Shown here in pieces: positions 1 through 64,000 of a DNA stretch of 64,000 nucleotides. The stretch is from Amoebophrya sp. A120 (taxonomy: Eukaryota; Protista; Dinoflagellata). The stretch lies in the NCBI GenBank assembly GCA_905178155.1, contig CAJINV010000006.1, positions 1,613,876 to 1,677,875 on the forward strand. The letters run 5' to 3'. Numbering within the stretch: position 1 is the first letter of the stretch; every line of letters starts with the position of its first letter. A program made the position numbers and the translations under genes. Under the pieces are notes generated by a model. The model was given only the letters and a program-made list of their open reading frames with translations, did not search any database and was not told the origin of the DNA.

Positions 1-3000
1 GGTGGCCACCTGCTTTTCTATGGATTGCAAAAATGTCTGGGTCTGGAAGGGTGCCAGACTTGTCATGCAGATTTTCTATGGCCCATGAGGTCTGGTATGT
101 AGGACATAGCATGACAGATTCTGTGAGAGTTCTATCAGGCCTATCCTGCATGAGAAACTGCGTCTCGATTAGGTCAAAAGTGGACAGCTTTTGGTAATCA
201 TGCAACACAGATTTTTGCATGATTCAGCTTTAGCATGACATGTTGCTTTGTTCCAGACCCAGACATTTTTACATATTGAAACTTTCCGTCCCCTACCCGT
301 TGAGCATGGAAAAAGAAGCCACGAATCACGACTTCTGCCACAATATGCATTCGGAAATACGTCTGGGTCTGGAAGAGTCGGGGCTTGTCATGCACATTTT
401 GCATGGCTCGGGAAGTCTCTGATGCTGGTGCTAGCATCACAGATTTTTTGATGAGAGGTTCTTGATGCTAATTACGCATGACAAATGCCCTCTCCGCGTG
501 CCAAGAACTGGACTCCTTTTGCTGCAGCTCATGCAGCACAGATATTTTTAGGATCCGCAGACAGCATTACAAGTTCGACTCGTCCAGATCCAGACATATT
601 CGCAGTTGATACACAAATTTTTCAACAAACTTGTGGACGTGTGCGGCGGCCCGTGGACACTGAAAGACGGCTATGGAAGCGTCAGGATCGAAATCGACAA
701 AGTTGAAATAGTTTGTGATGCATAAAGTGCAACAAAGAAATTGCCTCTATTGCAGAGGACGCAAGGGATGCAGATTGTAAGCCTGTAAATGAGGGGTGCT
801 ACAGATTGAGCTGCCAAAGTAGCATGACAAAAGGCGTCCTCCTTACCCAAACAGCATTACAAACTGGATTTCAGTTCTACCCAAATTTGTCATTCGCCAC
901 TTGAAAACTAGGCGCCAACTGGTATCCGTTTCATGCATCACAAATTATTTCAACTTTCACGATTTCGGTCCTGACGCTTTCATAACGGCACGCACGAGTT
1001 CATGCGCGCTCGCCCGGGGTTTGCCGCGACGCCGGGAAAGAACATTTGTGCGGATCCTGACGCGCCGGTGCCGCCACCCACAACGAGCACGACAGCGGCG
1101 CCCCCGCCCCCTCTGTAGGGAATGCAAAAGCATCGTACAACTTCTAGTATAGATCGCATGACAAATTTTTTCCCCAGCTGCATGAGGGATCATGGAATTC
1201 GTCGTGCGCATTTGCAGCTTTGTGGAAGAGATTTGTATTGCATGACTGCAATTAGTACCAGTTGTGCGCTAGTGCTTTTGCATTGGATACCCTGCCTCCA
1301 CCGCCATCTTCGACGTCCTCAACCACCTGGCCGCCTGCACCGTACTATTCCACTATCAAATGTAAAAATGTCTGGGTCTGGAAGATTCTGAGACTTGTCA
1401 TGCATGTTTTGCATGACCCAGGATGTCTGTAATGCACGACCTAGCATCACAGATTTTTAGAGGGCTTCCTGATGGCTACTCCGCATGACAAACGCCCTTC
1501 CCGCGTAGCAAAAATTGCACTCCCTTTGCTGCTCATGCAATACAGATTTTTTTAGAGACCAAAGTTAGCATCACAAGTTCCAATCCTTCCAGACCCAGAC
1601 ATTTTTACATTTGATATCCACGATATCGCAACAAAAACGTGTTTTACTGTTATAGGATTTTGGAACTTCAAGTTTTGCATTTGCATCACAAAAGATAATT
1701 TGGTCTGCATAGACAACAAGGTGGAAAATTGAAATTTCCCATGCGAGTGTCGGTCTCTTACGGATGAAAAACTCGCCGAAGAAAAGTCCAATCTCTTGCT
1801 CTTGCATGTGTACTAGCAGCGCGACCGCTTGTTCTTTCCCTGTTGCGTCCTGCTCCTTTTTGGCATGATCACAAGTCATTTACAGTGAAGCAGTTCTTTC
1901 TTGTGATAAACGACCCGGCACATGCAGTATGCCGACCTATCAAATGTAAAAATGTCTGGGTCTGGAAGAATGCAACTTGTGACGCTGAATTTGGATTCCA
2001 AAAAAATCTGTATTGCATGAGCAGCAAAGGGAATGCAATTTTTGCTACGCGGAGAGGGAATTTGTCATGCGGAATAGGCATCGCGAAGCCCTGAAAAAAG
2101 CTGTGATGCTAGGGCATGCATCACAGACATCATGGCCAATGCAAAGCATGCATGACAAGTCTCAGAATCTTCCAGACCCAGACATTTTTACATTTGATAC
2201 GACCCTGATATCTACAACTTCATGACCCTGTCTATGGCGTTCTCAAACGTTCCATTTCGAACTGTTACATGGATGTGCAATGCAAGAACCACATACAAGA
2301 ATCAAAAGGTTGCTGCTTTCGCATCACAGATTTGCTGGTACAGATTTTCATGCTGTTTAGACCTTCGGAAATTTGTCATGCGCAGCCGCTTGGTCGTGTG
2401 GTTGCTTTTTATGGCGATTTTGCATGACAAATCATGTAACAGTTGAGAATGTAACATTTGAGAATGCCACACTGTCCCCAATCGGCCCGCCCCCGACCAC
2501 GACGCCGCCACCGGGTGAGCCGCCCGTCCCGCCGCCGCCGGCTTCCATATGAGAGTGCACAACCCCCGCTCCGTCTGCTCAGTTGAAAGGCGTGAGCAGC
2601 ATCACAGAGGACAGCAGAAATGTGGCACCTGCATGACAAATGCAAATCGAGGTCGGGGCTTTAGTACGGTTTGGAGTCGTCCTGGCGAAATTTGTGTTGC
2701 AAAGTAGTGCTCGAAGGCGGGATGTGGAGTTCTGTGGTTTTGCATGACAAATGAGGGAGGGGAGACGGATGATTGTGCACTTTCATATTCCACCTGCGAA
2801 TACTACATGTGGAACGACTGGTCTGACTGCACCCGGCACTGTCGGGATGCCTCTGGCGACACGGGCACGCGCACGCGGACGCTATCATATGTAAAAATGT
2901 CTGGGTCTGGAAACTTGTGATGCTGGGTGGCGTCTCATGATGAGGCCACAAATGCTGGCTCAGCATGACAAGTTTCTGAGCTTCTAGGTGTTGCCTATTC

Positions 3001-6000
3001 TGCATGTTGACAAACTGCGTTCCTGCATCACAGAAAAATGGAGCTCTTGGGTAACGCGCGTGACAGATTTAAGAGTCATGCCAGACAAGCATGACAAACA
3101 TGCATTCTTCCAGACCCAGAGGACATTTTTGCATTTGATAGACGCGAAGCATGGTCGAAAGCGCAGTATCAACCACCGCGTGCCACGGCAAGCCCAACCC
3201 CGACTCGCAACAAGCGGCCTGCTATCAAATGTAAAAATGTCTGGGTCTGGAAGATTCTGAGACTTGTCATGCATGTTTTGCCTGGGCCATGATGTCTGTG
3301 ATGCATGCCCTAGCATCACAGATGTTTTGAGGGCCTCGCGATGCCTATTCCGCATGACAAATGCCCTCTCCGCGTAGCAAAAATTGCACTCCCTTTGCTG
3401 CTCATGCAATACAGTTTTTTTTGGAATCCAAATCCAGCATCACAAGTTCCAACCCTTCCAGACCCAGACATTTTTACAATCCATACCTGCCCCCGCCGCG
3501 GCATGCCGAAGTGCTGCACGTGGGGGGATATCCTGTGCAAAAGTATCGTACTAACTCGTACTAATTGCGTTTATGCATTACAAACCTTTTTATCAAGGCA
3601 AGCCAAGTCTGCATGATATGCAAATTCAATTTGTAAAAATGCTTACGGAATTTGTAATGCAATTATTCATACTAGTTCTAGTACGATATTATAACTTTTG
3701 CAATGCATAGGGGAGTGGGAACCGTGGGGCGAGTGCAGCTGCGTGGGCACGACGGGACTGCACACAAGAGCCCGCCCGTTAACAAACGTCGCCCACCCCG
3801 TATCACAAGAAAAAAGTGTTACAGTTACACATTTGTTGGAGTTTCTGCATCACAAAGTTGCTCGACATGGCAAAGAAAACCTGTGATGCGCAGACTACAA
3901 GGGAAAACAGTAATGAAATGAGGCTGGTAAGCATTTCCTGCATGACATAGGTTGTCTGTCTTGCTTGTCGTCCATGAGAGTGTGTAACTGTAACACTTTT
4001 TTCTCAGGATGCCCCGCCGTTTGCGAGTTTTTCGTACAAGAGGAGGCATGTGAAGACGAGGATCAGGAGAGATTAAAATAGGAAATGCAAAAAATATTTA
4101 TCTGGGACACCTCCGTCGACTGGGACCAATATTAAACTGACATTTTGTTTCACGCACTGTGTGCATGTGCAAGATGAACAGAAAGTATGACAAAAAATTA
4201 TGCGGATGCCACTCCCGCTTCTCCACCATCGATTCTGTCTGCATGAGAACTACATCAAATGGCCTCGTCTTCTCGTGCTGGAGACGAGAATGATCGCGCG
4301 CCTACTTCTGCTGATTTTTATCCAGCACTGATTTTTTTTTTGTCATCCTACTTTCGAAAGATGACCCGAGGTGGACCCCGATAAATATCTTTCTATTTGC
4401 AATGCATAAGAAATGCGGAACGAGTACGACAACAAGCCCTCCCGCACCCCCGCCTCCCTCGCCAACAACGAGTCCGCCGGCAACCTCCTCAAGCTCAACA
4501 ACAAGTCCTTCCGCACCTCCCGCAAGCTCAACGGCAGCTCCGCCCGAACCCCCGCCACCCTCAACAGCAAGTACGCCGGCAACCTCCTCAAGCTCAACAA
4601 CAAGTCCTTCCGCACCTCCCGCAAGCTCAACGGCGCCTCCGCCCGAACCCCCGCCACCCTCAACAACAAGCCCCTCGTCCAGCAGTAGTACGACTACATC
4701 TTCAGCTTCACCCCCGACTATGCAAAGAGAATAAAAGTGTTACACTTACACATCGTGTTCGCAAAACATGCGAGACAGACGACCTCTGTCATGCTCAAAA
4801 TGCTTGCGAGTCTCGTTTTGTGTGTGTTTTGCCTTACGATCTCTGCATTACATACAAGTTTTTTCCGTCATGCGAGGCAAATTTGTGATGCTGAATTCAC
4901 TACAAATGTGTGACTGTATCAATCCACTTTTTTCCTTGGATACCGACGACCCCGCAGCCGCAACCTTCTACGCGGCCCCCACCACCGCCGCCAGAAGACT
5001 GCCAGCTTTCCGACTGGAGTGACTGGTATGAACTGCAAAAGTATCGTACTAGTATGAATCGCATGACAAATTAGCTTAGCACGACAAATGGAATTTGTCA
5101 TGCTGTTTTGCCTTGGGATGAAAATTTGTAATGCATGACTGCGATTACTACGAGTACGATACTTTTGCACAGGATAACTGGGGCTCGTGCTCCACGACGT
5201 GCAACCCGTATCAGATGCAAAAATGCGTGGGTCTGGAAGATTCTGAGACTTGTCATGCATGTTTTGCATGACCCAGGATGTCTGTAATGCGCGACCTAGC
5301 ATCACTGATTTTTACAGGGCTTCCTGATGCCTACTCTGCATGAGTAACGCCCTCCCCGCGTAGCACAAACTAGACTCCTCTTGCTGGTCATGCAATACAG
5401 ATTTTTTTGAAAACCAAAGTTAGCATCACAAGTTCCAACTCTTCCAGACCCAGACATTTTTGCATTTGATAACCCGAGAAGGGCATCAACATCTTCAAGC
5501 GAAGATAGCGGCAAGGGCGTGTGGTATCGGACCAGAACCATTTCAGAACCGGCCAAACACGGCGGGACGTGTATCCTGTGTAAAAACGTCCCCAGCACCT
5601 CAGAGTCAAGATGGGGAATCGGCTAGACAAATCCACAAGCTTTGGCTGTTTTGCATGACAAATTTGGACTCGTAGCGTAGTGCTGTTTGAGCTAGCTCAG
5701 CAGCATCACAGATCCAGTACATCATGCAGATTGGAGCATGACAAATGGCAAAACACGACTATAAAATGCTTCTCATGGGGCTCCGCATGAGAAACATTCT
5801 GAGCATGCAGCTTCGCATTACAACTCTGGGGTGGGGACGTTTTTAATTACGATAACGTGCAGAGAGCCGCTGCGGGAGAGCGAAGAGTGTACGGGTATTG
5901 CCCCATGCCGCCCAGGGAGTCCGCCCGGGGGGAAAAAAGACTGCATGTACGACTCGTGGAATGCGTGGTCGCCCTGTTCCCGCTCGTGCATGGACACAGA

Positions 6001-9000
6001 CGGCGACAAGGGCACGCAGACGCGGACACGGGTGGTGAAACAAGAAGCCGCGAACGGCGGGGAACTGTGCGCCGGCGAAGGGGAGAAGGAGACTCGGGAT
6101 TGTATCAGGTGTAAAAACGTCCCTGCCCCAGAGTTGTCACGCAAGTCTGCATGGTGAAAATAAATGTTTCATGTGGCGCTGGGTGCGGGTGTCCACTACA
6201 TGATGATGATGATGATGCGAAACCCCAACATGAGAAGCATTCTCTAGTAGTGTTTTGGGATTTGTGATGCTCGAAGCAGCATGATGCGCCAGATCTGTGC
6301 TGCTGCTGAAGATCTAGCTAAACAGGATCACACTGCGAGGCCAAACTTGTCTTGCGCAGCAACGAAAGCTGACTGATTTGTCTAGGAGCAGATTCCCCAT
6401 CTTGGCTTTGGGGTGGAGACGTTTATTTTGCACAGGATAAATTGTGCGGAAAACCTGCCGGACTGCGACGCGGACTGCGTGATGAGTCAGTGGCAGGCGT
6501 ACGTATCAAATGCAAAAATCCCTGGACGTCTGGGAGGATGGAACTTGTGATGCGTCCTGTGGGTCACACAAAAATCTGTGTTGCGTGATCACCCAAAGTT
6601 GTTCTTGCTTGTTTGACCAACCTGAGCGGGAGTTTCTCATGCAAAATAGGCATGATGGAGACTTCCACTTCGACTTCGCAGGATCTGTGATGCTAGGTCC
6701 TGCATTCCAGACCTCGCGAGGCATGGAAAATATGCATGACAAAAAATCTGCATTCTTCCAGACCCAAACATTTTTGCATTTGATAGTACGGCGACTGCAG
6801 CCAAACCTGCCGGCGAGTGGGGGCGCCGGCGGGAAGGCAGCAGTTTCGGCGGTCTGTGCTCACGCAGGCAAAGGGGCCAGGCGGGCAGTGTCCAGACGAA
6901 GACGACACGAGGAAAACCGAGGACTGCGCGAACGAACAAACCTGCCCGCCCATGCCGGATTGCGTCTGGACCGAGTGGCAAGCCGACTCGCGGGGGTGCA
7001 GTAAAAGCTGCGGCACCGGTATCGTGAGAAAAATGGTTACAGTGACAAACTCTCATGCAAGACAAGCAAGACAGGCAACCACTGTCATGCAGGAAGCGCG
7101 TCGTGCGAGCCTCATTCCATTCGTGTTTTATTCCCTTATAGTCTACTGCGCATTACAAGTTTTCTTCGCCATTACAAGAGCAGATTTGTGATGCTGAAAT
7201 TCCAACAAATGTGTAACTGTAACACTTTTTTCCACTTGGATAACCGGGGAACAGCGGTACAACCGGCGCATCATCATGGGGGATTGCGAGGGCGGATATC
7301 CTGAGTAAAAACGTCCCCACCTCCCCGGAGTTGTCATGCAAATGTGCAATGACAGGAACTTTTGTAATGCGCAGCTCCATGAATCCAATGGTGTTTTGGA
7401 AAAATTTGTGATGCTGTATTAACAAGATGTGAAAATGGCTTCGTCATGTAACCACTCCCTTGCCAACCAGCACTACACTGCAATGGGAAAGAACTTGTCA
7501 TGCACAGCTCCCAAAAGTTGGAGATTTGTGCTGCTAGATTCCCAAGAACTTGACTCTGGCGTCGTGGGGACGTTTTTGCTTGGGGTAGCGGACAAGAGCT
7601 TGCCAGCACCAAGGTGGAGAACTGCAAGGAGGATCCCTGCCCCTTGAGCTGCGAGGTGGAGCGGGATTGGCAGCCGATCGGAAATTGTTGGACTGGTAGC
7701 TCTTCCATTTGGGGCAACGAGGGCCCTTCGAATTACAATGCTGTTGACAAGTGTGAGGGCTGGGTTATGAACTATCGAAAGGTGATAGGAAGGTGCACAA
7801 CTCCCCCTCCACCACCTCATTTGTCACGCAAAATACCTAATGCTAATCCACCCTTATTTGCCTGTTGGCACTGTTTGATTGCATGACAAGTTCTGGTAGC
7901 CCAAATAGCACTACACTCCAGTGCAACTTTGTCACGCAAAGCCGGCACTCTTGCTGGTGCTTGTATTACCGTTCACGCTATACAACTGAGGGGGAGGGGG
8001 AGTTGTGCACTGTCATAGGTCACGCAAGCGGACCAGCACGCCAATTTGTACAGCGATGACGTGGTGCGGACCTGCGAAGAACTCGCGGAATCGGAACACG
8101 CCCGACTCTATGCAGTGCAAAAGTATCGTACTCGTCGTACTAATTGCGAACATGCATGACAAGTCTTCTCCTAAGGTAAAGCAGCATTATATATAAGGCC
8201 GAGGGAATTTGTATTTGTGATGCTATTTATACTAGGACGCTACTTTTGCAGGTCATAGACTCAAGCAGCCGCAGCAGCAGCGAGATGACCCGTGCCCCTA
8301 CGACGAGACAGAAAGGTGCATCCACTACATGCAGCTGCCCCTTCGGATTCAAAAAGTCGTAAAGTGCCGGGACCCGGCGTTGTGTCCGAAAAAAGACTGC
8401 GTGATGAACGCCTGGGGCCCCTGGGGCGATTGCTCCCACACTTGCGGGGAAGGGGAGAAGAAACGGACCAGGACGGTTAAATCGGAAGCAAAAAACGGAG
8501 GAACCCCCTGCGACGAAATGTCTTATCAAATGCAAAAATGTCTGGGTCTGGGAGAATGGATGTTTGGCATGCTTGTCTGGCATGACTCTTAAATCTGTCA
8601 TGCACGTTACCCAAGAGCCCCATTTTTCTGTGATGCAGAAACGCAGTTTGTCATGCAGAATAGGCAACACCTAGAAGCTGAGAAACTTGTCATGCTGAGC
8701 CAGCACTTGCGGCCTCATCATGAGACGCCACCCAGCATCACAAGTTTCCAGACCCAGACATTTTTACATTTGACAGGTCTAAAGAGCAAACCACGTCGTG
8801 CGAAAACGAACACCACTGTCCAGTTCACTGTGAATGTATGAACTGCAAAAGTATCGTACTCGTAGTATTGCATGCAATACAAATTAGCTCAGCATGACAA
8901 ATGGAATTTCTCATGCTGATTTAGCTTGACAAAGAAATTTGTTTTGCATGACTGCAATTACTACGAGTATGATGCTTTTGCACAGGATAGAATGGAACGA

Positions 9001-12000
9001 GTGGCAAAATTACGGTCAGTGCGACTGCCCACACGGAAAGCCGTACAAAAAAACCCGGACACGCACGAAAAAGATCACGGAGCAGTACGGTGGGCGTTGC
9101 CCTGGGAAGGAGTCTGAAGAAACAACATGTAGTGTCCGCGAGTGTCCCTCGAGAAACTGCGTCTGGCACGAGTGGGGCGAGTGGGGTGACTGCACGCAAG
9201 GCTCTAAGACCTGCCACGCGGACGACAGAAAAAAAACGCGGACACGGAGAAAGAAGCACGAGGCCCAGGGAAACGGGCGTTGCGAGACTGAAGACGGGAA
9301 GGAGACCGCTTCTTGCCCCACCACGGACCCCTGTCCGGTGGACTGCAGGTTTGAAGATGAAGAATGGCAGTGGACGGACTGCTCGGCCACCTGCGGGACC
9401 ACCGGGGTTCGAAAGAGGTACAAGCGGATTAGAACGCACGCGGCCCACGGCGGGACACCGTGTTCCGACTCCGGGAAAGTGGAGGGGAACAGAGTCTATG
9501 CTGCCGATCACAGTGTGGACATCCGGCACTACGAGTGCAACCGACACGAGTGTCCGCGCGACTGCCGGTTGTCGCAGTGGGTCGACGACGGCAGATGCAG
9601 CAAGACCTGTGGCGGGGGTGTGCAGAAGAAGACACGGGAAGTTGTGGAAACTTCGCAGGGGACAGGGGATACTTGCAGCGAGGTTGCGGAAAAGGAAAAC
9701 GAAGGGTCGTATCAAAGCGACAGAAATACACACTATGTGTCTGTGTACACGAAGCACGTTTCGTGCAACACGCAGGACTGTCCCACCGTCGACTGCGAGA
9801 TGGACGAGTGGCAGGGCGACAGAGACGACTGCTCCGGCTCCTGTGGCGGGGGGAACTACTTTACGCAAACGCGAGGCGTGAAATCCCACCCGAAAAACGG
9901 CGGGGCGTCGTGCTCCGCCCACCGGAGCCGGCAGGTGGAGTGCAACAAACAGCCATGTCCCGTGGACTGTGAGCTGAAGGTATCACAAGAAAAAAGTGTT
10001 TAGAGTTCTTACACGTTTGTTGTAGCTTCAACAAGACAAATTTTCTCTGCATGAGACGCGGGAAAACTTGCAGTGCGCAGACCATAAGCGAAATAAACAC
10101 GTATGAAATGAAGCTCGGAACAATCATTTCTGGCATGACCGAGATCGTCTGTCATGCTGGGCTTGCTACACAATGTGTAACTGTTGCAACTCTTTTTTCT
10201 CGTCATAGCGGGACTGGACGGACTGGGGCCAATGTTCAAAATATGAGAGTGCACAACTACTCCCTCTCCCCCTCATTTGCATAGCATGAGCAGCAATAGA
10301 AATACCAACACACTTGGAGCCTGTGCATGACAAGTTCTTCACGGGCCGAAAATTGTAGGGCAGCTGCGTCCAAAATTTGTCATGCAAGCAGTGCCACTAG
10401 GACCACAAGGCACCAAATCAATTGGGGACTTTGCATCATGATCACAAATGAGCGGGACGAGGGGGAGTACTAGTAGTTGTGCACTGTCATACAAAAACGT
10501 GCACGCCCCACGGGCACGCCCCGGGCACGCGGACGCGACACCGAGGGATTCGCACGGACCCCGCGCACGGCGGAAAGCTGTGTGATACACGGAAGGAGAC
10601 GGAAGAATGCAACACGCACGACTGCCCGGAATGCGGGTCCAGCTGCACGTATTACTCCTGGACCAGCTGGAGCCCGCCCTGCCCTTCGTGCAAGCAGTCC
10701 GCATCGGAGTCCCACCAACAGCACCGAACTCGGCAAGTGAGAACCAAACCGTGTAATAACAATGGAGATGATATGGAAGCGTCAGGTTTGAAATCGACAA
10801 AGTTGAAATAACTTGTAATGTATAAAATCGATACCAGTTGGAAGCCCAATTTCCAAGCGGTGCATGACAAATTTCGGCGCCGCCCAAATCCAGTTTGTCT
10901 TGCTGTTTAGGGACAGAAGGCGCGTTTTGTCATGCTACATTAGCAGCTCTACCGCAGACCCCAAACAGGCTGACAGTCGGCCTCACTTGCCGCCCCTGCA
11001 AGAGAGGCACTTCATGCCTTGCAATTTATGCATGAGAAATTATTTCAACTTTGACGATTTCAATCCTGACGCTTCCATAGATGAGTCCTGTATCAACAAG
11101 CACGAACATAGGGATTGTTCCATCAGCGTGTGTATCAACTGTAAAAATGTCTGGGTCTGGAAGAATGCAACTTGTGATGCTATTTTTGGAATCTAAAAAA
11201 ATCTGTATTGCATGAGCAACAAGAGGCGTCCAGTTTTTGCTCCGCGGAGAGGGGATTTCTCATGCGGGATAGGCATCAAGAAGCCCGCAAAAAATTTGTG
11301 ATGCTGGTGTATACATCACAGAGGACATCAGGAGTCATGCAAAATGTGCATGACAAACCTGGCAATCTTCCAGACCCAGCCACTTTTACATTTGATAGTG
11401 TGCCGTAGGGATTGCGAGCTCAAACCCTGGAGCGGTTGGGGCCCCTGCAGTGCGGACTGCAGAGCGGAAGGAAAATCGGCCCCTATGAAATGCAAATGTC
11501 CCTGGATCATGACGAACTTGTGATGCGCATTCCACAACACAGACAAATCTCTCATGCACAGGAAGCAAAAGATGTCCATTTTCTGTCACCAAAGTCGGGG
11601 ATTTGTCATGTGGAATAAGCAAGAATGCGGAAGCTACTTCTCGAAATCTGTGATGCTAGGGCTTCCATGACATACAGCATTCGGTGTCATGCAAGAACAG
11701 CATGGCAAAAATCTGCACGACTCTACTTCCAGACCCAGACATATTTGCATTCGATAGCCCCAGAACAGACCCGCACTAAAGGGATCAAGCACCATTCGTT
11801 GGGCAGCGGGAAACACTGCCCGAGCGAAAGCAGCGAGGAACGGAAGGAGACCCGGCCTTGCAACGACCACGCTTGTCCTGTCGACTGTGTGCTGTCTTCG
11901 TGGGTAAAGGACGACGTCTGCAGTAAGACGTGCGGCATGGGGTCCCAGAAATACAAACGAAGCGTGCAGACGCACACGCGCGGCGACGGATTGACTTGCG

Positions 12001-15000
12001 CAGACCGATACGACCACGACGGGCGACTGCACAAACAGGAATCCTGCCATGAGCGAAATTGCCCGGGCGACTGCGAGCTCAGCGAGTGGCAATGGGTGGG
12101 GGAATGCAAGCGAAAGTCCAATCAAGACCCACCGCACAAAGTCCCAGGCAGCACAAATCGCTATTGCAAGAAGGAGGGAGAAGAATACTTCAAAGAAAAA
12201 AGGCGACACGTCACGAGGGAGCCTTCGGCCGGCGGCGTATGAATTGCAAAACTATCGTACTAGTATAAATCGCATGACAAATCTCCTCAGCATGAAAAAT
12301 AAAATTTGTAATGCGGATTTCACTTGAGAAAGAAATTTGTAATGCATAAACGCGATTAGTACGAGTACGATACTTTTGCACGGGATACGGCGCGGCCTGT
12401 CCCGATTCCGAGCCCTGTGACTCCATATGCAAGATGAAAAAAACTGTGTAAGTGTAACTCTGTGATGCAGAAAATGCAAAACTGTTACACTTGTCATGCT
12501 TGATCTGCGTCATAGGCTACTTTCATACGTGTTTTCACTGATACTAGCTGCGCATGACAGGTTTTCCCGGTAATGCAGCAGAGCGAATTTGTCATGCTGC
12601 TCTTCCTACAAAGTCACACTTGCGCAGTTTTTTTCCTGGATACTCCACGAACGAGAACTATTGTGACGACAAAAAACTGATTCGAGATTACTCTGTTTGT
12701 GATTACATAGACCATTGCCCGGTCAACTGCTATGGCGTTCTCTACTGTTTTTACATTCTCAACTGTTACACGAATTTGCAATGCAAGTAGGGCAAAAGTG
12801 AAAGGACGAAGACTGCGCCTTTTGCATTACAGATTTGGGCCGGATTATAGTGCTATTTAGTCCTTCGCAAGAAATCTGTCATGCGGAGCAGCTTGATCGT
12901 GAGGGATGATGATGGTGCTTCTGCATGGCAAATTCATGTAACAGTTGAGAGTGTAACGCTTGAGAACCCCATATCTGCGAGGCGGAGGAGTGGACTGATT
13001 GGTCCCCAGCTTGTCCGTATCAAGTGCAAAAATGTGTGGGTCTGGAAGAATTCATGTTTGTCATGCTTGTCTGGCATGACTCTTAAATCTGTCATGCACG
13101 TTACCCAAGAGCTCCGTTTTTCTGTGATGCAGAAGCGCAGTTTGTCATGCAGAATAGGCAACACCTAGGAGCTCAGAAACTTGTCATGCTGAGCCAGCAT
13201 TTGTAGCCTCATCATGAGACGCCACCCAGCATCACAAGTTTCCAGACCCAGACATTTTTACATTTGATTGTCCGGAGCAGTGTCCGAACCCCTCGAGAGA
13301 AATATCCTGTGTAAAAGTCTCGCACTTGTAGTAATTGCAGTCATGCGTTACAAATTTTTCACTCAAGGTAAATCCGCATTACAAATTTCATTTATCATTT
13401 CTCATTCTGAGGGAGCAACTTGTCATGCTTTTTTTATACGAGTGCGATACCTTATTTGCAATTTGATAAGAAAATCCGGACACCGACCAGCTGCCAAAGC
13501 AAACCAGGACGCGCCGGCTCAAGCCCGCGAGGCACGGCGGCGAGTGTATGGGAGTGTCAGGATTGAAATCGACAAAGTTGAAATAATTTGCAATGCGTAA
13601 AACGGATACCAGTTGGAAGCCCAGTTTCTAAGTGGCGCATGACAAATTTGGAAAGAGCCGAAATCCAGTTTTTCATGCTGTTTGGCTAAGGAAGACGCCT
13701 TTTGTGATGCTACTTTAGCAGCTGTATTTCTACCCCTCAACAGGCTTACAATCTGCCTCCCTTGCCTACTCTGCAAGACAGGCACTCTGTGTGTTGCGTT
13801 TTATGCATGAGAAATTATTTCAACTTTGTCGATTTCAAACGTGACACTTCCATAGAGTGCGCACAGGAAGTAAAAGAGACGCGGGACTGCGAGATTTGCG
13901 TGGTAGACTGCGACATGAACGAGTGGGGCTCGTTATCAAATGCAAAAATGTCTGGGTCTGTAAACTTGTAATGCTAAAAGTGAATGATAGACGCGCCGCA
14001 ATACGCAGCTATGCATGACAAATTTTGTGGCTGCCATGTCTTACGTATTCCGCATGGCAAACTGCCTTTTCGCATGACAGTTAAGAGGGCTCTTTCGTGC
14101 CTATGCAACACAGATTCCCGAGTCATGCCAGACAAGCATGACAAACTTGCATTCTTCCAGACCCAGACATTTTTACATTTCATACTCGTGGTCGGACACT
14201 TGTGCCCAGTGCTACGAAGCGGACGGTGAAAAGCCGCAGCGGAAAAGAACGCGGACAGTGAAGCAGCACAACAACAGCCACGGTAGGCAGTGCCCGGATC
14301 AGGAAGAGACCCAGCCCTGCCCGGAACCTCGAAAATGCAAAATCGACTGCGTGATGGGTCCGTGGGGCGATTGGGAAGATTGCGAGGCCAACTGCGTGAC
14401 CGAAAATGGGGAATTTCCCCAACGTATCAACTGTAAAAATGTCTGGGTCTGGAAGATTTCCAGGTTTGGCATGCGTATTTCGCATGGGCTATGATGCCTG
14501 TAATGCATGACCTAGCATGACAGATTTTTTGCGAGTATCTTGATGCCTATCCCGCATGACAAATGCCCTCTCCGCGGAGCAGAAACTGGACGCCTCTTGC
14601 TGCTCATGCAATACAGATTTTTTTAGATTCCAAAAATAGCATCACAAGTTGCATTCTTCCAGACCCAGACATTTTTGCAATCCATACAACGGAAGCGCAC
14701 CCGGGAAATCGAAACCCCACAAGCGCACGGTGGGCAACACTGTCCGCGTGACAGCAAGACCAACATTATTACAATGAAATATAGTGCCCCCTCGTGGTCC
14801 CCATATTAAAACGGAAATCTGTGGTGCAGATTTGTGGCCACAAATCAGCTTCGTGATGCTAGAAGGCAAAAGAAGATGTAGCGGACTGTAGTGTTGGCTA
14901 GCGTGGGAAAGCCTAGCATCTCCAGCATGACAGGGGGCAACTGGAAGTGGAAAACAGCATGACAACATATGCCTGCAATTCAGGCCGCAGCTGCTGTGTG

Positions 15001-18000
15001 TGTTGGCCTTATAGCAATACAAATCGACTTGCGTACTCGAATACAGCATCACAAATTTTTTCCATTTCGATATGGCGGGGAGGGGGATTTTTTCCTTTTG
15101 ATCCGCGCGGTTCTCACAGAGGAAACGAAGGATTGCCAGTCAGACCTGCCCAACTGCGATATCGACTGCAAAATGAACGAGTGGCATATGGCGTTCTCAA
15201 ACCGGTTACCTTCTCAACTGTTACATGAATTTGTCATGCAGAACTACCATCATCATCGACGCAATCAAGCTGCTTCGAATGACAAATTTTCGAATGGCTA
15301 AATAGCACCTGAATCTGTGCGAGTTTTGTAATGCTAAATGTGCAGCCTCCCCCCTTTGACTTTTGCTATTCTTGCATCACAAATTCATGTGGTTTCGTTT
15401 GGTTTAGCATCACAAATTCATGTAACAGCTGAGAATGTAACACTTGAGAACGCCATATGGCAGGATGAAGTTGAAGACGGCGACAAATGCCGTTCCCAAG
15501 ACAATCCAAAGAAGGTCGCTACCTGCAAAGAACTATTTCACGAAAAAACTGTCTCATTGTGATGATTTTGCAATACCTGCATCACAAGTTTGTTACACAT
15601 GTGACGCGGAAAACTTGCCATGCGCGCATTTCCCATAGGGGAAAGCACGGTTAAAGATTCAATGTTCTATGCAGGTGTAGCAAGACAAACACTTTGGCGC
15701 TTCGTTCTGTGCATCACAAGTTCACAGTGAAGCAGTTTTTTCCTGCGATAGAAACCGGACAAAAAGTACTACAAAGTGCAGAAGCGCACCGTGAATCGGG
15801 AACCGAGTGGGAGTGGCAAGCAGTGTCCTCCAGTGGATAGTGTGTGCAATTTGAACAATCGGGCCGCAGCAATAACCCGCATATCAAGTGCAAATATGTC
15901 TGGGTCTGGAAGTATACAAACTTGTCATGCAGGATTGCCATGCCCCAGCCCCTAGAGGTCTGCAATGCAGGATCTAGCATGACAGATTCTACAAGGTCTC
16001 CGTCATACCTGTTCTGCATGAGAAACTCCCTCTCATGGTGGTCAGAAAAGGGCAACTTTTGGTGATCTTCACGCAAGACAGATTTTTGTGTGATCCACAG
16101 GATGCATCACAGGTTCCATCTTTCCAGACCCAGACACATTTGCATTTGATAGCGCAGCAAGTGCAGCAACTACCGGATTTACCACGACTACGCCTACTGC
16201 GACACACATTTGTATGGATGTGTCAGGATCGAAATCGACAAAATCGAAAAACTTGTCATGTATAAAATGTTTAACACTGGAGGGCTGTGTTGGGGAGCAG
16301 GCAAATGAGACCGATTGTCAGAGTGTTTAGGGGTATGCAATGTGCTGCCGGACCCGGAGTAGCATGATAGGAGCAGTCCTCTTTGCCCAAACAGCATGAC
16401 AGATTGGATCTGGGTCCTCCCGAAATTTGTCATGTGCCACTTACAAACTGAAGCTCCGCCTGGTATCGTATCGATTTTATGCATTACAAATTTTTTGATT
16501 TGTGCAATTTCGATTCTGACACTTCCATGATTTACCACAATGCAAGCGAGACTGCAAGTTAGAAGACGAGTGGCAGCTTGGGAAGTGTAACTGCGTGACA
16601 CAGGATATCGTTTGTAAAAACGTCCCCACCTCCTCCCCAGAGTTGTATATGCAAATCTGCATGCTGAAAATGTTTCTCATGCGGAGACCCACCATTTTGA
16701 GAAGCAGTCTCTATTGCTGTTTTGCGATTTGTGATACTCGCATTCGCATGGTATGCGTATGCCAGATCTGTGATTTTGCTTCACTAGCTAAACACGATTT
16801 TTACATTGCAAGCCCAGATTTGTCATGCGCAACAACGACCAAAGCTGGTTGATTTATGTAGCAGATTGTACATCTTGACTCTGGGGTGGGGACGACGCTT
16901 TTGCTCAGCATAGAGGAAAGAGAATGGTGGAAGGAAATTCTCCAACATGCCAAGTACGACTATGACATTGCACAACTCCCCCCCTCCCTCCTCCTCAATC
17001 ATTTGTCATGCAAAATACCCAATCCACCCTTCGTGTCTTGGCACTGTTTGCATGACAAGTTCTTGTAGCCCAAATAGCACTACAATCCAGTGGAAATTTG
17101 TCATGCAAAACCGGCACTCTTGCTGATGATGATGATTGCCGTTCATGCTATACGAATGAGGGGGAACAAGGGGAGTTGTGCCCTGTCATAACGGCGGAAA
17201 AGAGTGCAGCACGTATGGGGATAAAGTTCGGAAAAAAGATTCGGAAAATGAGTGGCATCACGACAGGGTCTACAAAACGAACACTACTTGTTCGCAGGCG
17301 GCGCTTGACCAAGATTGCCCGAAGCAGGACTGCGAGGTTTCTGAGTGGAGAGAAGTGAAAACGTGCAAGGACGCCGCGGACTGCATCGAGGAGCACGAGC
17401 CTTCACACAGCAGAAAAAAGGTGATGAAGAAGTTCGAGCGAACGATCCTAAAACAGCCGAGGAACAACGGAACGGAATGCCCGGAGCTGGAAAAATGGGA
17501 AGAGTGCGCGGTGCAGCAGCAGGGCCAGGGGACGGGCGATCTGCCGCTCTATCAAAGTGAAAAAAGCCCCCACCCCATATCGAAAACGGAAGATGCGCGA
17601 ATTTGTGATGCTGTATTTGAGTACACAAATCAACTTGTATTGCTAGAAGGCCAGGAGACGAAGCTGCGGCCTAAATTGCAGGTAATCTGTCATGCTGTTT
17701 CCCACTTCCAGTTGCCTCCTGTCATCCTAAAACTGCAAGGCTTTCCCACGCTAGACAGCACTACAGTCCGCATCTTTTGCCTTCTAGCATCACAAAGCTG
17801 ATTTGTGACCACAAATCTGCATCACAGATTTCCGTTTTGATATGGGGAGGGGGCATTTTTCACTGTAATACGCTCTGCGCCGTCGACTGTCAGGTAGAGG
17901 AGACTTGGCGCGAAACGGACTGCTCGACAACTTGCGGCCCGGGAATATGGAACTGTCAGAATCGAAATTGACAAAGTCGAAAAATTTGTGATGCACAAAA

Positions 18001-21000
18001 TCGATGCCAGTTAGAGCCTCAGTTTCCAAGTGGCGCATGAGAAATTTCGGGAGCACCCACATCCAGTCTCTCATGCTGTTTGGGCAAAGAAGACTGCTCC
18101 TGTCATGCTACTCGGGCAGCACATTGCTTAGCCCTAAACAGGCTTGAAATCGGTCTCATTTGCCTGTTCCCCAATACAGGCCTTGCGTGCCCTACATTTT
18201 ATGCATTACAAATTTTTCGATTTTGACGATTTCGATCCTGACACTCCCATAGGGAACAAAGGACAAGTACAAGAAAATCCTGCAGCAGCCGCGGCACGAC
18301 GGGGCGAAAAATTGCACTGAAATAGAGCCCAGGGGGGAGCTGAGGCCTCAGATAAATCGGGAAAGGCTGTATCACAAGGACGGCCCGTTTCACTGTGATA
18401 ACCCAGATGACTGCGGGCGGGACTGCAAAGTTGAGGAGGGAGAGTGGAAGCAGACTCCGTGCTCCAAATCCTGCGATACAGGGCGCTTTCGTAAGTACAA
18501 GCGCATTCTGAAACGCGAATCCGGCGTGGACGCAAAGCCCTGCAGCGACTCCGGGAAGGTAATTACTGACCGGGTGTACAAGTTAAGAGCGAAGGCCAGA
18601 AACGACGACGACGACGTCGTGGAAGAATTCTCGTGCAACGAACGCGTGTGTGCGGTTGACTGTGTTTTCACACCCTGGAAGGACGACGACCGGGTGTGGG
18701 GTGGAGGGGCCGGTAAAACCACCACCCCTATCAAGAGGAAAAATCCCCCCTAAGCCATATCGAAACGAAGTTTCTGATGCTGGATTTCCGTGCACAAATC
18801 AGATTTGTCTTGCAGTAGAGGACTGCAGGCATACGTCAAGCCTCTCGACTCGAGAGGTTTTGACGTAGGCGCCTAGCATGACACACGTGCATGCTCTAAG
18901 CCCAACAGCATCTATCACAAACCGCCTGCGAAATGCAGGGGGCTCTCTGGACTTGCCTTCTTGCAAGACAGACAAGATTTGAGGTCACAAACGTGCGTCG
19001 CGAATTTTCAGAAGGATGCGTTTTCAATATGGGGAGGGGGGATTTTTCTTTACGATAACCCCTTTCCAATCCTTCGAGACGCGGCCAATCGATCTCGCCG
19101 AGTTTACGCAACAGTACCCCGATATCAACTGTAAAAATGTCTGGGTCTGGAAGAATACAACTTGTCATGCTAAATCTGAAGCATGCAAAAATCTGTGTTG
19201 CATGATTATCAAAAGTCGTCCAGTTTTGACCAGGTCGGAAGGGAGTTTCTCATGCAGAATAGGCATGAGAGAGATCGCACAGAATGTGTCATGCTAGGTC
19301 CTGCATTCGAGACCTCATGGGTGATGGAAAAGCTGCATGACAAATCGCGCATTCTTCCAGACGCAGACACTTTTGCATTTGATACCCGATCAAAGTAGTT
19401 TTAACTTTGTCGGCAGCGAGGTTTTTGGGAAATTAGACTTCGACAAAAACGAGAAACTTTCGGAAGAGGAATACCAGCGGTTCCTCGACAATCCCGGCTG
19501 CAGCGAGTTTTGCGGGCCCGATGGGAAGAAGAAGCAGATTCGCAGCGTGAAGACGCAGCCGAAGGGCAATGGGGACACGTGTGCGGAAGTAGCGCAGAAG
19601 GACCCAGAGGACGGGGAGGATTTTGAGAACTTAGAGGGTGACGACCTGTTGCGGAGAGAGGCATCCTGCAATACCTCCGACACTGTAGTTCTATGCATTG
19701 CAAAAGTATCGTACTCGTATAAATGCATTACAAATTTCCTCAGCCTGAGAAATAAAATTTGTAATGCGGATTTAGCTTAAAAACGAGACTTGTAATGCAT
19801 GTTTGCAATTACTACGATGCTTTTGCACAGGATAAGATCTCTGTCCCACCGATTGCACGGTCAGCGAGTGGACGATATGGCGTAGTTCTCAAACATTACA
19901 TTCTCGAACAATCACATGGACTTGTGATGCAAAATTACGATAAGCAGGAGCAGCTGCCCCACACGAGCAAGCTACTTCGCATGACAAATTACCGAGGGGC
20001 TATTAAACAGCATCGTAAAAATTATCCGTGCGAAGTTTGTGATGCGAGAGCTGCAAGGTTGCCCCTTTCCCTGTTGCTGTTCTTGCATTTTTTGTACGCA
20101 TTCACGCAAGAACAGCCGAGAATGTAGTGTGTGAGAACGCCATAGACCAACGACGGATGCACGAAACAGTGCGATGGGATTCACGCGAGGATGGAAAATG
20201 CGTTCCGGAAGAAAAAACGGAGAATAACGCACGTAACGGGAAAACCGCTTCATGGTGGGAAGCCGTGCAGCGCTTTTGAATTGACCAAAATCAGTAGCGA
20301 AGTCTGCAACGAGAAATGCGCGGTAGACTGCGTCCTGCACCAGTGGGAGGATTGGGGCGACTGCTCCCAGTCCTGCATCCCAAGAGACGAAGCAAATCCG
20401 GCGACTGGCACGCAAACCCGAAGTCGCAAGGTGAAAGTCGCAATGCAAAACGACGGACAACCGTGTGGCGATCTGACGGAAACCAGGGCTTGCAACCAGG
20501 TGGAATGTCCGGAACCGCGTCCCACGTGCGAACATGCGCGCGAATGGCGCACGGAACACGAGTGTCCGCCTTGCCTCCAGCATAAAGATGACGACGCGTA
20601 TGAGATACAAGTCAAAGACGTAATCACGAAACCTGCGGAGAGGAGTCCGGCAGCCTCTACGACTGAATCGCCGTCGACGACGCCCGCCGTTTCTTCGGAG
20701 AAACAAGGAGCGAATGAAAGTCCCAACCTACCAGCTCCTATCAAATGTAAAAATCTCTGGGTCTGGGACATCATAGCAACTTGTCATGCTAAATCTGAAT
20801 CATGCAAAAATCTGTGTTGCGTGATTACCAAAAGCTGTCCACTTTTGACCTAATCGAGAGGCAGTTTCCCATGCAGGATAGGCATGACGGAACTCTCACA
20901 GAATCTGTCATGCTATGGCCTTCATACCAGACCTCAAGGGTCATGGACAACCTGCGTGACAAGTCTGGCAACATTCCAGACCCAGACATATTTGCATTTG

Positions 21001-24000
21001 ATAGCTCCCCCGGACGGTGAACAAACCCCAACCCCGAAGCCACCGGCAAGTAGTACCACTACCAGCAGTACTACACCGACGATTTCCAGAACTTTTTACA
21101 GGGAGGGGCAAACCGTATGGGGAGTGGAAGACAACCGCCCCGACGCGGTGAAAAAACTTATGGTTCGAGTACTTATACCCCCGGCCGACCCGGACCACCT
21201 GTTCTTGAAGAGCGGGCACGTAGAATGTTGGAATGCGTGCGATGGAAGCAGTCTGAACAAAAAACGGGGGTTCTGCAGCAAGTGCCAAGTGCTCCACACA
21301 AAAGAGTTGGGTGATGGATTAGTTCAACGGAGCCCGCTGCCGGACGACTACACCGGAGCGTGCTGCCGGTACAACAAAAACACCCAGCGAGGCACGCCAC
21401 ACTCCTGGGACCACCACGACCCCCGCGAGTGCCGCATCCTTGGCGCGCTGAAGGGCAAGGGGCCGCAAAATTTCCTCTCGAAATTCTATTGGGACTGGGT
21501 GGACAATACCAACCGGGAGATCAACAAAGCGGGTTACATATGGATTGCAAATATCCCTGGACGTCTGGATGATTCTAAACTTGTGATGCTGTCTCTGGAT
21601 TCTAAAAAAATCTGTATTGCATGACCAGCAAGAGGACTCCAGCTTGTGCTACGCGGACGAGAGGGCATGTCTCATGCGGTAGAAGCATCACAAAGTCCTC
21701 TAAAAATCTGGGATGCTAGGGCATGCATCACAGACATCATGGGCCATTCAAAATAAGCATGACAAACTTGGCAATCTTCCAGACCCAGACATATTTGCAC
21801 TCGATATTACACGGACTACGACAATACAGAGGGGTACCACAGTTGCGTCGCGGTTCCCAAGTGGGTGCGAGACGGCACCTGCCTGAGCCCGGAAGGCGAC
21901 TGCAGTGAGGAAGGTTTGTGCGACAAGTGCAAAACGGACATTCTGACTGCGGAAAATAAACAAGGTGACCAACAGTACGCAAACCGCAAAGGCGCGTGCT
22001 GCAAAAAAGGGAAAAATTACGCCAGTGGCCATGCGTGCAACAACGTGAAAAAGAGTCCCGCTGGTGATGGTCAAGCAAAGTACCGGTTGGCGGACCTGAA
22101 GTTCAAAGACGATATCAGTGCTGAGGACGAGTTCTATGTTGCTGAGTGTGTGCTGGTCGACGACACTAGCACCGCGCCGGCGGGAACAGGTGATACTCCC
22201 ACAGAGGCCGCCGGCTTCCTCGAGGTCGAGCTTGCCGCGACAAAAAGAGAGTGCATATCGTAAGTGAAAATCCCCCCTCCCCATATCGAAAAGAAAATTT
22301 GTGATGCTGATTTGTGAGCACAAAAAAGCGTTGTCTTGCGTACAATGCAAACGGCACCCATGTGGTGCATTGTACAGCGAATCTGTCATGCGTTTTCGCC
22401 TATGTCAGACTTGTTTCTCATGCTCAGCTGCTGCTAGCCGGATGAATGCCCAGCAAATGGGCTCAGCATATAAAAATGCCGACATCAAGCTCCTGCTGCA
22501 TTGCAGCAGGAGCTTGACCTTGATGTCGGCATTTTTATATGCTGAGCCCATTTGCTGGGCATTCATCCGGCTAGCAACACAAATCCAGCAACACTGCGTC
22601 TGAGCAATACAAAGCTCATCTGTCGTGTACACAAATCCAGCAACACAAATTGTCTTTTGAATATGGGGCTGTTGGGGCTTTTTTCACTTTGATCGTGCCT
22701 CCCGCAGCAAAGAAAAATCCCGTGCGAGAATTTGGAGCTGTGTCCGAAGAACTGCACGCTCAAGCCGTGGACCGAAATATCATGAGAAAAAAGTGTATAC
22801 AATTCTGTCTTACACATTTGTAATGGACTTTCTCCATCACGAATTTTCTTCTGTGTGTGGCAGACAAACCTTGTAATGCAAAGATCATAAGGAAAAATCA
22901 AAATACGTGGGAAAGGAGGGGCGCAAGCATTTCCTGCATGACAAAGGTTGTCTGTCTTGCGGCACCTGCAACACAAACTGTAACACTTTTTTCTTGCGAT
23001 ACGAATGGGCAGATAGCCACTGCTCCGAGGATTGCGGGGGCGGTGAGCAGACCCGAACGAGGGCCATCCTGGAACCGGCAAAGTACCACGGAACGTGCTA
23101 TGAGGCCGACAGCAAGGAGCGGAAGGAAACGCGAGAGTGCAATACCGAAGACTGTCAGAACTGTGAACTGGGAGAGTGGGAAAAAAGCGGCGACTGCACC
23201 AAAACCTGTGTATCCAAGTGAAAAAGAAAAAAGCCCTCTCCACATGTTGAAAAGGAAATTTCTGTTGCTGGATTTGTGTACACAAGTCAGCTCTGTCTTG
23301 CAGTGAGGTACTACTGCAGGCAAAGCCCAGCCTGCGTAGGGGTGTTTTGGTTTAGGTGCTTAGCATAAAAGAGGCCTGCCGTGTAGGGGCAACAGCATTA
23401 CAAACCGCCTCCCTAAAGCGGCGCACTCTTTGGATTTGCCGTCTTGCAAGAGAGACAGGATTTGTGGCCACAAAGCAGCATCACAAATTTTTAGATGCGT
23501 GCCCTTTCAGTATGGGGAGGGGGGATTTTTCCTCACAATACTGCGGCGGCGGTATTCAGGAGTGGAGAAGGGATCAAGTGTATCGCAAGAAAAAAATGTT
23601 GCACTGTGAACTTGTGACGCAGAAAACGAAGCACCAAAGTGTTTGTCTTGCAGCTACACCTGCAAGACATTGGATTTTCAAGCGTGTTTTCCCTTTGAAA
23701 GCGCGCATGGCAAATTTGCCGTGTCATGTATAACAAACTTGTGATGCAGATCTTGCAAAATCAGAAAATCACCACAGTGAAACAGTTTTTTCCTGTGATA
23801 AAGTGAAAAAGCCGGGCCCGGGCGGACTACCCTGTTCCGAGGAGTATGACAACGACCACCTATGGATCTGTCAGGATTGAAATCGTCAAAGTTGAAATGA
23901 TTTGTCATGCATATAAATGCAAGGCATGAAGTGCCTGTCTTGACGGGATGGCAGAGCCGATCCACAACGAACGAACGGGATGGCAAGTGAGGCAGATTGT

Positions 24001-27000
24001 GAGCCTATTTAGGGTTTGGGGTAGAGCTGCTAAAGGAGCACGACAAAAGCAGTCGTCTGTGCCCAAACAGCATGACAAATTGGATTTTTCCGGTGCTCCG
24101 GAAATTTGTCATGTGCCGCTTGGAAATTAGTCTTCCAACTCGTATCCATTTTATGCATGGCAAATCATTTCAACTTTGTCGATTTCAAACCTGACGCTTC
24201 CATACCACCCGGACGCGAGGCACTACATCAACAATCCTTCACGACAATCCCGTCGGGGACCAGGACACCGTGATCCCCAGACCGACAATCCGCGCCGGAA
24301 GTACACGGAGTGCAGGACCAGCAAATGCCCAGTCGATTGCGAACTTGAGTCGCACTGGAGCACTGTATCCCCTTCGATAGCAGGTCCTGATGCAGCTTCT
24401 TCGGGGTTCTTGCAGAAGTTTGGCGACATCCTATCCTGAGTAAAAACGTACCCACACCAGAGTCAAGATGGGGAATCGGCTAGACAAATCCACAAGTTTT
24501 GTCTGTTTTGCATGACAAATTTGGATTCGTAGTATAGTGCTGCTTGCGCTAGCTCAGCAGCATCACATATCTAGCATACAATGCTGATTGGAGCATGACA
24601 AGTTGCAAAACACGACTAGAAAATGCTTCTCATGGAGCTCCGCATGAGAAACATTTTCAGCATGCAGATTTGCATTACAACTCTGGTGTGGGTACGTTTT
24701 TACTCAGGATACATCCAAGAACGAGGAATCAATGACAAGAACGATCCATGGAAAAATTATCAAAAGTAAAAATGTCTGGGTCTGGAAACTTGTGATGCTG
24801 GGTGGAGTCTCATGATGAGGCTACAGATGCTGGCTCAGCATGACAAGTTTCTGAGCTCCTAGGTGTTGCCTACTCTGCATGACAAACTGCGCTTCTGCAT
24901 CACAGAAAAACGGAGCTCTTGGGTAACGTGCATGACAGATTTAAGAGTCATGCCAGACAAGCATGACAAACATGAATTCTTCCAGACCCAGACATTTTTA
25001 CAGTTGATAAAAATAGCACTTCCGCGATTTATTTTCCGACAGCAGGTGTTGGCGCAGGAGCTTCTTCGACGTTTTTGCAGATGAAGAACTATGTCGACAT
25101 CCAGGAAGGAATCAACCGCGGGCTTTATAATGACGGGGAATGGAACACTGCGGACCCCAACAAGTGGTTCGGGCCCTTCCCTGCGGCGCTGCAGAAAGTG
25201 ATGCGTATGGCGTTCTCAACTGTTACATTCTCAACTGTTACATGAATTTGTGATGCATGAATGGCAAAAGTGGAAGGGGAGAGCTTGAGCGTCTTGCATG
25301 ACAGACTTGGCCCAGATTTAGACGCTGTTTAGCCATTCGAGAATTTGTCATGCGAAGCAGCTTGATCGTCTGGTGGCTCATCGTCATACTGCATGACAAA
25401 TCATGTAACAGTTCAGGATGTATCAATTGAGAGTCCCATAATGCGCGAGGAGTTTGGAAATAACAACGAAAAGTTTGATCTCTATACGGGCGAGACGGAG
25501 CTGTTTTTGCAGGACAATGAGCAGGGCCGCGAAAGCCGCTTTGGGCAATTTCCATACCATGACACCTGGCTGAATCCAAGGGAGCTGAGTGTGTGCGAAC
25601 AAAAGCTTTTTATGCTTGCGTTCAATGCTTACGCCAATGCTCACTTGGATGCCACTCAACCACTGAAAGCGAGTAAAATGGCACAGTATCAAAGTGCGCT
25701 TCAAGGGATCAATACAAAAGAACTGGCCGAGAAGTTCCGCGGCTATATATGGTCTGAAGGCTATTGCAAAAATATGCCTGCCGAATGCAAATATCGGTTG
25801 GGGTGGCGAGAACAGTGCGCGTCCCTCGAACCCGTTCCTGCTCCTGCTCCTGGTCCCACTGCTCCCACCGAAAATGATGTCGACCCCGCCTCGCTTGCGT
25901 CCTGTATTTTGCGAGGAAGTAAGCCGGAGCAGGGTCCGCACGTGTTCGAAATAAACAATGTCAATTACTACTGCCGTTTGAAAGACGAGCGGTACTTCAA
26001 GAAGAAAATTCTGAAAATCAAAACCCACCCCTCCACGGACACGACGCCAAAGGGGAAAGCTTGTCCCGCGAAGCTGTGTGACGAAGAGAACATACTATGG
26101 ATTGTAAAAATGTCTGGGTCTGGAAGGACGCGAACTTGTCATGCTAAGGCTGGATAGTACATGAATTTGTGTTGCATGATTGCCAAAAGGTGTCCACTTT
26201 TGAACAAGTTTAGAGGCAGTTTGTCATGCAGGATATTAGACATGATAGAGACTTCGAAGAATCTGTCATGCTAGGTCCTGCCTTACAGACCTCATGGGGC
26301 ATGGAAAATATGCATGACAAGTTTGCAATCTTCAGACCCAGACATTTTTACATTTGATACATACAAGATTGCGACAAAACCGAGGTGAACGAGTTTCACG
26401 ATTACGCTATCCTGAGTAAAAACGTACCCACACCAGAATTGTAATGCAGATTTGCAAAGACAGGAAGACTTGTAATGCGCATCCGCATGAGAGCCATTTC
26501 CAATCGTGTTTTGGAATTTGTGATGTTGTGAACAGGATGAGCAGATGAATCTGTGACGCGGCTGCACTGGCTAACCTGCACTACATTGCAGAGTGCAACT
26601 GGTCATGCGTGACTCACAAAGCCCCTAGGTTTGTGTTGCAAAATCCCCATCCTGACTCTGGTGTGGGCACGTTTTTACTCAGGATATACGCCGCCTGCGC
26701 GGCCCTCGAACGCTGCTCGCCCAAATGCGCGGCCGAGTTTGGAGAGTATGAGCTAATTCCCACCCCTGATTATGATTGCTTCCGCGGGGGCGGGGATTCA
26801 GATTCATCCACCCGGCCGGTATCCTGCGAAGTAGAGGAAGACGTAGTCGTTATCCTGAGCAAAAACGTCCCCACCCCAGAGTCAAGATGGGGGTATCGCA
26901 ACAGAAGTCGAAAAGTCCTGGGAGTCAAGCATGACAAGTTTCTCTCTGTATTGTCGTGCAGTTTAGCAAGTACAGCCGCAACACAAATCTATCTACTCAT

Positions 27001-30000
27001 CCTGTTTACAGCATTACACAGTCCAAAACACGATAGGAAATGCCTCTCATGGGGATGCGCATTACAAATCTTCCTGTAACTGCAAATCTGCATGACAACT
27101 ATGGGGTGGGGACGTTTTTACTCAGGATAGTCGTCAAAGACGGTGTGATTTTTTCCCTTCACGTAAAGGAGCACAATTACTACAAAATACGTGCACTGAC
27201 AAGCAGCCACGGCGGTGCCACCTGCCCGGTCGACGAGGATAGGGTGTGCAAGGAGGTTATCAAATGCAAAAATGTCTGGGTCTGGAAGAATCCGAACTTG
27301 TGATGCACATTTCAGAACACAGAAAAATCTCTCATGCATGGGTACTAGCAAAAGCTGCCCACTTTCTGTCACCAAAGCGGGGCGACATTTGTCATGGGGA
27401 TTCGGCATTGCGGAAGCTTCTCGAAACCTGTAATGCTAGAGCTTCCATGCCAGACCTTCTGTCTCATGCAAAAACAGCATGACTCTTCCAGACCCAGACA
27501 CTTTTACATTTGATAGAGGTGGTCTTCTTCTTCGGGATGTCGGAAACGCAAAAGAAGGAAAAAGAAGAACAATTATCAAATGTAAGAACTTCTGGGTCTG
27601 GAAGAATGCAAGATTTGTGATGCAGGTTTTCCATGACCCATGAGGTCTGGAATGCGAGACCCAGCATGACAGATTTTTTGAGGTCTCTATCATGCCTTTC
27701 CTGCGTGAGAAACTCCCTCTCAACTAGGTCGAAAGCGGACAGCTTTCGGTACTCACGCAACACAGATGTTTGCATCATTCGGATTTAGGAGCATGACAAG
27801 TTCTAATCCTCCAGACCCCGACATTTTTACATTTGATAACAATGCTATCGAGACCTTCTCTCCGGCATGTACCACGATTTCACCGAGTCGGAAAATTGCG
27901 AGAACCAGCTTCCCCCCTGCCCAAGGGACTGCGTGACTGGGGAGTGGAATCTGCTAAGCGCAGGCGGTAGCAGTCCGGATTCTTCATCGAACACGGCGGA
28001 GCAGCAAGCGGATCAGAACCAAACGACCCCCCCGCCAGAGTCTACGACGAGAAAAAGGCAGCGGCTCGAGTACGGAGGCAGTGCCACGGCGCACTTCGGA
28101 AGGCCCCCGTTGCATCGGATTCCGAATGCCGAAGGGACGTCGTTCACCATGGAGAAGCCTACGCATGCCCTTCCGCCCGGCGCGGACCTGGAGAAAACCA
28201 GAGCGGATTCGCGGTGTCACACCGACTATCAAGTGGAAAAATGTCTGGGTCTACTGGAAGATTGCCAGGTTTGTGGTCATGCATTTTTTGCATAGCCCAT
28301 GATGCCTGCAATGCATGGCCGAGCATCACAGATTTTTAAAGAAGGGCTTTCTGATGCGTATAATTCCGCATGAGAAGCGCCCACTCCTCGTAGCACAAAC
28401 TGAACTCCTCTTGCTGGTCATGCAATACAGATTTTTTTGGAATCCAAATGCAGCATCACAAGTTCGGATTCTTCCAGACCCAGACACTTTTACATTTGAT
28501 ACCGACCAGTGTTTGGACGAGGACGGGAACGACGGGCGACCCGTATCCTGTGCAAAAGTATCCGATACTCGTAGTTGTATTAATCGCAATTATGCATGAC
28601 GAATCTTTTTCTTAAGGTAAAACAGCATTACAAATTCCATTTCTAATGCTGAGGGAATTACTACTTATTTGTGATGCTATAATTTCTACTAGTACGTTAC
28701 TTTTGCAGGAGTTCATAACCCGACGAAGAGGGCAACTGCCGAATCAGGGCCTCCGCGGAGTCTGTAAAAGCCATGGACATGCACCCCCAAGACTTGACGA
28801 CGCCCACGACCGGCGCGGGAACAAGAAGACTACACCTTGGCAGTTTCTGCAAACCCGGATATTGGAATCGCTACGACCACCGGTACATAGACAAGGTCTG
28901 GTTGCAGTACCGGCAGATAGACGAGGTCTGGCACAGCACCTACCATGTCTGTTGCGTCAAGTACCACCCCGCGACTTCTACTGACGGAGAGGACTGCTAT
29001 CGGGAAGCGCATGAAGAGGACCACGCGTCTTCATCCACGACCGGGGAGGAAGGAGCTGCTCCACCTGCTATCCGCGATCTTCATCCGGTGACGTGCAAGA
29101 TCAAAGACGAGGACTACTACAAGATTCGCCAGGTCCAAATCTTAGTGCCGGCGAAACACGTATGGAAGTGTCAGAATCGAAATTGACAAAATCGAGAAGC
29201 TTGTGATGCGCAAAATCGACGCCACTTAGAGCCACAGTTTGTAGTCGGCGCATGACAATAAATTCTCCCCGTCCTGGAAGCGAATCTGTCATGCGGTCTA
29301 AGGAAAAAGAGCTGCCTTCTGTCATGCTAGTCAGCAGCCCAACACTCAAACCCTTACCAGGACGACAAGCCGCCTTCCTTGCATCCTCTGCAATAGAGTC
29401 GCTTTTTGCGTAGCATTTTATGCATTACATTTACAGATCATTTCGATTTTGTCGATTTCGATCCTGACACTCCCATAACACGACGGAAAGAAATGCCCGG
29501 ACAAGGAAGCTTTATGCGACACGAAGCTTTTATTACATCAGAGTACTTCTTCTAACAATAAGAGGAAAGTGGAGGAACTGTGTTTGCAAAAGCACTTCAA
29601 GTTTTACCGCGATTTTCGCGCCGGCGCAGAATGTGGCGACACTAACACCGACACCCTGCCAAACCTGCCGTTTTGCCCGATTGATTGTGTCTTAGAGGAT
29701 TCGTTCACTTCTCTGAAGCCGTCAGATGAAGAGGACTTCCCCGGAGGTGGAGCAACTTCCGGCACCACCTCCAGTGGCACCACGACAAGTTCCACTCCGT
29801 TTGCGCAATGCGTGCGTGACGTAGCAGGACCACCTGGTGAAGATGCCGGCGCGAACAAAGAAACCACGATATCCTGTTTAAAAACGTTCCCACACCGGAG
29901 TCAAGATTGGGAAATCTGCTACACAAATCAACCAGCCTTGGTTGTCTGGCATGACAAGTTTGTCCTCGTTGTGTAAAAATCCTGTTTAGCTAGTTCGGAA

Positions 30001-33000
30001 GCGTCACAGATCTAGCAGAGCATGCTGATTCTAGCATCACAAAGTCCACAACACGAATAGAAAACGCTTCTCATAGGCCTCCGCATGAGAAACATTCTTC
30101 GCATGCAGAATTGCATGACAACTCTGGGGTGGGCACGTTTTTACTCGGGATACACGACAAAAAAGCCCCACGTGAACCGCCTGCACCCGGAGGAAATATC
30201 CTGTGCAAAAGTATCGTACTCGTATTGCAATCATGCAATACAAATATCTTAAGGTAGATTCGCATTACAAATTTTATTTCTCATGCTGCGGAAATTTGTA
30301 ATGCATTTATACGATGAATACGATACTTCTGCAATGCATAGGAAAACGATGCCGACCATTTCTGCAAGAAGCCGAATGAAGAGTACTACGAGCGCAAGGT
30401 TAGAAAGGTGAAAGAAAGCCCGCAACACGGTGGAGCAGAGTGCGCTACGGGGGTTTGTGACGGGAAGAAGAAGGACAGCAGCACCGAGTGCTATTGCAGT
30501 GAAAAGTGCCCCCCACCCCTGAAAGTGCAAAATTTGTGATGCGAAGTTTCCAAATGAAAACTTTCTGTCATGCATGGAAGGAGTATGGATGTTTCTGATG
30601 CAGAGTCTAGGCATGTATCGCATCGCCTGCATGACAAGCGCCGCTCTTGCTGGGGCCTTTTGCAATACAAATTTTTGCTATTCACGATTGAAAACCTGTG
30701 ATGCTGATAGATGCAAGAGCGCGAATGTTTCATTTGGAAAGGTTTGCAATACAAATGCTTTCAAGTTCGGGGGTGGGGGCAATTTTCCTCGCGATAAGTG
30801 CGATCTAGCAACGGACCGGTTCTACAAAGACTACAAGGCCTGTGAGGCGTATGGATGTGTCAGGTTTGAAATTATCGACAAAGTTGAAATAATTTGTAAT
30901 GCATAAAATGGATGCCAGTTGGAACCCAGTTGCCAAGTGGCGCATGACAAATTTCGGTGGTCCCTAAATCCAGTTTGTCATGCTGTTTAGGCAAAGAAGA
31001 GCGATTTTCTCATGCTACTTTAGCAGCTCGATCTGTAACCCCAAACAGGCTGACAATCGGCCTCACTTGCCTGCTCTGCAACACACGTACCTCGGGTCAT
31101 GCATTTTATGCATGCCAAACTATTTCAACTTTGACGATTTCAAACCTGACACATCCATAAGGCGCTGAAGCCCTGCCCCATCGACTGCGAGCTTGGTGCG
31201 GAGTGGATTGTTATCAAATGCAAAAATGTCTGGATCTGGAAGAATGCCAGACTTGTCATGCAGGTTTTCCATGACCCATGAGGTCTGGCATGTAGGACAT
31301 AGCATGACAGATTCTGTGAGAGTTCTATCATGCCTGTCCTGCATGAGAAACTGCCTTTCGATTAGGTCAAAAGTGGACAGCTTTTGGCATATCATGCAAC
31401 ACAGATTTTTACATGATTCAGATTTAGCATGACAGGTGGCGTTGTTCCAGAGGACCCAGACACTTTTGCGCTTGATGATCGTAGGCTATGAGTCAATTTT
31501 CAAAACATCGACGACGTATCTGAGCGAGGAAGAGGCAAGAGGGAAAGCAATGAACGACCGCTGCCGCTCCAGCGCTGTGCAGTGGAGCACGTCGGCGGGT
31601 AGTGCCATCGCCTGCTCCACCATCTGCGACCCTCGTCAGGACGCTATCCTGAGTAAAAACGTACCCACACCAGAGTTGTCATGCAAATCTGCATGCCAAA
31701 AAAGTTCGTCGTCTCTTCCGTGAGAACAAAAACGTAAGGCGTAAAATGGGTCGGGTCCTGGATCGTTCTGTATGTTGGGCTGTCGCGCTCGGCTAGCTGG
31801 CCGGGCTGTACTGATCAGGTGTGGTGGGTAGCTCCCGACTGGTTGGTACTTTTCATGGGGCGACTTGCCGTGGTAGCGCTCGGCTTTTGTATGATGAGGT
31901 CGCCGAAAGTGCTTCCTCGCCCACCCCCCGGGGAGGGGATCCTTGACCTGTGGCGCTGGGAGCGGGTGTCCACTACATGATGATGATGATGATGATGCGG
32001 AGCGCAATGAGAGGCATTTTCTAGTCGTGCTTTGGAATTTGTGATGCTATAATCTGCATGATATACTAGATCTGTGATGCTGCTGAACTACCTAAACAGG
32101 ATTACACTACGAGGAGAAACTTGTCATGCCAAATGACCAAAGCTGGCTGATTTGTCTAGCAGATTTCCCATCTTGACTCTGGTATGGGGACGTTTTTACA
32201 GATGATAGACGCGTGGAGCTGTTTTTTCCAGCCGCAGGGACGAGATAGGGCATTCTCAGACGTCACGTTCTCAGCTCCCATTAAATAAATTTGTCATGCA
32301 AAACCACCATCAAGATTCACACGATCAAGCTGCTTCGCGTGACAAATTTGCGAAGGGCTAAACTGCATGAGGCGTCGAATCTGTAATGCGAGTGCTGCAA
32401 GCATTGCAAACTTCGGCTGTTGCTGCTCTTGCATTGCAAATTCACGTACGTGTTAACAGCTCAGAATGTAAACGTGGTTTGAAAACGCCATAAGAGAGTG
32501 CGCGTGCGTCGATCACGAGGCGGTTTATGCTCCGGACTATAAAATAAATTCAGCTTCTAGCTCAGGCGGAGAAGGAGAACAACCCCGACGGAATAAACAC
32601 AGGGAAAGTACAGATTGCTACAAAGACACAACGGGCAGTACTAGCACCGCGGCAAAAGCAAAAGCAGAAGCGAAGCCGGGGGCTGCTGCTTCCTTTCTGT
32701 CCTTCTGGTTCGCGGCGCCAGCGCCGGAGGGAGGAGGTAGAAGTACGTATGAATTGCAAAAGTGTCTGGGTCTGGAAGAATGCAAGCTTGTCATGCTTAT
32801 CTGGCATGACTCAAGAATCTGTGTTGCATAGGCACGAAAAAAGCCCTCTTACCTGTCATGCAAAAACGCAGTTTGCCATGCAGAATACGTAAGACATGGC
32901 AGCCAAAAAATTTGTCATGCATAGCTGCGAATTCCAGTGCGTCTATCATTCACTTTTAGTATTACAAGCTTCCAGACCCAGACATTTTTGCAATCCATAG

Positions 33001-36000
33001 TACTCCTGCGCCGACAGCAACCACACCGGGCACTTCCCAGTCGCCCGTAACTTGCAGGCCGGAAAGCGATATGTAATGCAAAAGCATCGTACTAGTATAA
33101 ATCGCATGACAAATTTCCTCAGCATGAGAAATGAAATTTGTAATGCAGATTTGCCTTGGGAACAAGATGCAAGATTTGCATTTATACGAGTACGATACTT
33201 TTGCACAGGATAAACGAAAGCTCCTACTACCGCGAACGCGTGCGGGAAATCAAGGTGCAGCCGGGTTTTGGCGGCGACGCGTGTCCCACGAAGGTTTGCA
33301 CGGAAACGAAGGCGGAAGATTGCGACCCCATGGAAGACTACGGGGTCTGGCGGGGGGATTATTTCGAGTGCGACCGAGATTTGCCACCCTGTCCCGTCGA
33401 TTGCGAAATGCACACCTTGCGAAATGCACACTGGACCGGGGGAGTGCCTCGACATGTCTTCCAGCCGGTGAATGCGCTTTATCCCAGCGACGTTCCTCTC
33501 ATCTCCTACGAAAAGATGGGGTTGGGCATGTGCGGCACACACGTCGCGGGGCCGATTCTTGACCCCGACTGGCGGGCGAAGCGATTCTGGCAGTGGGACG
33601 ACCGGAAGGTACTACGAGACGGCCTGGCAGCTGCTCAAGAAGGGATACCGCAGAAGTACGACGAAAGTGGTTCGTTTGTGTACTTCTCGGGCAAGAAAGA
33701 TTCTTCTCCTTTCCCACTGCCCGATAAGTACATCGAAGCGGCGAATAGCATGTGCGAACAATCGTGCACGAACAGTGAGTGGGCGGAAACCTGGGCCGGG
33801 GCCGCGGCTTGGGGAGAATTAAACGGCCAGACGTGGGACGCGTGGCGCAAAAGCCACCCATTCGGGAACGAACTGTTAATCAAAAGTAAAAATGTCTGGG
33901 TCTGGAAACTTGTGATGTAAGCCAGGGAATGCTGGGCGCACTGTCATACGTGGCCAAGCATGACAAGTTTTTGAGCTGCTACGTGTAGCGTATAATTCCG
34001 CATGGCAGACTGCGCGTTTGCATCACAGACAAAACGATCTTTTTGCATCTACGCATGACAGAGTTCCGAGTCATGTCAGACAAGCATGACAAATCTGGCA
34101 ATCTTCCAGACCCAGACAGATTTGCGATGCATAACTGTGCACGGGGTACAATTTCAAGGCGTGGGGTATGGGCGGGCTCTCAAATCGGTTACCTTCTCAA
34201 CTGTTACATGATTTGTAATGCAAAAACACTATCACTATTTACACGACCAAGCCTTCTTTGCACGACAACTTCTCGACGCGCTAAGGAGCACTTTAATCCG
34301 TCCCGAACAATCTGTAATGCAAGAAAAGGCGCAATCTTCCTTTCACTTTCGCCACTCTTGCATTACAAATTCATGTAACAGGTGAGAATGTAACGTTTGA
34401 GAACGCCATATAGGGCACCTGTTTGCTTTTCGTGACAACGATCCCGACCAAGGGCATGGGGGAAGAGCAGCCCAGTGCGAGTTGGGACGTGAATGAAATC
34501 TGGTCTAGCCTGAACGCGAACGCGAAAAAAGACCTCGTGGCCGACGTCCACTCCTGGGCCATGGCGCCGACTACTGGAACCCTCTGGCCGCCAAGCCCCT
34601 GCATGCGGAAGATCACAAAAGTGGTTGACAGGGAAAAAGTCCTCCACGCGCCGGCCTGCGTGACGGACAAGCGGGTAGAACAACCACCGCCGAGGAAAGT
34701 AGACCCGAGTAACCCGACGAAAAAATACAGCTGCGACGACGATACCTGCTACGACCGGGAAAATTGCGACGAGGACTGCTACGCCTGGTGCTGGCACCAC
34801 TGCTACTTCAACAGCGACTTTTTCGATGTGTGCGACGTGTGTACGTGCGACGAGGACACGTATGGGGTAGGGGAAAGAGCCTGCGACGCCCATGGCGGCA
34901 TGTGCTGCGCCATCGATCAGACAACACGGTATCAGTGCTTTGTGGACACGGGGGATGCAGAGGGAAGGCACGCGACGGCGGGGCAGTGTTGGGAGAGCCG
35001 GGACGACTGCCAGGCGGCGACGGACAAGTGGGGCTATGTGGGGAACGGCAAATTCTACGGCAACTGCGCCCAGGTCGGCGGCGAGGTGCCCTGGTTGTGG
35101 AAAGATGACACCGATGGCCGAGACTACCCGCTTGCAAACTCGGATGGTAGTCTCTTGCCGATCACCAAAGACCCGCACAACCGTACGCGAGAACAAAAAA
35201 ACTGTGTTAAGTGTAAGTCTGTGATGCAGAAAATGCAAAACAGTAACAGTTACGCTTGTCATGCTGCTGCACATGCGTGATAGGCTCGTTTCCTTGTACG
35301 TGTTTTCCCGTGGTCCTATCTCCGCATGACAAGTTTTTGCTGTCATGGCAGACAAATTTGTGATGCTGTTTTCCCAAAATAAGACCTACACTAACACAGT
35401 TTTTTTCTTGGAGAAACCGCGTCGTTTCCCCTCGTTGGCAACCCTACAGCAACGAGAAATTCCCGAACGAAAACAAAAACGCGGAAGCTATCCTGAGTAA
35501 AAACATCCCCACCCCATAGCTGTCGTGCAGATTTGCGATTACAGGAAGATCTGTAATGCGCATCTCCATGAGAGGCATTTCCAATCGCGTGTTGGAATTT
35601 GTAATGCTGTAAACAGGATGAACAGATGGATTTGTGACGCGGTTGCCCTTGCTAACATGCACTACACTACGGACTGCAACTTCTCATGCGTGGCTTCCAA
35701 AGCTTGTGGATTTGTCTTGCTAGGTTCCCAACTTGACTATGGGGTGGGGACGTTTTTACATAGAATAGAAGCGCCCTGGTGGGAGAGAAATGATATTAAA
35801 AGCGCTGCAGCAGCCAGTAGTTCTGACACCCGGATACTCAGACCACCTCCGGAAAAGAAAAACCGGGAACACTCCTACTCTCCGCCCCACGTGACGCCGC
35901 GAAACCACCCCGGGGGAATTTTGAGCAGCGAAAGTCGGGTGGCAAAACTCGGCAGGTTTTGCAAAATGAAGGGGGAAAATGATTACTTCCAGATTCGCCG

Positions 36001-39000
36001 TCGAGAAGTCAAAACTCCTCCGATTGGACCTGGCGCGGCCCCCTGTCCGATATGGATTGCAAAAATGTCTGGGTCGGGAAGATTGCAACTTGTCATGCTA
36101 AATCCGAATCATGCAAAAATCTGTGTTGCACGAGTGCCAAAAGCTGTCCACTTTCGACCAAGTTGGGAGGGAGTTTCTCATGTTGGATTGGCATGGCAGA
36201 GACCTCACAGAGTCTGTAATGCTAGGCTCCGCATTCCAGACCGCATGGGTCATGAAAGACCTGCATGACAAGTTTACACTCTTCCAGTCCCAGACTCAGC
36301 GAATAGTAGTGAGCATGCACCCACGGTGTGCTATTCGCACGGCCATGACACTACTGCGCGAGCACCCACAGGCTCCCAGGTGCCTAGCGCTTTGGCCAGC
36401 GTAGCACCTTGGTAGAGCCTGCGGGACCCCGTGGGCAGAAGTTCATTGCACCCAATTTGCATGTTGCGGAAGTGATAGTATAAGTAGCAGTAGTCAGTGC
36501 CGCCGGTGGACGTCATAGCATGCTTTTAATCTCTCTCCACATAGTGTATCCACGTAGTTCTCTTTTCTTTTCTTTCTTCAAAATGTTAAAGTCGTTCTCT
36601 TCCCTGCGCTGTACCATGGTCTTGCTTCCAGACAAAACACCAGACATTTTTGCATTTGATATCCGACAGGCAAGTGCAACGAGGGGAATGCAACCGGAAT
36701 TACACGGCCGGAAGACTGCGCAGCCGACGACGTGACCTACTTCGACTATACGGCCTGCTATTGTGAGGAAAAATCCCCCCTCCCCATAGTAATGAAAAGG
36801 TATGTTGCTAAAAATTTGTGATGCTGATTTGTGACCACAAATCCTGTCTCTCTTGCAAGAGGGCAAACATATAGAGTGCGCCGCTTTATGCGGGCGATTT
36901 GTAATGCTGTTGCGCTGATATGCCAGGGCTCTGCTATGCTAAGCACCTACAGCAAAACACCCCTACGCAGGCTTAGGGTTTGCCTGCAGTGCCTCCCTGC
37001 AAGACAGAGCTGATTTGTGTACACAAATCCAGCAACAGAAATTTCCGTTTCAATATGGGGAGGCGGGATTTTTCACTTTGATACCTGCGACCACTTCCCT
37101 CCATGTCCTGTTGATTGCATAGTGGGCCAGTGTATCAACTGTAAAAATGTCTGGGTCTGGAAGAATTCATGTTTGTCATGCTTGTCTGGCATGACTCTTA
37201 AATCTGTCATGCACGTTACCCAAGAGCCCCGTTATTCTGTGATGCAGAAACGCAGTTTGTCATGCAGAATAGGCAACACCTAGGAGCTCAGAAACTTGTC
37301 ATGCTGAGCCAGCATTTGTAGCCTCATCATGAGACGCCACCCAGCATCACAAGTTCCCAGACCCGGACATTTTTACTTTTGATACAGTGGTCAGAGTGGG
37401 GGACCTGCAAGCTGCGGAACGGCACGGATGTGACATGTGACGACCACTACGACGCTATCCTGATTAAAAACGTCCCCACACGAGGACCAGAGTCAAGATG
37501 GAAAATCTGCTAGACAAATCAACCAGCTTTCGCTGTTTCGCATGACAAGTCTGCTCTCGTAGTGTTGTAATCCTGTTTAGCTAGCTCAGAAGCATCACAG
37601 ATCTAGCACATCATGCTGATTCTTGCATCACAACTCTGTGGCGGGGGCGTTTTTACTCAGGATAGACGACGAAGTGCCGAAGGAAACGCGCACGCGAACC
37701 TATCAAAAGGAAAAATCCCCCCTCCCCATATCAAAACGAAAATCTGTGATGCGGGATTTGTGTACGCAAATCACCTTTGTATTGCAGAGAGGCATTGCGG
37801 CCAGATCCCCAGGCTAGGAAGGGGCGTATGGGTCTAGTTGTTCATCATGGCAAACGGTTCCCCTTTAGGCTCAACAGCATGGCAAATCGCTTCCGTAGTG
37901 GGGCAGGAGGATCTGCCCTGGTTTTCTTGCAAGACAAATTTGATTCGTGGCCTCAAATCAGCAACGCAAATTTTCGGAAACCTACCGTCTCAATATGTGG
38001 AGGGGGGATTTTTCCTTACGATAGAACCGCGACCCAGAAGCCGGAGAACGGAGGCTGGCCCTGTCCCCCGCTCGCGCGTGCGTATCGATTGCAAATCTGT
38101 CTGGGCCTGGGAAATTGCGAGATTTGTCATGCTAATAAATTTGGCATGACTCTGAACTCTGTATTGCGTGGCCGCAAAGAGCTCCTCTTCCCTGCCATGC
38201 AAAAACGCAGTTTCTCTTTCTCATGCGAAATACACAACTCAGAACCATGAAAAAAACTTGTCATGCTTGGCAGCGCATTACAGTGAGCTCACTATTCGTA
38301 TTCCCCTCCTGGAATCACAAGTTTTCAGATCCAGACATATTTGCATTTGATAAGGAGCGGAATTGCACGATAGACGGGCAGCCACTCAAGACCTGCATTA
38401 TCGACTGCGTCATGTCCGAGTGGGAACAGGAAGGACAACACTGTTTCGACCCCGCCACGAAGAAGCCCGCAACCTGCCTGGACGACCCGGACCCGGGGTT
38501 TCCCTATCCCCCCCCCGCCAATTATCCTGTGCAAAAGTATCTGATACTCGTATTGCAGTCATGCACTACAAGTCTTTTTCTTGAGGTAGATCCGCATTAC
38601 AAATTTTATTTCTCGTGCTGAGGAAATTTGTATATGCATTCACACGAGTGCGATACTTTATTTGCAGTTCATACCGATGGCGAGCCGCAGCGGCCCAAAG
38701 CGGTGCCCATGCGGAAGCTGACGAGAAAAGTGCTGGTGGAGGCCCGCCACGGTGGCAGGGCGTGCCCCACGAATCTTGAGAAGTATGCAATGTAAATTTC
38801 CTGTACATGTACAAAATGCATGACAAATTTCGCTAACTTGCAGTGTCCAACTTGTCATGCTAAACTAGGATTGAAGGCAAGTTTTGTCATGCAGAGACTG
38901 CATTTGTTTTTGTACGTGTACGGGAAATTTACTGTGGATAAGAAGGAGGTGGAGTGCACCTTTGACAAAGACCCGAAACTACCGAACACGGACGTATGAA

Positions 39001-42000
39001 CTGCAAAAGTATCGTACTCGTATAAATGCATTACAAATTTCCTCAGCATGAGAAGGAAAATTTGTAATGCGGATTTACCTTAAGAAAAAGATTTGTAATG
39101 CATGATTGCAATACGAGTGCGATACTTTTGCACAGGATAGGACGGGACGCTGCCCTATTGCAAGATCGACTGCCAAATGGACGAGTGGGGCCCTGCAACG
39201 GACCCGGCGTGCAGCAACAACGTGACGCATAAAGTTGATTACAAGCGCAACAAAACAGTAGAGACAGACCAGGGCGCGTGTCGGAAGGATGAGTCCTTTG
39301 GGCCCGGGTTTGGCTACTACAAAAACCGAACCCGCAAGGTTTTGCATAGAGAAAAGCACGGTGGTATCCTATGTAAAAACGTCCCCACACCATAGTCAAC
39401 AAGATGGGGACTCGGCTAGACAAATCCATAAGTTGTGGCTGTTCTGCATGACAAATCTGGACTCATGTTGCACTGCTGTTTGAGCTAGCTCAGCAGTATC
39501 ACAGATCTAGCGCATCATGCTGATTGGAGCATGACAAATTCCAAAACATGAGTGGAAAATGATTCACATGGGGCTCCGCATGAGAAACCTTGTCAGCATG
39601 CGGATTTGCATGACAACTCTCGGGTCGTGGGGACGTTTTTGCACAGGTTAGGCGGGAAGGCGTGTCCGACCGGGATCTGCCCGGAAAACAACTATGCAAA
39701 GAAAAAAGTTTTACAGTTACACATTGTGATGCAAAACATGCAAGACTTTCCATGCGTCAAATGCTTACGAGTCTAGTTTCGTGTGTGTTTTGCCTTTATA
39801 AACTCTGCATTACAAGTTTTCTTCGTCATGCGAGGCATATTTGTAATGCTGAACTCACTACAAATGTGTCACTGTAACACTTTTTTCGTGGGATAACAAC
39901 GCCTTGAATTCTACTGCAGAGAACTGCGACGCTTATGCAACCTACCGGGACTTTTCCGACGCTGCGGGGTGCGACGGGATGGAAGTCTGCCCGTTGGATT
40001 GCGTTATGGCGGACGAGGGCTGGGAAGACACGGGGCGGTGTGTCCGGAAAGACAATGGGCAGTCCGACTATCCGCATGACGAGGTCCCCGAGGATATCCT
40101 GTGCAAAAACGACGTCCCCAAACCAGAGTCAAGATGGGAAACTTGCTAGACAAATCAACCAGCTTTGGTTGCTTCGCATGACAGGTGTGTCCTCGTAGTG
40201 TAATGCTGTTTAGGTAGTTCAGCAACATCACAGATGTAGCATATCATGCGGATTCTAGCATCACAAACCTCAAAACACCACTAGAAAATGCTTCTCATGG
40301 GTCTCCGCATGAGAAACATTTTCAGCATGCGGATTTGCATTACAACTCTGGGGTGGGGACGTTTTTACTCAGGATAGAGGACCCCGACGCCCCGGGTGCG
40401 GCCAAGCCCTGCCGAAAGGAAAACACGTGGTACTACCGACTACGGACGCGGTATGGAAGCGTCAGAATTGAAATCGTCAAAGTTGAAATACTTTGTGATG
40501 CATAAAATGCTAGACTCAAAGTGCCTCTCTTGCAGAGCAGGCAACTGAGGCCGATTACAATCCTGTTTGGGGTGTGAGATAGAGCTGCTAAAATAGCATG
40601 ACAAAAGCATTCTTCTCTGCCCAAACAGCATGCCAAATTGGATCTCCATGCTGCCAAAATTTGTCATGCGCCACTTGCAAACTGGGCTCCAGCTGGTATC
40701 GCTTTTTTGCATTACAGATTATTTCAACTTTGACGATTTCGATCCTGACACCCCCATACGCGGAAGAGGCTCGTCGAGCCCAACGCCGCCGGTACCCATA
40801 TGGCGTTCTCAACTGTTACATTCTCAACTGTTACATGATTTGTAATGCGAAACAAACATCAACACTCACAAGGTGAAGCTACTTCGCATTACAAATTTTG
40901 GAAAGGCTAAACAGCGCCTAAATCTGTGCGGAATTTGTAATGCTACTGGTGCAACCTACCTGCTTTCACTTTTGCCATTCTTGCATCACAAATCCATGTA
41001 ACAGTTGGGAATGTAACAGTTGAGAACGCCATAACCCAGTGCCCGACAGATACCTGCGCGACAGAGGACTTCAACCCCGCCGACGGAAATTATGCCGACG
41101 TTTCGGAGGCAGTAAAAGAACTCGACAGAAAGTGTGTAGAGCTGGGCGGCAAATCCTATAAAAACTGGTGGGCCTGCGGGGTGAAGGAGACTGACTGCGT
41201 TATCCTGAGTAAAAACGTACCCACCCCAGAGCTGTGATGCAAATCTGCATGCCAAAAAAGTTTCTCATGTGGAGCCGCATGAGAAGCATTTTCTATGCAC
41301 GTTTTGGAATTTGTGATGCTATAATCAGCATGTTGTGCTAGAGCTGTGATGCTGCTGAACTACCTAAACAGGATTACACTACGAGGGCAAACTTGTCATG
41401 CGACACAACCAAAGCTGGCTGATTTGTCTAGCAGATTTCCGATCTTGACTCTGGTGTGGGTACGTTTTTACTCAGGATATGCGCAACGGCCTACTTGGCA
41501 ACGGGTGACTACGCGCAGGCGGGGACCGGGGGGAGGGGCTCGGTCCGAAACTGCGGCAACCTCCTATCCTGTGCAAAAGTATCGTACTCGTAGTAATTGC
41601 ATTTATGCATTTACAAATCTCTTTCTCAAGGTAAATCAGCATTACAAATTCAATTTGTAATGCTGGCGGAATTTGTAATGCAATTTATACTAGTACGATG
41701 CTTTTGCATTGCATACCTCTATCACGGTTGCAGTATTCTGACGGATCATAATAACGGCATTCCCGTAGTGTTCAAGGGCTGCATATCAAGAAGAAAAATC
41801 CCCCCTCCCCATATCAACACGGAAATCTATGTTGCTGTATTTAAGTACACAAATGACAGCTGTCTTGCAGTAAAGGATTGCACGCAGATCGTAAGCCTAG
41901 GGGGGGGGCCTCTTGGTGTAGGGGACTAGCATGGCAGACGTCTGCCCTATAGGCTTGGCAGCGTTCTTACAAATCGCCTGCATATCGTGGCGGGGTCTCT

Positions 42001-45000
42001 GACTTTGTTGCCCTCTTGCAAGAGAGACAGGACCACTTGTGGCCACAAATCAGCAGCGCAAATTCTTAGAAGCATACCTTTGCAGTATGGGGACGAGGGG
42101 GGATCTTTCCTTTTGATATTGCAACGTAGACAACGATGGCCACCGCCAGGGTAACACTCTGGCATTATGTCAACAGTGGTGTCAGCAAGATGGGAACTGT
42201 GCATGTTGGTCTTTTTGTGGAAAAAACCAGTGTAAGCTAACGACCCCTCTATGCATTGCAAAAGTATCGTACTAGTATAAATCGCATGACAAATTAGCTC
42301 AGCATTACAAATGAAATTTGTAATGCTATTTTGCCTTAGGAAAGAGATTTGTAATGCATAAATGCAATTAGTACGAGTACGATACTTTTGCACAGGATAC
42401 CCTCTGCCCGGCTACAACTGTTGCTGGTTGAAACCTCTCAACGACTATGGAAGCGTCAGGATTGAAATCGTCAAAGTTCTTGAAGTATATAACTTGTAAT
42501 GCATAAAATCGATACCAGTTGGAAGCCCAATTCCCAAGCCGTGCATGACAAATTTTGGTGGTCCTTAAATCCAGTTTGTCATGCTCTTTAGGCAAAGAAG
42601 ACTGATTTTCTCATGCTACTTAACCAGCTCGAGCTCTAACCCCAAACAGGCTTTTTACGATCGGCCTCACTTGCCTGCTCTGCAACACACGTACCTCGCG
42701 TCATGCATTTTCTGCATTACGAAGTATATTTCACCTTGTCGATTTCAAACTTGACACTTCCATAACGACATCATTGAGTTTAATTTTGACAGGTTTCCCG
42801 GTTACACCAGCGGGTGCTGTTACTACGACTCAAGCACCTACTGCTCGAACCAGTGCGTAAACAACGCCGGGCCGTTATCCTGAGTAAAAACGTCCCCACG
42901 CCAGAGTTGTCATGCAGATTTGCAATGACAGGAACATTTGTAATGCGCATCGCCAGGAGAGGCATTTTTAGTCGTGTTTTGGAATTTGTAATGCTGTAAA
43001 CAGGATGAGCAGATGGATTTCTGATGCAGCTGGCCTTGCGAACCTGCACTACACTACGGACTGCAACTTGTGATGCGTGACCCCCAAAAGTTGTAGGCTT
43101 GTGTTGCAAAATCCCCATCTTGACTCTGGTGTGGGGATGTTTTTACTCAGGATAGCCGTGCGAGCGGTATTACATGGCAAAAATTGAAACCTACCCAAAA
43201 ATATGAACTGCAAAAGTATCGTACTCGTATAAATGCATTACAAATTTCCTCATGAGAAAGAAAATTTGTGATGCGGATTTGCTTTCAGAAAAAAACTTGT
43301 AATGCATGATCGCAATACGAGTGCGATACTTTTGCACAGGATAAAAAAACGGCGGCAAACTGTGCGGGGAGGGACGGGACCTGTTTCGCTATCCTGAGTA
43401 AAAACGTACCCACACCAGAGTTGTAATGCAGATTTGCAAAGACAGGAAGACTTGTAATGCGCATCCCCATAAGAGCCATTTCCAATCGTGTTTTGGAATT
43501 TGTGATGCTGTGAACAGGATGAGCAGCTGGATTTGTGATGCGGCTGCACTTGCTAACCTGCACAACACTGCAGAGTGCAACTTGTCATGCGTGACTCACA
43601 AAACTCCTAGGTTTGTGTTGCAAAATCCCCATCCTGACTCTGGTGTGGGTACGTTTTTACTCAGGATATTCGCAAGGAGGTATTCACGGTAAACCCGTGG
43701 CAAGGCCCCGGGACCGCCGTAACCAATAGCAGCTGCCAGGACGAGGTGCAGCGGTGCGAGCAAGACATGACGGCGGACTGGAGCGCCTGCAGCGTGACCT
43801 GCGGGACTGGTGGCAAACAGTACCGAACGCAAAGAATTACCAAGCACCCCTACTTCATCACGTCTGCGGACATGGCCTGCAAGGAGCCCCTGATTGCCGT
43901 ACGGGACTGCGACCCGGCGCCCGCCGCGTGTCCAGCAGGTGGATTCGAGCTGGACTTTTGTCCGACAGACTGCGAGCTGGGAGGCTTCGACACGAACGAC
44001 GATCTCGTGAACTTGGAGGACTGCAAGCGGAAGGACTTGGACCTTCCCCCGCACGTCGACCGCACCACCGGCAAGTACTGCAGGGCGGACGAAACGGAGC
44101 ATTATTACGCGGTGCGCGTCCGGCCGATCACCACGCAGCCGCGCGGGAAGGACCCGACGGCCTGCGGGGAAGACGTGTGCAACAAAAACGCTAAGATATC
44201 CCTATGGCGTTCTCAACTGTTACATTCTCCACTGTTACGTGATTTGTCATGCAAAACTACCTTAAGCCGACAGATAATCAAGCTGCTTCGCATGACAAAT
44301 TTTCGAAGGACTCAACAGAGCCTAAATCTGTGCCAAATCTGTGATGCGAAAGCAGCAAGCTGGCCCCTTTGACTGTTGCCATTCTTGCATCACAAATTCA
44401 TGTAACAGTTGAGAATGTAACAGTTGGGAACGCCATAATCCCTCACGGGGATGGATCCGAACGGGGGGTGCAAAGCGACCGTATCCTGTGCAAAAGTATC
44501 GTACTCGTATAAATGCAAGTCGTGCATTACAAATCTTGTTCCCAAGGCAAATCTGCATTACAAATTTTATTTCTCATGCTGAGGAAATTTGTCATGCATT
44601 TATACGAGTGCGATACTTTTGCAGTCCATAGACCGATCGCTTTTACCACGACTACGGTTCCGGCAAGTGCAGCACCCTGCCGATCTGTCCCGTCAACTGC
44701 GCAACGACGGAGTGGAACACGACGCAGCCTGGCTTTGCGCGCTGCATCAGAGAAGAAGTATCAAATGTAAAAATGTCTGGGTCTGGAAACTTGTGATGCT
44801 GAGTGGCGTAGCATAAGGAGGCCACAAGTGCTGGCTCAGCATGACAAATTTCTGAGCTTGTAGGTGTTGCCTATTCTGCATGACAGACTGCGTCTCCGCA
44901 TGACAGAAAAAAACGTCTCTTGGGCAATGTGCATGACAGATTTAAGAGTCATGCCAGACAAGCATGACATCAATAAACATGCATTCTTCCAGACCCAGAC

Positions 45001-48000
45001 ATTTTTACATTTGATAAGAAGGACCCGAGAACATTTTCGCGGTCGAAGAGATCCACACGAACCGCACGCGGCTCCTCGAGCCACCGCCGTCCGTGCTCGA
45101 GCTGCACCAAGAAGCATCGCAGGACCCGAACTGCCCCCGCACGCCGCACGCACACCACCTCGGGTACGAAAAAGATGGCGTATCCTGAGTAAAAACGTCC
45201 CCACACCAGAGTCAGGATGGGGATTTTGCAACACAAACCTAGGAGTTTTGGGAGTCACGCATGACAAGTTGCACTCCGCAGTGTAGTGCAGGCTAGCAAG
45301 TGCAGCCGCATGACAGATTCATCAGCTCATCCTGTTCACAGCATCACAAATTCCAAAACACGATGGGAAATGGCTATGGCTCTCATGGGGATGCGCATTG
45401 CAAGTCTTCCTGTCTTTGCAAATCTGCATTACAACTCTGGCGTGGGTACGTTTTTCCTCAGGATATGGCGTCGGGGCGCGCTACGCTTACGACGCAAGAA
45501 GCTATCAGGCCTGCCTCCTTTTGTGCGTCGACAACTCCAGGTGTATCCACAGTAAATTTCCTGTAGTACACGTACAAACGCTGTCTCTGCATGACAAAAT
45601 TTGCCTTCAATCCTAGTCTAGCATGACAAGTTGGACACTGCAAGTTAGCGAAATTTGTCATGCATTTTGTACATGTACGGGAAATTTACATTGCATAAGG
45701 TGCAAGGGCTTTACATACCGAGTTGATGTACCCCCACCAGCATCTTCTTCCTCTACGGGAGAGCAGCTGCCCGGCGCAGCAGATGCTTCCTCGTCCTCTG
45801 CCGGACCGGTTACAGAATACCCGATTCCCCGATCGCGGGATGCCACCGAATACTGCGCGAGGCTGGAAAATGTCGACTTTCCCGATAGCGATGAGGATCT
45901 GATAGAAGACGACGGTAAGTTGTTCGGGAATAATCTCGGAGAGTTATCGTAAGGAAAAATCCTAATCCCCTTTCCCCATATTGAAAACGTACCCTCCTGA
46001 AAATTTGTGTTGCAGATTTGTGACCACAAATCCGGTTTGTCATGCAAGAAGGCAAATCCAGGCTGTCTACCGCGTTATGTAGGCGATTTGTAATGCTGTA
46101 AGGCCTACAGGGCAGACGTCTGCCATGCTAGGTGCCTACAGCAAGAGGCCCCTGTCTAGGCTTGCGAACTGCGTGCGTTGCTCTATTGCAGGACAAATTT
46201 GATTTGTGCGCAGAAATTCCGCATCACAGATTTCCGTCTTGATATGGGGAGGGGGGATTTTTCATTTTGATAAGAGTGGAAGAAGACTGGCGGGGATAAC
46301 AAGGACGTGTGGCAGAATGCGATCCGTGGGCACAAAACGTTTCACGAGTGTTGGGCTGCCTGTTTAGACGAAAAAGACTGTATGGCCTTCGTGTATAAGA
46401 TATCAAATGTAAAAATGTCTGGGTCTGGAAGATTCTGACATTTGTCATGCACGTTTTGCATGAGCCATGATGTCTGTGATGCATACCCTAGCAATACAGA
46501 TTTTTTGAGGGCTTCTTGATGCCTATTCCGCATGACAAATGCCTCCTCAGCGTAGCAAAAGTTGCATTCTGTTTGCTACTCATGCAATACAGATTTTTTT
46601 GGAATCCAAATACAGCATCACAAGTTACATTCTTCCAGACCCAGACATTTTTACATTTGATATAAGAAAAAGCTCACCGTCGACTCCGCGGAAGACAACT
46701 GCTTGCTAAAGTCGCGCCTGCGACTCGAGACCGCGACGTACACCAATGACGAATCCGCTTGCTGCGACTCTGTGCTGATGCCCCCCAACTGCAAGGAAAA
46801 GGTGAAAGCGGTGAAAGATGTTGACCAGTCGGATGGAGGTCGTGCCTATCAAATGCAAGAATGTCTGGGTCTGGAAGATTGCGAGATTTGTGATGCATAT
46901 TTCGGATCACGCAAATGGCGTCTGATGCAGGCAAAAGCATGACAGGTTTTGAGCACGCCTCATGATGCCTGTCCCGCATGAGAAACTTCCTACCTGCGTA
47001 CCAAGAAATGGACAGCTTTTGGCGCTCATGCAACACAAATTTCTGTGTGTTGCAGAGTTTGCATGACAAGTTCCAACTCTTCCAGACCCAGACATTTTTG
47101 CATTTGATAGTGCCCCCGCCCAGCCGACGTGTTTTCTTCTCGACGACGCTGACCGTGTATGAAAGTGCACAACTCCCCTCCCCCTCATTTGTCATGCAAA
47201 ACACCAAATCCACGTCCTGCCTTTGGGCATTATCTGCATGCCAAATTTGGGAACCTCAAACAGCACTACGACCTGTATGCAGATTTGTCATGCGGAAGTC
47301 ACATGTCTGCGGTTACTTGTGTTGCTGTTCATGCAATACAAATGAGGGGGAGGGGGAGTTGTGCGCCCTTATACCGTAAATTTGCCGTGGAACAGAATGA
47401 TCCCAGCGCTGATACCTTCGCCGTGGAGATGACCGCCGCCTGTCGGCAGTCAAAACAGACCAAGTGCGATATGACTTGCTCAAGCGTTACAATCTCAAAC
47501 GTTACAATAGAATCTGGAATTTGTGTTGCATGATGGGCATGACAGACTCGCACAGCGTTCCACCTTTTGCAATACAAATTTCCCCTGATTGTAGTGGGGT
47601 TTGGAGCTCCGGAACTTGTCATGCGCAACCCTATGAGAGTTGGCTGGATCATGCTCATCATGCAAGACATCAAATCTCAGATTCTATTGCAACGTTTGAG
47701 ATTGTAACACCTGAGCGGGTTATATCCGAGGGCTGCCGCACCGAGAGCGACCACGTAAACGATTGTTCGCTTACCTGTGCTGGCCGCGGGGGTAGCGGTA
47801 GCAGCAGCTCGGGCGATGATCAAGATTCGGCGAAGGATAGAAACCCCGCCGCGGGCTGGTGCTCGAAGTGCGATTCCCAGGATGGCACGCTGCACGGCGC
47901 CGTATGGATTTGTCAGGATCGAAATCGATAAAGTTGAAAGAATTTATGTATGATGCATGAAACGGATGTAAGTTGGCGCCCAGTTTTCAAGTGGCGCATG

Positions 48001-51000
48001 ACAAATTTGGGCGAAACCAAAACCCAGTTTGTTATGCTGCTTGGGTAAGGAAGACGCCTTTTGTCATGCTACTTTAGCAGCTCTATTTCTGCAACCTCTC
48101 GGCAGGCTTATAACCTGCCTCACTTGCCAACTCTGCAAGCCAGGCATTTTGTGGACACACGCCCCGGTTCCATAGTCACAAAAATGCACAGTAAAAGTTT
48201 GATCTTATCTTAAATGCATTGTAGGTTCAAAAAGGACTTCAAAAAATGACTTGCATAGAGACACACTTAAATTTGTGTGATAGGTCCAATCGGTTTATAA
48301 ATTTCTACATGCAGAGCGACTTTGTAGTTTTTGGCTCCTTCACACAAATTTAGAACGGAAAATCAAAAAATAAAGATATGATCAAACTGAGGGGGAACGC
48401 ATACAGCATAGGAATTGCACTGAGAGGATTTTATGCTTGGACTTTATGAACCGCGCACAGGAATCCGAATTCGCCGCACATTAATGGGCTCGACTTTGCG
48501 TTGGGTTTAGGCCGGTGCTCAAGGCGAGGAGAAGGAATTTCTTCGTGGATTATCTAAACAACAACGACGAGAACAACACCGATGGGTTGATTACGGTTGG
48601 AGTGTAAGTGTTCCGAGTACTTTAAATTACAAGTTTTTCAACTTTGTCAATTTCGATCCTGACGCAACTTCCATACGCGTGCTGTCAGGCGTACAACTAC
48701 GCCGATCCGAGCGAGTGTCGCCACGACTACAATTTTCTGTTGCAGACCCGGCCCTCGCACGCACGGAAATATCACCAGTGTGTTTTGCCACAGGTGCGGC
48801 GCCCGAAGTATTCGGCGGCGGTTCTGTATGGAAGCGTCAGGATTGAAATCGTCAAAGTTGAAATAATTTCTCATGCATAAATTGCAAGGCATGAAGTGCC
48901 TCTCTTGCAGGGACGGCAAGTGAGGCCGACTGTCAGCCTGTTTGGGGTCTGCGGTAGAGCTGCTGAAGTAGCGTGACAAAAGACGCCTTCTGTCCCAAAA
49001 CAGCATGACAAACTGGATTTAGACGTGGCCGAAATTTGTCATGCGCCGCTTGAAAATTGGACTCCCAACTGGTATCGATTTTATGCATTACAAGTTATTT
49101 CAACTTTGTCGATTTCAAACCTGACACTCCCATATTCTGGACTCCTCGTCCACCCTGCGTGCTGTTCCGACGCCAGAGAATATCGCAAGAAAAAACTGTT
49201 TCACTGGGAACTTGTGATGCAGAAAACGAAACACCAAAGTGTTTGTCTTGCTACACCTGCATAGAGCATTGGAGTTTCTTCACGCGTGTTTTACCCTATA
49301 GGAAATGCACGCATGGCAGATTTTCAGTGTTATGTGTAAACAAACTTGTAATGCAGATCTTGCAAAATCACCACAGTGAAGCGGCTTTTTCGTGGGATAG
49401 AGAAGTACTGCGGTCCGCCAAACACCTTTTTCCAGAAGATTTTCCTATCCTGTGTAAAAACGTCCCCTCCAGCCCAGAGTTGTCATGCAGATTTGCCATG
49501 ACAGGAGCATTTGTGATGCGCAACCCCATGACAGGCGTTTTCAATAGTGTTTGGGAATTTGTAATGCTGTAAACAGGAAGATAAGCAGATCGATTTGTAA
49601 TGCGGCTTTCCTTGCTATCTTTCACTACCTTAACCTTACGGACTGCAACTTGTCATGCGTCACCTCCAAAACTCCTAGGTTTCTGTTGCAAAATCCCCAT
49701 CTTGACTCTGGGGTAGGGACGTTTTTACTTCGGATATTTCCGCGAGGTGATCCATCCGGCCAAGGGGGAAGGCGCGCTGTCTTGCCCACCCGACGTACGA
49801 ACTGCAAAAGCATCGCACTTCTAGTAGTAATTGCCTAATACAAATTACCTCAGCATGACAAATGGAATTTGTGATGCTGTTTTAGCTTGGGATGGTGGAG
49901 ATTTGTAATGCATAACTGCAACTACTACGAGTGCGATACTTTTGCACAGGATACGCCGAGTTAGAGAGCAACACCGCGCCCCTTGGGCCTGGCACCGGAT
50001 CGACTTACCACCTGTATCGTAATTGGACAGCCTGTATGAAGTGCAAAACAAGCATCGTACCTGTATAAATTGCAATACAAATTGGCTCAGCATTACAAAT
50101 TGAATTTGTAACGCGGATTTGCCTTGAAACAAAGATTTGTAAATGCATAAAAGCAATTAATAGTACGAGTGCGATACAACTTTTGCACAGGACAGCCTGC
50201 GCTGCCGTGCCGGAGTGCCCGGTGGACTGTATCAAATGTCAAAATGTCTGGGTCCTCTGGAAGATTGCCAGGTTTGTCATGCACGTGGTGCATGACGTGT
50301 GAGGTCTGTGATGCGTGCCCTAGCATCACAGATTTTGTGAGATCTTTACCATGCCTTTTCCGCATGAGAAAATGCCTCTCGGCCTTCTCAAAAGTGAACA
50401 GCTTTATTGGTAATCATGCTGCGTGATTCCCTGGGTCTTACAGTTGCATGATGCAACACAGATTTTTGTATGATTCAGATTTAGCATGACAAGTTGTACT
50501 CTTCCAGACCCAGACACTTTTGCAATGCATAGACTGTAAGACTTCGGCGTGGAGGACGGATGAAACTGCGGACGACTGCTTTTATGGATTGTAAAAATGT
50601 CTGGGTCTGGAAACTTGTGATGCATGTCAGTGAACGGAAAGCGCCTTGTAATGCACCGCCAAGCATGACAGATTTTCTCGTGGCTCTCTGTTGCGTATTC
50701 CGCATGAGAAACATCGTTTTTGCATGACAGACAAGAGGAGGTCTTCGTGGCCACGCAATACAGAGTTCAGAGTCATGCCAAACTAGCATGAGAAATCTCG
50801 AAATCTTCCAGACCCAGACATTTTTGCAATCCATAGTTTTAACAACAAAACCAATTTGCCCGACAACTCTCTCGTGGACGGTACCTACCCTGTGTAAAAA
50901 CTTTTCCAACTATATGCAAGAAAAAAACTATGTGAGTGTAAATCTGTGATGCAGAAAGTGCAAAACTGTTACACTTGTCATGCTGGATCTGCGTCATACG

Positions 51001-54000
51001 CTACTTTCATACGTGTTTCCACGTACTAGCTGCGCATGACAGATTTTCCCTGTAATGCAAAGGTAATTTGTGATGCTGCTTTTCCTACACAGTTACACTT
51101 ACACAGTTTTTTTCCTGGATAAACTACCCATAGTTCTTGCCATGCAAATCTGCATTGGAGGTGAAAATGTCTCTCACGCGGAGCCCCATGACACGCATTT
51201 TCTACTGCTGTTTGAAGTTTGTGATTTACCTACAATCAGCATGAGAAACAAGATTGGTGATGCTGCTGCGCTAGCTCAAGATCGCGATTACATTTTTGCG
51301 AACCCAGCAAATTTGTCATGCGCAACAGCCAAAGCTTGCTAATTTGTCTTGCAGATTTCCCAACTTGTTGACTCTGGGGTCGGGCCGACGTTTTTACATA
51401 TGATTACACGCCCTGTCTCAAGGACGGGGAGCGGTACTACAGAAGAAAGGTCCGCGACGTGGATATCCTGTGTAAAAACGTCCCCACCCCAGAGTTGTCA
51501 TGCAAATGTGCAATGACAGGAACATTTGTAATGCGCATCTCCTTGAGAGGCATTTCCAGTTGTGTTTTGGAATTTGTAATGCTGTAATCAGGATGAGCAA
51601 ATGGCTTTTTCATGCGGCTTTCGTTGCGAACCAGCACTACACTGCAGATGGAAACTTGTCATGCAGAACTCCCAAAGCTTGGAGATTTGTGTTGCAGATT
51701 TCCCATCTTGACTATGGTGTGGGGACGTTTTTACATAGGATAGTGGAAACGCCAATGCTTCATGGTGGGAAGGAGTGCCCGAGTGGGTGGTGCAAGGCCG
51801 GGGAACTGGAGCAATTGTTCAAATTATTCCATGACAAGCTCGCGGCCCGCCCAACATATCCTGAGTAAAAACATCCCCACACCAGAGTCAAGATGGGGAT
51901 TTTGCAACACAAACCTAGAACTTTTGGGGGTCACGCATCACAAGTTGCAGTCCGTAGTGTAGTGCAGGCTCGCAAGGCCAGCTGTATCAGGAATCCATCT
52001 GCTCATCCTGTTTACAGCATTACAAATTCCAAAACACGACTAAAAATGCCTCTCCTGGCGATGCGCATTACAAATGTTCCTGTCATTGCAAATCTGCATG
52101 ACAATTCTGGCGTGGGTACGTTTTTACTCAGGATACAACATCGCAGCGGGTCACGTTTGAAGACATCGACTCGGAGGCTATCAAATGTAAAAGTGTCTGG
52201 GTCTGGAAGATTGCCAGGTTTGTCATGCACATTTTGCATAACTCCTGATCGATCTGTGACGCATGCCCTAGCATGACAGATTTTGTGAGGGCTTCCTGAT
52301 ACCTACACCGCATGACAAATGCTCTTTCCGTGTAGCAAAAATTGGACTCTCTTTGCTGCTCATGCAATACAGATTTTTTCAGGATCCAAAATCAGCATGA
52401 CAAGTTGGATTCTTCCAGACCCAGACATTTTTACAGTTGATAGAGGCAGTAACGGACCAACAACTGACCGAGCCTGAGGTGATTACCTTCGTGGACAACG
52501 GTGTTGACAATGATGACACCCTGCTGAATATCAAATGTAAAAGTGTCTGGGTCTGGAAGAATGCATGTTTGTCATGCTTGTCTGGCATGACTCGAGAATC
52601 TGTCATGCACGTTGCCCAAGAGCCGCATTTTTCTGTCATGCGGAGACGCAGTTTGTCATGCAGAATAGGCAACACCTACAAGCTTAGAAATTTGTCATGC
52701 TGAGCCAGCACATGTGGCCCCCTCATGCTACGCCACTCAGCATCACAAGTTTCCAGACCCAGACATTTTTGCAGTTCATACTGAAGACGAAGAAGCAGTT
52801 TTTCTCCTGGATCCGAAGGCAGGACCCCGGCCTATCAACTGTAAAAATGTCTGGGTCTGGAACAAAGCAACTTGTCATGCTATATCAATATCTGAATCAT
52901 GTAAAAATCTGTGTTGCATGATTGCCAAAAGCTGTCCACTTTTGACCTAATCGAGAGGCAGTTTCTCATGCAGGATAGGCATGATAGAACTCTCACAGAA
53001 TCTGTCATGCTCTGTCCTACATGCCCGACCTCATGGGTCATGGAAAACCTGCATGACAAGTCTAGCACTCTTCCAGACCCAGACATTTTTGCACTTGATA
53101 CGGCCTTCCTGGTTACCAGAGCCCCGGCGCCGACCCAGGGTTCGAAAACATCGGGAAAGAGGAATGGCTGACAACTTTACATCTGCAGTTTGGCTTGGAG
53201 TGGATCGAAAAGAAGGATTTGGACAATCTGAAAAAAGTTTTGACCGGGGGGCCGCAGGTTCAGAACACGGACACCTGCATATGACAGTGCACAACTCCCC
53301 CTCCCCTTCCTTTGTCATGCAGAGCCCCAAATGCAAGTGCTTCCCTTTGGCACTGTTTGCATGACAGATTCCGGAAGGAGCCCAAACGCAAACAGTGCTA
53401 CACGAGGCGCATAAATTTGTCATGCACAGGCTCCACATGTGCTGGTGTTTGTATTGCTGTTTGTGCAACATCAGAAATGAGGGGGAGGGGGAGTTGTGCA
53501 CATTCATACTGAAAGGATGCGCTTCACTACAAAGATTTCGACGATGACTTTTGTATCAGCAGTAGCGGATACAAAGATAAGCTTCCCCGCTGTCCTATCG
53601 CATGCGAAATGACGGTATGAACTGCAAAAGTATCGTACTAGTATGAATCGCATGACAAATTTCCACAGCATGAGAAATAGAATTTGTGATGCGGATTTAA
53701 CTTGGCAAAAAAATTTGTAATGCATGAATGCGATTAGTACGAGAACGATGCTTTTGCAGAGGATAGACGGACTGGGAGGATGATTTGTCCCATTTTGGAC
53801 ACTATTAAATGCAAAAATGTCTGGGTCTGGAAGAATGCATGTTTGTCATGCTTGTCTGGCATGACTCTTAAATCTGTCATGCACGTTACCCAAGACCTCC
53901 ATTTTTCTCTGATGCAGAAACGCAGTTTGTCACGCAGAGTAGGCAACACCTAGTAGCTCGGAAACTTGTCATGCTGAGCCAGCACTTGTGGCCTCATCAT

Positions 54001-57000
54001 GAGACGCCACCCAGCATCACAAGTTTCCAGACATCCAGGAATTTTTACATTTGATAGACACAAAGTTTTCCACTTCTCCGAGCTCCGGGAGGTGGAACGA
54101 CGGCGTATGGATTGCAAAAATGTCTGGGTCTGGAAGGTTGGAACTTGTGATGCTAACTTTGGACTCTAAAAAATTCTGTATTGCATGACCAGCAAGAGGA
54201 GTCCGGTTTGTGCTACGCGTGGAGGGCATTTGTCATCGGAGCAGGCATCAGGAAGGCCTCTAAAAATCTGTGATGCTAGGGCTTCCATGACAGACATTCT
54301 GTGTCATGCAAAAAAAGCAATAGGCGTGGGCCTGTAGGCCTAAATTCCGGTCGGTTGGTCGGTTGGTTGGTTGGTTTTGGACAGACGACAACTGACCGAA
54401 CCCGCTGCATTGTGTTTTGTGTTCTTCTGCGATTCGTCTCTTATTACTGTTGAGGCTGCCTACCTACCCACCTACCTGGCGTCTTTTCGATTCATTGTAG
54501 TACCGTGATCGCACCGACCCACCTACCTACCTATCCGCTGCCACCCAGAGACAGCTGCCTACTGGTCACGCCTACCGACCCACCTACCCACCCTCATGGT
54601 GGGTAGGTGGGGCGAGGGAGCGCGCGCTGCCTATTGGCCACGCCTACCGACCTACCGACCCACCAGCCTGGTGGGTGGGTGGGGCGAGGGTGCGCTGCCT
54701 ATTGGCCACACCTACCGACCTACCCACCCACCTCGCTGGTGGGTGGGTGGGGCGAGCAAACGTTGCCTATTGGCCACGCCCACCGATCTACCCACCCACC
54801 GCGCTGGTGGGTGGGTGGGGCGAGCAAACGCTGCCTATTGGCCATGCCCACCGACCTACCCACCCACCGCACTGGTGGGTGGGTGGGTGGGGCGAGCGTG
54901 CGCTGCCCCTTGGCCACGCCTACCGACCTACCCACCCACGAGCCTGGTGGGCGGGTGGGGCGAGCGTGCGCTGCCTATTGGCCACGCCTACCGACCTACC
55001 CACCCACGAGCCTGGTGGGCGGGTGGGGCGAGCGTGCGCTGCCTATTGGCCACGCCTACCGACCTACCCACCCACCTCGCTGGTGGGTGGGTGGGGTGAG
55101 CGTGTGTTGCCTCTTGGCCACGCCTACCGACCTACCCACCCACCTGCCTGGTGGGTGGGTGGAGCGAGCGCGCGCTGCCTATTGGCCACGCCTGCCGAGC
55201 GACCTACCCACCCGCCAGGCAGGTGGGGGTGTGGGGCGAGCGTGCGCTGCCTACTGGCCACGCCTACCGTCCTACCCACCCACCTGCCTGGTGGGGGGCG
55301 GGGCGAGCGTGCGTTGCCTGTTGGCTACGCCTACCGACCTACCCACCCAGCTGCCAAGCGGGGGGGGGCGAGCGGGTGTTGGCTATTGGCCACGCCTACC
55401 GACCTACCAACCCACCTGCCAAGCGGGGGGGGAGGGGGTCGGGCGAGCGTGCGTTGCCTATGGCGCAATTTACTAGCAGGGGGTTTGCAAGCAAGGGACT
55501 CGCGCAGCCAAGGGGTTGCGCAAAAAGCCTCCGCGCGGCATGACCAAGCGGGGGCTGATCCAAATTTATTTTGCGCGAGTTTGTCTCTATTTCCCGAGTG
55601 TGTTTTGCTCGGGTTGAGGAAACACAGGTCGAGGCTGGAGAAAAGTGCAGCTCTGGAGCCCCGGCCTCTTTCGATCTCACAGGCGCAAACTCTCACGAGG
55701 CCCCCCGGAGCTCCGACTGCGTCCACGCAGCACAGATCTGTGTCTGCAGCGAGCTGCGCGCACCACTGATTTGTGTTGCGCGCGTCACAGATTCGCGCCC
55801 ACGCAGCGCAGATTTGTGTCTCCGGCGAGCTGCGCGCAACACAGATTCGTGCGCAACACGCAGCACAGATTTGCGCGCAGCGCCGATTTGTGCTGCGCGC
55901 ACGCAGCGGAGATTTGTGTCTGCGGCGAGCTGCGCGCAGCACAGATTTGTGGTGCGCGCAACACAGAGTTGCGCCCACGCAACACAGATTTGTGTCTGTG
56001 TTGCGTGGACACATCGAAGTCTCCTTCTGCCGAGACCTTTCTGCCGCCCTGGCGGAAGTGCCTACTGGGCGGCGATAGGATGCGGCGCTACCAGCCTCGC
56101 AGGGGCGGGCTGCAGCCCCGGTAGGGAGGCAGGTGCTCCGCGCGCCCCGACCACCCCCCTATCGTGTTTCGCCCTCCTTGCCGTTGCGGTTATCTTCTAA
56201 AGTCAAAACCGATGTGCGTTTTTCCATAATTCGTAAATTCGGTCAGTTGTCGTCTGTCCAAAACCAACCAACCAACCGACCAACCGACCGGAATTTAGGC
56301 CTACAGGCCCACGCCTACTCAAAAAAAGCATAAAAAATTTCGGATTCTTCCAGACCCAGACATTTTTACATTTGATACGGCGGGAGGTGGAACAACCAGG
56401 CGGCCCTGCTGGTTCCTTTCTGCAACAAAGAACGGAGCCACCACTTCTGTCTGAGCCACGAACTTCTGCCGCTGTTGATTCCTTTCTGCAAGCGGAGCCA
56501 CGACGGTCTGAACCAGACGCCGGCCTTTTTTCTTTTTTGCAAGCCACCACAGCAGATGGCGATGGCGCTAAGTTTATCTATCTTGACACGTGGCAAAGCA
56601 AATACGAGTCCTTTGCTTCAAAAAACGAATGGAAGTGGGACGCAGACAACAAAACCGCGAAAGTGACCTTCTACGCTAGAACACCAAGCAGTTCTTCTCC
56701 CACAACAACCCAACTGCAGAAGCATAAAGAAGAGATAGCCAAAATCTTCCGCAAGCTTGACTTTGACAAAGATGAAAAGTTAAGCGAAAAAGAGTACAGC
56801 CGGTTTTTACAAGATCCCGCGTGCAAAAATTTTTGCACCGACGATGCAACAAACAAGCCGCGGCAAAAAAAGCAGCTGCGGAGAATCAGGATTCAGCCGC
56901 AGTACGACGGAACCGCATGTCCGGCTGAGGAGCGGCCAACTGTTTGTAAAGATCCGTCGACGACTCCCGATTTGCCTGTCGGACCCTGTCCCCACGACTG

Positions 57001-60000
57001 CGCGTTTATGGCGTGGGGGAGCGATAATCTGTGTTACAACATGACCAATGACAAGGTATCCACTGCAAACATTGATCTGGGTCTGAAAGGTAGTTGCAAC
57101 TTGTTGTATATGCTGTCTACTTCGGATTATTTTTCTAAAAAAAGTGTGCTGTTTTTGCACGATCAGCAAGAGCAGGAGTCCAGTTTGTGCTACGCGGAGA
57201 GGAAATTCAAATTTACTCATGCGGAATAAGCATCAAGAAGATCTCTAAATTTATGCCATTTTTGTTCATTACAGGCAAAGGCATCATGGTCCATGCAAAA
57301 TATGCATGACAAACCTGGCAATCATCTTCCAGACCCTGACATATCGGCAATGCATACAAGGTGGTGAATTGTAAAACAGACACCGAATACGGCTGTTGGG
57401 ACAAAGCTCACCCCAACAGGTATCGCAAGAAAAAAACTGTGTAAGTGTAAATCTGCAATGCAGAAGAACATGCAACAGATTTACGCCCGTGGTCATGCCG
57501 GACAGCCATGAAGTGCTCTTTTTATCTGTGTTTTCCATTGCAAGAGCAAGACACGCATTTTTTTTGTCATGTAGAGCAAAGTTGTGATGCTATTGCTATC
57601 AGCCAAAGATTGTTACACTATTAACACAGGAGTTTTTCTCTCGGATAACACGGGCGCGCAGTGCAAAGACGAGCAAGGGCAGCCGGTGCCCCCGGCGCAG
57701 TATTATCGCATATACACGCGGTCGGTCACGGAACAGACGAATGACGGCAAGCCCTGCCCGGCCGAAGATTCCCTGTGCACCGAGCACCATGAACACGACT
57801 GTACGAATATCAAAAGGAAAAATCCCCCCTCCCCATATCGAAACGAAATTTCTGATGCTGGATTTGCGTACACAAATCAGGTCTGTCTTGCTGGAGAGGA
57901 CTGCAGGCATATACCAAGCCTGGGTCGAGAGGTTTTGACGTAGGGGACTAGCATGACAGACGTCGGCCCTGTAAGCCCAACAGCATCACAAACCGCCGGC
58001 ATAATGCGGCGGACTCTCTGGCTTTGCCTTCTTGCAAGACAGACAGGATTTGTGACCTCAAATCTGCAGCACAAATTTTCAGACGAATGCGTTCTCAATA
58101 TTATGGGGAGGACGGATTTTTCCTCTCAATAACGAAGCAAAACGTTCGCGTGTACCACAACCATGACCAGTGCACCTCCACCGAACCCGGTGTCCCTTCG
58201 CTCGGCTGGTGCGCGATTGACTGCCAGGTTAGTGAGTGGAACCAGACCGACCTGGAAAAGGTGTCCCGGTGCCTGCGCGACGTGACGCAGCCACCCGCCC
58301 CTTATCAAATGCAAATATGTGGTCTGGGTCTGGAAGATTCTGAGACTTGTGCTGCACGTTTTGCATGAGCCATGACGTCGATGATGCATATGTCCTAGCA
58401 TCACAGAGGACTTTTTGAGGGCTTGTTGATGCCGATTCCACACGACAAATACCCCTACTACCGCGTAGCAAAAATTCCTTTCCCTTTGCTGCTCATGCAA
58501 TACAACTTTTTGTAGAATTTGAATGCAGCACCACAAGATGCATTTCTCCAGACCCAGATGACACATTTGCAATGTATACCCCCCCAAAAGTTGTCGGCCC
58601 CCACCGGTTTCCGAAGAACTTTTTCAGCCAACCGAAGGGTGAAAATGAAACATTTTGCATGAAACCCTTTGCGAACCCAGCGGAGGAAGGAACGTACTAC
58701 CAGAAACTTGTTCGCACGGTGCTGCTATCCCAGAAAAAAAGGCCAGACGGTGTAACTTTGACTTTCTTGGCGGAATAGCATTTTTACAAACATGTGGTCT
58801 TCTGGAATGATAGGAAAATCCCGCCATAATCATGCGCAGATTGTGCATTGAAGCGCACTTCTTGAATGGACCCTACAAATACAATGAATTTCCAGCATGT
58901 CTACAGGTGCAATCATCTAGCATGTTCTTGCGCATCACAAAGTTCTTACACTAACAATGCTTTTTTCTGGCATGATAGCTGCGGCCCGCGAACCACACTG
59001 GCGCCGTTGCGGGTAGGAGTGTGAATCACCTCCCCACCCCTTTGAATCACCTCCCCACGCATCACCCCGCCACCCGGATCACCTACCCACCTCCCCCGCA
59101 TCACCTCGTGATGCGGCCGCATCACCACCGCAACGGCCGGAGGTGATGCAGAAGCAGAGCCGGCTGCGGCCTTGGTTGTTTAGGGTCTAGGGTTTAGGGC
59201 TCGGGGTTTAGGGTCGTCGAGGCCAGCCGGCGCGACGGTGCGCGCCGTCGCGCCGGCTGGCCTCGGCGATTCTCTTCTCCTCGTGTTGTTCCCCCCTTCT
59301 CCGCCCTTGGGCGCCACCCTTTTGGTTTCCGCTTCTCCTAGGTCCTTATATATGTTGTTCCATTTTCGTCACCTTAGGGCCGCCGGCCGCCATCTGGCGG
59401 CCGCGTACATAGGCGGATCTGTCACGCAGCATGAGGGCTCATGTGCGTTGTGGCAGATACCTGGCTTCATGGCCGCGAGGTAGATCGATGGCACAGAAGC
59501 CAAGCAGCAAGCATCCAGACGCAGTCACGTTCTGGTCGACCATCACGGGGAAGTGCAACGCAGTGGGGAAGTGCTGGACGACTGGGAGGTGGGGAGGTGG
59601 GGAAGTACCTCCCCACCTTCCCACTACTGGGGAGGTACCTCCCCACACGTGGGGAGGCACCTCCCCAGGGTGGGGAGGTAGGGAGGTGGGGAGGTGATGC
59701 GTGGGGAGGTGATTCACACCATAACCTTAGCCGTTGCGTGTCCGACGGGAGAAACGGACAGTCATAACCCTTCGTACCCGTCAGTCGATGCCATCCCCAA
59801 GGACGACATGACTTTCAATGTCTACAAGGATTTCAACGCTTGTACTGAGGACCACTTACACTACTGTCCTTTCGATTGCCAGATGAGCGACGACTGGGCG
59901 GCGCAGGTGCCCCCTGGAACTCCGGAACCCGTGTGCTACAACAGTGAGACACACCAGCCGGACCACAGCCATAACAAGGCGGACGGAAAGCCATGCGGCA

Positions 60001-63000
60001 TAGAAGGGAAGCGCTACTACAGGAATTACACGCGCAACATCGCCATGTTGCCCGACGGCGTGACGCCGGCCGAGGCCAAGTACGGGGGCAAGGGGTGCCC
60101 GACGGGGTTGTGCCCGACCGAATTATTCGACAAGGACGGCCCACCAACCGAGAGGCCGCCCACCGCTTGGGCGAAGTGCAATAAGCAGGATGGGGCGCAT
60201 ATGGAAGTAGCGTCAGGTTTGAAACCGACAAAGTTGAAATAGTTTGTGACGCATGAATGGCAAGGCATGAAGTGCCTCTCTTCTTGCAGGGATTTTTGCA
60301 AGTAAGGCCGACTGTCAGCCTGTTCGGGGTCTGCGATAGAGCTGCTAAAGTAGCATGACAAAAGACGCCTTCTATCCCTAAACAGCATGACAAACTGGAT
60401 TTAGCCGGTTCCGAAATTTGTCATGCGCCGCTTCGAAATTGCGCTTCCAACTGGTATCCATTTTATGCATGGCAAATCATTTCAACTTTGACGATTTCAG
60501 TCCTGACGCTTCCATAGCGCAGTCGGATTACGCAGAATACCACGACTTTTTCGAGCCCGCTTGCCAAACGGCGCCGCCAGGTTCGTTGATGCTGTGTCCG
60601 GTAGACTGCGTGATGAAGCCGTGGAACGAAACCAAGGCAGCAGATCTTTCCCTCTGCGCCCTCGACGAGAGTCCGGTCCGGCCGAAATTACCGATTTACG
60701 GTCCGGACGAAATTAAAACGGAGCGCGTGGTTATAGAGGAACTACCATCTCCAGGGGGGAAGGAGAAGGGCAAGAAGTACTGCAAAAAGGGCCCTTCCGA
60801 GCGCTGGTACCAGATTTTGTTCCGGGGAGTAAAGACTGAGGCGAACAAAAGTCCCGAGAGCAAGCAATGCCCAACCGGCGAGGAGACAAGCAATAATGCT
60901 GCCTACAACACGGCAGCAAGCTATCGAATGCAAAAGCACCGTAAAAATAGTATAAATTGCATTACAAATTAGCTCAGCATTACAAATAAAATTTGTAATG
61001 CTGAATTACCTTGATAAAAAGATTTGTCATGCATAAATGCAATTACTACGAGTACCTACGATACTTTTGCATTGCATAAAAGCTTCAAAGCAAGCAATCC
61101 CGACGAGTATCCGGATCCGGAAACAAATCCTGACGCTACCCTGGGTATGAAATGCAAAAATGTCCGGGTCTGGAAGAATGCAACTTGTGATGCTGTATTT
61201 GGATTCCAAAAAAACCTGTATTGCATGAGTAGCAAACAGAATGCAATTTTTTCTACGCTGAGAAGATATTTGTCATGCGGAATAGGCATCAAGAAGCCCT
61301 CAGAAAATCTGTATTGCTAGGGTATGCATCACAGACATCATGGCTCATGCAAAACGTGCGTGACAACGACAAGTGTCAGAACCTTCCAGACCCAGACACT
61401 TTTACAATTGATACTGGGACCGCTGCGCCGCTTCAAAAACTACACAGCCTGTGACCCCCTTCCGATGTGTCCCGTGGACTGTGAGACCACTGCGTGGGAG
61501 AACGAAGATCCATCGCAGCCGAACTGTTTCAACGCCAAGACAGACGCCGTGGACACGCGCAGAGACACGGGGGCCCCGTGTCTGCGAGGACAGGTATGAA
61601 ATGTAAAAATGTCTGGGTCTGGAAGATTCTGAGACTTGTCATGCATGTTTTGCATTGGCCATGATGTCTGTGATGCATGCCCTAGCATCACAGATTTTTT
61701 GAGGGCTTCGCGATGCCTATTCCGCATGACAAACACCACTCCGCGTAGCAAAAATTGCATTCCCTTTGCTGCTCATGCAATAAAATAGATTTTTTTGGAA
61801 TCCAAATTCAGCATCACAAGTTGCATTCTTCCAGACCCAGACACTTTTACATTTGATAACAGGGCGCCCGGTACTACCGCAAGAAGACCAGGAGTGTGAA
61901 GACAGAATCTTATCCTGTGCAAAAGTATCGTACTCGTAGTATTTGCAATCATGCATCACAAATTTTTTTCTCAAGGTAAATCCGCATCACAGATTTTATA
62001 ATTTCTCATGCTGAGAAAATTTGTAATCGTAATGCATTTTTACGAGTACGATACTTTTGCAATTCATAAATCTGCCCACGGCGGCAAGGAGTGCCCGGCA
62101 CCGGACGGAGTGGAGTGTCAGGCGGGTACCCTGGAGGATGTGTACGAATTGATTAAGGGCAAGCTGGAGAAGTGCACGCCGCCCGAGGGCCCCAACAAAA
62201 AAGAACGCTGTACGCCTGTGACGACCGGCATCGCTGCCGACGGCAAAATCACTTTCCAGGACCTGGACTCGGCGAAGGACGACAATCTCGTGGACCCGGA
62301 AGTGATGGCGTTCGCGGACCAGAATACAACACTTGGTGGCAGGTTCCGGTCATGGTTTGACACAGAAGACCAGAACTCACAGATAACCCTCGCCGAATGG
62401 CGCAGGACGCTTTATCTCCTGTTCCAGAAAGAGTGGATCGAGCTATCAAAAGGAAAAATCCTCCCTCCCCATATCGAAAACGAAATTTGTGGTGCTGTAT
62501 TTGAGTACACAAATCGACTTGTCATGCTAGAATGCCAAGAGACGCAGCTGTGGCCTCGTTTGCAGGCAATTTGTCATGCTGTATCCCACTTCCAGCTGCC
62601 CCCTGTCATGCTGAAGATGCAAGGCTTTCCCACGCCAACCAGCACTACAGTCCGCATATCTACCCTTCTAGCATGACAAAGCTGATTTGTGGTCGCAAAT
62701 CTGCATCACAAATTTCTAGTTTGAGTATGGGGTGGGAAGATTTTTCACTTTGATACGAGCGCAAGGACCTCCCGCGGCTGAAAGAGATCCTCGCGGGGGG
62801 CCGAGAGGTGGCCAGCGAGGCAACGTGCAATGATGTACGCAGATACAGGGACTACAAGGATCCACAGTGTAGTATTGTACCACCTGGCGCTTTACCGCAG
62901 GGGCAGGCTGCGGCGGAAAATGAACTGCCCAGGTGCGAGATTGACTGCTCGCTGGGAGTATCAAATGTAAAAATGTCTGGGTCTGGAAGAATTGGAACTT

Positions 63001-63799
63001 GTGCTGCTAACTCTGGTCTGTAAAAAAATCTGTATTGCATGACCAGCAAAAGGAGTCTAGTTTGTGCTACGCGGCGGGGAGGGCGTTTGTCATGCGGAGC
63101 AGCCATCAGGAAGCCCTCTAAAAATCTGTGATGCTACGTCGTGCATTACAGACATCCTGGGTCATGCAAAACATGCATGACAAGTCTCAGAATCTTCCAG
63201 ACCCAGACACTTTTACATTTGATAGGGAGAGTGGCAAGACGACGAATCCGCTTTCGGAGACATATGGCATTCTCAAGCGTTACGCTCTCAACTGTTACAT
63301 GAATTTGTCACGCAAGAACAGCAACAGTGAAATCGTCACAACGTGCAAGAACTCTCGCATCACAAATTATTCCGAGCAGATTTTAATGCTGTTTAGCCCT
63401 TCCAGAATTTGTCATGCGAAGTAACCGTGGTCGTCTGGCGGCTTATGGTAATTTTGCATGACAAATGATGTAACGCTTGCCAATGTAACATTTGAGAATG
63501 CTATAAGACAGAGTGTTCACGTTTGACGAGCTGAAGGACGAGGTCGTAGCCTACATTGTATCCTGTGCAAAACAAGTATCTGATACTCGTATTGCAGTCA
63601 TGCATTACAAATGTTCTCCTTAAGGTAACTCCGCATCACAAATTTCATTTCACATGCTGGGGAAATTTGTAATGCATTTATACGAGTCTACGACACTTTT
63701 GCAATGCATATATTGACCTAAACACCAATAAACCGCAACAGTTTATCACCCGTGCCAACTGGTTCGCGAAGTACGAAATATTAGCGGCCGCTGAGCAGG
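1..63799 (+). CDS. Giant multi-exon gene (about 150 exons, partial at both ends) encoding a thrombospondin type-1 repeat, Cys-rich adhesin-like protein
   Basis: GC-rich spacers between TAT..ATA elements join in frame once the element plus one 5-bp repeat is removed. Examples: DCQLSDWSDW|GSCSTTCNP (across 5027-5176), PVHCEW|NEWQNYGQC (across 8837-8989), TRTRT|RS (across 2883-3140). Recurrent WxxWxxCSxTCGxG, RxRxR, GGxxC and CPVDC motifs are typical of spondin-type TSP1 repeats. Many but not all junctions were translated by hand, and no stop was found in the joined frame. Confidence 0.85.
1354..1616. mobile_element. Introner family A (44 copies, about 250-300 bp); representative copy
   Basis: TIR TATCAAATGTAAAAATGTCTGGGTCTGGAA; TSD TCCAC here. 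Copies: 19-281, 344-611, 1354-1616, 1938-2199, 2883-3140, 3223-3485, 5209-5471, 6504-6785, 8524-8775, 11133-11397, 11484-11756, 13018-13269, 13934-14184, 14425-14686, 15882-16151, 19123-19384, 20739-21003, 21539-21806, 24758-25008, 26096-26359, 27258-27515, 27574-27838, 28227-28501, 31212-31477, 32748-32999, 33877-34133, 36051-36661, 37133-37384, 38083-38352, 44759-45016, 46401-46662, 46847-47109, 50230-50531, 50583-50835, 52179-52442, 52529-52780, 52833-53100, 53803-54056, 54106-56377, 57057-57356, 58303-58578, 61146-61413, 61595-61858, 62959-63224. Confidence 0.92.
2548..2787. mobile_element. Introner family F (6 copies, about 215-250 bp); representative copy
   Basis: TIR consensus TATGA(G/A/C)AGTGCACAACTCCCCCTCCCCCTCATTTG; TSD TTCCA here. 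Copies: 2548-2787, 7786-8017, 10242-10491, 16961-17190, 47158-47373, 53280-53508. Confidence 0.88.
4079..4408. mobile_element. Degenerate singleton introner
   Basis: TAGGAAATGCAAAAAATATTTATCTGGG ... CCCCGATAAATATC..TTTGCAATGCATA. Its removal bypasses the in-frame TAG at 4079 and joins ERLK to CGTSTT. Confidence 0.7.
4409..4718 (+). CDS. Exon: Pro/Ser/Thr-rich mucin-like linker
   Basis: Frame of ORF 4402..4734 (KKCGTSTTTSPPAPPPPSPTTSPPATSSSS...), bounded by elements 4079-4408 and 4719-4942. Confidence 0.8.
4477..4670 (+). repeat. Coding tandem duplication, 99-bp (33-aa) unit, 2 copies
   Basis: CAACCTCCTCAAGCTCAACAACAAGTCCTTCCGCACC... begins at 4481 and again at 4580. Confidence 0.85.
5027..5176. 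mobile_element. Introner family C (23 copies, about 142-180 bp); representative copy
   Basis: TIR TAT(CCTG/GAAC/GCAT)TGCAAAAGTATCGTACT; TSD ACTGG here. Copies: 1116-1289, 3529-3709, 5027-5176, 8109-8257, 8837-8989, 12238-12387, 13303-13468, 19692-19834, 28544-28717, 30197-30340, 33070-33212, 38523-38673, 38995-39139, 41565-41715, 42250-42399, 43202-43343, 44482-44630, 49796-49953, 50035-50194, 53616-53765, 60922-61078, 61911-62068, 63559-63710. Confidence 0.9.
5855..6102 (+). CDS. Exon: TSP1 repeat
   Basis: DCMYDSWNAWSPCSRSC...TQTRTRVVKQEAANGGELC (ORF 5831 frame). Confidence 0.85.
6172..6217 (+). mobile_element. Short 5'-truncated copy of the same (TGA)n-tailed insert
   Basis: TGTGGCGCTGGGTGCGGGTGTCCACTACA(TGA)5TG, one mismatch to the 3' end of 31707-31997 apart from tail length, at the same position in family D. 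Confidence 0.65.
8258..8523 (+). CDS. Exon: TSP1 repeat
   Basis: DCVMNAWGPWGDCSHTCGEGEKKRTRTVKSEAKNGGTPC (ORF 8329 frame). Confidence 0.85.
8990..9980 (+). CDS. Longest exon: several tandem TSP1 repeats
   Basis: ORF 8939..10003 frame: WHEWGEWGDC, WQWTDCSATCGTTGVRKR, CSKTCGGGVQKKTR, CSGSCGGG...QTR, CPVDC. Confidence 0.9.
10772..11079. mobile_element. Introner family B (13 copies, about 310 bp); representative copy
   Basis: TIR TATGGAAGCGTCAGG(A/T)TTGAAATCG(A/T)CAAAGTTGAAAT; TSD GATGA here. Copies: 672-984, 10772-11079, 13547-13854, 16213-16529, 17946-18251, 23861-24204, 29161-29477, 30850-31159, 40452-40758, 42446-42764, 47903-48675, 48827-49134, 60200-60516. Confidence 0.9.
11757..12237 (+). 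CDS. Exon: TSP1 repeats
   Basis: ETRPCNDHACPVDCVLSSW...CSKTCGMGSQKYKR (ORF 11625 frame). Confidence 0.85.
17191..17549 (+). CDS. Exon: TSP1-like repeat
   Basis: GGKEC...CPKQDCEVSEW...FERTILKQPRNNGTECPELEKWEEC (ORF 17178 frame). Confidence 0.8.
18252..18728 (+). CDS. Exon: TSP1-like repeats
   Basis: Open frame KYKKILQQPRHDGAKNC...DCKVEEGEWKQTPCSKSCDTGRFRKYKR...CNERVCAVDC. Confidence 0.8.
19385..19691 (+). CDS. Exon with EF-hand-like loop inserted in a TSP1-like repeat
   Basis: VFGKL-DFDKNEKLSEEE-YQRFL, a 12-residue loop with D1, D3, N5 and E12 at 19436-19471. Confidence 0.75.
20145..20738 (+). CDS. Exon: TSP1 repeats plus S/T/P linker
   Basis: DCVLHQWEDWGDCSQSC...TQTRSRKV...CNQVECP (ORF 20191 frame). 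Confidence 0.85.
21004..21538 (+). CDS. Exon: Cys-rich non-TSP module
   Basis: ORF 20884 frame: VECWNAC...GFCSKC...GACCRY...DPRECR. Confidence 0.75.
21807..22255 (+). CDS. Exon: Cys-rich module
   Basis: ORF 21865 frame: GLCDKC...KGACCKKG...HAC. Confidence 0.7.
22432..22576. mobile_element. Foldback (palindromic) MITE nested in introner 22256-22694
   Basis: Perfect inverted arms of about 57 bp (TGCTAGCCGGATGAATGCCCAGCAAATGGG...ACATCAAG) around an inner hairpin CTCCTGCTGCA-T-TGCAGCAGGAG. Inserted at a GCTAGC site, so the TSD is TA or CTAG (ambiguous). Confidence 0.8.
23581..23800. mobile_element. Introner family G group (16 copies, about 200-285 bp, several subfamilies); representative copy
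   Basis: TIR TATC(A/G)CAAGAAAAAA(G/C)TG...; TSD AAGTG here. Copies: 1624-1908, 3801-4011, 4719-4942, 7020-7242, 9981-10207, 12426-12642, 15534-15750, 22778-23001, 23581-23800, 35184-35414, 39693-39895, 49181-49399, 50913-51121 (nested), 57421-57647, 58726-58977, 63800 to window end. Confidence 0.85.
24432..24711. mobile_element. Introner family D (21 copies, about 280 bp); representative copy
   Basis: TIR TATCCTGAGTAAAAACGT(A/C)CCCACACCAGAGT; TSD CATCC here. Copies: 5572-5854, 6103-6439, 7297-7587, 16606-16912, 24432-24711, 26408-26686, 26851-27129, 29870-30152, 31645-32207, 35489-35767, 37456-37664, 39365-39650, 40095-40376, 41201-41479, 42876-43154, 43390-43668, 45181-45465, 49446-49736, 50886-51405, 51464-51742, 51857-52135. 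Confidence 0.9.
25441..26095 (+). CDS. Exon
   Basis: ORF 25393 frame between elements 25206-25440 and 26096-26359, ending in RYFKKKILKI...GKACP, the repeat motif of this protein. Confidence 0.75.
31707..31997 (+). mobile_element. (TGA)n-tailed retroposon-like insert in family D introner
   Basis: About 290 bp absent from sister copies (e.g. 41201-41479), ending TGTGGCGCTGGGAGCGGGTGTCCACTACA(TGA)n. Confidence 0.65.
33213..33876 (+). CDS. Exon
   Basis: ORF 33156 frame: YYRERVREIKVQPGFGGDACP...LPPCPVDC. Confidence 0.8.
34411..35183 (+). CDS. Exon: Cys/Asp/Trp-rich segment
   Basis: ORF 34423 frame (CDDDTCYDRENCDEDCYAWCWHHC...). Confidence 0.75.
36296..36639. other. Unclassified insertion of about 345 bp in the right TIR of introner 36051-36661
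   Basis: Flanked by a duplicated CCAGAC from the TIR; lacks introner motifs. Confidence 0.6.
37701..38023. mobile_element. Introner family H (12 copies, about 305-340 bp); representative copy
   Basis: TIR TATCAAAAGGAAAAATCCCCCCTCCCCATAT; TSD GAACC here. Copies: 14767-15103, 17550-17870, 18729-19057, 22256-22694, 23211-23540, 30492-30796, 36759-37083, 37701-38023, 41784-42118, 45945-46272, 57808-58131, 62444-62755. Confidence 0.88.
38784..38940. mobile_element. Introner family I (2 copies in opposite orientations)
   Basis: TATGCAATGTAAATTTCC...GGAAATTTACTGTGGATA with TSD AGAAG. Its near reverse complement lies at 45544-45697 (TSD AGGTG). Confidence 0.88.
40799..41033. mobile_element. Introner family E (10 copies, about 235-270 bp); representative copy
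   Basis: TIR TATGGCGTTCTCAACTGTTACATTCTCAACTGTTACATG; TSD ACCCA here. Copies: 2233-2471, 12731-12973, 15187-15457, 19876-20144, 25206-25440, 32246-32492, 34167-34410, 40799-41033, 44203-44437, 63263-63505. Confidence 0.9.
42119..42820 (+). other. PAN/apple-like domain split across three exons
   Basis: Joined translation LALCQQWCQQDGNCACWSFC...NCCWLKP...PGYTSG fits the C-x3-C-x5-C-x2-W-x-F...C-W-L-K...SG pattern of PAN/apple modules. Confidence 0.6.
43669..44202 (+). CDS. Exon: TSP1 repeat
   Basis: WSACSVTCGTGGKQYRTQRI, containing the CSVTCG motif (ORF 43746 frame). Confidence 0.85.
47470..47724. mobile_element. Introner, singleton family K
   Basis: TATGACTTGCTCAAGCGTTACAATCTCAAACGTTACAATAGAATCTG ... 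CAGATTCTATTGCAACGTTTGAGATTGTAACACCTGAGCGGGTTATA; flanks TGCGA/TCCGA. Confidence 0.8.
48155..48625. other. Unclassified insertion of about 470 bp in introner 47903-48675
   Basis: This family B copy is 773 bp versus about 310 bp for its sisters. The insert is AT-rich with approximate boundaries. Confidence 0.6.
54550..55460. repeat. GC-rich minisatellite, about 60-70 bp unit with internal inverted repeat
   Basis: Unit GCTGCCTATTGGCCACGCCTACCGACCTACCCACCCAC-n-GTGGG(T/C)GGGTGGGGCGAGCGTGC repeated more than ten times. Confidence 0.9.
55725..56005. repeat. Degenerate tandem repeat (GCGCGCA(G/A)CACAGATTTGTG units)
   Basis: Repeated CACAGATTTGTG and TGCGCGCA segments inside the Mutator-like element. 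Confidence 0.8.
56378..57056 (+). CDS. Exon with three SFLQ motifs and an EF-hand-like loop
   Basis: ORF 56372 frame; IFRKL-DFDKDEKLSEKE-YSRFL with the loop at 56759-56794, paralogous to exon 19385-19691. Confidence 0.8.
59012..59729. mobile_element. TIR element with 9-bp duplication forming a probable GT-AG intron (59013-59730)
   Basis: GCCGTTGCG at 59003-59011 and 59730-59738. Subterminal inverted repeat GTGTGAATCACCTCCCCAC / GTGGGGAGGTGATTCACAC. Donor G|GTAGGA and acceptor CCTTAG| are both phase 1. Confidence 0.75.
59179..59213 (+). repeat. Degenerate TTTAGGG telomere-type repeats (5 units)
   Basis: TTTAGGG TCTAGGG TTTAGGG CTCGGGG TTTAGGG. Confidence 0.6.
59731..60199 (+). CDS. Exon
   Basis: ORF 59694 frame: VACPTG...YCPFDCQMSDDW...RYYRNYTRNI...YGGKGCP. 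Confidence 0.8.
60517..60921 (+). CDS. Exon
   Basis: ORF 60418 frame: YHDFFEPAC...LCPVDCVMKPW...WYQILFRGV...KQCP. Confidence 0.8.
62069..62443 (+). CDS. Exon
   Basis: ORF 62008 frame: HGGKECP...RFRSWFD...EWRRTLYLLFQKEWIE, paralogous to exons at 51743-53279. Confidence 0.75.
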
Positions 63800-64000
63800 T
63801 ATGCAAGAAAAAACTGTGTAAGTGTAAGTGTAACTCTGTAATGCAAAAAATGAAAAACGATTATTTTTTAACGCTTGTCATGCTCCACATGCATGATGCG
63901 CTCGCTTCCTACGTGTTTTCATTTCCCGTCCTATCTGCGCATGACAAGTTCTTCCTGTCATGGCAGACAAAGTTGTGTGTGATGCTGTTTTCCCAAAAAA

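Follow-up and report, generated by a model that had tools for sequence, protein, structure and literature searches.

The window analyzed here, a 64,000-nt stretch of Amoebophrya sp. A120 (contig CAJINV010000006.1, positions 1,613,876 to 1,677,875), contains one giant gene interrupted by TIR-bounded elements. Judged at the protein level, removal of each element together with 5 nt, and no other net cut, restores its reading frame and that of an interrupted RPB1 gene in another assembly. The elements are very likely the introner elements of A120 (PMC7789003; Gozashti et al. 2025, PMC12130899); the element system itself is already known and the elements are not new. We favor, with moderate confidence, the explanation that they are MITEs with 5-bp duplications (TSDs), excised together with one copy of the duplication by a relaxed spliceosome that would cut one base before and four bases after the element.

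Inventory and ends of the elements

We found 147 complete outer TAT...ATA elements, one nested copy (50913-51121) and one copy cut by the window end (63800..64000, forward strand), which gives the 149 elements in one gene that the initial annotation had estimated. They cover 40,474 of the 64,000 bp (63%, where about two thirds had been claimed), and 141 of the 147 are 140-345 bp long (claimed range 140-340 bp), with a median of 263 bp. The TAT and ATA ends reported for nearly all of them are found at 139/147 starts and 133/147 ends, and both in 127/147; the first three positions are T in 147, A in 147 and T in 139 elements, and TIR positions 11-14 are A in 110-135 of the 147. A perfect 5-bp direct repeat flanks 104/147 elements, or 105/148 with the nested copy counted, which reproduces the earlier hand count, and a 5-bp repeat with one mismatch flanks 36/147. 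Perfect repeats of 4 bp occur in one of the 147 and of 6-10 bp in none, and permutation of the right flanks gave a mean of 0.9 perfect pairs, with a maximum of 5 in 10,000 shuffles. In 7/147 the TSD has decayed to 1-3 of 5 matches, and those copies still lie within open frame. G is present on both sides of 14/147 elements, in agreement with the dozen or so said to have G before TAT and AG at the end, and base preference at the target site was absent from both the window elements and those of another assembly.

Elements were called automatically in 103 cases and by homology votes or by eye in 44, and seven boundaries and the nested case were shifted by 1-6 nt after the frames had been seen. In the other assembly, 407 paired elements called without a TSD criterion show a perfect 5-bp repeat in 309, a 4-bp repeat in seven and a 6-bp repeat in none; since these TSD-blind calls agree with the window, its TSD count is no artefact of boundary correction. 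The families recur across the genome, as contigs from other loci join or leave the window exactly at element ends (21 of 21 ends checked).

All families have the common ends TAT-N5-(G)-Y-AAAA and the subterminal repeat GCAT(G/C/T)AC(A/G), from which we infer that a single integrase-type transposase moved all of them. The elements are short, TIR-bounded, TSD-flanked, multi-copy and non-coding, as MITEs are, and have the TAT-started end repeats with an A-run, 5-bp direct repeat, family-wise repetition and non-canonical dinucleotides of A120-type introners. The MITE nature and precise removal with one TSD copy that had been proposed are supported, with the Amoebophrya introner as the closest system.

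The interrupted gene and the net cut

Once every element has been cut out with 5 nt, and a single GT-AG intron that the initial annotation did not mention (59013..59730, forward strand) has been removed as well, what is left is a single 21,872-nt frame without stops (2..63799, forward strand; 7,290 codons, 149 exons), partial and open at both window ends, while the alternative frames after the same removal contain 239 and 185 stops. The earlier statement that removing the element plus one repeat restores a TSP1 frame is borne out, with the GT-AG intron also removed. The product contains about 30 TSP1/spondin-like repeats (31 TSP1 domains with a profile made from the homologues retrieved), Pro/Ser/Thr tracts and two EF-hand-like motifs recognized by pattern match only. 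Pfam matches on exon 8990-9979 are TSP1_spondin and TSP_1, and proteins of A120 and A25 are among its many TSP1 relatives, which match at 30-36%; a weak protein search, with queries limited to 2,000 residues, found no annotated copy of the gene. The gene has 6.8 introns per kb, whereas the genome-wide figure is 1.42, and 2/147 internal exons are shorter than 25 nt against about 23 expected.

The stop test was run per junction at 145 of the 147, as the 7-bp spacer 1617..1623 (forward strand), which lies between two elements with overlapping TSDs and leaves a 2-nt exon, bars a uniform +8 or +11. Only element+5 cuts taking 0 or 1 left-copy base are free of stops, and in every register element+2 gives 3-5 and element+8 gives 2-6. 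The TSP1 profile scores 516-524 bits for element+5 within the TSD against 402-425 for element+2, with no separation among the in-TSD registers. RPB1 (RNA polymerase II; locus L025 of the other assembly) is interrupted by the same families, and element+5 is best-scoring and gap-free at 5/5 junctions in conserved, alignable stretches, including that of a 972-bp copy. These are the five usable calls of ten at this locus; of the calls set aside, one falls within a canonical intron, another lies where conservation is poor (element+5 again scores best there), and three belong to a 3' part that could not be aligned. Over 248 junctions of the other assembly the stop test separates weakly (one stop for element+5, 2-12 for the other models). 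Taken at the protein level, we regard the evidence for this net removal as strong.

Contigs were compared with window positions 34106-54105. Four pieces from runs that we guess to be RNA stop exactly at the points predicted by element+5, and element+2 (N-TAT...ATA-N) fits one of the four; these ends come from one sample, represent one side of a junction each and carry no information on register. Raw RNA run X7 gave 22 aligned reads over the same region, 21 of them partial, and no spliced joint is present among the joints listed for these contigs.

Position of the cut within the duplication

Mismatched TSDs favor an intron of the form N-TAT...ATA-NNNN. Stop avoidance requires that at least one, two and four left-copy bases be kept at 4079, 34167 and 53280, respectively; in the last case (53280..53508, forward strand) the mismatched TSD creates a TGA stop unless at least four are kept in the exon. 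A conserved Trp and Cys demand at most four: in element 22778..23001 (forward strand) the second Trp of the TSP1 WxxW, and in element 47903..48675 (forward strand), which carries a 470-bp internal insertion, the repeated GACC motif survive their mismatched TSDs only within this limit. The register is read from five informative TSDs, two of them via motif conservation.

Read in transcript sense, the window elements have no change at TIR positions 1-2 of the 5' end and 12 changes at those of the 3' end (p=0.0005), with the 5' starts 4079 and 33877 placed by eye at a TA. The 248 copies of the other assembly show 2 and 7 (p=0.18 alone), and the combined value is p=0.0002; the invariant TA is limited to the transcript 5' end. 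Under the inferred register T is at +2 and A at +3 in 147/147, while G at +1 (49/147) is not enriched over a background of 30%, nor is AG at the 3' end (8/147). Ordinary RPB1 introns have the donor GTA in 8/8, as does the intron at 59013, and because the invariant 5' T-A corresponds to +2/+3 of this host donor, half of the canonical donor seems to be read. Under this register the elements as a group have neither the GT or GC of a U2-type donor nor the AG and upstream branch signal of a U2-type acceptor, and when all six registers are considered, no more than 7/147 offer a GT-AG pair. Excision independent of GT-AG, as originally proposed, holds in that GT-AG is not needed, but it was probably overstated, given the donor-like 5' T-A. 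In Table S4 of PMC7789003, 9/9 predominant non-canonical splice pairs of A120 begin N-T and vary at the end, which may reflect the choice of the aligner among equivalent registers.

Route of removal

A relaxed spliceosome would act on non-autonomous TIR transposons inserted in either orientation within coding sequence, whatever the bases at the target. The TAT of the TIR would provide +2 to +4 of the GTA(T) donor used by the host, +1 being unconstrained, the TIR hairpin would bring the ends together, and the acceptor would be placed by its distance from the stem, AG not being used. Both ends read TAT inward, therefore either orientation yields a valid intron, and as 1+4 equals the 5-bp TSD, nearly every insertion would be scar-free. 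We tentatively propose, as a possibility somewhat short of even, a minimal splicing code consisting of an N|U-A donor and an AG-less acceptor 4 nt past the terminal hairpin, which exactly offsets the 5-bp duplication. If true, insertion at any sequence or orientation would produce a scar-free intron, one rule would cover tens of thousands of "signature-less" introns, and the second step of the spliceosome would have no need for an acceptor dinucleotide. More than 60% of Amoebophrya introns are removed without GT-AG, and no clear splice signature emerged in the original study (PMC7789003). If the 1+4 register holds, there would be a simple signature, masked because a perfect duplication is ambiguous to aligners. 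It would also set a relaxed spliceosome apart from a route like that of Euglena, make splicing testable, account for the ability of these transposons to saturate even RPB1, and correct gene annotation in the lineage.

Structure-guided removal is plausible, and the TIR stem is present in the predicted MFE fold of 131/140 elements. Strand-specific selection on RNA pairing was looked for and not seen (G-U 300, A-C 275), and sense and antisense duplex energies do not differ. No sense-strand branch or acceptor signal was found, and no strand-biased 4-6-mer exceeded multiple-testing noise. The subterminal motif was rejected as a branch point, its sense bias being absent (30:32 in the window, 32:63 in the other assembly). 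The negative results on pairing and on sense-strand signals weigh against the favored reading.

The same elements and net cut could instead be handled by a non-spliceosomal, hairpin-measuring nuclease and a ligase, as suspected for euglenids, a route that we hold to be rather unlikely. It accords with the absence of AG, pyrimidine tract and strand-specific branch signal, with the irrelevance of orientation, and with tolerance of a 2-nt exon and of introns as long as 2.3 kb. According to section 10 of PMC7789003, neither A25 nor A120 yielded a detectable U1 snRNA, which also counts against a relaxed spliceosome; Euglena uses a stem with fixed spacers, N3CDG...CH'GN5-6 (PMC12501133), and releases its introns as circles (review PMC11282704, section 6). 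However, the invariant 5' T-A matches the host donor, U2, U4, U5, U6 and 83/89 spliceosomal proteins are reported in A120 (PMC7789003, section 10), and the tunicate Fritillaria processes similar introns by a modified spliceosome (PMC13326754).

Less probable still is that the cut is positioned by alignment of the two repeat copies, with the junction wobbling within the TSD and either copy able to enter the mRNA. Farhat et al. describe splice sites as variable relative to the hairpin (PMC7789003, Fig. 3 legend and legend S23). In the other assembly, 27/41 TSD mismatches are synonymous, against 31-44% expected if one copy were free intron (p≤0.005), and 28/41 are at third codon positions; both TSD copies look protein-constrained there, which counts against the 1+4 reading, although these frames were called by a codon model rather than from transcripts. 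In the window, however, 20/53 mismatches are synonymous, which is consistent with a fixed register, three mismatches make stops in low registers, one of them in every register below 4, and the seven copies with decayed TSDs remain in open frame.

Somatic DNA excision resembling that of ciliate IESs, or a dead gene whose junctions are reverse-transcription artefacts, is very improbable. IESs have TA-bounded ends, and template switching is favored by short direct repeats beside hairpins; however, the long open frame and the interrupted RPB1 demand real removal, contigs of run X5 (probably DNA, and possibly the source of the window) read from element to exon to next element, with no exon-exon joint among 15 listed of 2,081, and the 5'/3' asymmetry tracks transcription. 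Least likely of all is the use of ordinary splice sites, GT-AG or GC-AG, close to where the elements end, with a few codons gained or lost, which is similar to an outcome that the initial annotation had named against itself: a frame-keeping GT...AG pair lies within 10 nt of the TSDs in 67/147 and within 25 nt in 128/147, and G flanks 14 elements on both sides, but this is largely refuted by the scarcity of GT-AG within the TSD registers, the stops and lower profile scores of other net cuts, invariant RPB1 motifs that allow no codon gain or loss, and the contig ends.

Comparison with known introns

The system proved nearer to print than the initial annotation implied, as TAT starts, A-runs and 5-bp direct repeats are already described for A120 introners (Farhat et al. 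2021, PMC7789003, section 11, legend S19). As described there, both share inverted repeats in which TAT is followed by seven looser bases and an A-run, 3-5 nt direct repeats (one example has 5 bp), a length of about 240 nt, many families, tens of copies per gene, no internal transposase and non-GT-AG ends; we found no structural difference. Relative to the introner descriptions of PMC7789003 and PMC12130899, the additions are the exact 5-bp TSD in all families, orientation independence, a target without base preference, the predicted N-TAT...ATA-NNNN register, the subterminal motif common to the families and the scarcity of exons below 25 nt.

Euglenid nonconventional introns (Nomura et al. 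2025, PMC12501133) share paired ends, fixed stem-to-cut spacers, free terminal dinucleotides and TSD-like repeats; however, their signature N3CDG...CH'GN5-6|R is a different motif, with spacers of 3 and 5-6 against a predicted 1 and 4 here, they need an exon-start purine where the window elements have no exon-start base bias, and the lineages are unrelated. MITE-derived introns of Fritillaria borealis (PMC11282704; PMC13326754) share TIR and TSD, non-GT-AG splicing and retained canonical introns, but prefer AG-AC/AG-AT ends and an exonic TAC target, whereas the window elements show no target or end preference other than N-T-A. Micromonas and Aureococcus introners share MITE origin, TSD and scar-free splicing (PMC11282704, PMC9860276), but carry or co-opt canonical GY/AG from element plus TSD, and the window TSDs have no AG/GT bias. 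As described in PMC10045372, IS3EU/GingerRoot share TA...TA termini and Ginger2 a 4-5 bp TSD; IS3EU/GingerRoot membership was rejected on its 6-bp TSD, found in 0/147 and 0/407 elements.

Families and individual copies

Clustering gave 10 multi-copy clusters (44, 30, 23, 13, 10, 7, 6, 3, 3 and 2 copies) and seven singletons, compatible with the 11 or so families first proposed. Family 0 (19..63224) contains 44 copies of about 263 bp (e.g., 1354-1616 and 46401-46662; orientations 22:22). Cluster 1 (3801..52135) contains 30 copies (12:18) in two related groups, of about 279 bp (e.g., 24432-24711) and 220 bp (e.g., 22778-23001). Family 2 (1116..63710) contains 23 copies of about 151 bp (e.g., 5027-5176; 13:10), Family 3 (672..60516) 13 copies of about 313 bp (e.g., 10772-11079; 6:7) and Family 4 (2233..63505) 10 copies of about 243 bp (e.g., 40799-41033; 4:6). 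Families 5-9 and the singletons (1624..62755) show the same end grammar as the larger families. Overall, orientations are 67:74 among the window families; in the other assembly, the 243 copies with a called strand divide 114:129.

A transposase gene, which the initial annotation had suggested looking for in long copies, was absent from seven long or candidate copies, and Pfam detected no transposase or integrase in 78 unspliced ORFs of at least 350 codons (774 kb of loci); Rfam gave no matches. The nested copy, which has its own perfect 5-bp TSD, is enclosed by element 50886..51405 (forward strand). One Family 0 copy (54106..56377, forward strand) measures 2,272 bp because it carries an insert (54321-56317), which has a perfect TIR of 80 bp and a flanking repeat of roughly 10 bp; element+5 removal still restores the frame. 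The only GT-AG intron, at 59013..59730, is a TIR element unrelated to the others and flanked by a direct repeat of 9 bp; it is probably spliced in frame, adding two codons, and a relative of it is present in locus L016.

Elements, families and insertion sites

Elements were called first by an inverted-repeat scan blind to flanking repeats, then from self-BLAST votes and by examining the leftover gaps. This gave 147 complete elements, one nested and one truncated at the window end; elements make up 63% of the window, in agreement with the initial annotation, which described about 149 introners in one gene covering about two thirds of the sequence. The TAT...ATA ends and 5-bp flanking repeat that it proposed were also recovered: 139 of the complete elements start with TAT, 133 end with ATA, and the flanking repeat is perfect in 104/147 and has a single mismatch in 36/147, with one repeat of 4 bp and none of 6 bp. 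Shuffled flanks yielded at most five perfect 5-bp pairs by chance. For 44 elements the placement rests on homology votes or visual inspection, and eight boundary decisions postdate sight of the frames; the element set from JACKZZ01 contigs of another assembly is independent and unaffected by these choices. It comprises 128 loci (L001-L128, 774 kb, six overlapping ones excluded) from a scan with the TIR of family 0, the largest family, which found 130 stretches, all on JACKZZ01 contigs among those listed. A perfect 5-bp repeat flanks 309 of the 407 paired elements in these loci.

The window elements form 10 multi-copy clusters and seven singletons, family 0 copies being up to 97% alike across their entire length. 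The families have in common the end form TAT-N5-(G)-Y-AAAA and a subterminal repeat, GCATGACAA, GCAT(G/C/T)AC(A/G), which is nearly missing from exons (2 hits in 21.9 kb). It occurs about three times per element and in 139/141 short copies, across families otherwise unrelated in sequence, frequently lies 30-50 nt inside each TIR and has no sense bias; from its distribution it is a candidate transposase binding site. Contigs of other genomic copies depart from or join the window exactly at element ends at 21/21 positions checked. From -14 to +9, no position of the target departs from the base composition of exons, all three codon phases are hit (57, 50 and 40), and the two orientations are about equally frequent (window 67:74, loci 114:129).

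The suggested TIR search and transposase check bore out multi-copy families in the loci, but no transposase was found in the long copies or loci ORFs. The TA...TA termini resemble those of IS3EU/GingerRoot, whose TSD is however 6 bp, and the 5-bp TSD recalls Ginger2, with 4-5 bp (PMC10045372); one A120 family combines TIRs with Copia/Gypsy-like ORFs (Gozashti et al. 2025, PMC12130899). On these likenesses, the mobiliser is likely integrase-type. The elements are very probably MITEs, as first annotated, precisely removed with one TSD copy.

The system itself has been described before, and the window is a genuine, very dense case of it. Farhat et al. 2021 (PMC7789003) count 29,850 introner copies in A120, starting with TAT + 7 nt + AAA and flanked by 3-5 nt direct repeats, one example being 5 bp; the parts of that article consulted report no transposase, no U1 and the absence of a clear splice signature. 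In the supplement of Gozashti et al. 2025 (PMC12130899), most of the 19 of 58 A120 rows consulted are classed as TIR DNA without a known superfamily, their automated TSD calls being 2-5 bp long. Related work, in the parts consulted, includes a review (PMC11282704) and PMC9860276, PMC12005148, PMC12621601, PMC13326754 and PMC12501133.

Further insertions lie in or beside the elements. A second kind of transposon-derived intron, at 59013-59730, shows an unrelated TIR, GT-AG ends, telomere-like TTTAGGG units and a 9-bp direct repeat, which we take to be of Mutator-like length; a relative lies at L016:2280-2756. A 2-kb element at 54321-56317, inside a family 0 copy, has an 80-bp perfect TIR, a flanking repeat of about 10 bp and internal 68-bp tandem repeats; nothing in the 774 kb of loci matches it. 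Elements also harbour insertions at 22352-22591 (which contains a long perfect hairpin and has a match in L063), 31707-31972, 36296-36624 and 48154-48622.

Net length removed

Removal of each element plus 5 nt, together with the GT-AG intron at 59013-59730, leaves 7,290 codons with no stops and TSP1/spondin repeats in frame, so the annotated restoration by element plus one repeat holds. Per junction (145/147), this length gave no stops with 0 or 1 base taken from the left copy, while in every register element+2 gave 3-5 stops and element+8 gave 2-6. The TSP1 profile favours element+5 by about 100 bits. RPB1 (L025) is interrupted by the same families, and element+5 is top-scoring and gap-free at 5/5 junctions in conserved stretches. 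Four contig pieces from X1/X2, runs presumed to be RNA, end exactly at element+5 predictions (one sample, ends only), and the rival cut N-TAT...ATA-N matches one of the four; with no joint listed and coverage limited to 34106-54105, direct RNA proof is thin.

In RPB1 (L025:3602-14139) the introners sit in invariant motifs. The gene also has eight ordinary introns, all starting with GTA, and one introner (11516-11756) is nested in an ordinary intron.

Position of the cut within the TSD

A perfect TSD allows six equivalent cuts, which the 43 TSDs with mismatches can in principle tell apart. Stop avoidance demands at least one (element 4079), two (34167) and four (53280) left-copy bases in the exon; the second Trp of a WxxW motif at 22778 and a GACC motif at 47903, with two further occurrences elsewhere, are kept only with at most four. 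The single fixed register compatible with all five is N-TAT...ATA-NNNN, 1 nt before the element and 4 after. Profile scores spread by just 7 bits among in-TSD registers, and the top-scoring one (4 left, 1 right removed) holds two stops. In transcript sense, TIR positions 1-2 of the window elements are unchanged at the 5' end and changed 12 times at the 3' end, against 2 and 7 changes in 248 strand-called loci copies; since orientation is even, transposition alone would predict symmetry. The 8/8 ordinary RPB1 donors and the GT-AG intron of the window all start with GTA, so the TIR would supply donor positions +2 to +4. All nine predominant A120 non-canonical pairs in Table S4 of Farhat et al. 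(PMC7789003) start N-T, although the aligner may have picked among equivalent cuts.

The most likely mechanism, at about even odds, is a relaxed spliceosome that would take N-U-A as donor, with the acceptor placed 4 nt past the TIR stem; that this basis and the 1+4 register are both right is somewhat less probable than the reverse. Against this reading, neither G at +1 (49/147) nor AG at the 3' end (8/147) is enriched, and the subterminal repeat lacks a sense bias. Predicted in 131/140, the TIR hairpin of the structure-guided excision first proposed is available, but the tests for its selection as RNA were negative: sense G-U is not preferred to A-C (300 vs 275) and sense duplexes are not more stable than antisense ones. 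Removal by a non-spliceosomal system measuring the hairpin, as suspected in Euglena, is a weaker but serious candidate. Less probable again is a cut wobbling within the direct repeat. Synonymous TSD mismatches in coding copies of L001-L128 (27/41) exceed the expectation with one copy free (p<=0.005); this excess is unexplained under a fixed register and points to both copies being able to enter mRNA; the window shows no such excess (20/53). Excision from DNA, or an artefact, is very improbable, and canonical splice sites at a shifted position slightly more so.

The value of this case lies in its 147 junctions within one frame, which reveal a candidate rule, and a simple one, for how such introns are spliced. 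We found no publication of the 1+4 register or of orientation independence, though Figs 3 and S19-S23 of Farhat et al. may show part.

The interrupted gene

The gene at 2-63799 encodes over 7,290 residues with TSP1 repeats, EF-hand-like motifs, mucin-like tracts and, recognised by eye, PAN/Apple-like Cys motifs. From these motifs its product looks like a giant secreted adhesin; searches limited to 2,000 residues turned up no annotated copy. Internal exons below 25 nt number 2/147 against about 23 expected, and neighbour gaps below 24 nt number 4/300 in the loci, which could be a footprint of splicing or of transposase or chromatin. The single clear exception is at 1617-1623, where 7 bp separates two elements with overlapping TSDs, leaving a 2-nt exon; their sequential removal is feasible whichever goes first.

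What the first reader, a model, noticed from the sequence alone, without database searches (positions are those of the whole stretch)
1390..1580. A short motif TTGT(C/G/A)ATGC and its reverse complement fill the interior of nearly every family
Seen: families with different TIRs and interiors carry several copies of TTGTCATGC, TTGTGATGC or TTGTAATGC and the complements GCATGACAA, GCATCACAA or GCATTACAA. They often form facing pairs 7-8 nt apart, such as TTGTCATGC-ATGTTTT-GCATGAC and CTGTAATGC-ACGACCTA-GCATCACAG in 1354-1616. The motif is largely missing from exons and nested inserts, and it persists in copies whose repeats have decayed. Inference: it is a common binding site, either for one master transposase (like subterminal repeats) or for an RNA-binding factor that marks sequence as intron, and it works in either orientation.
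Basis: partly seen in the sequence, partly recalled or inferred. Interest (0 to 1): 0.8.

Follow-up and report, generated by a model that had tools for sequence, protein, structure and literature searches.

The report
Helically spaced binding sites inside introners
Many otherwise unalike jumping introns in this protist-like gene carry the same 10-letter word in pairs about three DNA turns apart and in step with the element's ends, likely the grip of one shared protein that moves them, which would give a handle on how these odd introns spread.

Summary
The motif is real: 332 copies against 3.5 expected, none in exons. It fills 147 TAT…ATA elements with 5-bp target duplications that interrupt a giant thrombospondin-repeat gene and match published Amoebophrya A120 introners.

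The main arrangement is not facing pairs. Sites form same-orientation pairs 31–33 bp apart in 12 of 13 families whose interiors mostly do not align (15.5 vs 1.7 expected; held out 5.9 vs 1.2). The first inward site lies 35–37, 43–49 or 55–58 bp from the tip, with a period near 10.5 bp. The 109-bp smallest family is two ends plus one pair.

Facing sites do not covary. One family has all its sites on one strand yet inserts both ways, and ordinary GT-AG introns lack the motif. These argue against an RNA hairpin or a single-strand RNA signal.

The motif core changes about six times slower than spacers among spreading lineages but still decays after insertion.

Best reading: internal double-stranded-DNA binding sites for one transposition system, with ends like IS3EU/GingerRoot. 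No transposase was found, and a role in splicing is not excluded. I found no description of the motif in print.

The parts
1354..1616 (.). Family A1 introner, 263 bp, TAT...ATA ends, TIR about 30 bp
1349..1353 (+). Left copy of the 5-bp target-site duplication
   Evidence: 5 bp in 98 of 129 clean elements
1617..1621 (+). Right copy of the 5-bp target-site duplication
1395..1403 (+). First inward motif site, centre about 45 bp from the left tip; first member of a 32-bp direct pair
1411..1419 (-).
1427..1435 (+). Second member of the left direct pair, 32 bp after 1395
1444..1452 (-). Reverse site 17-18 bp from the preceding site; mismatched to it at the variable base
1483..1491 (-). Central reverse site
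1537..1545 (-). Inner member of the right direct pair (variant with T at position 7)
1568..1576 (-). First inward site from the right tip; 31 bp from 1537
19..63710 (.). 147 TAT...ATA elements in 13 families plus singletons, 40,138 bp, holding 330 of 332 strict motif copies
43390..43668 (.). Family G example: three direct pairs, all six sites on one strand
4315..59143 (+). Host reading frame of 6474 codons that opens when each element plus 5 nt is removed; thrombospondin type 1 repeats
59013..59730 (+). Control: unrelated TIR insert removable as a GT...AG intron; no strict motif, two weak matrix hits

Best explanation
The motif is likely an internal double-stranded-DNA binding site for one protein of the transposition system that is inferred to move all TAT...ATA introner families; it sits in same-orientation pairs 31-33 bp apart and in step with the element tip. 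SHOWN: the elements are non-coding TIR inserts with 5-bp duplications that interrupt an open frame; the motif is confined to them; its spacing and phase recur in families that do not align; it is most conserved on branches that left descendants. INFERRED: the transposase, or a partner DNA-binding protein, occupies two sites three helical turns apart on one face of the helix and bends or holds the short element so that its two TAT tips meet. Because the tips share little beyond TAT(C/G) and an A-run, the internal pairs would supply most of the specificity. This would let one enzyme move some 20 families with different TIRs. Splicing would depend mainly on the ends (TIR pairing, TAT/ATA), not on the motif.
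For: Pairs at 31-33 bp: 15.5 of 56.2 family-weighted pairs against a null mean of 1.67 (max 7 in 3000). 22 consensus pairs in 12 of 13 families. Held-out families and singletons: 5.9 vs 1.2, p=0.0004.

First inward site 35-37, 43-49 or 55-58 bp from the tip at 24 family ends: R=0.76 at period 10.5, 0 of 20,000 jitters reach it; still R=0.74 with clans collapsed. Outward sites are offset by about 4 bp (14 ends, p=0.04). Smallest family (109 bp) has two sites, 32 bp apart in 4 of 7 copies.

Strand-blind: 336 vs 317 sites. Family G: 9 copies give RNA with only one form, 9 with only the other, 1 mixed. No covariation in facing pairs: 52 of 108 vs 50.8. Eight stretches of canonical Rpb1 intron: 1 site in 2005 bp vs 0.67 expected; TAT elements at that locus: 50 in 2842 bp.

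467 copies: core 0.0067 internal and 0.032 terminal; spacer 0.039 and 0.073. The motif decays in place: 506 terminal core changes; private indels 0.32 per 100 in motifs vs 0.47 elsewhere. 31 of 147 window elements lack an intact pair and 2 have a single site, yet the frame is open once they are removed. All 40 family ends start TAT (TAT was also used to call them).
Against: No transposase, integrase or candidate binder was found: 273 of 459 locus ORFs scanned, no such Pfam hit, and no whole genome was held. The main paper found no transposase in A120 and argued against transposase-mediated mobilisation (PMC7789003 section 16).

Selection after insertion is not excluded. The TSD-age test gives a core/spacer ratio of 0.55 (95% 0.12-1.2). 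The private-versus-shared indel contrast seen in the window was not significant in the larger set (p=0.12). The only 4 clearly non-coding copies show a higher core/spacer ratio (0.81, 0.30-1.47) than 153 coding copies (0.48, 0.41-0.56); that leans towards a splicing role but n is tiny.

Family D mostly has alternating sites 47-49 bp apart and no consensus pair. A nested 111-bp TAT element has only one weak site. The period peak is broad (10-11), so B-DNA and A-form RNA are not separated. Families may share a remote ancestor, so they are not fully independent.
Confidence: 0.57

Rival explanations
1. The motif is a DNA-level mark used by the host, or by a domesticated transposon protein. A sequence-specific factor bound to the pairs would flag the element during transcription and recruit the unknown machinery that removes these non-canonical introns, possibly as well as mobilising them.
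For: Fits all DNA-type geometry. Present in all 147 window introners and absent from canonical introns. U1 snRNA was not detected in these genomes (PMC7789003 section 10). The terminal core rate is only 0.44 of the spacer rate, and the 4 non-coding copies show less protection. Redundancy of 3-8 sites per element would hide weak selection.
Against: The core and the pair spacing do decay in place. Introns with one site, no pair, or a 2-kb insert remain in an open frame. Phasing to the exact DNA tip is expected of a transpososome and is not needed for a flag.
Confidence: 0.22
2. The motif acts in RNA, either as a site for an RNA-binding protein or as stems that fold the interior into a structure needed for splicing.
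For: Motif bases are predicted paired more often than other interior bases in all 13 families (0.69-0.85 vs 0.49-0.67). Degenerate facing partners exist. 33 nt is three A-form turns.
Against: No covariation at the variable base (52 of 108 vs 50.8, p=0.39). Motif-to-motif pairing is 0.05 in family G and 0.11 in F3. Family G would need two different words to be read equally well. The dominant pairs are direct repeats, which cannot pair with each other.
Confidence: 0.12
3. The motif and its 32-bp period are passive relics of one ancestral element built from a 32-bp tandem unit, with no present function.
For: Pair spacers are slightly more alike than shuffled (0.349 vs 0.297) and lean to a reverse site in the middle. 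Some clans are clearly related.
Against: The core changes about six times slower than spacers on internal branches. Spacer sequence is scrambled while its length holds at 31-33 bp. Shared indels are rarer in motifs than elsewhere (0.037 vs 0.117 per 100).
Confidence: 0.06

Closest known systems
Amoebophrya A120 introner elements (Farhat et al. 2021, PMC7789003)
   Same: IR starts with TAT, then seven variable bases and an A-run; 5-bp direct repeats in their example; about 240 nt; non-canonical splice sites; many families (sections 10, 11, 16 and supplement legends).
   Different: The text I read describes only the ends. It gives no internal motif, spacing or phase, and leaves mobilisation and splicing unexplained. 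Figures could not be seen. I did not establish the source of this window.
IS3EU/GingerRoot DNA transposons (PMC10045372, PMC6839031, PMC12730594)
   Same: TA...TA termini, TIRs, GC-rich unspecific target (passages).
   Different: Their duplication is usually 6 bp; here it is 5 bp. No transposase was found here. 'Subterminal' occurs 0 times in the two papers searched for it.
A120 introner family 38 (Gozashti et al. 2025, PMC12130899)
   Same: [quoted passage not shown]
   Different: It is about 810 bp with 5 copies. Most A120 rows I read (21, part 16 of the table) are TIR DNA of unknown superfamily or unknown.
Subterminal or internal transposase-binding sites (P element, piggyBac/piggyBat; Ac/Ds, En/Spm and Harbinger recalled)
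   Same: Short sites inside the TIR at fixed spacing from the end. P elements have 10-bp internal sites 9 or 21 bp from the TIR. Arrays of sites aid end synapsis.
   Different: Here one motif is shared by about 20 families with different TIRs, fills the whole interior, follows a 31-33 bp pair rule, and can be fully polar (family G). The En/Spm and Harbinger comparisons are recalled; two searches for them returned nothing.

Membership tests
Amoebophrya A120-type introner | IR begins TAT + 7 variable nt + A-run | tested here: met
   Logo of 40 family ends: TAT in 40 of 40 (also used to call them), A in 31-36 of 40 at positions 11-15; families B, D, E and J lack a full A-run
Amoebophrya A120-type introner | Short direct repeat at the borders | tested here: met
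   5 bp, 98 of 129 perfect, mean identity 0.94 vs 0.27-0.35 for other lengths; end refinement used the 5-bp match
Amoebophrya A120-type introner | Removed from mRNA as an intron | tested here: inconclusive
   Frame test met (6474-aa ORF; 16 of 16 informative junctions). No RNA covered the window's exons. In L070, 6 of 6 listed element joints skip element + 5 nt, but the RNA is from a strain 2-5% different, so absence of the insert is not excluded
Amoebophrya A120-type introner | Host is Amoebophrya | not tested
   Inferred from element structure and lengths only; no taxonomic search was run
IS3EU/GingerRoot | TA...TA termini with TIRs | tested here: met
IS3EU/GingerRoot | 6-bp target-site duplication | tested here: not met
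   0 of 129 perfect at 6 bp, 98 of 129 at 5 bp
IS3EU/GingerRoot | Integrase-related DDE transposase of that clade | tested here: inconclusive
   No autonomous copy among 375 called locus elements; no transposase in 273 of 459 ORFs
Ginger1/Ginger2 | TGTNR termini | tested here: not met
   Ends are TAT; definition
Ginger1/Ginger2 | 4-5 bp duplication | tested here: met
   5 bp, as in TDD-4 and TDD-5
Subterminal transposase-binding repeat | Repeated short site at fixed distance and phase from the end | tested here: met
Subterminal transposase-binding repeat | Conserved among mobile lineages | tested here: met
   internal-branch rate 0.0067 vs 0.039
Subterminal transposase-binding repeat | Bound by the transposase and needed for transposition | not testable with these tools
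   Needs the protein, binding assays and a mobility assay
RNA hairpin or RNA-protein splicing signal | Covariation of paired bases, or strand preference in the transcript | tested here: not met
   52 of 108 vs 50.8; 336 vs 317 sites; family G 9 vs 10 orientations

The most novel reading that the evidence does not exclude
One transposon-derived DNA-binding protein reads the 32-bp motif pairs both to mobilise the introners and to mark them on chromatin for precise, GT-AG-independent removal from the transcript. That would be a DNA-encoded intron-recognition code replacing U1 in this lineage.
Probability: 0.17. Interest if true: 0.92.

Novelty: new variant of a known kind. Interest (0 to 1): 0.6.

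Why it matters
The A120-type introners number in the tens of thousands, were split into about 1,950 families, and have no known mobilising enzyme or splicing route (PMC7789003). A shared internal site with a fixed geometry suggests they are one system.

It supplies a defined bait for finding the protein: two 10-bp sites 32 bp apart. It also gives a signature for finding autonomous parents, and a 109-bp minimal element to mutate. That makes two open questions testable: what moves these elements, and whether the interior helps to splice them.

Tried and rejected
- No whole genome was held.
- No RNA holder was listed for the window. Raw RNA runs X6 and X7 gave no exon coverage over 7001-27000, and X6 and X8 gave none on L070, so intron retention could not be compared with motif content.
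- No pair of elements with shared flanks among 515, so no direct in-place divergence (same orientation only was tested).
- The 'no ORF' class (28 copies; core 0.024, spacer 0.071) first looked like a non-coding control. One search showed almost all copies have exon-like flanks, so I dropped it.
- Tertiles by spacer divergence are biased and were not used.
- Viral scan: 2 hits, both chance matches without the motif. Five of 144 metagenome loci had no motif; L037 is the same chance match.
- No transposase in 273 of 459 ORFs; 186 were not scanned.
- Six long TAT elements in the loci: best ORFs 85-238 aa stop to stop; the one read in full is a B-like element with a nested repeat insert.
- Earlier-findings look-ups were empty.
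- Recalled look-alikes (ApiAP2 TGCATGCA, RBFOX GCAUG, PUF UGUA, Drosophila FB 31-bp repeats) were considered but not tested. The G and A variants break the first two.
- Excision-like footprints inside elements were rejected as evidence for these elements, because their lengths (3 and 6) do not match a 5-bp duplication.

Full report
WHAT THE WINDOW IS. No genome was held. Reading the window and pairing end profiles gave 147 inserts covering 40,138 of 64,000 bp. Most are 140-340 bp and end TAT...ATA. Of 129 with clean ends, 98 have a perfect 5-bp duplication; other lengths are at background (the end refinement used this match). Removing each insert plus 5 nt opens one 6474-codon frame from 4315 to 59143, and 16 of 16 junctions with a unique plus-strand frame agree modulo 3. 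An exon matches thrombospondin type 1 domains. The structure matches the A120 introners of PMC7789003 (read: abstract, passages, sections 10, 11, 12, 16, supplement part 2 of 5 and a term search of it). I did not test the window's taxon.

THE OBSERVATION. TTGTVATGC occurs 332 times against 3.45 expected. 330 copies are in called elements and 2 in the truncated last element. A matrix trained with families weighted equally gives 18.9 sites per kb inside and 0.92 outside at 8 bits. The quoted pairs in 1354-1616 are there, but facing pairs are not the main arrangement.

THE GRAMMAR. 136 copies in 13 families were aligned. Same-orientation pairs 31-33 bp apart make up 15.5 of 56.2 family-weighted pairs; random placement gives 1.67, at most 7 in 3000 trials. 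Convergent pairs at 17-18 bp weigh 1.2. 22 consensus pairs fall in 12 of 13 families; family D alternates at 47-49 bp. With motifs masked, 7 of 78 family pairs exceed z=3 and only three do so clearly, so the families are not end-to-end relatives.

INDEPENDENT SEQUENCE. A metagenome scan with a TIR pattern returned 144 loci (593 kb non-redundant) with the same families at 70-97% identity. De novo calling found 375 elements, 33 not assigned to window families. In 13 units not used for training, 31-33 bp pairs were 5.9 of 39.0 against 1.2 expected (p=0.0004). The 109-bp family has two sites, 32 bp apart in 4 of 7 copies, 35 and 38 bp apart in two, and one site lost in one. Strict motifs number 1077 in element-like sequence (8.4 per kb) and 73 outside (0.16 per kb).

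PHASE TO THE TIP. I first noticed this by eye (note), then tested it on 20 families. The first inward-pointing site lies at 35-37, 43-49 or 55-58 bp at 24 ends (R=0.76 at 10.5 bp; 0 of 20,000 jitters reach it; 0.74 with clans collapsed). Six of the 7 inward ends from new families fit. Outward sites are shifted by about 4 bp (14 ends, p=0.04). The peak is broad, 10-11 bp.

RNA OR DNA. Sites split 336 to 317 between strands and every larger family inserts both ways. In family G all strong sites face one way: 9 transcripts would carry only one form, 9 only the other, and 1 both. Facing sites match at the variable base in 52 of 108 cases against 50.8 by shuffling (some pairs are counted from both strands). 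Predicted motif-to-motif pairing ranges from 0.05 to 0.69 across families. Canonical introns of an Rpb1 gene have 1 site in 2005 bp (0.67 expected), against 50 in 2842 bp of elements at that locus. RNA contigs from a related strain skip six elements of that gene by exactly element + 5 nt; 20 further joints were not shown, and absence in that strain is not excluded.

CONSERVATION. In the window the core changes at 0.039 against 0.092 for spacers on terminal branches, and 0.011 against 0.058 on internal ones (125 copies). With 467 copies the values are 0.032 vs 0.073 and 0.0067 vs 0.039. Using TSD mismatch as a marker of age in place, the core gains 0.021 vs 0.025 in the window and 0.012 vs 0.021 overall (ratio 0.55, 95% 0.12-1.2). 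Private indels hit motifs at 0.32 and other interior at 0.47 per 100; shared ones at 0.037 and 0.117, but the contrast is not significant (p=0.12). Only 4 of 326 locus copies are clearly non-coding, and they lean the other way (0.81 vs 0.48). So constraint is strongest among spreading lineages, and selection after insertion is neither shown nor excluded.

MECHANISM. Orientation-blind use, three-turn direct pairs and phase to the exact tip are what a protein bound to double-stranded DNA across sites and ends would need (inference). I put a transposition role at 0.57, a DNA-level splicing mark at 0.22, an RNA role at 0.12 and passive descent at 0.06. No protein was found: 273 of 459 ORFs gave no transposase family.

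KNOWN SYSTEMS. TA...TA ends are those of IS3EU/GingerRoot, whose duplication is usually 6 bp (passages of PMC10045372, PMC6839031, PMC12730594). Ginger ends are TGTNR (passages of PMC2836005). PMC12130899 lists A120 family 38 as Ginger with a 5-bp TSD and TA/TA termini (section 6, passages, supplement rows). Internal binding sites at fixed spacing are known from P elements and piggyBat (passages of PMC7776569, PMC11707139). I do not file the elements in any superfamily, since the 6-bp and TGT tests failed.

NOVELTY. Searches for the introners, their mechanism and the motif (listings only except as noted), a term search of the PMC7789003 supplement (0 hits for three motif words) and passages of two further papers found no description of an internal motif. 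Figures of those papers (including S19 and S25 of PMC7789003), files 13-14 of PMC12130899 and subscription papers could not be seen and may bear on this. The introners are known; the shared, helically phased internal site appears new as a variant of subterminal binding sites. Interest 0.6.

Noticed in passing
inside elements, window and loci: Private insertions peak at 3 nt (72) and 6 nt (41). Many are a tandem duplication with one base changed, and that base is the complement of the one it replaces in 39 of 44 (3 nt), 11 of 11 (4 nt) and 12 of 13 (6 nt), against about 54% at random. This resembles hairpin-type excision footprints (recalled) of other transposons, with an in-frame bias even in non-coding DNA.
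   Followed up: partly
loci L001-L144: Recognisable TAT elements sit almost only in GC-rich, exon-like flanks: 4 of 326 have AT-rich flanks with few open frames, while 931 of 5479 background windows are that AT-rich. This suggests exon targeting or faster loss elsewhere.
   Followed up: partly
window 59013-59730; relatives in L054 and L050: A different TIR element with an 8-bp flanking repeat is removable as a canonical GT-AG intron, leaving three extra codons. It lacks the strict motif.
   Followed up: partly
window about 54320-56320: A 2-kb nested insert with its own long inverted ends and two satellite arrays; one array (55720-56000) scores as degenerate copies of the motif.
   Followed up: no
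window 4315-63999 and upstream: One gene of more than 7,000 codons, rich in thrombospondin repeats and Pro/Thr tracts, likely an adhesin, with well over 100 introner insertions.
   Followed up: partly
window 50886-51405; L013 1813-2244; L070 12529-12768: TAT elements nested in other TAT elements or in a canonical intron, each with a 5-bp duplication. The 111-bp nested one is nearly a full palindrome with one weak site.
   Followed up: partly
window 22445-22563; inserts near 31700-31990, 36300-36620, 48150-48620: Motif-free nested inserts, one a perfect palindrome of about 119 bp.
   Followed up: no
L070 joints: The mRNA of a related strain keeps exactly one copy of the 5-bp duplication whatever its sequence, so the cut points would lie inside the duplication with no fixed dinucleotide.
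   Followed up: partly

Follow-up and report, generated by a model that had tools for sequence, protein, structure and literature searches.

How the tens of thousands of hairpin introns of Amoebophrya are removed when they have neither GT-AG ends nor a detectable U1 snRNA to serve them is an open question in the available text of Farhat et al. (PMC7789003). In that text, the introners of Amoebophrya sp. A120 are families of non-GT-AG introns of about 240 nt, with a motif of TAT, seven variable nucleotides and at least three A, inverted repeats of 8-20 nt, direct repeats of 3-5 nt over their borders and splice sites that are variable relative to the hairpin. In the window analysed here (64,000 nt of A120 DNA, contig CAJINV010000006.1, positions 1,613,876 to 1,677,875), two such elements lie 7 nt apart within one gene, a natural experiment that makes the question of how they are spliced testable. 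If each hairpin is recognised by itself and cut at a fixed register, a 2-nt exon and intermediates lacking a single element are predicted; if joins are guided by the repeats or slide along them, one excised piece is predicted. The answer that we find somewhat probable is that the two introners, which belong to different families, are removed as separate introns, one after the other, and leave an exon made of CG. Such an exon, if real, would be a 2-nt exon born from transposon insertion, a rare by-product and not a new system.

Inspection of the junction between the two introners gives ATA TCCACGA TAT at 1614-1626, with a spacer of 7 nt. The features of the site are as follows.

1294..1352, forward strand: upstream exon, 59 nt at the deduced register, coding for a Pro/Ser/Thr-rich linker
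1349..1353, forward strand: left target duplication of element 1, TCCAC
1353..1620, forward strand: predicted intron 1, ends CT..CA, at the deduced register
1354..1616, no strand assigned: element 1, a TAT..ATA hairpin of 263 nt with terminal inverted repeats (TIR) matching at 20/20; young, with 0 private variants in a family of 13 copies
1617..1623, forward strand: spacer TCCACGA, 7 nt, the overlapping inner repeats
1621..1622, forward strand: predicted 2-nt exon CG, deduced from the sequence alone
1623..1912, forward strand: predicted intron 2, ends AT..CG, at the deduced register
1624..1908, no strand assigned: element 2, a TAT..ATA hairpin of 285 nt from another family than element 1, TIR matching at 14/20; older
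1909..1913, forward strand: right target duplication of element 2, AACGA
1913..1936, forward strand: downstream exon of 24 nt; no ordinary exon of the gene is shorter
at least 282..58700, forward strand: host gene with TSP1 repeats, 6,639 stop-free codons after removal of 136 elements

In the initial annotation, TCCAC (1617-1621), the right repeat of element 1, and CACGA (1619-1623), the left repeat of element 2, overlap; this overlap is indeed present at 1617-1623, the two inner repeats sharing 3 nt. It was also correct in giving CACGA as the left repeat of element 2, but it overlooked that the right copy, AACGA at 1909-1913, carries one mismatch, a synonymous change (TCC/TCA). The overlapping repeats match two insertions, offset by 2 nt, in one 7-nt target, and the presence of two elements 7 nt apart with overlapping duplications is a genuine feature of the locus.

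The host gene provides the setting in which cuts can be located. An automated scan of the window detected 135 TAT..ATA elements flanked by 5-bp duplications; 11 elements were then added by hand, and one nested element was swapped for its host. This gave 136 elements over the span 282-58700, of which 11/136 were placed by hand once stops had appeared, including two of the three elements that yield the informative stops described below. Excision of each of the 136 elements together with 5 nt leaves a single open frame of 6,639 codons, and excision of the element with any other length in the range of 0 to 8 nt leaves 391-5,057 codons. Longer introns that carry inserts (563-2,272 nt) occur elsewhere in the gene and are likewise compatible with the frame. 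The predicted protein has TSP1 repeats, whose homologues show a broad taxonomic spread, and weak EF-hand and PAN matches that fall below the Pfam cut-offs. Its top identity is 48% among 240 fetched proteins, and its residues 1-150 have no match among the same 240. The annotated product of the gene was absent among 120 of 562 matches listed (579-2000 aa only) and from the best 150 of 1,589 matches, and exon 987-1115 used as a query for it gave no match. A location of the pair in a 5' UTR, with translation starting at ATG 1922, is ruled out, as the frame is open upstream across three more elements to 282.

The position of the cuts can be read from duplications whose two copies differ. The 5-bp repeats are perfect in 96/136 elements and mismatched in the other 40/136 (51 mismatches in total); they match at 4 or 5 of 5 bases in 129/136 elements and at 1-3 of 5 in seven. 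Stops arise at elements 4079, 34167 and 53280 when the right-hand base is taken at duplication position 1, 2 or 4, so positions 1-4 come from the left copy; retention of the right repeat copy, which gives three stops, is ruled out. At 22778, the second W of a TSP1 WxxW motif needs the right-hand base at position 5 and allows no other choice; this position is W in 82% and R in 0.13% of 3,907 motifs from 240 homologues. The remaining 11 mismatches at position 5 are synonymous or non-decisive, and the assignment of that position is based on this one clear residue together with the published table of A120 splice sites. In that table (Table S4 of PMC7789003, in the part available), T is the second base in all nine of the commonest RNA-supported non-canonical sites, as the register deduced here predicts. 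We infer that introns throughout the gene begin 1 nt ahead of TAT and end 4 nt past ATA, regardless of the bases at the cuts. For the pair, this register would give introns 1353-1620 and 1623-1912 and the exon CG. The available text of Farhat et al. leaves the position of the border open, and the present register narrows it. Matching repeats do not seem to be needed for removal, judging from three old elements (14767, 38083 and 50886) whose repeats match at 1-2 of 5 bases and for which the rule of element plus 5 nt still holds.

The two ends of the elements also differ in how far they tolerate change. At TIR bases 1-2, variants number 0/272 at 5' ends vs 11/272 at 3' ends (p=0.0009), and at base 3 the ratio is reversed, with variation in 8/136 5' ends vs 2/136 3' ends (p=0.10). 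TA is invariant at the 5' end (136/136), and 134/136 elements have an A at -7 relative to the 3' cut. This asymmetry points to strand-specific recognition of the ends, with the invariant TA as the putative +2/+3 of the donor and the A at -7 as a candidate branch point.

At the pair itself, YYSTTRHMQY is read within one open frame once both elements are removed, each with 5 nt, and removal of element 1 or element 2 alone brings in a stop. A single intron at the standard register (1353-1912) shifts the frame and meets a stop 9 codons on; the claim of the initial annotation that a net 2 nt is required for the frame is therefore upheld at this register. Shifted joins behave otherwise. Single introns 1352-1909, 1353-1910 and 1354-1911 produce a cDNA identical to that of the two-intron route, and 1352-1912 or 1353-1913, each a 1-nt slip, remain in frame with the loss of one Thr from the linker. 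As CG at 1621-1622 is the same as CG at 1911-1912, the origin of these two bases in an mRNA is indistinguishable by sequence, and since the first three single introns give the same cDNA, it is not cDNA sequence that would separate a micro-exon from a composite intron. No RNA data set was listed as matching 1150-3800. Four runs were searched for RNA from the site, two consisting of contigs guessed to be RNA (X5 and X6) and two of raw RNA (X15 and X16, 61 and 9 reads), none of which covers the gene; their matches are element copies from other loci, all X15 and X16 reads being partial, with zero depth over 1670-1883 and no joint.

Folding of 1340-1925 has each element closing its own ends, with probabilities of 0.87-1.0, while cross-pairs between outer or inner ends have probabilities of 0.00. 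The end duplexes amount to -37.6 kcal/mol for element 1 and -17.7 for element 2, vs -3.6 for the outer ends of the pair, the median over all elements being -26.4. TATC/GATA is common to the two outer ends, which match at 13/20. The predicted fold thus favours two separate units. The initial annotation had proposed that the elements are recognised independently and then removed in sequence; independent recognition fits this fold, and the sequential order follows from steric reasoning, as the inner cuts lie 2 nt apart and would not be engageable together. Under this mechanism, two hairpin transposons in one coding exon would be spliced separately, as 1353-1620 and 1623-1912, one after the other, with element 1 leaving first, during transcription, if one may guess.

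The lengths of neighbouring exons bear on whether so short an exon is tolerated. Among the 135 internal exons, the series begins with the 2-nt CG and continues with 24, 27, 28 and longer. With uniform insertion, 17.6 exons of 3-23 nt would be expected vs 0 observed, and an empty class arose in 0/20,000 simulations; exons of 24-50 nt are in excess (40 vs 19.3 expected). Exons of at most 2 nt number one, with 2.3 of 135 expected on the same basis, and the CG exon is by itself unsurprising. Elements occupy 38.5 of the 58.4 kb, and a nested introner was found once, at 50913-51121 within 50886-51405, 27 nt inside the 5' end of its host. The empty zone may result from target choice, and linker- and GC-biased insertion of introners has been reported (in the part of PMC9860276 available). 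It may also result from selection against short exons, and if it does, introns are not in general spliced freely in sequence and the 2-nt exon is a real anomaly that calls for another explanation.

A left end lying 2-32 nt beyond a common right end was sought in one scan of metagenome_contigs, which returned five loci, all on contigs with the prefix JACKZZ01, with gaps of 28 (twice, apparently one site), 25, 24 and 5. Only gaps of 24, 25 and 28 correspond to clear pairs, the gap of 5 at L003 being left out. In L002, L004 and L005, the rule of element plus 5 nt opens the frame over 3, 3 and 4 elements, respectively. At L003 (457-516), exactly 5 nt separate an element end from 26 nt that look like the first part of element 50886; the locus lacks a corresponding 3' end, and the frame is open throughout. 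This may be a chance match, an element remnant or a same-site insertion.

The two elements appear to differ in age. Element 1 has 0 private variants, vs 1-20 in the other 12 copies of its 13-member family (12 relatives at 78% or more), and it is 94.7% identical to its nearest copy in the window, closer copies possibly existing elsewhere in the genome. Element 2 is about 77% identical, over aligned columns, to its two nearest relatives in the window. Its inner end matches that of its nearest neighbour at 21/25, which is at the 25th percentile and no outlier, ruling out unusual decay of this end. Element 2 was probably the earlier arrival and element 1 a young, later one, which would have used a target ending in the first three bases of the left repeat of element 2. 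Because element 1 is young and maybe not yet filtered by selection, the intact frame says little on whether the pair works.

This youth is the starting point of another explanation, in which element 1 inserted very recently, disrupts or impairs splicing (by frameshifted skipping or by retention), has not yet been purged, and yields the 2-nt exon rarely or never. The perfect TIR, the perfect target duplication and the 0 private variants of element 1 all agree with it, as do the lack of any other exon below 24 nt among the 135 and the restriction of clear pairs in the metagenome_contigs scan to gaps of 24, 25 and 28 when 2-32 nt were scanned. We nonetheless consider it unlikely, since 6,639 codons are stop-free, the nearest window copy of element 1 is only 94.7% identical, and the gap in exon lengths may itself reflect target choice, given the 24-50-nt excess and the one nested introner.

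A composite intron, in which both elements and the spacer leave together at a shifted cut (1353-1910, 1352-1912 or 1353-1913), is in our view rather unlikely. All three joins are in frame, the outer ends share TATC/GATA with their 13/20 match, the frame-compatible introns with inserts provide longer precedents in the same gene, and the available text of Farhat et al. (PMC7789003) describes splice sites as variable. However, the outer duplex is just -3.6 kcal/mol with a pair probability of 0.00, and none of the three joins preserves TA at +2/+3 together with the A at -7. In addition, one removal length fits 136/136 elements, including the seven with repeats matching at 1-3 of 5, which fits a fixed ruler better than repeat-guided cutting. 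Very improbable, finally, is an assembly artefact or the removal of elements from DNA instead of RNA: the duplications overlap exactly as two insertions predict, the asymmetry of the 5' and 3' ends is strand-specific, and introns of this kind in A120 are supported by RNA-seq in print (PMC7789003, in the part available). Separate removal of the two introners as individual introns thus stays the reading that we prefer.

Both elements conform in structure to the published description of A120 introners: they have inverted repeats (20/20 and 14/20) and a hairpin fold, 5' ends that fit the motif of TAT, 7 nt and AAA, 5-bp direct repeats (5/5 for element 1 and 4/5 for element 2) and relatives in families. 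A micro-exon, an exon-length floor and overlapping duplications are not mentioned in the available text of Farhat et al. (PMC7789003), and the present analysis adds a pair separated by 7 nt. The short paragraph on Amoebophrya in a review of transposon-derived introns (PMC11282704) is, in the part available, without such a micro-exon, and our literature search turned up neither a 2-nt exon made by a transposon nor an exon-length floor reported for Amoebophrya.

Exons of this size have precedents in plants. A 1-nt exon is accurately spliced in Arabidopsis (PMC4674806), and for the 1-nt micro-exons of plant APC11 and VPS55, successive removal of the flanking introns has been proposed in the available accounts (PMC4674806, PMC8831610). 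Like the CG exon, these are below the size of exon definition and needed for the frame. They are, according to the same accounts, old, conserved, flanked by GT-AG introns and demonstrated by cDNA (for APC11 also by mutation), whereas the CG exon would be newly made by a transposon, has non-canonical predicted flanking ends (CT..CA and AT..CG) and is itself predicted from sequence. Tandem transposon dimers in Drosophila, as far as the available text describes them, arise when the target duplication created by one element receives another (McGurk and Barbash, 10.1101/158386), and the present pair would be alike in this respect. Those dimers consist of the same element with exactly one duplication between copies; here, two families meet at a 7-nt junction with a 2-nt offset inside a coding exon, and each element would be an intron. 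Stepwise removal of one intervening stretch is also a feature of stwintrons and recursive splicing. A stwintron is defined, in the accounts available, by an internal intron that interrupts a splice element of an external intron; element 1 ends 6 nt before the predicted donor of element 2 at 1623, and 2 nt would remain in the mRNA, which places the pair outside this definition.

A wider proposal, which we regard as quite unlikely, is that A120-type introners are cut by the fixed ruler of a U1-less spliceosome, with a donor N|UA, a branch A in the inverted repeat at -7 and no AG. Exons of 3-23 nt would then be forbidden as neighbouring hairpins block each other, and near-abutting elements would escape by a direct, recursive hand-over from the 3' cut of one intron to the donor of the next. 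The cut register, the end asymmetry and the empty 3-23-nt class are all testable on existing A120 RNA-seq.

Some minor observations concern the elements at large. The introner at 54106-56377 holds a repeat-rich element of 2 kb (54321-56317) with long inverted repeats of its own and repetitive ORFs, and an intervening stretch of ~1 kb at about 58770-59750 contains inverted repeats and, near 59180, a few TTTAGGG units like those of telomeres. Elements 19876, 48675, 60200 and 63559 carry 3-base insertions (TAG or CAA) within their terminal inverted repeats, possibly the footprints of another transposon. Motifs like GCATGACAAA and its reverse complement are present in many copies inside most elements of all families, and are possibly subterminal repeats bound by a transposase.

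Follow-up and report, generated by a model that had tools for sequence, protein, structure and literature searches.

The window (the whole 64,000-nt stretch of DNA that was analysed) contains 147 TAT…ATA inverted-repeat elements flanked by 5-nt direct repeats. They match the introner elements known from Amoebophrya sp. A120. We consider it fairly probable that they are excised at one fixed register, probably by a spliceosome that requires no more than a U at +2 and an A at +3. It is likely, judging from codons at junctions with mismatched repeats, that the same register holds for all elements. The predicted intron is N-TAT…ATA-NNNN, i.e. its boundaries would lie one nucleotide upstream of TAT and four nucleotides downstream of ATA.

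The giant gene and its elements

The main features are the following:

280..63795, forward strand: section of a giant gene that is incomplete at either end of the window, 147 elements removed
50885..51409, forward strand: degenerate element; a perfect one (50913-51121, AACTA repeat) is nested within it close to the 5′ end
54105..56381, forward strand: the longest of the elements (2,272 nt, core 54106-56377), its CGGCG repeat being perfect

Once the 147 elements and one repeat copy each are removed, the giant gene has a reading frame of 7,286 codons with no in-frame stop (0/7,286), and introns make up 66% of its span. When each element was deleted together with n bases (n=0-8), the 7,286-aa ORF was obtained solely at n=5; the other values of n gave ORFs of 391-3,121 aa. 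The encoded protein has thrombospondin repeats of the TSP1/spondin type together with EF-hand-like segments. Database searches for the protein of the window itself, with a ceiling of 2,000 residues, gave either no match or just a paralog; the protein nearest to a window exon is the A120 paralog P0001 (CAD7953262.1; 51% over 79 aa).

The direct repeats are sharply delimited: the left and right copies are equal at positions 1-5 in 131-140 of the 147 elements, as compared to 15-40 at the seven flanking positions. A second assembly contributed 383 unique element copies within 586 kb, of which 59 were left out because strand and frame were not confident, and the remaining 324 oriented elements were pooled with those of the window (n=471). 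The element at 19-275, whose ends show no clean pairing, was left out of the counts. Perfect repeats are found in 104/147 elements of the window and in 358/471 pooled elements. The initial annotation had counted about 43 imperfect repeats, which is correct for the whole window (43/147); within 22773-53513 there are 21 in 75.

In the pooled set TAT is at positions 1-3 and mostly A at positions 11-14 of both ends. The interiors of 135/147 elements match another element at E<=1e-10. Both orientations occur, and in an asymmetric family the marked end is 5′ in 25 cases and 3′ in 17. No pronounced base preference is seen in the target repeat, and the intron phases in the window are 57/50/40. According to in silico folding the ends can pair as a hairpin: of the first 150 elements folded, 124 have the terminal helix in register. 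With their terminal inverted repeats, fixed-length target repeat and no coding capacity found, the elements fit MITE-like non-autonomous inverted-repeat DNA transposons. The 5-nt direct repeat is presumably a target duplication; no empty site was seen. The longest element contains a 68-nt tandem array, and the 6 of its ORFs that were scanned had no Pfam match at curated cut-offs. An Rfam scan and a comparison with viral contigs gave 0 matches each.

The register at mismatched repeats

We denote by k the number of left-copy bases that are kept, so that k=4 joins left bases 1-4 to right base 5. The junctions that bear most directly on k are given below with their predicted introns at k=4:

4078..4412, forward strand: core 4079-4408, TAAAA/AGAAA, stop at k=0
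12730..12977, forward strand: core 12731-12973, ACTGC/TCTGC, Asn if left base 1 is kept
22777..23005, forward strand: core 22778-23001, CGAAA/CGAAT, right base 5 gives Trp
34166..34414, forward strand: core 34167-34410, TGGGG/TAGGG, right copy gives TAG, hence k of at least 2
47469..47728, forward strand: core 47470-47724, TGCGA/TCCGA, Cys requires k of at least 2, no homolog column
47902..48679, forward strand: core 47903-48675, CGCCG/CGCGT, mismatches at positions 4 and 5
53279..53512, forward strand: core 53280-53508, CTGCA/CTGAA, TGA with right base 4, hence k of at least 4

Five of these (22778, 34167, 47470, 47903 and 53280) had been cited in the initial annotation. Their TAT starts, ATA ends, repeat pairs and coordinates are as described there, and so are the codons, i.e. 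TGA and TAG from the right copies, a Cys from the left copy only, and right base 5 for Trp and for GACC at 47903.

The numbers of stops in the window for k=0..5 are 3, 2, 1, 1, 0 and 0, and each of the 3 is due to a right-copy base (position 1, 2 or 4). The sole hard lower bound (k of at least 4) is set by 53280, where Cys is present in 2/2 internal homologs. The upper bound is set by three conserved residues, one of them from the second assembly; k=5 loses one Trp and one Cys that are kept by internal homologs. The Trp at 22778 occurs in 7/11 ungapped internal-homolog columns. At 47903, k=4 predicts CGCCT in the mRNA (and CTGCA at 53280 and CGAAT at 22778); for 47903 the protein is informative at position 5 only, because position 4 is synonymous. 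The C[SD]KC…GACC motif formed here occurs two further times in the protein, and the GAGC variant not at all. At 12731, D or N occupies 10/14 homolog columns. Taken together, k=4 is the sole single register that has no stop and keeps all conserved residues.

The bound from the second assembly lies in a PseB-like gene (L058) that has 15 introns, every one of the TAT…ATA type. Spliced at k=4, it encodes a protein identical to the annotated A120 protein P0002 in 356/357 residues; given the one residue that differs, the annotated genome may lack the repeat mismatch of L058. The junction in question, ATGCC/GTGCG, reads MRG, which requires k=1-4, and at k=5 MRGGE becomes MPGGE. M-R is found at this place in 119/119 homologs, which form a biased set because they were selected through word matches to the query; the 2gn4 chain reads M-H here.

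The internal-homolog score is +3.0 for k=4, -5.9 for k=5 and -16.6 for k=3, and it is driven by 53280 and 22778. Among the 21 junctions scorable in this test 13 are for k=4, 2 are tied and 6 (15534, 19692, 22256, 33070, 38083 and 38523) lean away from it, each by at most 2 BLOSUM units; 7 more have no homolog. A masked coding model gave sums of 13.4 for k=4, 11.5 for k=5, 7.6 for k=3 and about -12 for k=0 and 1; its sign test was not significant (52/88, p=0.11), and at position 5 it chose left in 9 cases vs right in 10. The AT/GC direction of the repeat mismatches gave no consistent signal. A relaxed element search added 64 candidates with 8 readable mismatched junctions, none of them decisive. 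In a Pfam search of 61 exon pieces adjoining mismatched repeats of the second-assembly loci, the only clear junction-relevant matches were SNF2, helicase-C and the PseB-like gene, and the SNF2 and enoyl-CoA hydratase alignments end just short of the junction residue. The single register N-TAT…ATA-NNNN of the initial annotation is partly supported: it is the only stop-free, residue-keeping solution, and it is strengthened by the conserved Cys at 53280, by the PseB-like gene and by the strand-specific 5′ TA described below; on the other side stand its dependence on one hard case for k of at least 4 and the six weakly contrary junctions, and a mixture of k=4 with k=3 or k=5 is conceivable.

Of 11 sequencing runs four, with a small share, were guessed to be RNA; X1, X2, X9 and X5 were compared with positions 33901-53900. 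No spliced read across a mismatched repeat was seen there: X9 has 22 reads, nearly all partial and repeat-derived, and X1 and X2 lie mainly on element repeats, with exon-only bin depths of 0 and 0.23. The joints that were listed (15 of 2,126) are all repeat-driven and come from a DNA run. That the elements leave the mRNA is implied by the restored reading frame; one contig of X2, a run only guessed to be RNA, agrees exactly with an exon as far as the next repeat and continues beyond it. At 34167 and 47470 the right copies, and at 47903 the left copy, are covered without differences by contig pieces of the DNA run X5; since the window may itself stem from X5, this agreement is not independent.

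Invariance of the 5′ TA

The two ends of the elements are not equally conserved. In the window the 5′ TA is intact in 147/147 elements vs 136/147 at the 3′ mirror position (p=8e-4), and the same tendency is seen in the 324 oriented elements of the second assembly (323 vs 312, p=0.003). In the pooled set the 5′ T is present in 471/471 vs 457/471 at the mirror position (p=1e-4) and the 5′ A in 470 vs 462. At the third base the figures are 455 for the 5′ end vs 466 for the 3′ mirror (p=0.025). The latter base is the A at -7, the first A of ATA and a candidate branch point; its better retention is no more than suggestive, and it falls within the predicted stem. The TA invariance indicates a functional 5′ signal and fits a donor reduced to +2U/+3A, although k=5, with T as +1, fits just as well if no spliceosomal chemistry is presupposed. 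An apparently canonical intron that was identified by eye in L027 begins with GTAAGT and also has +2T/+3A. The 5′-specific TA invariance is new here; the element family is already published.

At k=4 the 5′ ends of the 147 elements are GT in 50, CT in 42, AT in 39 and TT in 16, i.e. T alone is fixed. The initial annotation had described this end as NT, "GT when N is G", which is true, but G is not enriched: 35 were observed vs 31 expected at +1 of the 104 perfect repeats. The 28 position-5 mismatches have G on the left in 8 and on the right in 7, and G at +1 is found in 8/17 elements with a decayed TAT vs 144/454 others (p=0.19). AG is not favoured at the 3′ end; at repeat positions 3-4 (27/358) it is about as frequent as at other positions. 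GT-AG ends occur in 10/471 elements at k=4, and no register exceeds 3/147. Neither the 5′ GT (GC/GA) nor the 3′ AG of U2-type introns is a fixed feature of these elements.

Relation to the published A120 introners

The introner elements of A120 were published as non-canonical introns, supported by RNA-seq against the genome (Farhat 2021, PMC7789003). They were described there as hairpin-forming inverted repeats of about 240-260 nt in many families, starting with TAT, seven looser bases and an A run, and having direct repeats of 3-5 nt (5 bp in Fig. S19). The window elements have the TAT inverted repeat with the A run, the 5-nt repeat and genome-wide families, and the genome that carries them is that of A120 or of a strain very near to it, with an A120 paralog nearest and P0002 encoded almost exactly in L058. 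Over 60% of A120 introns are non-canonical, their border was called "unknown" with "no clear splicing signature", and a cognate transposase was not found (PMC7789003); A120 introners with transposase-like ORFs have been described elsewhere (PMC12130899). The introns of strain AT5 are canonical. The fixed register, the mismatched-repeat approach and the 5′-specific TA invariance are absent from the available part of the Farhat 2021 text (PMC7789003).

In Table S4 all 9 "predominant" non-canonical pairs of A120 begin with NT, and TT-NN is the commonest pair in A25 (PMC7789003). The NT-NN list was considered as independent RNA support and rejected, since sliding within perfect repeats reproduces it. 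Junction sliding to the best partial GT..AG match gives AT-AT in 3.3% of cases vs 0.5% under fixed k=4. The sliding model used BLAT-like scoring. If k=4 is correct, the "broad variability of splicing motifs" would come down to one rule and an alignment artefact, the annotation of about 30,000 introns could be fixed, the location of the lariat would be shown, and it would be seen how little of the GU-AG code suffices for a spliceosome. About a quarter of the elements (113/471) have mismatched repeats, and in the window 20 elements are informative for positions 4 or 5.

Mechanism and alternatives

We propose that the hairpin joins the ends of the intron, that NUA, with no need of G+1, suffices as a minimal donor, and that the acceptor is chosen by distance from the hairpin base and not by AG; we would give this scheme an even chance. 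As TAT is present at both ends, an element could land anywhere and in any direction and would still be removed by splicing, one duplication copy leaving with it; this would explain the extreme density of the elements. A more specific version, which we put forward tentatively and hold to be rather doubtful, is a U1-independent spliceosome in which NUA at the hairpin foot is the donor, the first A of the mirror ATA is the branch and ligation takes place at a fixed 6 nt downstream. If true, an NUA rule without G+1 or AG would define tens of thousands of A120 introns, the end of the transposon would by itself serve as a full splice signal, whatever its orientation, and remove its own target duplication wherever it inserts, and A25, whose elements begin with TTA, would share the +2U/+3A rule via a different element.

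The most serious alternative, which we regard as unlikely, is that the register varies between or within introns, mostly among k=3, 4 and 5, with the hairpin fixing only the total length removed. Perfect repeats would conceal such slippage, 6 of 21 junctions are weakly off k=4, the coding model hardly separates k=4 from k=5, and single introner classes of Polarella give introns in several frames. In the legend of Fig. 3 in Farhat 2021 the position of the splice sites with respect to the hairpin is also said to vary (PMC7789003), but such variability is expected from alignment across perfect repeats. No strongly informative junction speaks against k=4, and the invariant 5′ T suggests a fixed donor. 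Moreover, with k uniform on 0-5, agreement of 4079, 12731, 34167, 53280, 22778, 47903 and the L058 junction would have a probability of about 0.07, i.e. (5/6)^4 x 4/6 x 2/6 x 4/6. Another fixed register is much less probable still. A cut at k=5 (TAT…ATA-NNNNN) has no stop either and would make the invariant T +1, and the contrary junctions would have to be tolerated substitutions or a damaged allele, but it turns a conserved TSP1 Trp into Arg and GACC into GAGC, besides the MPGGE of the PseB-like gene; k=3 puts TGA at a conserved Cys. Stop reassignment has been reported for another Amoebophrya; it is unlikely here because of the stop-free 7,286 codons.

If k=4 is fixed, the excision could also be non-spliceosomal, i.e. 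carried out by a structure-guided nuclease and ligase or a separate machinery at set distances from the hairpin base, which we think improbable. Neither G+1 nor AG is preferred, U1 snRNA was not found in A120 (PMC7789003), and the stem of euglenid introns is likewise offset more at the 3′ side, the offsets here being 1 and 4. Against this, the strand-specific invariance lands on the canonical donor bases +2T/+3A, and 83/89 spliceosomal proteins as well as U2, U4, U5 and U6 were reported for A120 (PMC7789003). That the elements are removed from DNA and not from RNA is the least credible reading of all. Inverted ends and direct repeats without splice dinucleotides resemble the internal eliminated sequences of ciliates. 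Yet X5 has elements joined to exon flanks, the constraint tracks the direction of transcription, and the A120 family was validated as introns by RNA-seq against the genome (PMC7789003).

Comparison with other intron systems

The nonconventional introns of euglenids have a stem at +4..6/-8..-6 (CAG/CTG), a pyrimidine|purine junction and circular products, and a separate machinery was proposed for them (PMC11282704). Non-canonical ends, terminal pairing, target-site-like repeats and a stem offset greater at 3′ are shared with the elements of A120, whose stem would be at +2/-5 with invariant +2U/+3A. The euglenid stem position and junction were not found in our set, where the TAT stem adjoins the repeat and the repeat bases show no marked preference.

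The introners of Polarella, Symbiodinium and Aureococcus are inverted-repeat transposons with target duplications, some of them in either orientation, and in Polarella class 12 (5-nt duplication) the donor spans the junction, combining the final base of the duplication with the element's first base (bioRxiv 2020.10.14.339549). These introners depend on G[TCA] and AG being supplied either by the element or by its target, a need that biases their site and phase, whereas A120 elements recruit neither and are spread over all three phases. Fritillaria borealis has transposon-derived non-GT/AG introns and a modified spliceosome (bioRxiv 2025.08.15.670264). It keeps the terminal motifs AG-AC and AG-AT, whereas the A120 introns would begin with any base (N) and end in NNNN.

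Elements and reading frame

Scans for TAT…ATA pairs and for the profile of the element ends, curated by hand according to reading frame, gave 147 elements between positions 280 and 63795 (median length 263 nt). A further one opens at 63800, and an element at 19-275 that gave no clean pairing was omitted. The five elements cited in the initial annotation are all present with their repeat pairs, and its estimate of about 43 imperfect repeats was borne out, i.e. there are 43 imperfect and 104 perfect 5-nt direct repeats. The left and right copies agree at repeat positions 1-5 in 131-140 of the 147 elements, and at flanking positions in 15-40. When each element is cut out together with five bases, a single stop-free frame of 7,286 codons remains; with 0-4 or 6-8 bases the longest frame is 3,121. 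No canonical introns are required across this region:

280-63795, plus strand: a single gene exceeding 7,200 codons, interrupted by introners (the present elements) at about 6.7 per kb of coding sequence

The exons match TSP1/spondin models, and this TSP1-repeat architecture suggests a giant protein of adhesin-like type. No record of the gene's own protein was found in the protein databases searched.

Splice register

The register is expressed as k, which counts how many bases of the repeat come from the left copy; k=4 corresponds to left bases 1-4 plus right base 5, i.e. to an intron N-TAT…ATA-NNNN. The protein depends on k at 28 of the 43 imperfect repeats. Stop codons arise three times at k=0, twice at k=1, once each at k=2 and k=3, and never at k=4 or k=5. 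The lower bound (k>=4) is set by the junction at 53280 alone, where two internal homologs carry Cys. Stop reassignment is known in another Amoebophrya; in this gene it is unlikely, because none of the 7,286 codons is a stop.

Three junctions set the upper bound, namely 22778, 47903 and one in a locus of a second assembly (L058) that contains the same elements:

L058:5121-10275: bacterial-type UDP-GlcNAc 4,6-dehydratase (PseB-like) gene, 15/15 introns being introners

At 22778, Trp occupies 7 of 11 ungapped homolog columns, and at 47903 the motif C[SD]KC…GACC occurs twice elsewhere in the protein and GAGC never. At the L058 junction the annotated protein reads MRG, which needs k=1-4, and not VRG or MPG; the 119 M-R homologs used here were chosen through words in common, and the same repeat mismatch may be absent from the annotated genome. 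Homolog scores summed over junctions have their maximum at k=4, driven by two junctions; among 21 scorable junctions 13 favour k=4, 6 are weakly against it and 2 tie. With the mismatches masked in its training, a coding model likewise has its maximum at k=4 (13.4 vs 11.5 at k=5 and 7.6 at k=3). Its sign test was not significant (52/88, p=0.11), and among the 70 imperfect elements of known orientation in the loci no stop separated k=3, 4 and 5.

The rival that another fixed register applies is to be read against stops and homologs that leave k=4 as the only single register that works. If the register varied between introns with k uniform on 0-5, all seven strong cases would fit k=4 only about 7% of the time by our arithmetic, and a broad spread is disfavoured. 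The single register proposed in the initial annotation therefore stands as the sole workable one, but a narrow mixture still fits. We regard that interpretation as likely correct, and a fixed register at k=4 as fairly probable.

Published splice sites and reads

Table S4 of Farhat et al. 2021 (PMC7789003) gives nine predominant non-canonical A120 pairs, all of which begin NT. This list was rejected as confirmation of k=4: simulated junctions that slide along a perfect repeat to wherever a partial match to GT..AG is best fit it at least as well as fixed k=4 does. The table is neutral on register, since aligner-like sliding reproduces its list, and the 'variability' of splice sites in print may be largely an alignment effect. 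In the same table the nine predominant pairs of A25, whose elements start TTA, all start TT; this would again give +2U and +3A.

No usable spliced junction was found among four runs compared with 33901-53900. A 214-nt contig of one run (X2, tentatively taken to be RNA) matches exon 48710-48821 exactly, stops matching at the next repeat and continues, as might be expected of a spliced contig.

Asymmetry of the element ends

The two ends of a transposon are expected to decay alike unless splicing constrains one of them. Within the window, the initial TA is intact at 147/147 5′ ends vs 136/147 3′ mirrors (p=8e-4). In the second assembly, a finder treating both ends alike, with strand taken from coding potential, gave 383 unique elements, 324 confidently oriented and 59 dropped; TA is intact at 323 5′ ends vs 312 3′ ends (p=0.003).

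Intact bases at the ends of the pooled 471 elements
Position: 5′ end; 3′ mirror
First T: 471; 457
A of TA: 470; 462
Third base: 455; 466 (p=0.025)
Positions 4-16: symmetric (p>=0.18)

At loose positions, about 3% of elements are altered; the proportion is lower for the 5′ T and 5′ A and, partly, for the first A of ATA. Under k=4 the three bases fall at +2, +3 and -7; +2U is generally the donor base that introns can least afford to lose. The asymmetry reveals a 5′ signal oriented with transcription. It supports k=4 over k=5 solely through likeness to the canonical donor; one apparent canonical intron, read by eye, begins GTAAGT:

L027:6771-7074 and 7140-7347: introner (k=4 donor AAG|GTATCC) and adjoining apparent canonical GTAAGT…ACAG intron

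Both lie in a multifunctional enoyl-CoA hydratase gene of the second assembly and are a good pair for comparing splicing side by side. Neither G at +1 nor AG at the intron end was preferred in the window and locus elements. One asymmetric element family occurs 25 times in one orientation and 17 times in the other.

Possible mechanism

The element ends pair in register in 124 of 150 folded elements. Most likely they would pair as a hairpin leaving 1 nt free on the 5′ side and 4 nt on the 3′ side. NUA would then serve as the donor of a relaxed spliceosome, which would choose the acceptor by its distance, perhaps measured from a branch A at -7. The anatomy of the elements, the length removed with them, their symmetry, the lack of G and AG and the 5′ constraint are direct observations; register, spliceosomal chemistry and branch point are inferred. 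We give spliceosomal chemistry an even chance or slightly better, and the A at -7 is a tentative, rather doubtful branch point candidate. One rival, a euglenid-like non-spliceosomal excision, would use the same register; removal of the elements at the DNA level is a further rival.

Unusual elements

Some elements, and some exons between them, are unusual:

54106-56377: element of 2.27 kb whose ends are normal, containing a GC-rich tandem array (12.6 copies of 68 nt) and another repeat region
50913-51121: introner inserted 27 nt into the 5′ inverted repeat belonging to an older introner, 50886-51405
59014-59723: highly degenerate element, its 5′ end G-TAG and its repeat GCGGG/ACCTT, with telomere-like TTTAGGG-type repeats (59178-59215) and short GC-rich tandem arrays
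12388-12425, 32208-32245, 1617-1623 and L058 6980-6992: micro-exons between neighbouring introners

No transposase-like Pfam domain was found in 6 ORFs scanned of the first. Either the nested pair leaves together in a single intron, or splicing of the inner element has to come first. Removal of the degenerate element still keeps the frame. The shortest micro-exon, 1617-1623, has 7 nt between cores, and there the two repeats overlap; at k=4 the exon is 2 nt.

Comparison with known introners

The inverted repeats of the A120 introner elements described by Farhat et al. 2021 (PMC7789003) begin with TAT, followed by seven looser bases and a run of A; the direct repeats measure 3-5 nt. The window elements share this anatomy. 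A search of 1.8 billion representative proteins with window exons returned a single protein, an A120 paralog, and a pattern scan located the same ends in at least 146 loci of the second assembly. The PseB-like gene spliced at k=4 is identical to the annotated A120 protein at 356/357 residues; it was possibly acquired horizontally, introners invading later. Anatomy, paralog and protein match place the window elements in the known family.

In the legends of the same paper, the position of the splice sites with respect to the hairpin is called variable and the border 'remains unknown' (Fig. 3), and A120 inverted repeats lie '1-5' nt from splice sites (S23); Figures 3 and S19-S25 may already hint at a fixed register or a 5′ TA constraint. 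No statement of either was found in open-access full-text literature, including text of PMC7789003, PMC12130899, PMC11453091, PMC11282704, bioRxiv 2020.10.14.339549 and bioRxiv 2025.08.15.670264. The elements are already known; the proposed splicing rule is new and readily testable. For A120, 1.42 introns per kb have been reported, and the introner density of the giant gene exceeds this several-fold.

Follow-up and report, generated by a model that had tools for sequence, protein, structure and literature searches.

Why should two inserts with a common 3' end and a (TGA)n tail occupy the same position in two copies of one intron-forming repeat, within a single 64,000-nt stretch of the Amoebophrya sp. 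A120 genome (the window), and do they go back to one insertion carried along by its host or to repeated use of one target? We hold with strong confidence that the insertion is real, independent and repeated, with a strong hotspot in introner subfamily D1. The family sample comprises ten copies, namely the two in the window, which prompted the analysis, and one at each of eight loci found elsewhere (L001–L008). The relevant window features are as follows.

31707..31977, + strand: 5'-truncated retroposon body, 271 nt, with 97.0–99.6% identity to the 3' ends of the longer copies L002, L004, L006 and L008
31978..31997, + strand: (TGA)6 tail followed by TG, the ATG at 31995–31997 being common to tail and host target
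31645..32207, + strand: host introner, subfamily D1, with TAT...ATA ends, terminal inverted repeats (TIRs) matching at 19/24 positions and a perfect 5-bp duplication
31640..31644, + strand: left copy of the host target duplication GACGC (right copy at 32208–32212)
6172..6200, + strand: second, shorter retroposon body, 29 nt, with T at a variable position
6201..6217, + strand: (TGA)5 tail followed by TG, running into the D1 position used by the 31707 insert
6103..6439, + strand: host introner, subfamily D1, with TIRs matching at 13/24 positions and a duplication matching at 4/5
41201..41479, + strand: empty D1 sister, its target inside an internal palindrome at 41261–41291
16606..16912, + strand: empty D1 sister with an intact TTTCTCATGCGGAG at 16673–16686

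The two inserts do share a 3' end, as the original prediction held: the same 29-mer has exactly two matches in the window (6172–6200 and 31949–31977, both on the + strand; two matches occurred in 0/100 shuffles) and is followed by (TGA)6 in the 31707 insert and (TGA)5 in the 6172 insert. The lengths predicted, about 290 and 46 bp, differ as stated, the bodies themselves, tail excluded, being 271 and 29 nt. In each case the tail continues into the host at ATG^CG, so that the claim of one host site, empty in sister copies, holds; the sister near 41271 is indeed empty there, but its sequence at 41261–41274 is TTTCTCATGTGGAG and not one ending in CGGAG. Both hosts are copies of one TIR family of about 279 bp, in which the 6103 host is not the sister of the 31645 host (their 3' halves are 81% identical). 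The 5' junction of the 31707 insert follows host AAAAAAGTT, with 4 host bases missing relative to the empty sisters, the 6172 insert has lost 2 host bases on its 5' side by the same comparison, and neither has a target duplication. Precise removal of the 31645..32207 host leaves one open frame of the six, on the + strand.

For the most part the window is a single gene region on the + strand; it has thrombospondin-type repeats (Pfam TSP1) and is interrupted by many repeats of 150–330 bp; repeated sequence makes up 60% of the window. These repeats have TAT...ATA ends, TIRs and a 5-bp target duplication, which is perfect in 57 of the 82 scored elements, the duplication being itself part of the boundary score. 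Of the 46 window elements flanked by 250 nt or more, 34 give an open frame once the element and one duplication are precisely removed, as against 22 and 22 in the other phases. An A120 introner, as defined in the part of PMC7789003 compared, is an inverted repeat with TAT, seven variable bases and at least three A, bordered by a direct repeat of 3–5 nt; the window repeats, whose inverted repeats start with TAT, seven bases and an A run and which carry a direct repeat, have this form. Judged by sequence, the hosts are a match to the published Amoebophrya A120-type introners. An initial reading of TA as the host target duplication was dropped, the 5-bp duplication outside TA...TA fitting better. 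Throughout the window several unrelated-looking introner families (for example at 1354–1616, 24432–24711 and 29161–29477) have the TAT...ATA ends, some with TAG, and the 5-bp duplication outside TA, and this common pair of features may point to one mobilizing transposase. A D1 copy at 40095–40376 has one end like the TIR of a 150-bp family (TATCCTGTGCAAAA), possibly a hybrid end, and GC-rich tandem repeats unlike introners lie at 54500–56200, flanked by introner-rich coding stretches.

What kind of element is the passenger? A metagenome collection, scanned once for a 21-nt pattern that covers the beginning of the tail, yielded the eight loci L001–L008, all from WGS prefix JACKZZ01 and carrying the introner families of the window; the pattern had no match in the genome-contig and viral-contig collections. 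The ten bodies measure 29, 30, 31, 98, 171, 271, >432, 473, 561 and 2263 nt, and all ten end in the 29-mer followed by (TGA)3–6, eight of them having been found by a pattern that contains the tail start. The nine visible 5' junctions are all different, one copy being cut by a contig end. The longest copy, L008 (2263 nt), begins with TTTTGGCTCAAG directly after a duplicated target of 5–6 bp; this is the final 12 nt of the spliced leader of dinoflagellates (DinoSL) as printed in the section of PMC7245778 compared. The 12-mer occurs once in 150,981 bases, in L008 only, and its chance occurrence at a junction is about 4e-7, so that a spliced-leader end at this place indicates an RNA intermediate. 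Variable 5' ends, a fixed tail, target duplications in 3/10 copies and the leader relic in the longest copy thus agree with the non-LTR type of retroposition that had been proposed.

We detected no reverse transcriptase or endonuclease in the element or in its loci: the longest frame in the 2.3-kb L008 copy has 161 aa, no Pfam reverse transcriptase family is present in 19 of its frames, and a reverse transcriptase motif is likewise absent. Since the longest copy lacks such a frame, the element is likely to be non-autonomous, and we infer that its RNA is trans-spliced like an mRNA; the 5' 1.7 kb is represented by L008 alone and, as the single copy longer than 561 nt, this part with its leader could be a captured transcript and not the true head of the family. 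ARAGORN found no tRNA gene in the L008 copy, and an Rfam search of it gave one match under the cutoff (E 0.58) and no tRNA-, 5S- or 7SL-derived head. A hammerhead-like ATGATGAG...CGAAA was rejected for want of an Rfam match and, by eye, of a stem I, and the fold of the insert is not unusual (z −0.04 to 0.7). L008:3198–3668 holds an open frame of 157 codons where other copies show three stops, possibly the remnant of a coding ancestor; it has no relative among longer proteins and no usable Atlas match, its matches being its own gene call and one unrelated bacterial surface protein (E 6e-4). Three of the ten copies end within 2 nt of one point (bodies of 29–31 nt: window 6172, L003:1577 and L007:7987, numbered with the element on the + strand) and sit in three different host families; this common stop is possibly a reverse-transcription pause, or else a separate mini-element. 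A (TGA)4 at 17124, tried as a tail-only insertion, is by eye a degenerate stretch of that host family.

In sequencing run X1, which may be the source sample, unique exons are covered without differences at depth 21–28, and the summed depth over the insert, which is not equal to copy number, climbs from about 860 close to the 5' end to about 10,000 close to the tail; such a slope agrees with truncation and suggests a copy number well above ten. At the position of window 31961, about two thirds of the summed X1 depth (27 contigs) has T, as in the 6172 copy, and the JACKZZ01 copies have A (8/8); the T-carrying copies would be an abundant subfamily, or a partner with the same 3' end, absent among L001–L008. 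Run X5, taken by guess to be RNA, contains an element contig of 234 nt at depth 276 and does not cover the unique exons, a faint hint of transcription of the element. The reads of runs X10 and X11 that were placed fall on repeats, and among the RNA reads none crosses either splice. In one X5 contig the tail runs into a flank unlike any in the window stretch compared.

A rival reading takes the copies for truncated retrocopies of one cellular non-coding RNA or mRNA that happens to end in (UGA)n, and not for a self-propagating family. A fixed tandem tail that overlaps its target is a LINE-type 3' end, and such an end is what the copies resemble, with a tail–target overlap of at least 2 nt at 5/6 distinct 3' sites (P = 0.003, the target of L006 being counted from its flank). 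They have no poly(A), and the variants among them, 94–99.6% alike with shared substitutions, are as expected from several source copies. Considering these points we regard a cellular transcript as very unlikely to be the source, even though the 2.3-kb copy is without a mobility gene and a Pol III head and leader-bearing retrocopies are common in dinoflagellates according to the parts of PMC7245778 and PMC3942190 compared.

Is the shared position inherited? Within the window family D has 21 copies in two subfamilies, and both window carriers belong to D1, which is defined by TTTCTCATGCGGAG, the left arm of an internal palindrome. L001, L002 and L005 are inserted at the same D1 base, which with the window copies makes 5/10 copies (3/8 of the new ones), and the 3' junction is identical to the base in all five. 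One ancestral D1 insertion, followed by internal deletions and by re-mobilization or gene conversion of the carrier, would explain why all five carriers are D1. On a tree of 32 D hosts, built without the inserts and without the truncated copy W37456, four changes are required to account for the five carriers; placing them in one clade costs 106.8 log units (p-AU 5.35e-5) and is seen in 0% of 200 bootstrap trees, and the two window carriers are likewise rejected as a clade (p-AU 0.037). The hosts of L001 and L002 are sisters (94/96), and for the three hosts of L001, L002 and L005 a common clade is not rejected (p-AU 0.065). Hitchhiking may account for single carrier pairs. The inserts are 97–99.6% alike and their hosts 79–92% alike, that is, 1–3 differences over 98–271 nt as against 18–39 of about 210, and are less diverged than the hosts in all six pairs that can be compared over 98 nt or more (p ≤ 0.006 for each; the four pairs with the 29-nt copy are weaker, p 0.02–0.08), as much younger inserts would be. 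Also against a single origin stand the 5' junctions, of which there are four different ones, none more than 5 bases from the target, and the presence of the element in three other introner families. Since the hosts do not form one clade, the inserts are more alike than the hosts and every 5' junction is different, we reject one ancestral insertion, which is largely refuted and which we regard as highly improbable. The original prediction named one clade with a shared junction as its refutation, and the outcome was the opposite; the comparison of hosts and inserts points to at least four, and probably five, independent events at one D1 base.

How strict, then, is the target? Leaving out the two window copies, the D1 hotspot (3/8) has P = 3e-7 under a null in which any TG, GA or AT site in repeats is equal, and P = 7e-5 if L001 and L002 are counted once (2/7). 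Set beside the measure in PMC4494074, more than 20% of flanks in one repeat as given in the part compared, the D1 share is 3/8 out of sample and 5/10 overall. The element is not confined to family D, five of ten copies being elsewhere, and the match of the tail's ATG with the CATGC/GATGC motif of the introner, named in the original prediction, does not explain the hotspot: there are 75 empty YTTCTCATG motifs in 151 kb, most of them outside D1, and none of the ten copies is at those other motifs. Since these motifs are unused, the target preference must be longer than the nonamer. The L003 host is of the GTGCACAACTCCC family, the L004 host of the TATGGCGTTCTC family, L007 and L008 are at two different places in the commonest introner family, and L006 has its 5' flank in L003's family, near L003's base, and is bordered on the 3' side by calpain coding sequence. 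Four non-D1 copies are thus fully inside three other introner families and a fifth has one flank in an introner, so that D1 is a strong hotspot and not a dedicated site. Overall the tail junction is in an introner in 9/10 copies and at least one flank in 10/10; the calpain flank and that of the X5 contig indicate that some junctions lie outside introners.

The D1 copies with a visible 5' end (n=4) have lost 2, 2, 4 and 5 host bases relative to empty sisters; L003 has lost about 15 bp of target, and L004, L007 and L008 have target duplications of 2–8, 2–9 and 5–6 bp, given as ranges where tail or body overlaps the target (L002 and L006 were not readable for either). At L003:1500–1577, with the element on the + strand, the 5' junction is complex, a stretch of about 26 bp of host sequence upstream of it being duplicated. 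At L006:453–1013 the insert replaces the right half of the host introner and adjoins the calpain coding sequence; by eye, the frame would be preserved by a GT...AG intron that runs from GTGCAC to TGATGCAG, and this copy is either a real deletion with splice rescue or an assembly chimera. Deletion without duplication in 4/4 readable D1 copies, as opposed to duplications in 3/5 non-D copies, also fits capture at breaks, and the D1 site lies within a strong internal hairpin (z = −4.8; equally stable in 0/200 shuffles). It might therefore be that sequence preference is weak, that insertions in exons are purged, and that breaks at D1, a fragile palindrome, capture element RNA without a partner endonuclease. 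The introner excess outside D1 is modest enough for this and may reflect survival: 4/5 tails of the non-D copies are in introners, with P = 0.026 on A120 figures of 17% introner and 40.6% coding (a 29% non-coding share) and P = 0.19 if half of non-coding DNA is introner. Purging of exon insertions, however, cannot create a single-base hotspot. Moreover ATG is available in the right arm too, the palindrome being symmetric, yet the left arm is used in 5/5 copies, in one orientation and with the same 3' junction to the base, and neither arm is occupied in the five intact antisense D1 copies of the window. We consider capture at breaks unlikely, and argue for endonuclease-directed insertion.

All ten copies are sense to the host gene, eight clearly (both window copies, L001, L003, L004, L006, L007 and L008; 8/8, p = 0.008) and two probably (L002 and L005). 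The genes concerned include one with a methyltransferase-like motif by eye (L001), topoisomerase II (L004), calpain (L006) and a CWC25-like gene (L008; E 3e-4, below the Pfam cutoff); at L007 a TMEM144 frame lies upstream, and a frame of about the same length is open on the antisense strand too. Empty D1 copies occur in both orientations, 4 sense and 7 antisense by hand count (Fisher 0.034), and within the window alone intact D1 sites are filled in 2/3 sense and 0/5 antisense copies (p 0.11). The bias would mean either that insertion is tied to transcription or that purging removes antisense copies; read on the reverse strand, the element's last 30 nt contain, by eye, a pyrimidine run ending in CAG, which could act as a false acceptor. 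Human L1 has an orientation bias opposite to this sense bias in the part of PMC5717806 compared. Removing host and passenger precisely leaves frames of 978 aa (L001), 808 aa (L004), 501 aa (L003) and 253 aa (L007), and also restores frames at L008 and at both window sites; L005 has no long spliced frame (94 aa). The 'spliced-out safe harbour' originally envisaged is supported at the level of reading frames only. Since host TIRs and exon frames are intact, the passenger would exit the pre-mRNA together with its host introner.

Taken as a whole, the element is probably a non-autonomous non-LTR retroposon whose independent insertions into TIR introners are directed by an endonuclease, and which would be spliced out with the host. 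Its RNA would be trans-spliced like an mRNA and would likely be inserted by target-primed reverse transcription, an unseen partner LINE supplying the enzyme. The endonuclease of this partner may nick the template strand of the gene and would favour the left arm of the D1 palindrome (TTTCTC^ATGCGGAG) strongly but loosely. The (UGA)n tail may then pair with 1–3 target bases (ATG, TG or TGA) and prime a synthesis that would mostly stop early, and joining of the second strand would lose 2–5 bases at D1 and duplicate 2–9 bases elsewhere. A further step, tentative and in our view rather unlikely, is that the element is a promoterless introner hyperparasite, steered into the sense orientation, transcribed in host pre-mRNA, excised with the introner, and freed and capped by spliced-leader trans-splicing; if true, host transcription, non-canonical splicing and the leader would replace the promoter and ribozyme of other site-specific retroelements. 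Introners are a main proposed source of new introns, and those of Amoebophrya include non-canonical ones. The insertions in genes such as those for topoisomerase II and a CWC25-like splicing factor are natural insertion mutants of introners, and continued splicing of a 270-bp introner with a 2.3-kb insert in its middle, or its failure upon loss of one end (L006), would directly test models of end pairing.

R2 and similar site-specific elements, which ride on the transcripts of their hosts, have a fixed 3' junction, a small target deletion and one orientation relative to host transcription. The A120 element shares these three traits; it differs in that its target is a mobile intron and not rDNA, that no ribozyme was found (Rfam) and that its specificity is loose. 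In the parts compared of PMC7789003 and PMC12130899 the A120 introners begin with TAT, about seven bases and an A run and have short direct repeats, as our hosts do, and the host lengths of 150–330 bp are those of A120 families in PMC12130899 (20 of 58 A120 rows); both papers record non-LTR elements in the A120 genome, and their compared parts make no mention of a retroposon lodged at a fixed position within introners. Nested hotspots are frequent in human repeats (PMC2836564, part compared). In the literature searched we found no report of an introner-targeting retroposon; figures, some supplements, subscription papers and Repbase could hold the family. As far as these searches reach, the intron-forming host in coding exons, the alveolate setting, the leader-bearing non-coding element and the sense bias are new. 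Like the relic-spliced-leader retrocopies of dinoflagellates, the genomic copy starts with the 3' end of the leader (PMC7245778, PMC3942190, parts compared), but those are copies of genes; the A120 element is non-coding and multi-copy, ends in a (TGA)n tail and has a target hotspot.

The part of PMC4494074 compared describes retroposons whose targets are non-autonomous DNA transposons, namely Tx1L in Tx1D of Xenopus and SINEU-3/Tx1-Mar in Mariner-N4_AMi of crocodilians, and the A120 element would extend this group from vertebrates to alveolates. Tx1L, as cited there, is likewise a non-LTR element that targets a single site of a non-autonomous DNA transposon; it is autonomous, and its clade, Tx1, is given as an animal one, whereas no enzyme was found for the A120 element, which for that reason we do not file in the Tx1 clade. 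The closer likeness is to SINEU-3/Tx1-Mar, in which a non-autonomous retroposon also repeatedly enters a non-autonomous DNA transposon, truncated copies likewise exclude hitchhiking, and related families use other sites more weakly (PMC4494074). SINEU-3/Tx1-Mar has a snRNA-derived head, an expected 16-nt duplication and 90% of copies on target; the A120 element has a spliced-leader relic as its head, on-target deletions of 2–5 bp and 38–50% of copies on target, and its host interrupts coding exons, whereas the SINEU-3 host is not described as intron-forming in the part of that paper compared.

Follow-up and report, generated by a model that had tools for sequence, protein, structure and literature searches.

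Inverted-repeat elements in both orientations as probable introns of an Amoebophrya A120 gene

How can a transposon-like element be removed as an intron no matter which way round it has inserted? The question is raised by a 64-kb stretch of Amoebophrya sp. A120 DNA (the whole of which is called the window here), a single plus-strand thrombospondin-repeat gene interrupted by 147 TAT..ATA inverted-repeat elements. An earlier note had pointed to four pairs of oppositely oriented copies, concluded that the elements act as introns in both orientations, and proposed, from the strand specificity of spliceosomal signals, that recognition rests on symmetric features: the stem of the terminal inverted repeat (TIR), the tips and internal dyad motifs.

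The host gene and its elements

The elements total 40,474 nt, and the same ORF contains one additional GT-AG element of 718 nt (Table 1). When each of the 147 elements is excised together with 5 nt, and the 718-nt element is also removed, 0 stops are left in 7,290 codons. Other excision lengths, each read in its best frame, fare worse: element+2 gives 3 stops, element+8 gives 7, and the remaining six lengths give at least 125 each. Excision of the 718-nt element is likewise required for an open frame, as judged by the frame test (no RNA contig among those listed spans it). A Pfam scan of seven exons found TSP1_spondin/TSP_1 in four, a weak EF-hand in one and nothing in two. Protein searches with the host ORF returned, at best, TSP1 proteins 25–36% identical, or no match; an annotated or transcript-derived copy of the host protein, suitable for fixing the junction letters, was not found by these searches. 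No Rfam match was found within the window, whose GC content is about 0.49.

Base counts at both ends of the 147 elements define the TIR as TAT, followed by seven variable bases and then at least three A. The flanking 5-bp target duplication is perfect in 104 elements, has one mismatch in 36 and at least two in 7, so that 43/147 are imperfect in total. No base or phase bias was seen at the 147 window targets. Fourteen families with at least two copies were recognized among the 142 unnested elements, and the eight families with at least five copies are split between the orientations 16/12, 10/12, 8/10, 6/7, 6/6, 4/4, 5/2 and 2/3 (summed chi-square 2.5, 8 df). Among the 255 strand-called elements of a second assembly, the four larger families are also balanced (36/45, 13/19, 15/15 and 13/21); a fifth is split 13/5, and 49 elements have no family.

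Being short and non-coding, bounded by TIRs, flanked by a duplication of fixed length and dispersed both ways, the 147 elements have the features of MITEs. An autonomous partner was not found: five longer TIR-bounded stretches (130 loci) hold no stop-free run of more than 231 aa. The elements are likely non-autonomous DNA transposons, small inverted-repeat elements of the Amoebophrya A120 introner type. A Ginger-like origin, to which a 5-bp duplication and TGT-like tips would point, may be considered.

The four pairs are indeed near reverse complements (identities in Table 1, vs 59–63% on the same strand). Their coordinates stand, except that the second member of the third pair ends one base further on, at 25009 rather than 25008. 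All eight copies interrupt the same plus-strand frame, and each has a perfect 5-bp flanking duplication. In one of them (45544..45697) the duplication is AGGTG, and a GT-AG reading is possible there by chance.

Table 1 Coordinates of the host ORF and of the elements discussed in the text
Feature	Position	Strand	Remarks
ORF of at least 7,290 codons	1..63799	+	Rich in TSP1 repeats, ~149 exons; both ends lie beyond the assembled part
263-nt element, family 0, orientation A	1354..1616		
252-nt element, family 3, orientation B	13018..13269		Downstream tip mutated to ATT; frame nevertheless open
Register-informative element	22778..23001		Conserved Trp from the fifth duplication base, downstream copy only
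252-nt element, family 3, orientation A	24758..25009		96.8% reverse complement of 13018-13269
157-nt element, family 12, orientation A	38784..38940		Duplication 38779-38783 / 38941-38945; exact removal has no GT-AG option
279-nt element, family 2, orientation B	42876..43154		Orientation in which 9/10 copies lack GCATNACAA on the transcribed strand
154-nt element, family 12, orientation B	45544..45697		92.4% reverse complement of 38784-38940
279-nt element, family 2, orientation A	51857..52135		97.5% reverse complement of 42876-43154
Register-informative element	53280..53508		Downstream duplication copy would turn a conserved Cys into a TGA stop
718-nt insertion of a different type	59013..59730	+	GT..AG ends, short terminal inverted repeats, 9-bp duplication
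Family 1 element, orientation B	60922..61078		Missing from run X5 contig 13
Family 0 element, orientation B	61146..61413		Missing from run X5 contig 13
Family 0 element, orientation A	61595..61858		Missing from run X5 contig 13
Family 1 element, orientation A	61911..62068		Missing from run X5 contig 13
266-nt element, family 0, orientation B	62959..63224		93.6% reverse complement of 1354-1616

Removal from RNA

From a probable RNA contig (X5 contig 13, 791 letters), four of the 147 elements are absent to the base, with both flanks present. Its three aligned pieces show 0 differences, and their positions match removal of element+5 and exclude +2 and +8; it should be noted that the RNA nature of X5 is a tool's guess and that the junctions were read from the listed pieces. 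The four elements (60922-62068), which are different from the eight copies of the earlier note, belong to families 0 and 1, each represented in both orientations. At 60922..61078 the two duplication copies differ at base 1, and the contig retains the upstream letter. The frame test and this contig together support removal of the elements in both orientations, likely from pre-mRNA, together with exactly one target copy.

An alternative is that the elements leave the DNA itself by IES-like somatic excision, or that X5 derives from an element-free allele. Transposon anatomy and the guessed RNA status of X5 are compatible with this; nevertheless, we consider it very unlikely. In the DNA-like run X1 (one DNA sample), elements are joined to exons, with reads crossing the exon-element borders at an even depth of ~42 among the 8 pieces listed. 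The X5 pieces, on the contrary, are patchy, exon-bounded and of depth 2–6, and match with 0 differences while lacking the four elements. Moreover, the available text of Farhat et al. (2021; PMC7789003) reports tens of thousands of such introns validated by RNA-seq against the genome.

Raw RNA runs X10–X12, compared with 30000-49900, gave repeat pieces only, nearly all of which continue into unlike sequence, and the 15 joints listed were repeat artefacts. Runs X6 and X7 contributed no exon pieces among the pieces listed.

Splice signals and the position of the cut

Exact removal with GT-AG ends is possible at 7/147 junctions, vs 5.0 expected; GY-AG, at 10/147, is likewise at chance level, and in the second assembly GT-AG is possible for 14/255 elements. 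The branch consensus YTRAY shows no excess on the sense strand (28 sense vs 26 antisense). The earlier note had set a conventional branch point and AG in each orientation against its own proposal; neither orientation shows a conventional AG or an excess of the branch consensus. Cryptic canonical splicing, with a conventional donor, branch point and AG in each orientation, might draw on the in-frame GT..AG pair within ~12 nt of the ends of 58/147 elements and on the TNAC core 11–56 nt from the end in 114/147. However, 89/147 elements have no such pair nearby, branch-like words are equally common on the other strand, and the RNA contig shows the exact +5 removal that leaves GT-AG at chance level. 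This reading is scarcely tenable and is already largely ruled out. Removal of element+2 with a G recruited on both sides (GT..AG) was also rejected, with 14 cases seen vs 13.7 expected and exclusion by the RNA contig.

The internal "dyad" motif fares no better as a two-way branch point. In family 2, GCATNACAA lies on one strand only, and 9/10 reversed copies lack it in the transcript even when one mismatch is allowed, which rules it out there; in family 1 it is ruled out by its distance, the nearest copy being 61–130 nt from the end. The motif is more likely a DNA-level site (for transposition or chromatin) than a splice signal.

The two tips of an element are not equally conserved. In the window, the upstream TA is altered in 0/147 elements and the downstream TA in 12/147 (Fisher p=0.0004); with boundaries re-called blind to the tips, the counts are 0 upstream vs 8 downstream (n=123). 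In the window and second assembly pooled (n=402), the first tip base is altered at 1 upstream vs 13 downstream ends (p=0.002). The second assembly alone gives 1 vs 6 for the first base (p=0.125, not significant) and 2 vs 2 for the second, and it includes three mutated upstream tips (TTT, TGT and AAT) within long open frames.

These observations divide the proposal of symmetric recognition. The TIR is common to both orientations, as proposed; neither a symmetric reading of the tips nor a need for the dyad motifs is supported. The premise that strand-specific signals demand symmetric recognition was, in our opinion, a false choice, since the TIR supplies a strand-specific signal to both orientations. 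There is precedent for this in the introners of Polarella glacialis (classes 6, 8 and 10) and Aureococcus anophagefferens, which, according to the available portion of the source, are TIR/TSD transposons serving as introns either way, like the window elements (bioRxiv 10.1101/2020.10.14.339549). Constrained targets supply those introners with a G(T/C/A) donor or an AG acceptor; their duplications are 8 nt long, and both orientation and phase are biased (bioRxiv 10.1101/2020.10.14.339549). The window targets are unconstrained, with 5-nt duplications and neither bias.

A fully symmetric process may still be conceived, in which a non-spliceosomal nuclease and ligase recognizes the TIR stem and tips and is indifferent to the order of the ends. 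Folding predicts pairing between the element ends both ways round: 10 or more of the first 20 nt are paired in 141/142 sense and 137/142 antisense folds, and fold energy does not differ (p=0.78). Canonical sites and AG are lacking, and U1 snRNA was not detected in A120, as given in the available text (PMC7789003). Furthermore, the nonconventional introns of euglenids and hemistasiid diplonemids, whose removal mechanism is described as unknown, share non-GT-AG ends, end-to-end pairing, junction repeats and a likely MITE origin with the window elements, from which they differ by a CAG/CTG terminal motif inside the ends; those of Euglena leave as circles without lariats (PMC11282704, PMC12621601; both sources in part). 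Against symmetric excision stand the unequal conservation of the tips and the fact that a TIR stem is already expected from transposition alone. Selection on an RNA stem was not detected, G.U pairs numbering 90 vs 88 A.C, which is weak evidence in either direction, and the two arms of one element match each other hardly more closely than shuffled arms do (p<0.05 in 2/8 families). On balance, we regard this explanation as rather unlikely.

The account that we favor, with moderate confidence, is that a relaxed spliceosome of the U2 type splices non-autonomous TIR elements out of pre-mRNA, in either orientation and at any target, with the first repeat as donor. Elements would land at random-looking 5-base targets within a coding gene, either way round, and the spliceosome would take whichever inverted repeat comes first. 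The 5′ cut would fall one base before the upstream TA, giving an intron that begins N-T-A, whose second and third letters (+2 T, +3 A) are invariant, as in G-T-A; the 3′ cut would lie four bases beyond the downstream ATA, at a point fixed by its spacing from the downstream repeat or from the hairpin base and not by AG. An element turned round would present the same two signals, since its repeats mirror each other. Lariat, branch point and spliceosome dependence are putative in this relaxed-spliceosome account, whose RNA base is 4/147 elements. In its favor, A120 is reported to have U2, U4, U5 and U6 and almost the full set of spliceosomal proteins (PMC7789003).

The register of the cut is suggested by about five junctions. 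At 53280..53508, the stop that the downstream copy would create keeps the cut no more than one base ahead of the upstream TA, whereas the Trp at 22778..23001, available from the downstream copy only, likely requires it to be at least one base ahead. At 16961 and 57421 (the latter judged by eye) a cut further upstream reads better.

Those two junctions agree with another possibility, namely that the machinery aligns the 5-base copies and joins them at a sliding position, so that either copy may reach the mRNA. Removal of exactly element+5 in every case is in keeping with this, as is the second assembly, in which 28/45 duplication mismatches are synonymous vs 38–49% expected for a fixed cut (p 0.001–0.044). 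On the other hand, the window shows no such excess (21/54), the frame is kept although 43/147 duplications are imperfect, 7 of them by at least two bases, and in three cases the downstream copy would yield a stop (at duplication bases 1, 2 and 4). Such duplication-guided joining appears improbable to us.

Within the relaxed-spliceosome account, the TIR may tentatively be viewed as a two-way cassette: upstream it would supply a donor N-U-A with a free +1 position, and downstream the first A of ATA would be the branch nucleotide, 7 bases before a distance-fixed, AG-free 3′ cut. We doubt that this assignment is right in full. The third TIR base is altered at 15 upstream vs 4 downstream ends (p=0.02 for n=402, with three positions tested), a hint of the ATA branch. 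If the cassette is real, a U1-less spliceosome needing only the TIR would let a transposon land in any 5-base target, whatever the phase and orientation, with the protein unharmed.

Relation to published introners

The elements fit a class that is already known, the A120 introners (Farhat et al. 2021, PMC7789003; Gozashti et al. 2025, PMC12130899), from which, in the available portions of these accounts, they show no difference in kind. Both have TAT, seven variable bases and an A run, as well as short direct repeats (5 bp in the Fig. S19 legend; PMC7789003). Also shared are non-canonical junctions, many families, a mean size of ~240 nt, tens of copies per gene and a proposed hairpin (PMC7789003, PMC12130899). 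The available portions of these two accounts did not yield the orientation balance, the unequal conservation of the tips, the shared GCATNACAA motif or a cut register fixed at N|TA.

Farhat et al. describe the splice position in A120 introners as variable or unknown and, as far as the accessible text goes, leave both mechanism and cut position open; in their Table S4 the nine predominant non-canonical A120 sites follow NT-NN and every one of nine A25 sites follows TT-NN (PMC7789003), which speaks for the relaxed-spliceosome account. The tip asymmetry and the mismatched duplications bear on the choice between a spliceosome that does without U1, G+1 and AG and some other enzyme. Orientation-blind splicing at unconstrained targets would explain how elements could occupy 63% of a coding locus of 64 kb and leave the protein unchanged.

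The non-canonical MITE-derived introns of Fritillaria borealis, as presented in the available portions of two sources, share the transposon origin, TIR and TSD with the window elements, and an adapted U2 spliceosome is believed to excise them (PMC11282704, PMC13326754). They differ in that AG-AC/AG-AT ends are preferred, U1 is kept and U2AF is duplicated (PMC11282704, PMC13326754); the window elements have no preferred dinucleotide beyond a T at the second position.

Removal of elements inserted in both orientations

The 147 TAT..ATA elements of the window occupy 40,474 of its 64,000 bases. They were collected by an anatomy search for terminal-inverted-repeat (TIR) tips and duplications, with 26 diverged or nested copies added manually. 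In 104 elements the two duplication copies are identical; 36 show a single mismatch and 7 show more. The near-reverse-complement pairs of the earlier note (starting at 38784/45544, 42876/51857, 13018/24758 and 1354/62959) are all genuine, with 92–98% identity as reverse complements vs about 60% on the same strand. Each of these eight copies starts with TAT, or nearly so, ends with ATA, or nearly so, and is flanked by two copies of a 5-base target.

All 147 elements interrupt one gene. When each is removed with one 5-base duplication copy (element+5), together with a 718-base GT-AG insertion at 59013–59730, a + strand frame of 7,290 codons free of stops remains. Other removal lengths give, in the best frame, three stops (element+2), seven (element+8) or at least 125 (six further lengths); the best − strand frame has 73. 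For the eight paired copies this frame is the evidence of removal, none being bridged by the contigs listed. Thrombospondin type-1 (TSP1) family matches occur in four of seven long exons scanned, and the nearest database relatives are TSP1-repeat proteins (25–36% identity); the product is probably a parasite adhesin of giant size, either secreted or on the cell surface.

A 791-letter contig from X5, a run that software guesses to be RNA, matches 60673–60917, 61414–61589 and 62069–62330 without a difference. Its internal positions fit four elements removed at exactly element+5, and misfit +2 and +8. The contig skips families 1 (60922) and 0 (61146) in one orientation and families 0 (61595) and 1 (61911) in the other; together with the frame, it upholds the claim that the elements act as introns both ways. 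Among the X5 pieces listed, three more end or begin at a duplication (35178, 57050, 62756; one half each). Removal from DNA is highly improbable, as the DNA-like run X1 continues across exon-element borders at a depth of about 42. In raw RNA runs X10–X12, from another sample set with the same species label, no exon matches were found over 30000–49900. Reads there carry pieces of related elements, 90–95% alike and continuing into other sequence, some represented by hundreds of reads; we regard these as copies from elsewhere, either retained in transcripts or lying in untranslated regions.

Strand assignments are free of inconsistency for the 127 of 142 unnested elements that fall into 14 families. 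The eight families with at least five copies split 16/12, 10/12, 8/10, 6/7, 6/6, 4/4, 5/2 and 2/3, and no orientation bias was found among them. A pattern scan of metagenome contigs yielded 363 distinct related elements at 130 loci, which overlap and total 792 kb; those listed, 79 in number, are on contigs of one assembly. Strand was callable for 255 of these elements, again with near-even splits in the larger families; 49 were unassigned.

Features of the window, and one metagenome element, observed beside the main element set (the four elements with nested insertions are 520–773 nt)
Feature	Position	Size	Observation
Host protein	1–63799	at least 7,290 residues	451 Cys; TSP1 repeats; Pro/Ser/Thr-rich linkers; weak EF-hand matches
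Diverged element	14767–15103		4 of 5 flanking bases differ; removal with 5 bases preserves frame
Diverged element	38083–38352		3 of 5 flanking bases differ; removal with 5 bases preserves frame
Nested insertion	31645–32207
Nested insertion	36051–36661
Nested insertion	47903–48675
Nested insertion	50886–51405
Nested element	50913–51121		TAT..ATA, own 5-bp duplication, inside another element
Enlarged family 0 element	54106–56377	2,272 nt	holds a nested passenger that has its own inverted ends and a tandem repeat of 68 nt; flanking duplication and outer repeats undamaged, frame preserved
GT-AG insertion	59013–59730	718 nt, GC 0.63	9-bp duplication and short terminal inverted repeats; one base of the target contributes to the GT..AG ends; three additional codons would remain after removal at GT-AG
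Metagenome element	L058 11264–14203	2,940 nt	perfect 24-nt TAT..ATA repeats, 5-bp duplication; apparently interrupts a − strand frame; unlike window families; no stop-free run >219 aa

Splice signals, cut position and unequal tips

Exact removal lets the cut slide inside the duplication; expected counts were drawn from exon sequence. In the window, GT-AG is possible for 7/147 elements (5.0 expected), GY-AG for 10/147 (8.8) and AT-AC for 5/147 (4.2); in the second assembly, GT-AG is possible for 14/255. YTRAY lies near the 3′ end of 28 elements in sense and 26 in antisense. Because the terminal pairs stay near expectation and YTRAY is about equally common on both strands, there is no sign that each orientation carries a conventional branch point and AG of its own, the outcome that the earlier note had set against its claim. 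Cryptic canonical sites are the least credible explanation, GT-AG being near chance and the X5 contig fitting element+5 exactly. Among window targets, none of 17 positions favors a base, and the codon phases are used without bias (50/40/57). The GT-AG insertion suggests that this transcript also undergoes canonical splicing.

Where two duplication copies differ, the cut register can be read from protein or RNA. Keeping the downstream letter would create a stop at base 1 of element 4079 (whose ends are uncertain), at base 2 of 34167, and at base 4 of 53280, there replacing a conserved Cys. At base 5 of 22778 it is the downstream letter alone that yields a conserved Trp, and the X5 contig retains the upstream letter at base 1 of 60922. 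One register, with the intron starting one base before TA and ending four bases after ATA, fits all five. The best-kept T and A are therefore +2 and +3, the places that they hold in the established donor consensus GTA, with the first base left free. At two contrary junctions, 16961 and 57421, taking base 4 from the downstream copy makes a better reading, though no stop is at issue in either. In Table S4 of Farhat et al. (2021; PMC7789003), nine predominant non-canonical A120 sites are all NT-NN and nine A25 sites all TT-NN, the A25 repeat beginning TTA. This agreement is supportive, depending as it does on the aligner's placement of ambiguous junctions, and is not independent proof. A duplication-guided sliding cut would instead let the register vary: at the metagenome loci 28/45 duplication-copy mismatches are synonymous, a larger share than expected under a fixed cut, which would make one copy free intron sequence. 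We consider sliding unlikely.

The two ends of the elements are not equivalent. In the window, the upstream TA is intact in 147/147 elements and the downstream TA altered in 12/147 (p=0.0004). The contrast is 0 vs 7 in 121 automatically found copies, 0 vs 8 in 123 copies with unique boundaries re-called blind to the tips, and 0 vs 5 in the 104 with perfect duplications. Downstream TA changes at about 4% per base, similar to the remaining repeat (3–10%). The second assembly shows a weak trend in the same direction (upstream vs downstream changes: first base 1 vs 6, second 2 vs 2, third 7 vs 2), and its three mutated upstream tips lie inside long frames; the finder used there, allowing one tip mismatch, recovers 88/147 window elements and thus favors young copies. 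Over the pooled 402 elements, the first base is changed in 1 upstream vs 13 downstream (p=0.002), the second in 2 vs 7 (p=0.18) and the third in 15 vs 4 (p=0.02). The suggestion that recognition rests on symmetric features therefore needs correcting.

Fold predictions for the two strands give paired ends and equal energy, an outcome to be expected of any TIR. G·U is not in excess over A·C in stems (90 vs 88), a test of low power because most mismatches are inherited, nor among private changes (47 vs 35 in repeats, 132 vs 117 inside). Symmetric non-spliceosomal excision, with which the equal folds are compatible and the unequal tips are not easily reconciled, is in our opinion a doubtful but serious alternative.

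A possible mechanism and known introners

The elements have the anatomy of transposons, sit at random targets in either orientation, are removed exactly and without GT-AG, and have asymmetric tips. Somewhat favored, in our opinion, is a U2-type spliceosome with relaxed ends, which would read the first repeat as donor and measure the position of the 3′ cut from the second; orientation would be irrelevant because the two repeats mirror each other.

A120 introners have repeats starting with TAT, then seven variable bases and an A run, 3–5 nt direct repeats and 29,850 copies; U1 snRNA was not detected, and the splice position was left open (Farhat et al. 2021; PMC7789003). Genes of A120 hold tens of introners (Gozashti 2025; PMC12130899), and an earlier method provides for opposite-orientation insertions (Gozashti 2022; PMC9860276). 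Polarella introners are likewise spliced either way, but they recruit G(T/C/A)/AG sites and favor one strand (10.1101/2020.10.14.339549), neither of which is seen in the window elements. The both-orientation behavior is real and well supported, and belongs to an element class that is already known. The literature searched and the Farhat text and supplement (subscription journals and figures S19–S25 lying outside the search) yielded no statement on Amoebophrya orientation, tip asymmetry or register. The window findings turn the open splicing mechanism into specific tests.

The internal motif

GCAT(G/C/T)ACA occurs 209 times in sense and 219 in antisense, in 142 elements, and not once in 22 kb of exon; the longer GCAT(G/C/T)ACAA is common to all element families, which are otherwise unlike. 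The motif, previously described as a dyad, is not always one: family 2 carries it on one strand only, and 9/10 reversed family 2 copies give a transcript lacking it with the frame preserved. It is possibly a transposase or chromatin-protein site. Neighboring copies are 16–18, 31–34, 46–49 or 65 bases apart, and the best period of about 16 (taken without a computed null) suggests a protein lattice on DNA.

What the first reader, a model, noticed from the sequence alone, without database searches (positions are those of the whole stretch)
59003..59738. A second intron-creating element class: 9-bp TSD with canonical GT-AG and a 3-codon scar
Seen: this is the only interruption found that is not of the TAT..ATA type. 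A 718-bp element with CACCTCCCCAC-rich inverted ends is flanked by GCCGTTGCG repeats. GT at 59013 and AG at 59729-59730 (the G comes from the TSD) give in-frame HTGAVA-AVA-CPTG. The extreme tips are not symmetric. Inference: a Mutator-like element was intronised through canonical splicing, so two splicing routes would act on one pre-mRNA.
Basis: partly seen in the sequence, partly recalled or inferred. Interest (0 to 1): 0.7.

Follow-up and report, generated by a model that had tools for sequence, protein, structure and literature searches.

The report
Mutator-type intron with private AG
A small Mutator-type jumping element sits in a coding exon of a giant repeat-protein gene of a likely Amoebophrya-type marine parasite and is likely cut out of the RNA, but the standard AG splice end comes from three extra bases seen only in this copy, and an element of this kind is already catalogued in print.

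Summary
Other copies exist: same-strain DNA contigs and two copies in another assembly. They fix the element at 59012-59726 (715 bp, GGT..ACC tips). The TTA that makes the AG (59727-59729) is absent from all right ends seen. Both outside copies sit in long sense-strand reading frames with no in-frame AG near their ends, so GT-AG with a 3-codon scar is not a family rule. No RNA record covered this junction. Canonical (+9), scarless (0) and +3 junctions all keep the frame, and 23 of 115 TAT introners show a chance in-frame GT-AG option too. Best reading: a non-autonomous Mutator-like element, likely removed by the host's non-canonical route, with an optional private GT-AG here (about 35-40% the main product). 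A Mutator introner with 8-9 bp duplications, GG/CC ends and no AG acceptor (0 of 4) is already listed for Amoebophrya A120, as are genes mixing intron types. Real, modest novelty; useful as a natural test of how these introns are cut.

The parts
58726..58977 (+). Upstream TAT..ATA introner with 5-bp repeat GCTGC (context)
58978..59011 (+). Short coding exon piece before the element, ending in the left duplication
59003..59011 (+). Left copy of 9-bp target-site duplication GCCGTTGCG
59012..59726 (+). 715-bp non-autonomous Mutator-like element, tips GGT..ACC
   Evidence: boundaries from other copies; no transposase-sized frame (longest frame lying inside the element 99 codons, stop to stop):
59012..59107 (+). 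Left inverted end with CACCTCCCCAC-type subterminal repeats; GT at 59013-59014 is part of the family tip
59178..59215 (+). Degenerate TTTAGGG-like heptamer run inside the element
59214..59269 (.). Internal 56-nt near-perfect palindrome
   Evidence: I3, 93%
59576..59726 (+). Right inverted end with GGGGAGGT subterminal repeats, ending CATAACC
59727..59729 (+). 3-nt filler TTA private to this copy; its A plus the next G form the candidate AG acceptor
   Evidence: absent in L002, L004 and in same-strain contigs that diverge after 59726
59730..59738 (+). Right copy of the 9-bp duplication
59739..60199 (+). Downstream coding exon (thrombospondin-type repeat module); held by RNA-type contigs
   Evidence: (X3 59952-60102, X4 59994-60152)
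60200..60516 (+). Downstream TAT..ATA introner with 5-bp repeat GCGCA (context)

Best explanation
This is a 715-bp non-coding, multi-copy Mutator-like element (GGT..ACC tips, 9-bp duplication) inserted in a coding exon and likely removed from the RNA by the host's non-canonical, inverted-repeat-associated route rather than by a family-wide GT-AG signal, the AG here being a private product of a 3-nt filler. Shown: boundaries, other copies, coding context, private filler, and that retention ends the frame. Inferred: a transposase encoded elsewhere made the insertion and the duplication; the two ends pair in the pre-mRNA and bring the cut sites together; the usual product loses the element plus one duplication, as shown for the TAT introners of this same gene. 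At this one locus I put the main product at about 40% scarless, 35-40% canonical +9, 15% another in-frame cut (+3, +12, -3) and 10% unspliced.
For: Boundaries and private TTA. Multi-copy: summed contig depth 42-620 over element bins against a flat 26.8 on the next exon in same-strain DNA, 94 contigs laid (not a copy number). 3 of 3 copies with readable flanks lie in sense-strand reading frames: window (retention stops the frame at codon 452 of a 1006-codon stretch), L002 (90 + 335 codons across the empty site) and L004 (497 codons from the right end). With the tip GT as donor, L002's first four AGs are out of frame and the first in-frame one costs 6 codons; L004's costs 14. The host gene's TAT introners are removed scarlessly: database protein P0001 matches 49400-51811 with 6 of 7 gaps equal to element + 5 nt, the seventh being a 525-nt compound stretch; RNA-type contigs skip 329 = 324+5 and 435 = 157+268+10 nt. 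The ends pair in the predicted fold of both full copies. Published A120 fam65 (Mutator, 8-9 bp TSD, GG/CC ends) has 5' gt:2, at:2 and 3' non-canonical 4 of 4; fam71 (721-809 bp) gt:4, non-canonical 4 of 4. A chance in-frame GT-AG option exists near the ends of 23 of 115 TAT introners, YAG in 14. Spacing from G to C in the repeat motif is 1-5 in 44 regex matches; scarless gives 3, canonical 6 (some matches spurious), and the paralogous module P0001 matches the empty site in length.
Against: The filler is 3 nt and creates an in-frame TAG exactly at the junction, facing a GT at the other tip; that is what a rescued, canonical copy would look like. The scarless route is shown only for 5-bp-repeat TAT elements of about 140-340 nt, not for this family. 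L002 and L004 come from another assembly and could be broken alleles or use distant AGs in low-complexity proteins. fam71's GT in 4 of 4 would fit use of the tip GT. Two long RNA-type contigs keep 68-85 nt of diverged left ends, so some relatives are not removed at all. One module of the gene carries a 7-8 residue loop insertion, so +3 residues may be tolerated.
Confidence: 0.55

Rival explanations
1. This copy is a canonical GT-AG intron (59013-59730) leaving a 3-codon scar: the filler broke or out-competed the non-canonical route and the spliceosome uses the tip GT and the new TAG. The family as a whole is still not canonical.
For: In-frame and stop-free; donor G|GTAGGA and acceptor TTAG| are good dinucleotide contexts and sit at the base of the predicted stem; the host type has 30-35% GT-AG introns (PMC7789003).
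Against: Purine-rich sequence before the AG with no pyrimidine tract; would give G-to-C spacing 6, outside 44 matches; 20% of TAT introners have such an option by chance.
Confidence: 0.3
2. The family is a canonical introner of the Micromonas/Aureococcus type: it carries the GT and each surviving copy recruits an AG from its target.
For: GT at positions 2-3 of both tips; same orientation as the host frame in 3 of 3 copies (1 in 4 by chance for a consistent orientation).
Against: No in-frame AG within 25 nt in L002 or L004; here the AG needs a filler; 0 of 4 AG acceptors in fam65 and in fam71 (identity with this family untested).
Confidence: 0.07
3. The element is not efficiently spliced and truncates the protein: a tolerated gene-breaking insertion.
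For: Relatives' left ends are kept in long RNA-type contigs; a giant repeat protein might tolerate truncation.
Against: The frame stays open for about 550 codons downstream; spliced RNA-type contigs exist on both sides; three of three copies lie in intact long frames.
Confidence: 0.08

Closest known systems
Amoebophrya sp. A120 introner fam65 (Gozashti et al. 2025, PMC12130899, Dataset S2; table row read)
   Same: Classed Mutator; '8-9bp TSD, GG/CC termini'; TIR 42-46 bp; few copies (4); non-coding; creates introns in an A120-type genome.
   Different: Listed length about 627 bp against 715 and 728 here (same-strain contigs do show internal deletions); all four 3' sites non-canonical, whereas this copy offers an AG. 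The table holds no sequence, so identity is untested.
Amoebophrya sp. A120 introner fam71 (same table)
   Same: Lengths 721-730 and 809 bp, 4 copies, GT at 5' in 4 of 4.
   Different: TIR called 10-12 bp (here at least 19 bp perfect); no class or TSD assigned; 3' non-canonical in 4 of 4. Identity untested.
TAT..ATA introner elements of Amoebophrya A120 (Farhat et al. 2021, PMC7789003; abstract, passages, sections 5 and 16, supplement passages and Table S4 read)
   Same: Inverted ends plus direct repeats, hairpin-forming, non-autonomous, in coding exons; genes with both intron types are described there.
   Different: TAT tips, 5-bp repeats, about 140-340 nt and thousands of copies, against GGT tips, 9-bp repeat, 715 nt and low copy number.
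MULE family Muta1 of Aedes aegypti (PMC5225508; passages read)
   Same: 8 or 9 bp TSDs, long TIRs with short subterminal tandem repeats and an imperfect terminal motif, non-autonomous derivatives with variable interiors.
   Different: No transposase partner shown here; no sequence homology tested; Muta1 is not reported as intron-forming in the passages read.
Introners of Micromonas, Aureococcus and Polarella that carry one splice site and recruit the other from the TSD (PMC11282704 and bioRxiv 10.1101/2020.10.14.339549; passages read)
   Same: A 5' site at positions 2-3 of the element and a 3' AG near the TSD, as in Polarella class 13.
   Different: There the pattern is consistent across a family; here it appears in 1 of 3 copies and needs a filler.

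Membership tests
Mutator-like elements (MULE), non-autonomous | 8-10 bp target-site duplication | tested here: met
   Window 9 bp exact but offset by a 3-nt filler; L002 8 of 9 (8 bp exact plus one base)
Mutator-like elements (MULE), non-autonomous | Long terminal inverted repeats, often with subterminal tandem repeats | tested here: met
   feature from PMC5225508
Mutator-like elements (MULE), non-autonomous | GG/CC termini (criterion used for fam65) | tested here: met
   GGT..ACC in window, L002, right end of L004, and same-strain contig breakpoints
Mutator-like elements (MULE), non-autonomous | Autonomous partner with MULE DDE transposase sharing the ends, or homology to curated MULEs | not testable with these tools
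   No genome held; no repeat library; the element itself has no transposase-sized frame
Introner (intron-generating transposon) | Several similar copies whose likeness stops at the element edges | tested here: met
   88-89% identity to L002 and L004 with unrelated flanks; breakpoints in same-strain DNA
Introner (intron-generating transposon) | Copies interrupt coding exons | tested here: met
   3 of 3 copies with flanks
Introner (intron-generating transposon) | Removal from mRNA shown by RNA | tested here: inconclusive
   No RNA record reached the junction
Canonical carry-5'/co-opt-3' GT-AG introner | Element carries the GT donor | tested here: met
   GT at positions 2-3 in window and L002
Canonical carry-5'/co-opt-3' GT-AG introner | In-frame AG recruited from the duplication in each copy | tested here: not met
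   L002 and L004 lack one; the window's needs the private TTA
A120-type TAT..ATA introner | TAT tips and 5-bp direct repeat | tested here: not met
   GGT tips, 9-bp repeat; 94 of 128 catalogued TA-type elements have a perfect 5-bp repeat
A120 fam65 or fam71 | Sequence identity to the family consensus | not testable with these tools
   No consensus in 13 of 14 supplement files searched for 12-nt motifs (file 14 not searched; long cells cut; figures not held)

The most novel reading that the evidence does not exclude
The host's unexplained non-canonical splicing removes a second, unrelated transposon class with a different tip and a 9-bp duplication, so the cut would be set by the hairpin and direct repeat and not by a fixed 5-nt ruler or tip sequence; and this copy, having gained TTA, is caught converting into an ordinary GT-AG intron, with both products made from one site. 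Because 0, +3, +9 and +12 junctions are all in frame, this locus is a natural experiment that separates repeat-guided, ruler-type and spliceosomal site choice.
Probability: 0.2. Interest if true: 0.65.

Novelty: new member of a known kind. Interest (0 to 1): 0.3.

Why it matters
How Amoebophrya removes its tens of thousands of non-canonical introns is open (PMC7789003 reports no U1 snRNA found). A family with a 9-bp duplication, and one copy with an in-frame filler and a chance GT-AG, gives distinct predicted junctions for each model, so a handful of reads would be informative. As a discovery it is modest: a Mutator introner of this description and genes with mixed intron types are already listed for A120.

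Tried and rejected
RNA junction: no run was on record as an RNA holder. X3 and X4 have zero depth over 59632-59915 (190 joints and most pieces not shown); X5 has none beyond 59223 and shows no joint; X7 laid 2 reads, X8 and X9 none, so they are no test. This is no evidence either way. Annotated protein across the junction: no hit at 276-2000 or 86-275 residues; the representative search gave one hit, a paralogous module. More copies: 2 of 4 metagenome matches (L001, L003) share only 19-21 nt and were dropped as chance; 0 in viral contigs and 0 in prokaryote genomes; the records behind L002 and L004 are not held for wider reading. Idea that the element ends in ACCG with an 8-bp duplication: fitted L002 and L004, but the consensus of two same-strain flanks begins with A, so the G is not fixed. 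Idea that first-base mismatches in duplications mark the cut: mismatches in 129 TA-type elements are spread over all five positions (12, 7, 8, 7, 9); rejected. A supposed canonical intron near 48605-48688 lies inside an introner with a nested insertion; rejected. Pfam finds nothing in the downstream exon; TSP1 families hit another exon of the same frame. Literature searches listed no paper on the junctions of this family; Huff et al. 2016 is not held. Look-ups of earlier findings by place and by sequence were empty.

Full report
Context. The window reads as one very long + strand gene. A rough dynamic-programming model gives about 7,700 codons after removing 133 TA-type elements and the focal element; it still needs 9 forced frameshifts and has 4 stops where elements were missed. 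An exon at 8996-9979 hits thrombospondin type 1 families (PF19028, E 1.7e-24). Of 128 catalogued TA-type interruptions 94 have a perfect 5-bp direct repeat and 27 one mismatch. TAT tips followed by an A run and 5-bp repeats match the description of Amoebophrya A120 introners (PMC7789003). The host is therefore inferred to be A120-type; no genome is held for the window.

Observation. GCCGTTGCG lies at 59003-59011 and 59730-59738, GT at 59013-59014 and AG at 59729-59730. The ends are inverted repeats with subterminal tandem units, and the RNA is predicted to fold with the ends paired (z -18.9 against 20 shuffles, much of it from internal palindromes). The bracketing repeat is not chance (p about 6e-5). 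No transposase-sized frame lies inside.

Other copies. A 19-nt pattern scan of metagenome contigs gave 4 loci; 2 are real copies at 88-89% identity and 2 share only the pattern. L002 holds a full 728-bp copy flanked by an 8-of-9 duplication; L004 holds a right half at a contig end. Both end CATAACC with no TTA. In same-strain DNA (X1, identical to the window on unique pieces) summed depth over the element is 42-620 against 26.8 on the next exon, and contigs leave the window sequence at 59012 and 59726, two at each (26 loose-end rows not shown; depth is not a copy number). Joints in that run show internally deleted copies (skips of 50-543 nt). The family unit is thus GGT..ACC, 715 bp here, and TTA at 59727-59729 is private.

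Coding context. Over 56383-63558 the frame is open for the whole 1006-1009 codons with the canonical (+9), scarless (0) or +3 junction, and stops at codon 452 if the element is kept. A GC donor at 59001 gives a further -3 option. The paralogous module P0001, the only hit among 1.84 billion representatives, has the same number of residues up to the cysteine as the empty site, which confirms the ancestral single copy. L002's empty site lies in an open frame of 90 + 335 codons and L004's right end is followed by 497 open codons, both on the element's sense strand.

Is GT-AG a family property? With the tip GT as donor the AG must end 4, 7 or 10 nt past the tip to keep the frame. In L002 the AGs end at +6, +8, +11 and +23, all out of frame; the first in-frame one (+28) removes 6 codons. 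In L004 they end at +21 and +26, out of frame; the first in-frame one (+52) removes 14 codons. About 18% of 1,132 exon sites would give an in-frame AG and 6% a YAG by chance, and 23 of 115 TAT introners have a chance in-frame GT-AG option, 14 with YAG. One such option in three copies is unremarkable, except that here it depends on a filler.

How the neighbours are removed. P0001 matches window 49400-51811 in eight exact blocks; six of seven gaps equal a catalogued element plus 5 nt and one is a 525-nt compound stretch. RNA-type contigs skip 329 nt (324+5) and 435 nt (157+268+10) next to the focal element. The host thus removes inverted-repeat elements plus one duplication without GT-AG. Whether it does so for a 9-bp, 715-nt element is inferred, not shown. 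No RNA record reached the focal junction (see Tried and rejected). Two long RNA-type contigs (2,426 and 2,662 nt) keep 85 and 68 nt of diverged left ends, and the first flank recurs in X3 and X4 (all three runs are one sample), so some relatives stay in transcripts.

Weighing the locus. If the filler blocks the normal route, only a canonical rescue would survive; if it does not, the AG is an accident with about the same joint probability. The coincidence therefore does not decide the matter. The G-to-C spacing of the repeat motif (1-5 in 44 regex matches, some spurious; scarless 3, canonical 6) leans slightly to scarless. My estimate for the main product is about 40% scarless, 35-40% canonical, 15% other in-frame, 10% unspliced; these figures are judgement.

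Comparison with print. Gozashti et al. [quoted passage not shown] Motif searches found no sequence of the element in 13 of 14 supplement files, so identity is untested; figures and any external consensus files were not seen and may bear on this. Farhat et al. 2021 describe genes with both intron types and report inverted and direct repeats in 15% of A120 canonical introns. MULE features follow PMC5225508; carry/co-opt introners follow PMC11282704 and the Polarella preprint.

Verdict. A real, low-copy Mutator-like element that probably acts as an intron. The class-level claim of canonical splicing is not supported; the locus-level claim is open. New member of a known kind, possibly an already listed family. 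Interest 0.3.

Noticed in passing
window 54321-56317: A 2-kb element with long inverted ends (tips AATAGGCG / AGTAGGCG), a 10-11 bp duplication and a 68-bp tandem array, nested inside the TAT introner 54106-56377; its tip resembles the focal GGTAGGAG tip, so it may be a second Mutator-like family.
   Followed up: partly
window 1-64000: The whole window appears to be one thrombospondin-repeat gene of over 7,000 codons with more than 130 introners, some with EF-hand-like inserts; P0001 shows six scarless removals in it.
   Followed up: partly
window 47905-48676, 36051-36661, about 31646-32210, about 22256-22693: TAT introners carrying nested insertions of several hundred bases, one AT-rich (about 48154-48610) and one with an internal palindrome (about 22430-22580).
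   Followed up: no
window 59372-59378 and 59724-59730: The junction ACCTTAG also occurs inside the element, and TTAG is the core of the telomere-like repeat the element carries at 59178-59215; the filler may be templated. Speculation.
   Followed up: no
run X5 records 9 and 11: Two abundant long RNA-type contigs retain diverged left ends of this family, one near a contig end and one in the middle.
   Followed up: no
L002 527-2478 and L004: Both outside copies interrupt long low-complexity reading frames in contigs that also carry TAT..ATA introners like the window's.
   Followed up: partly
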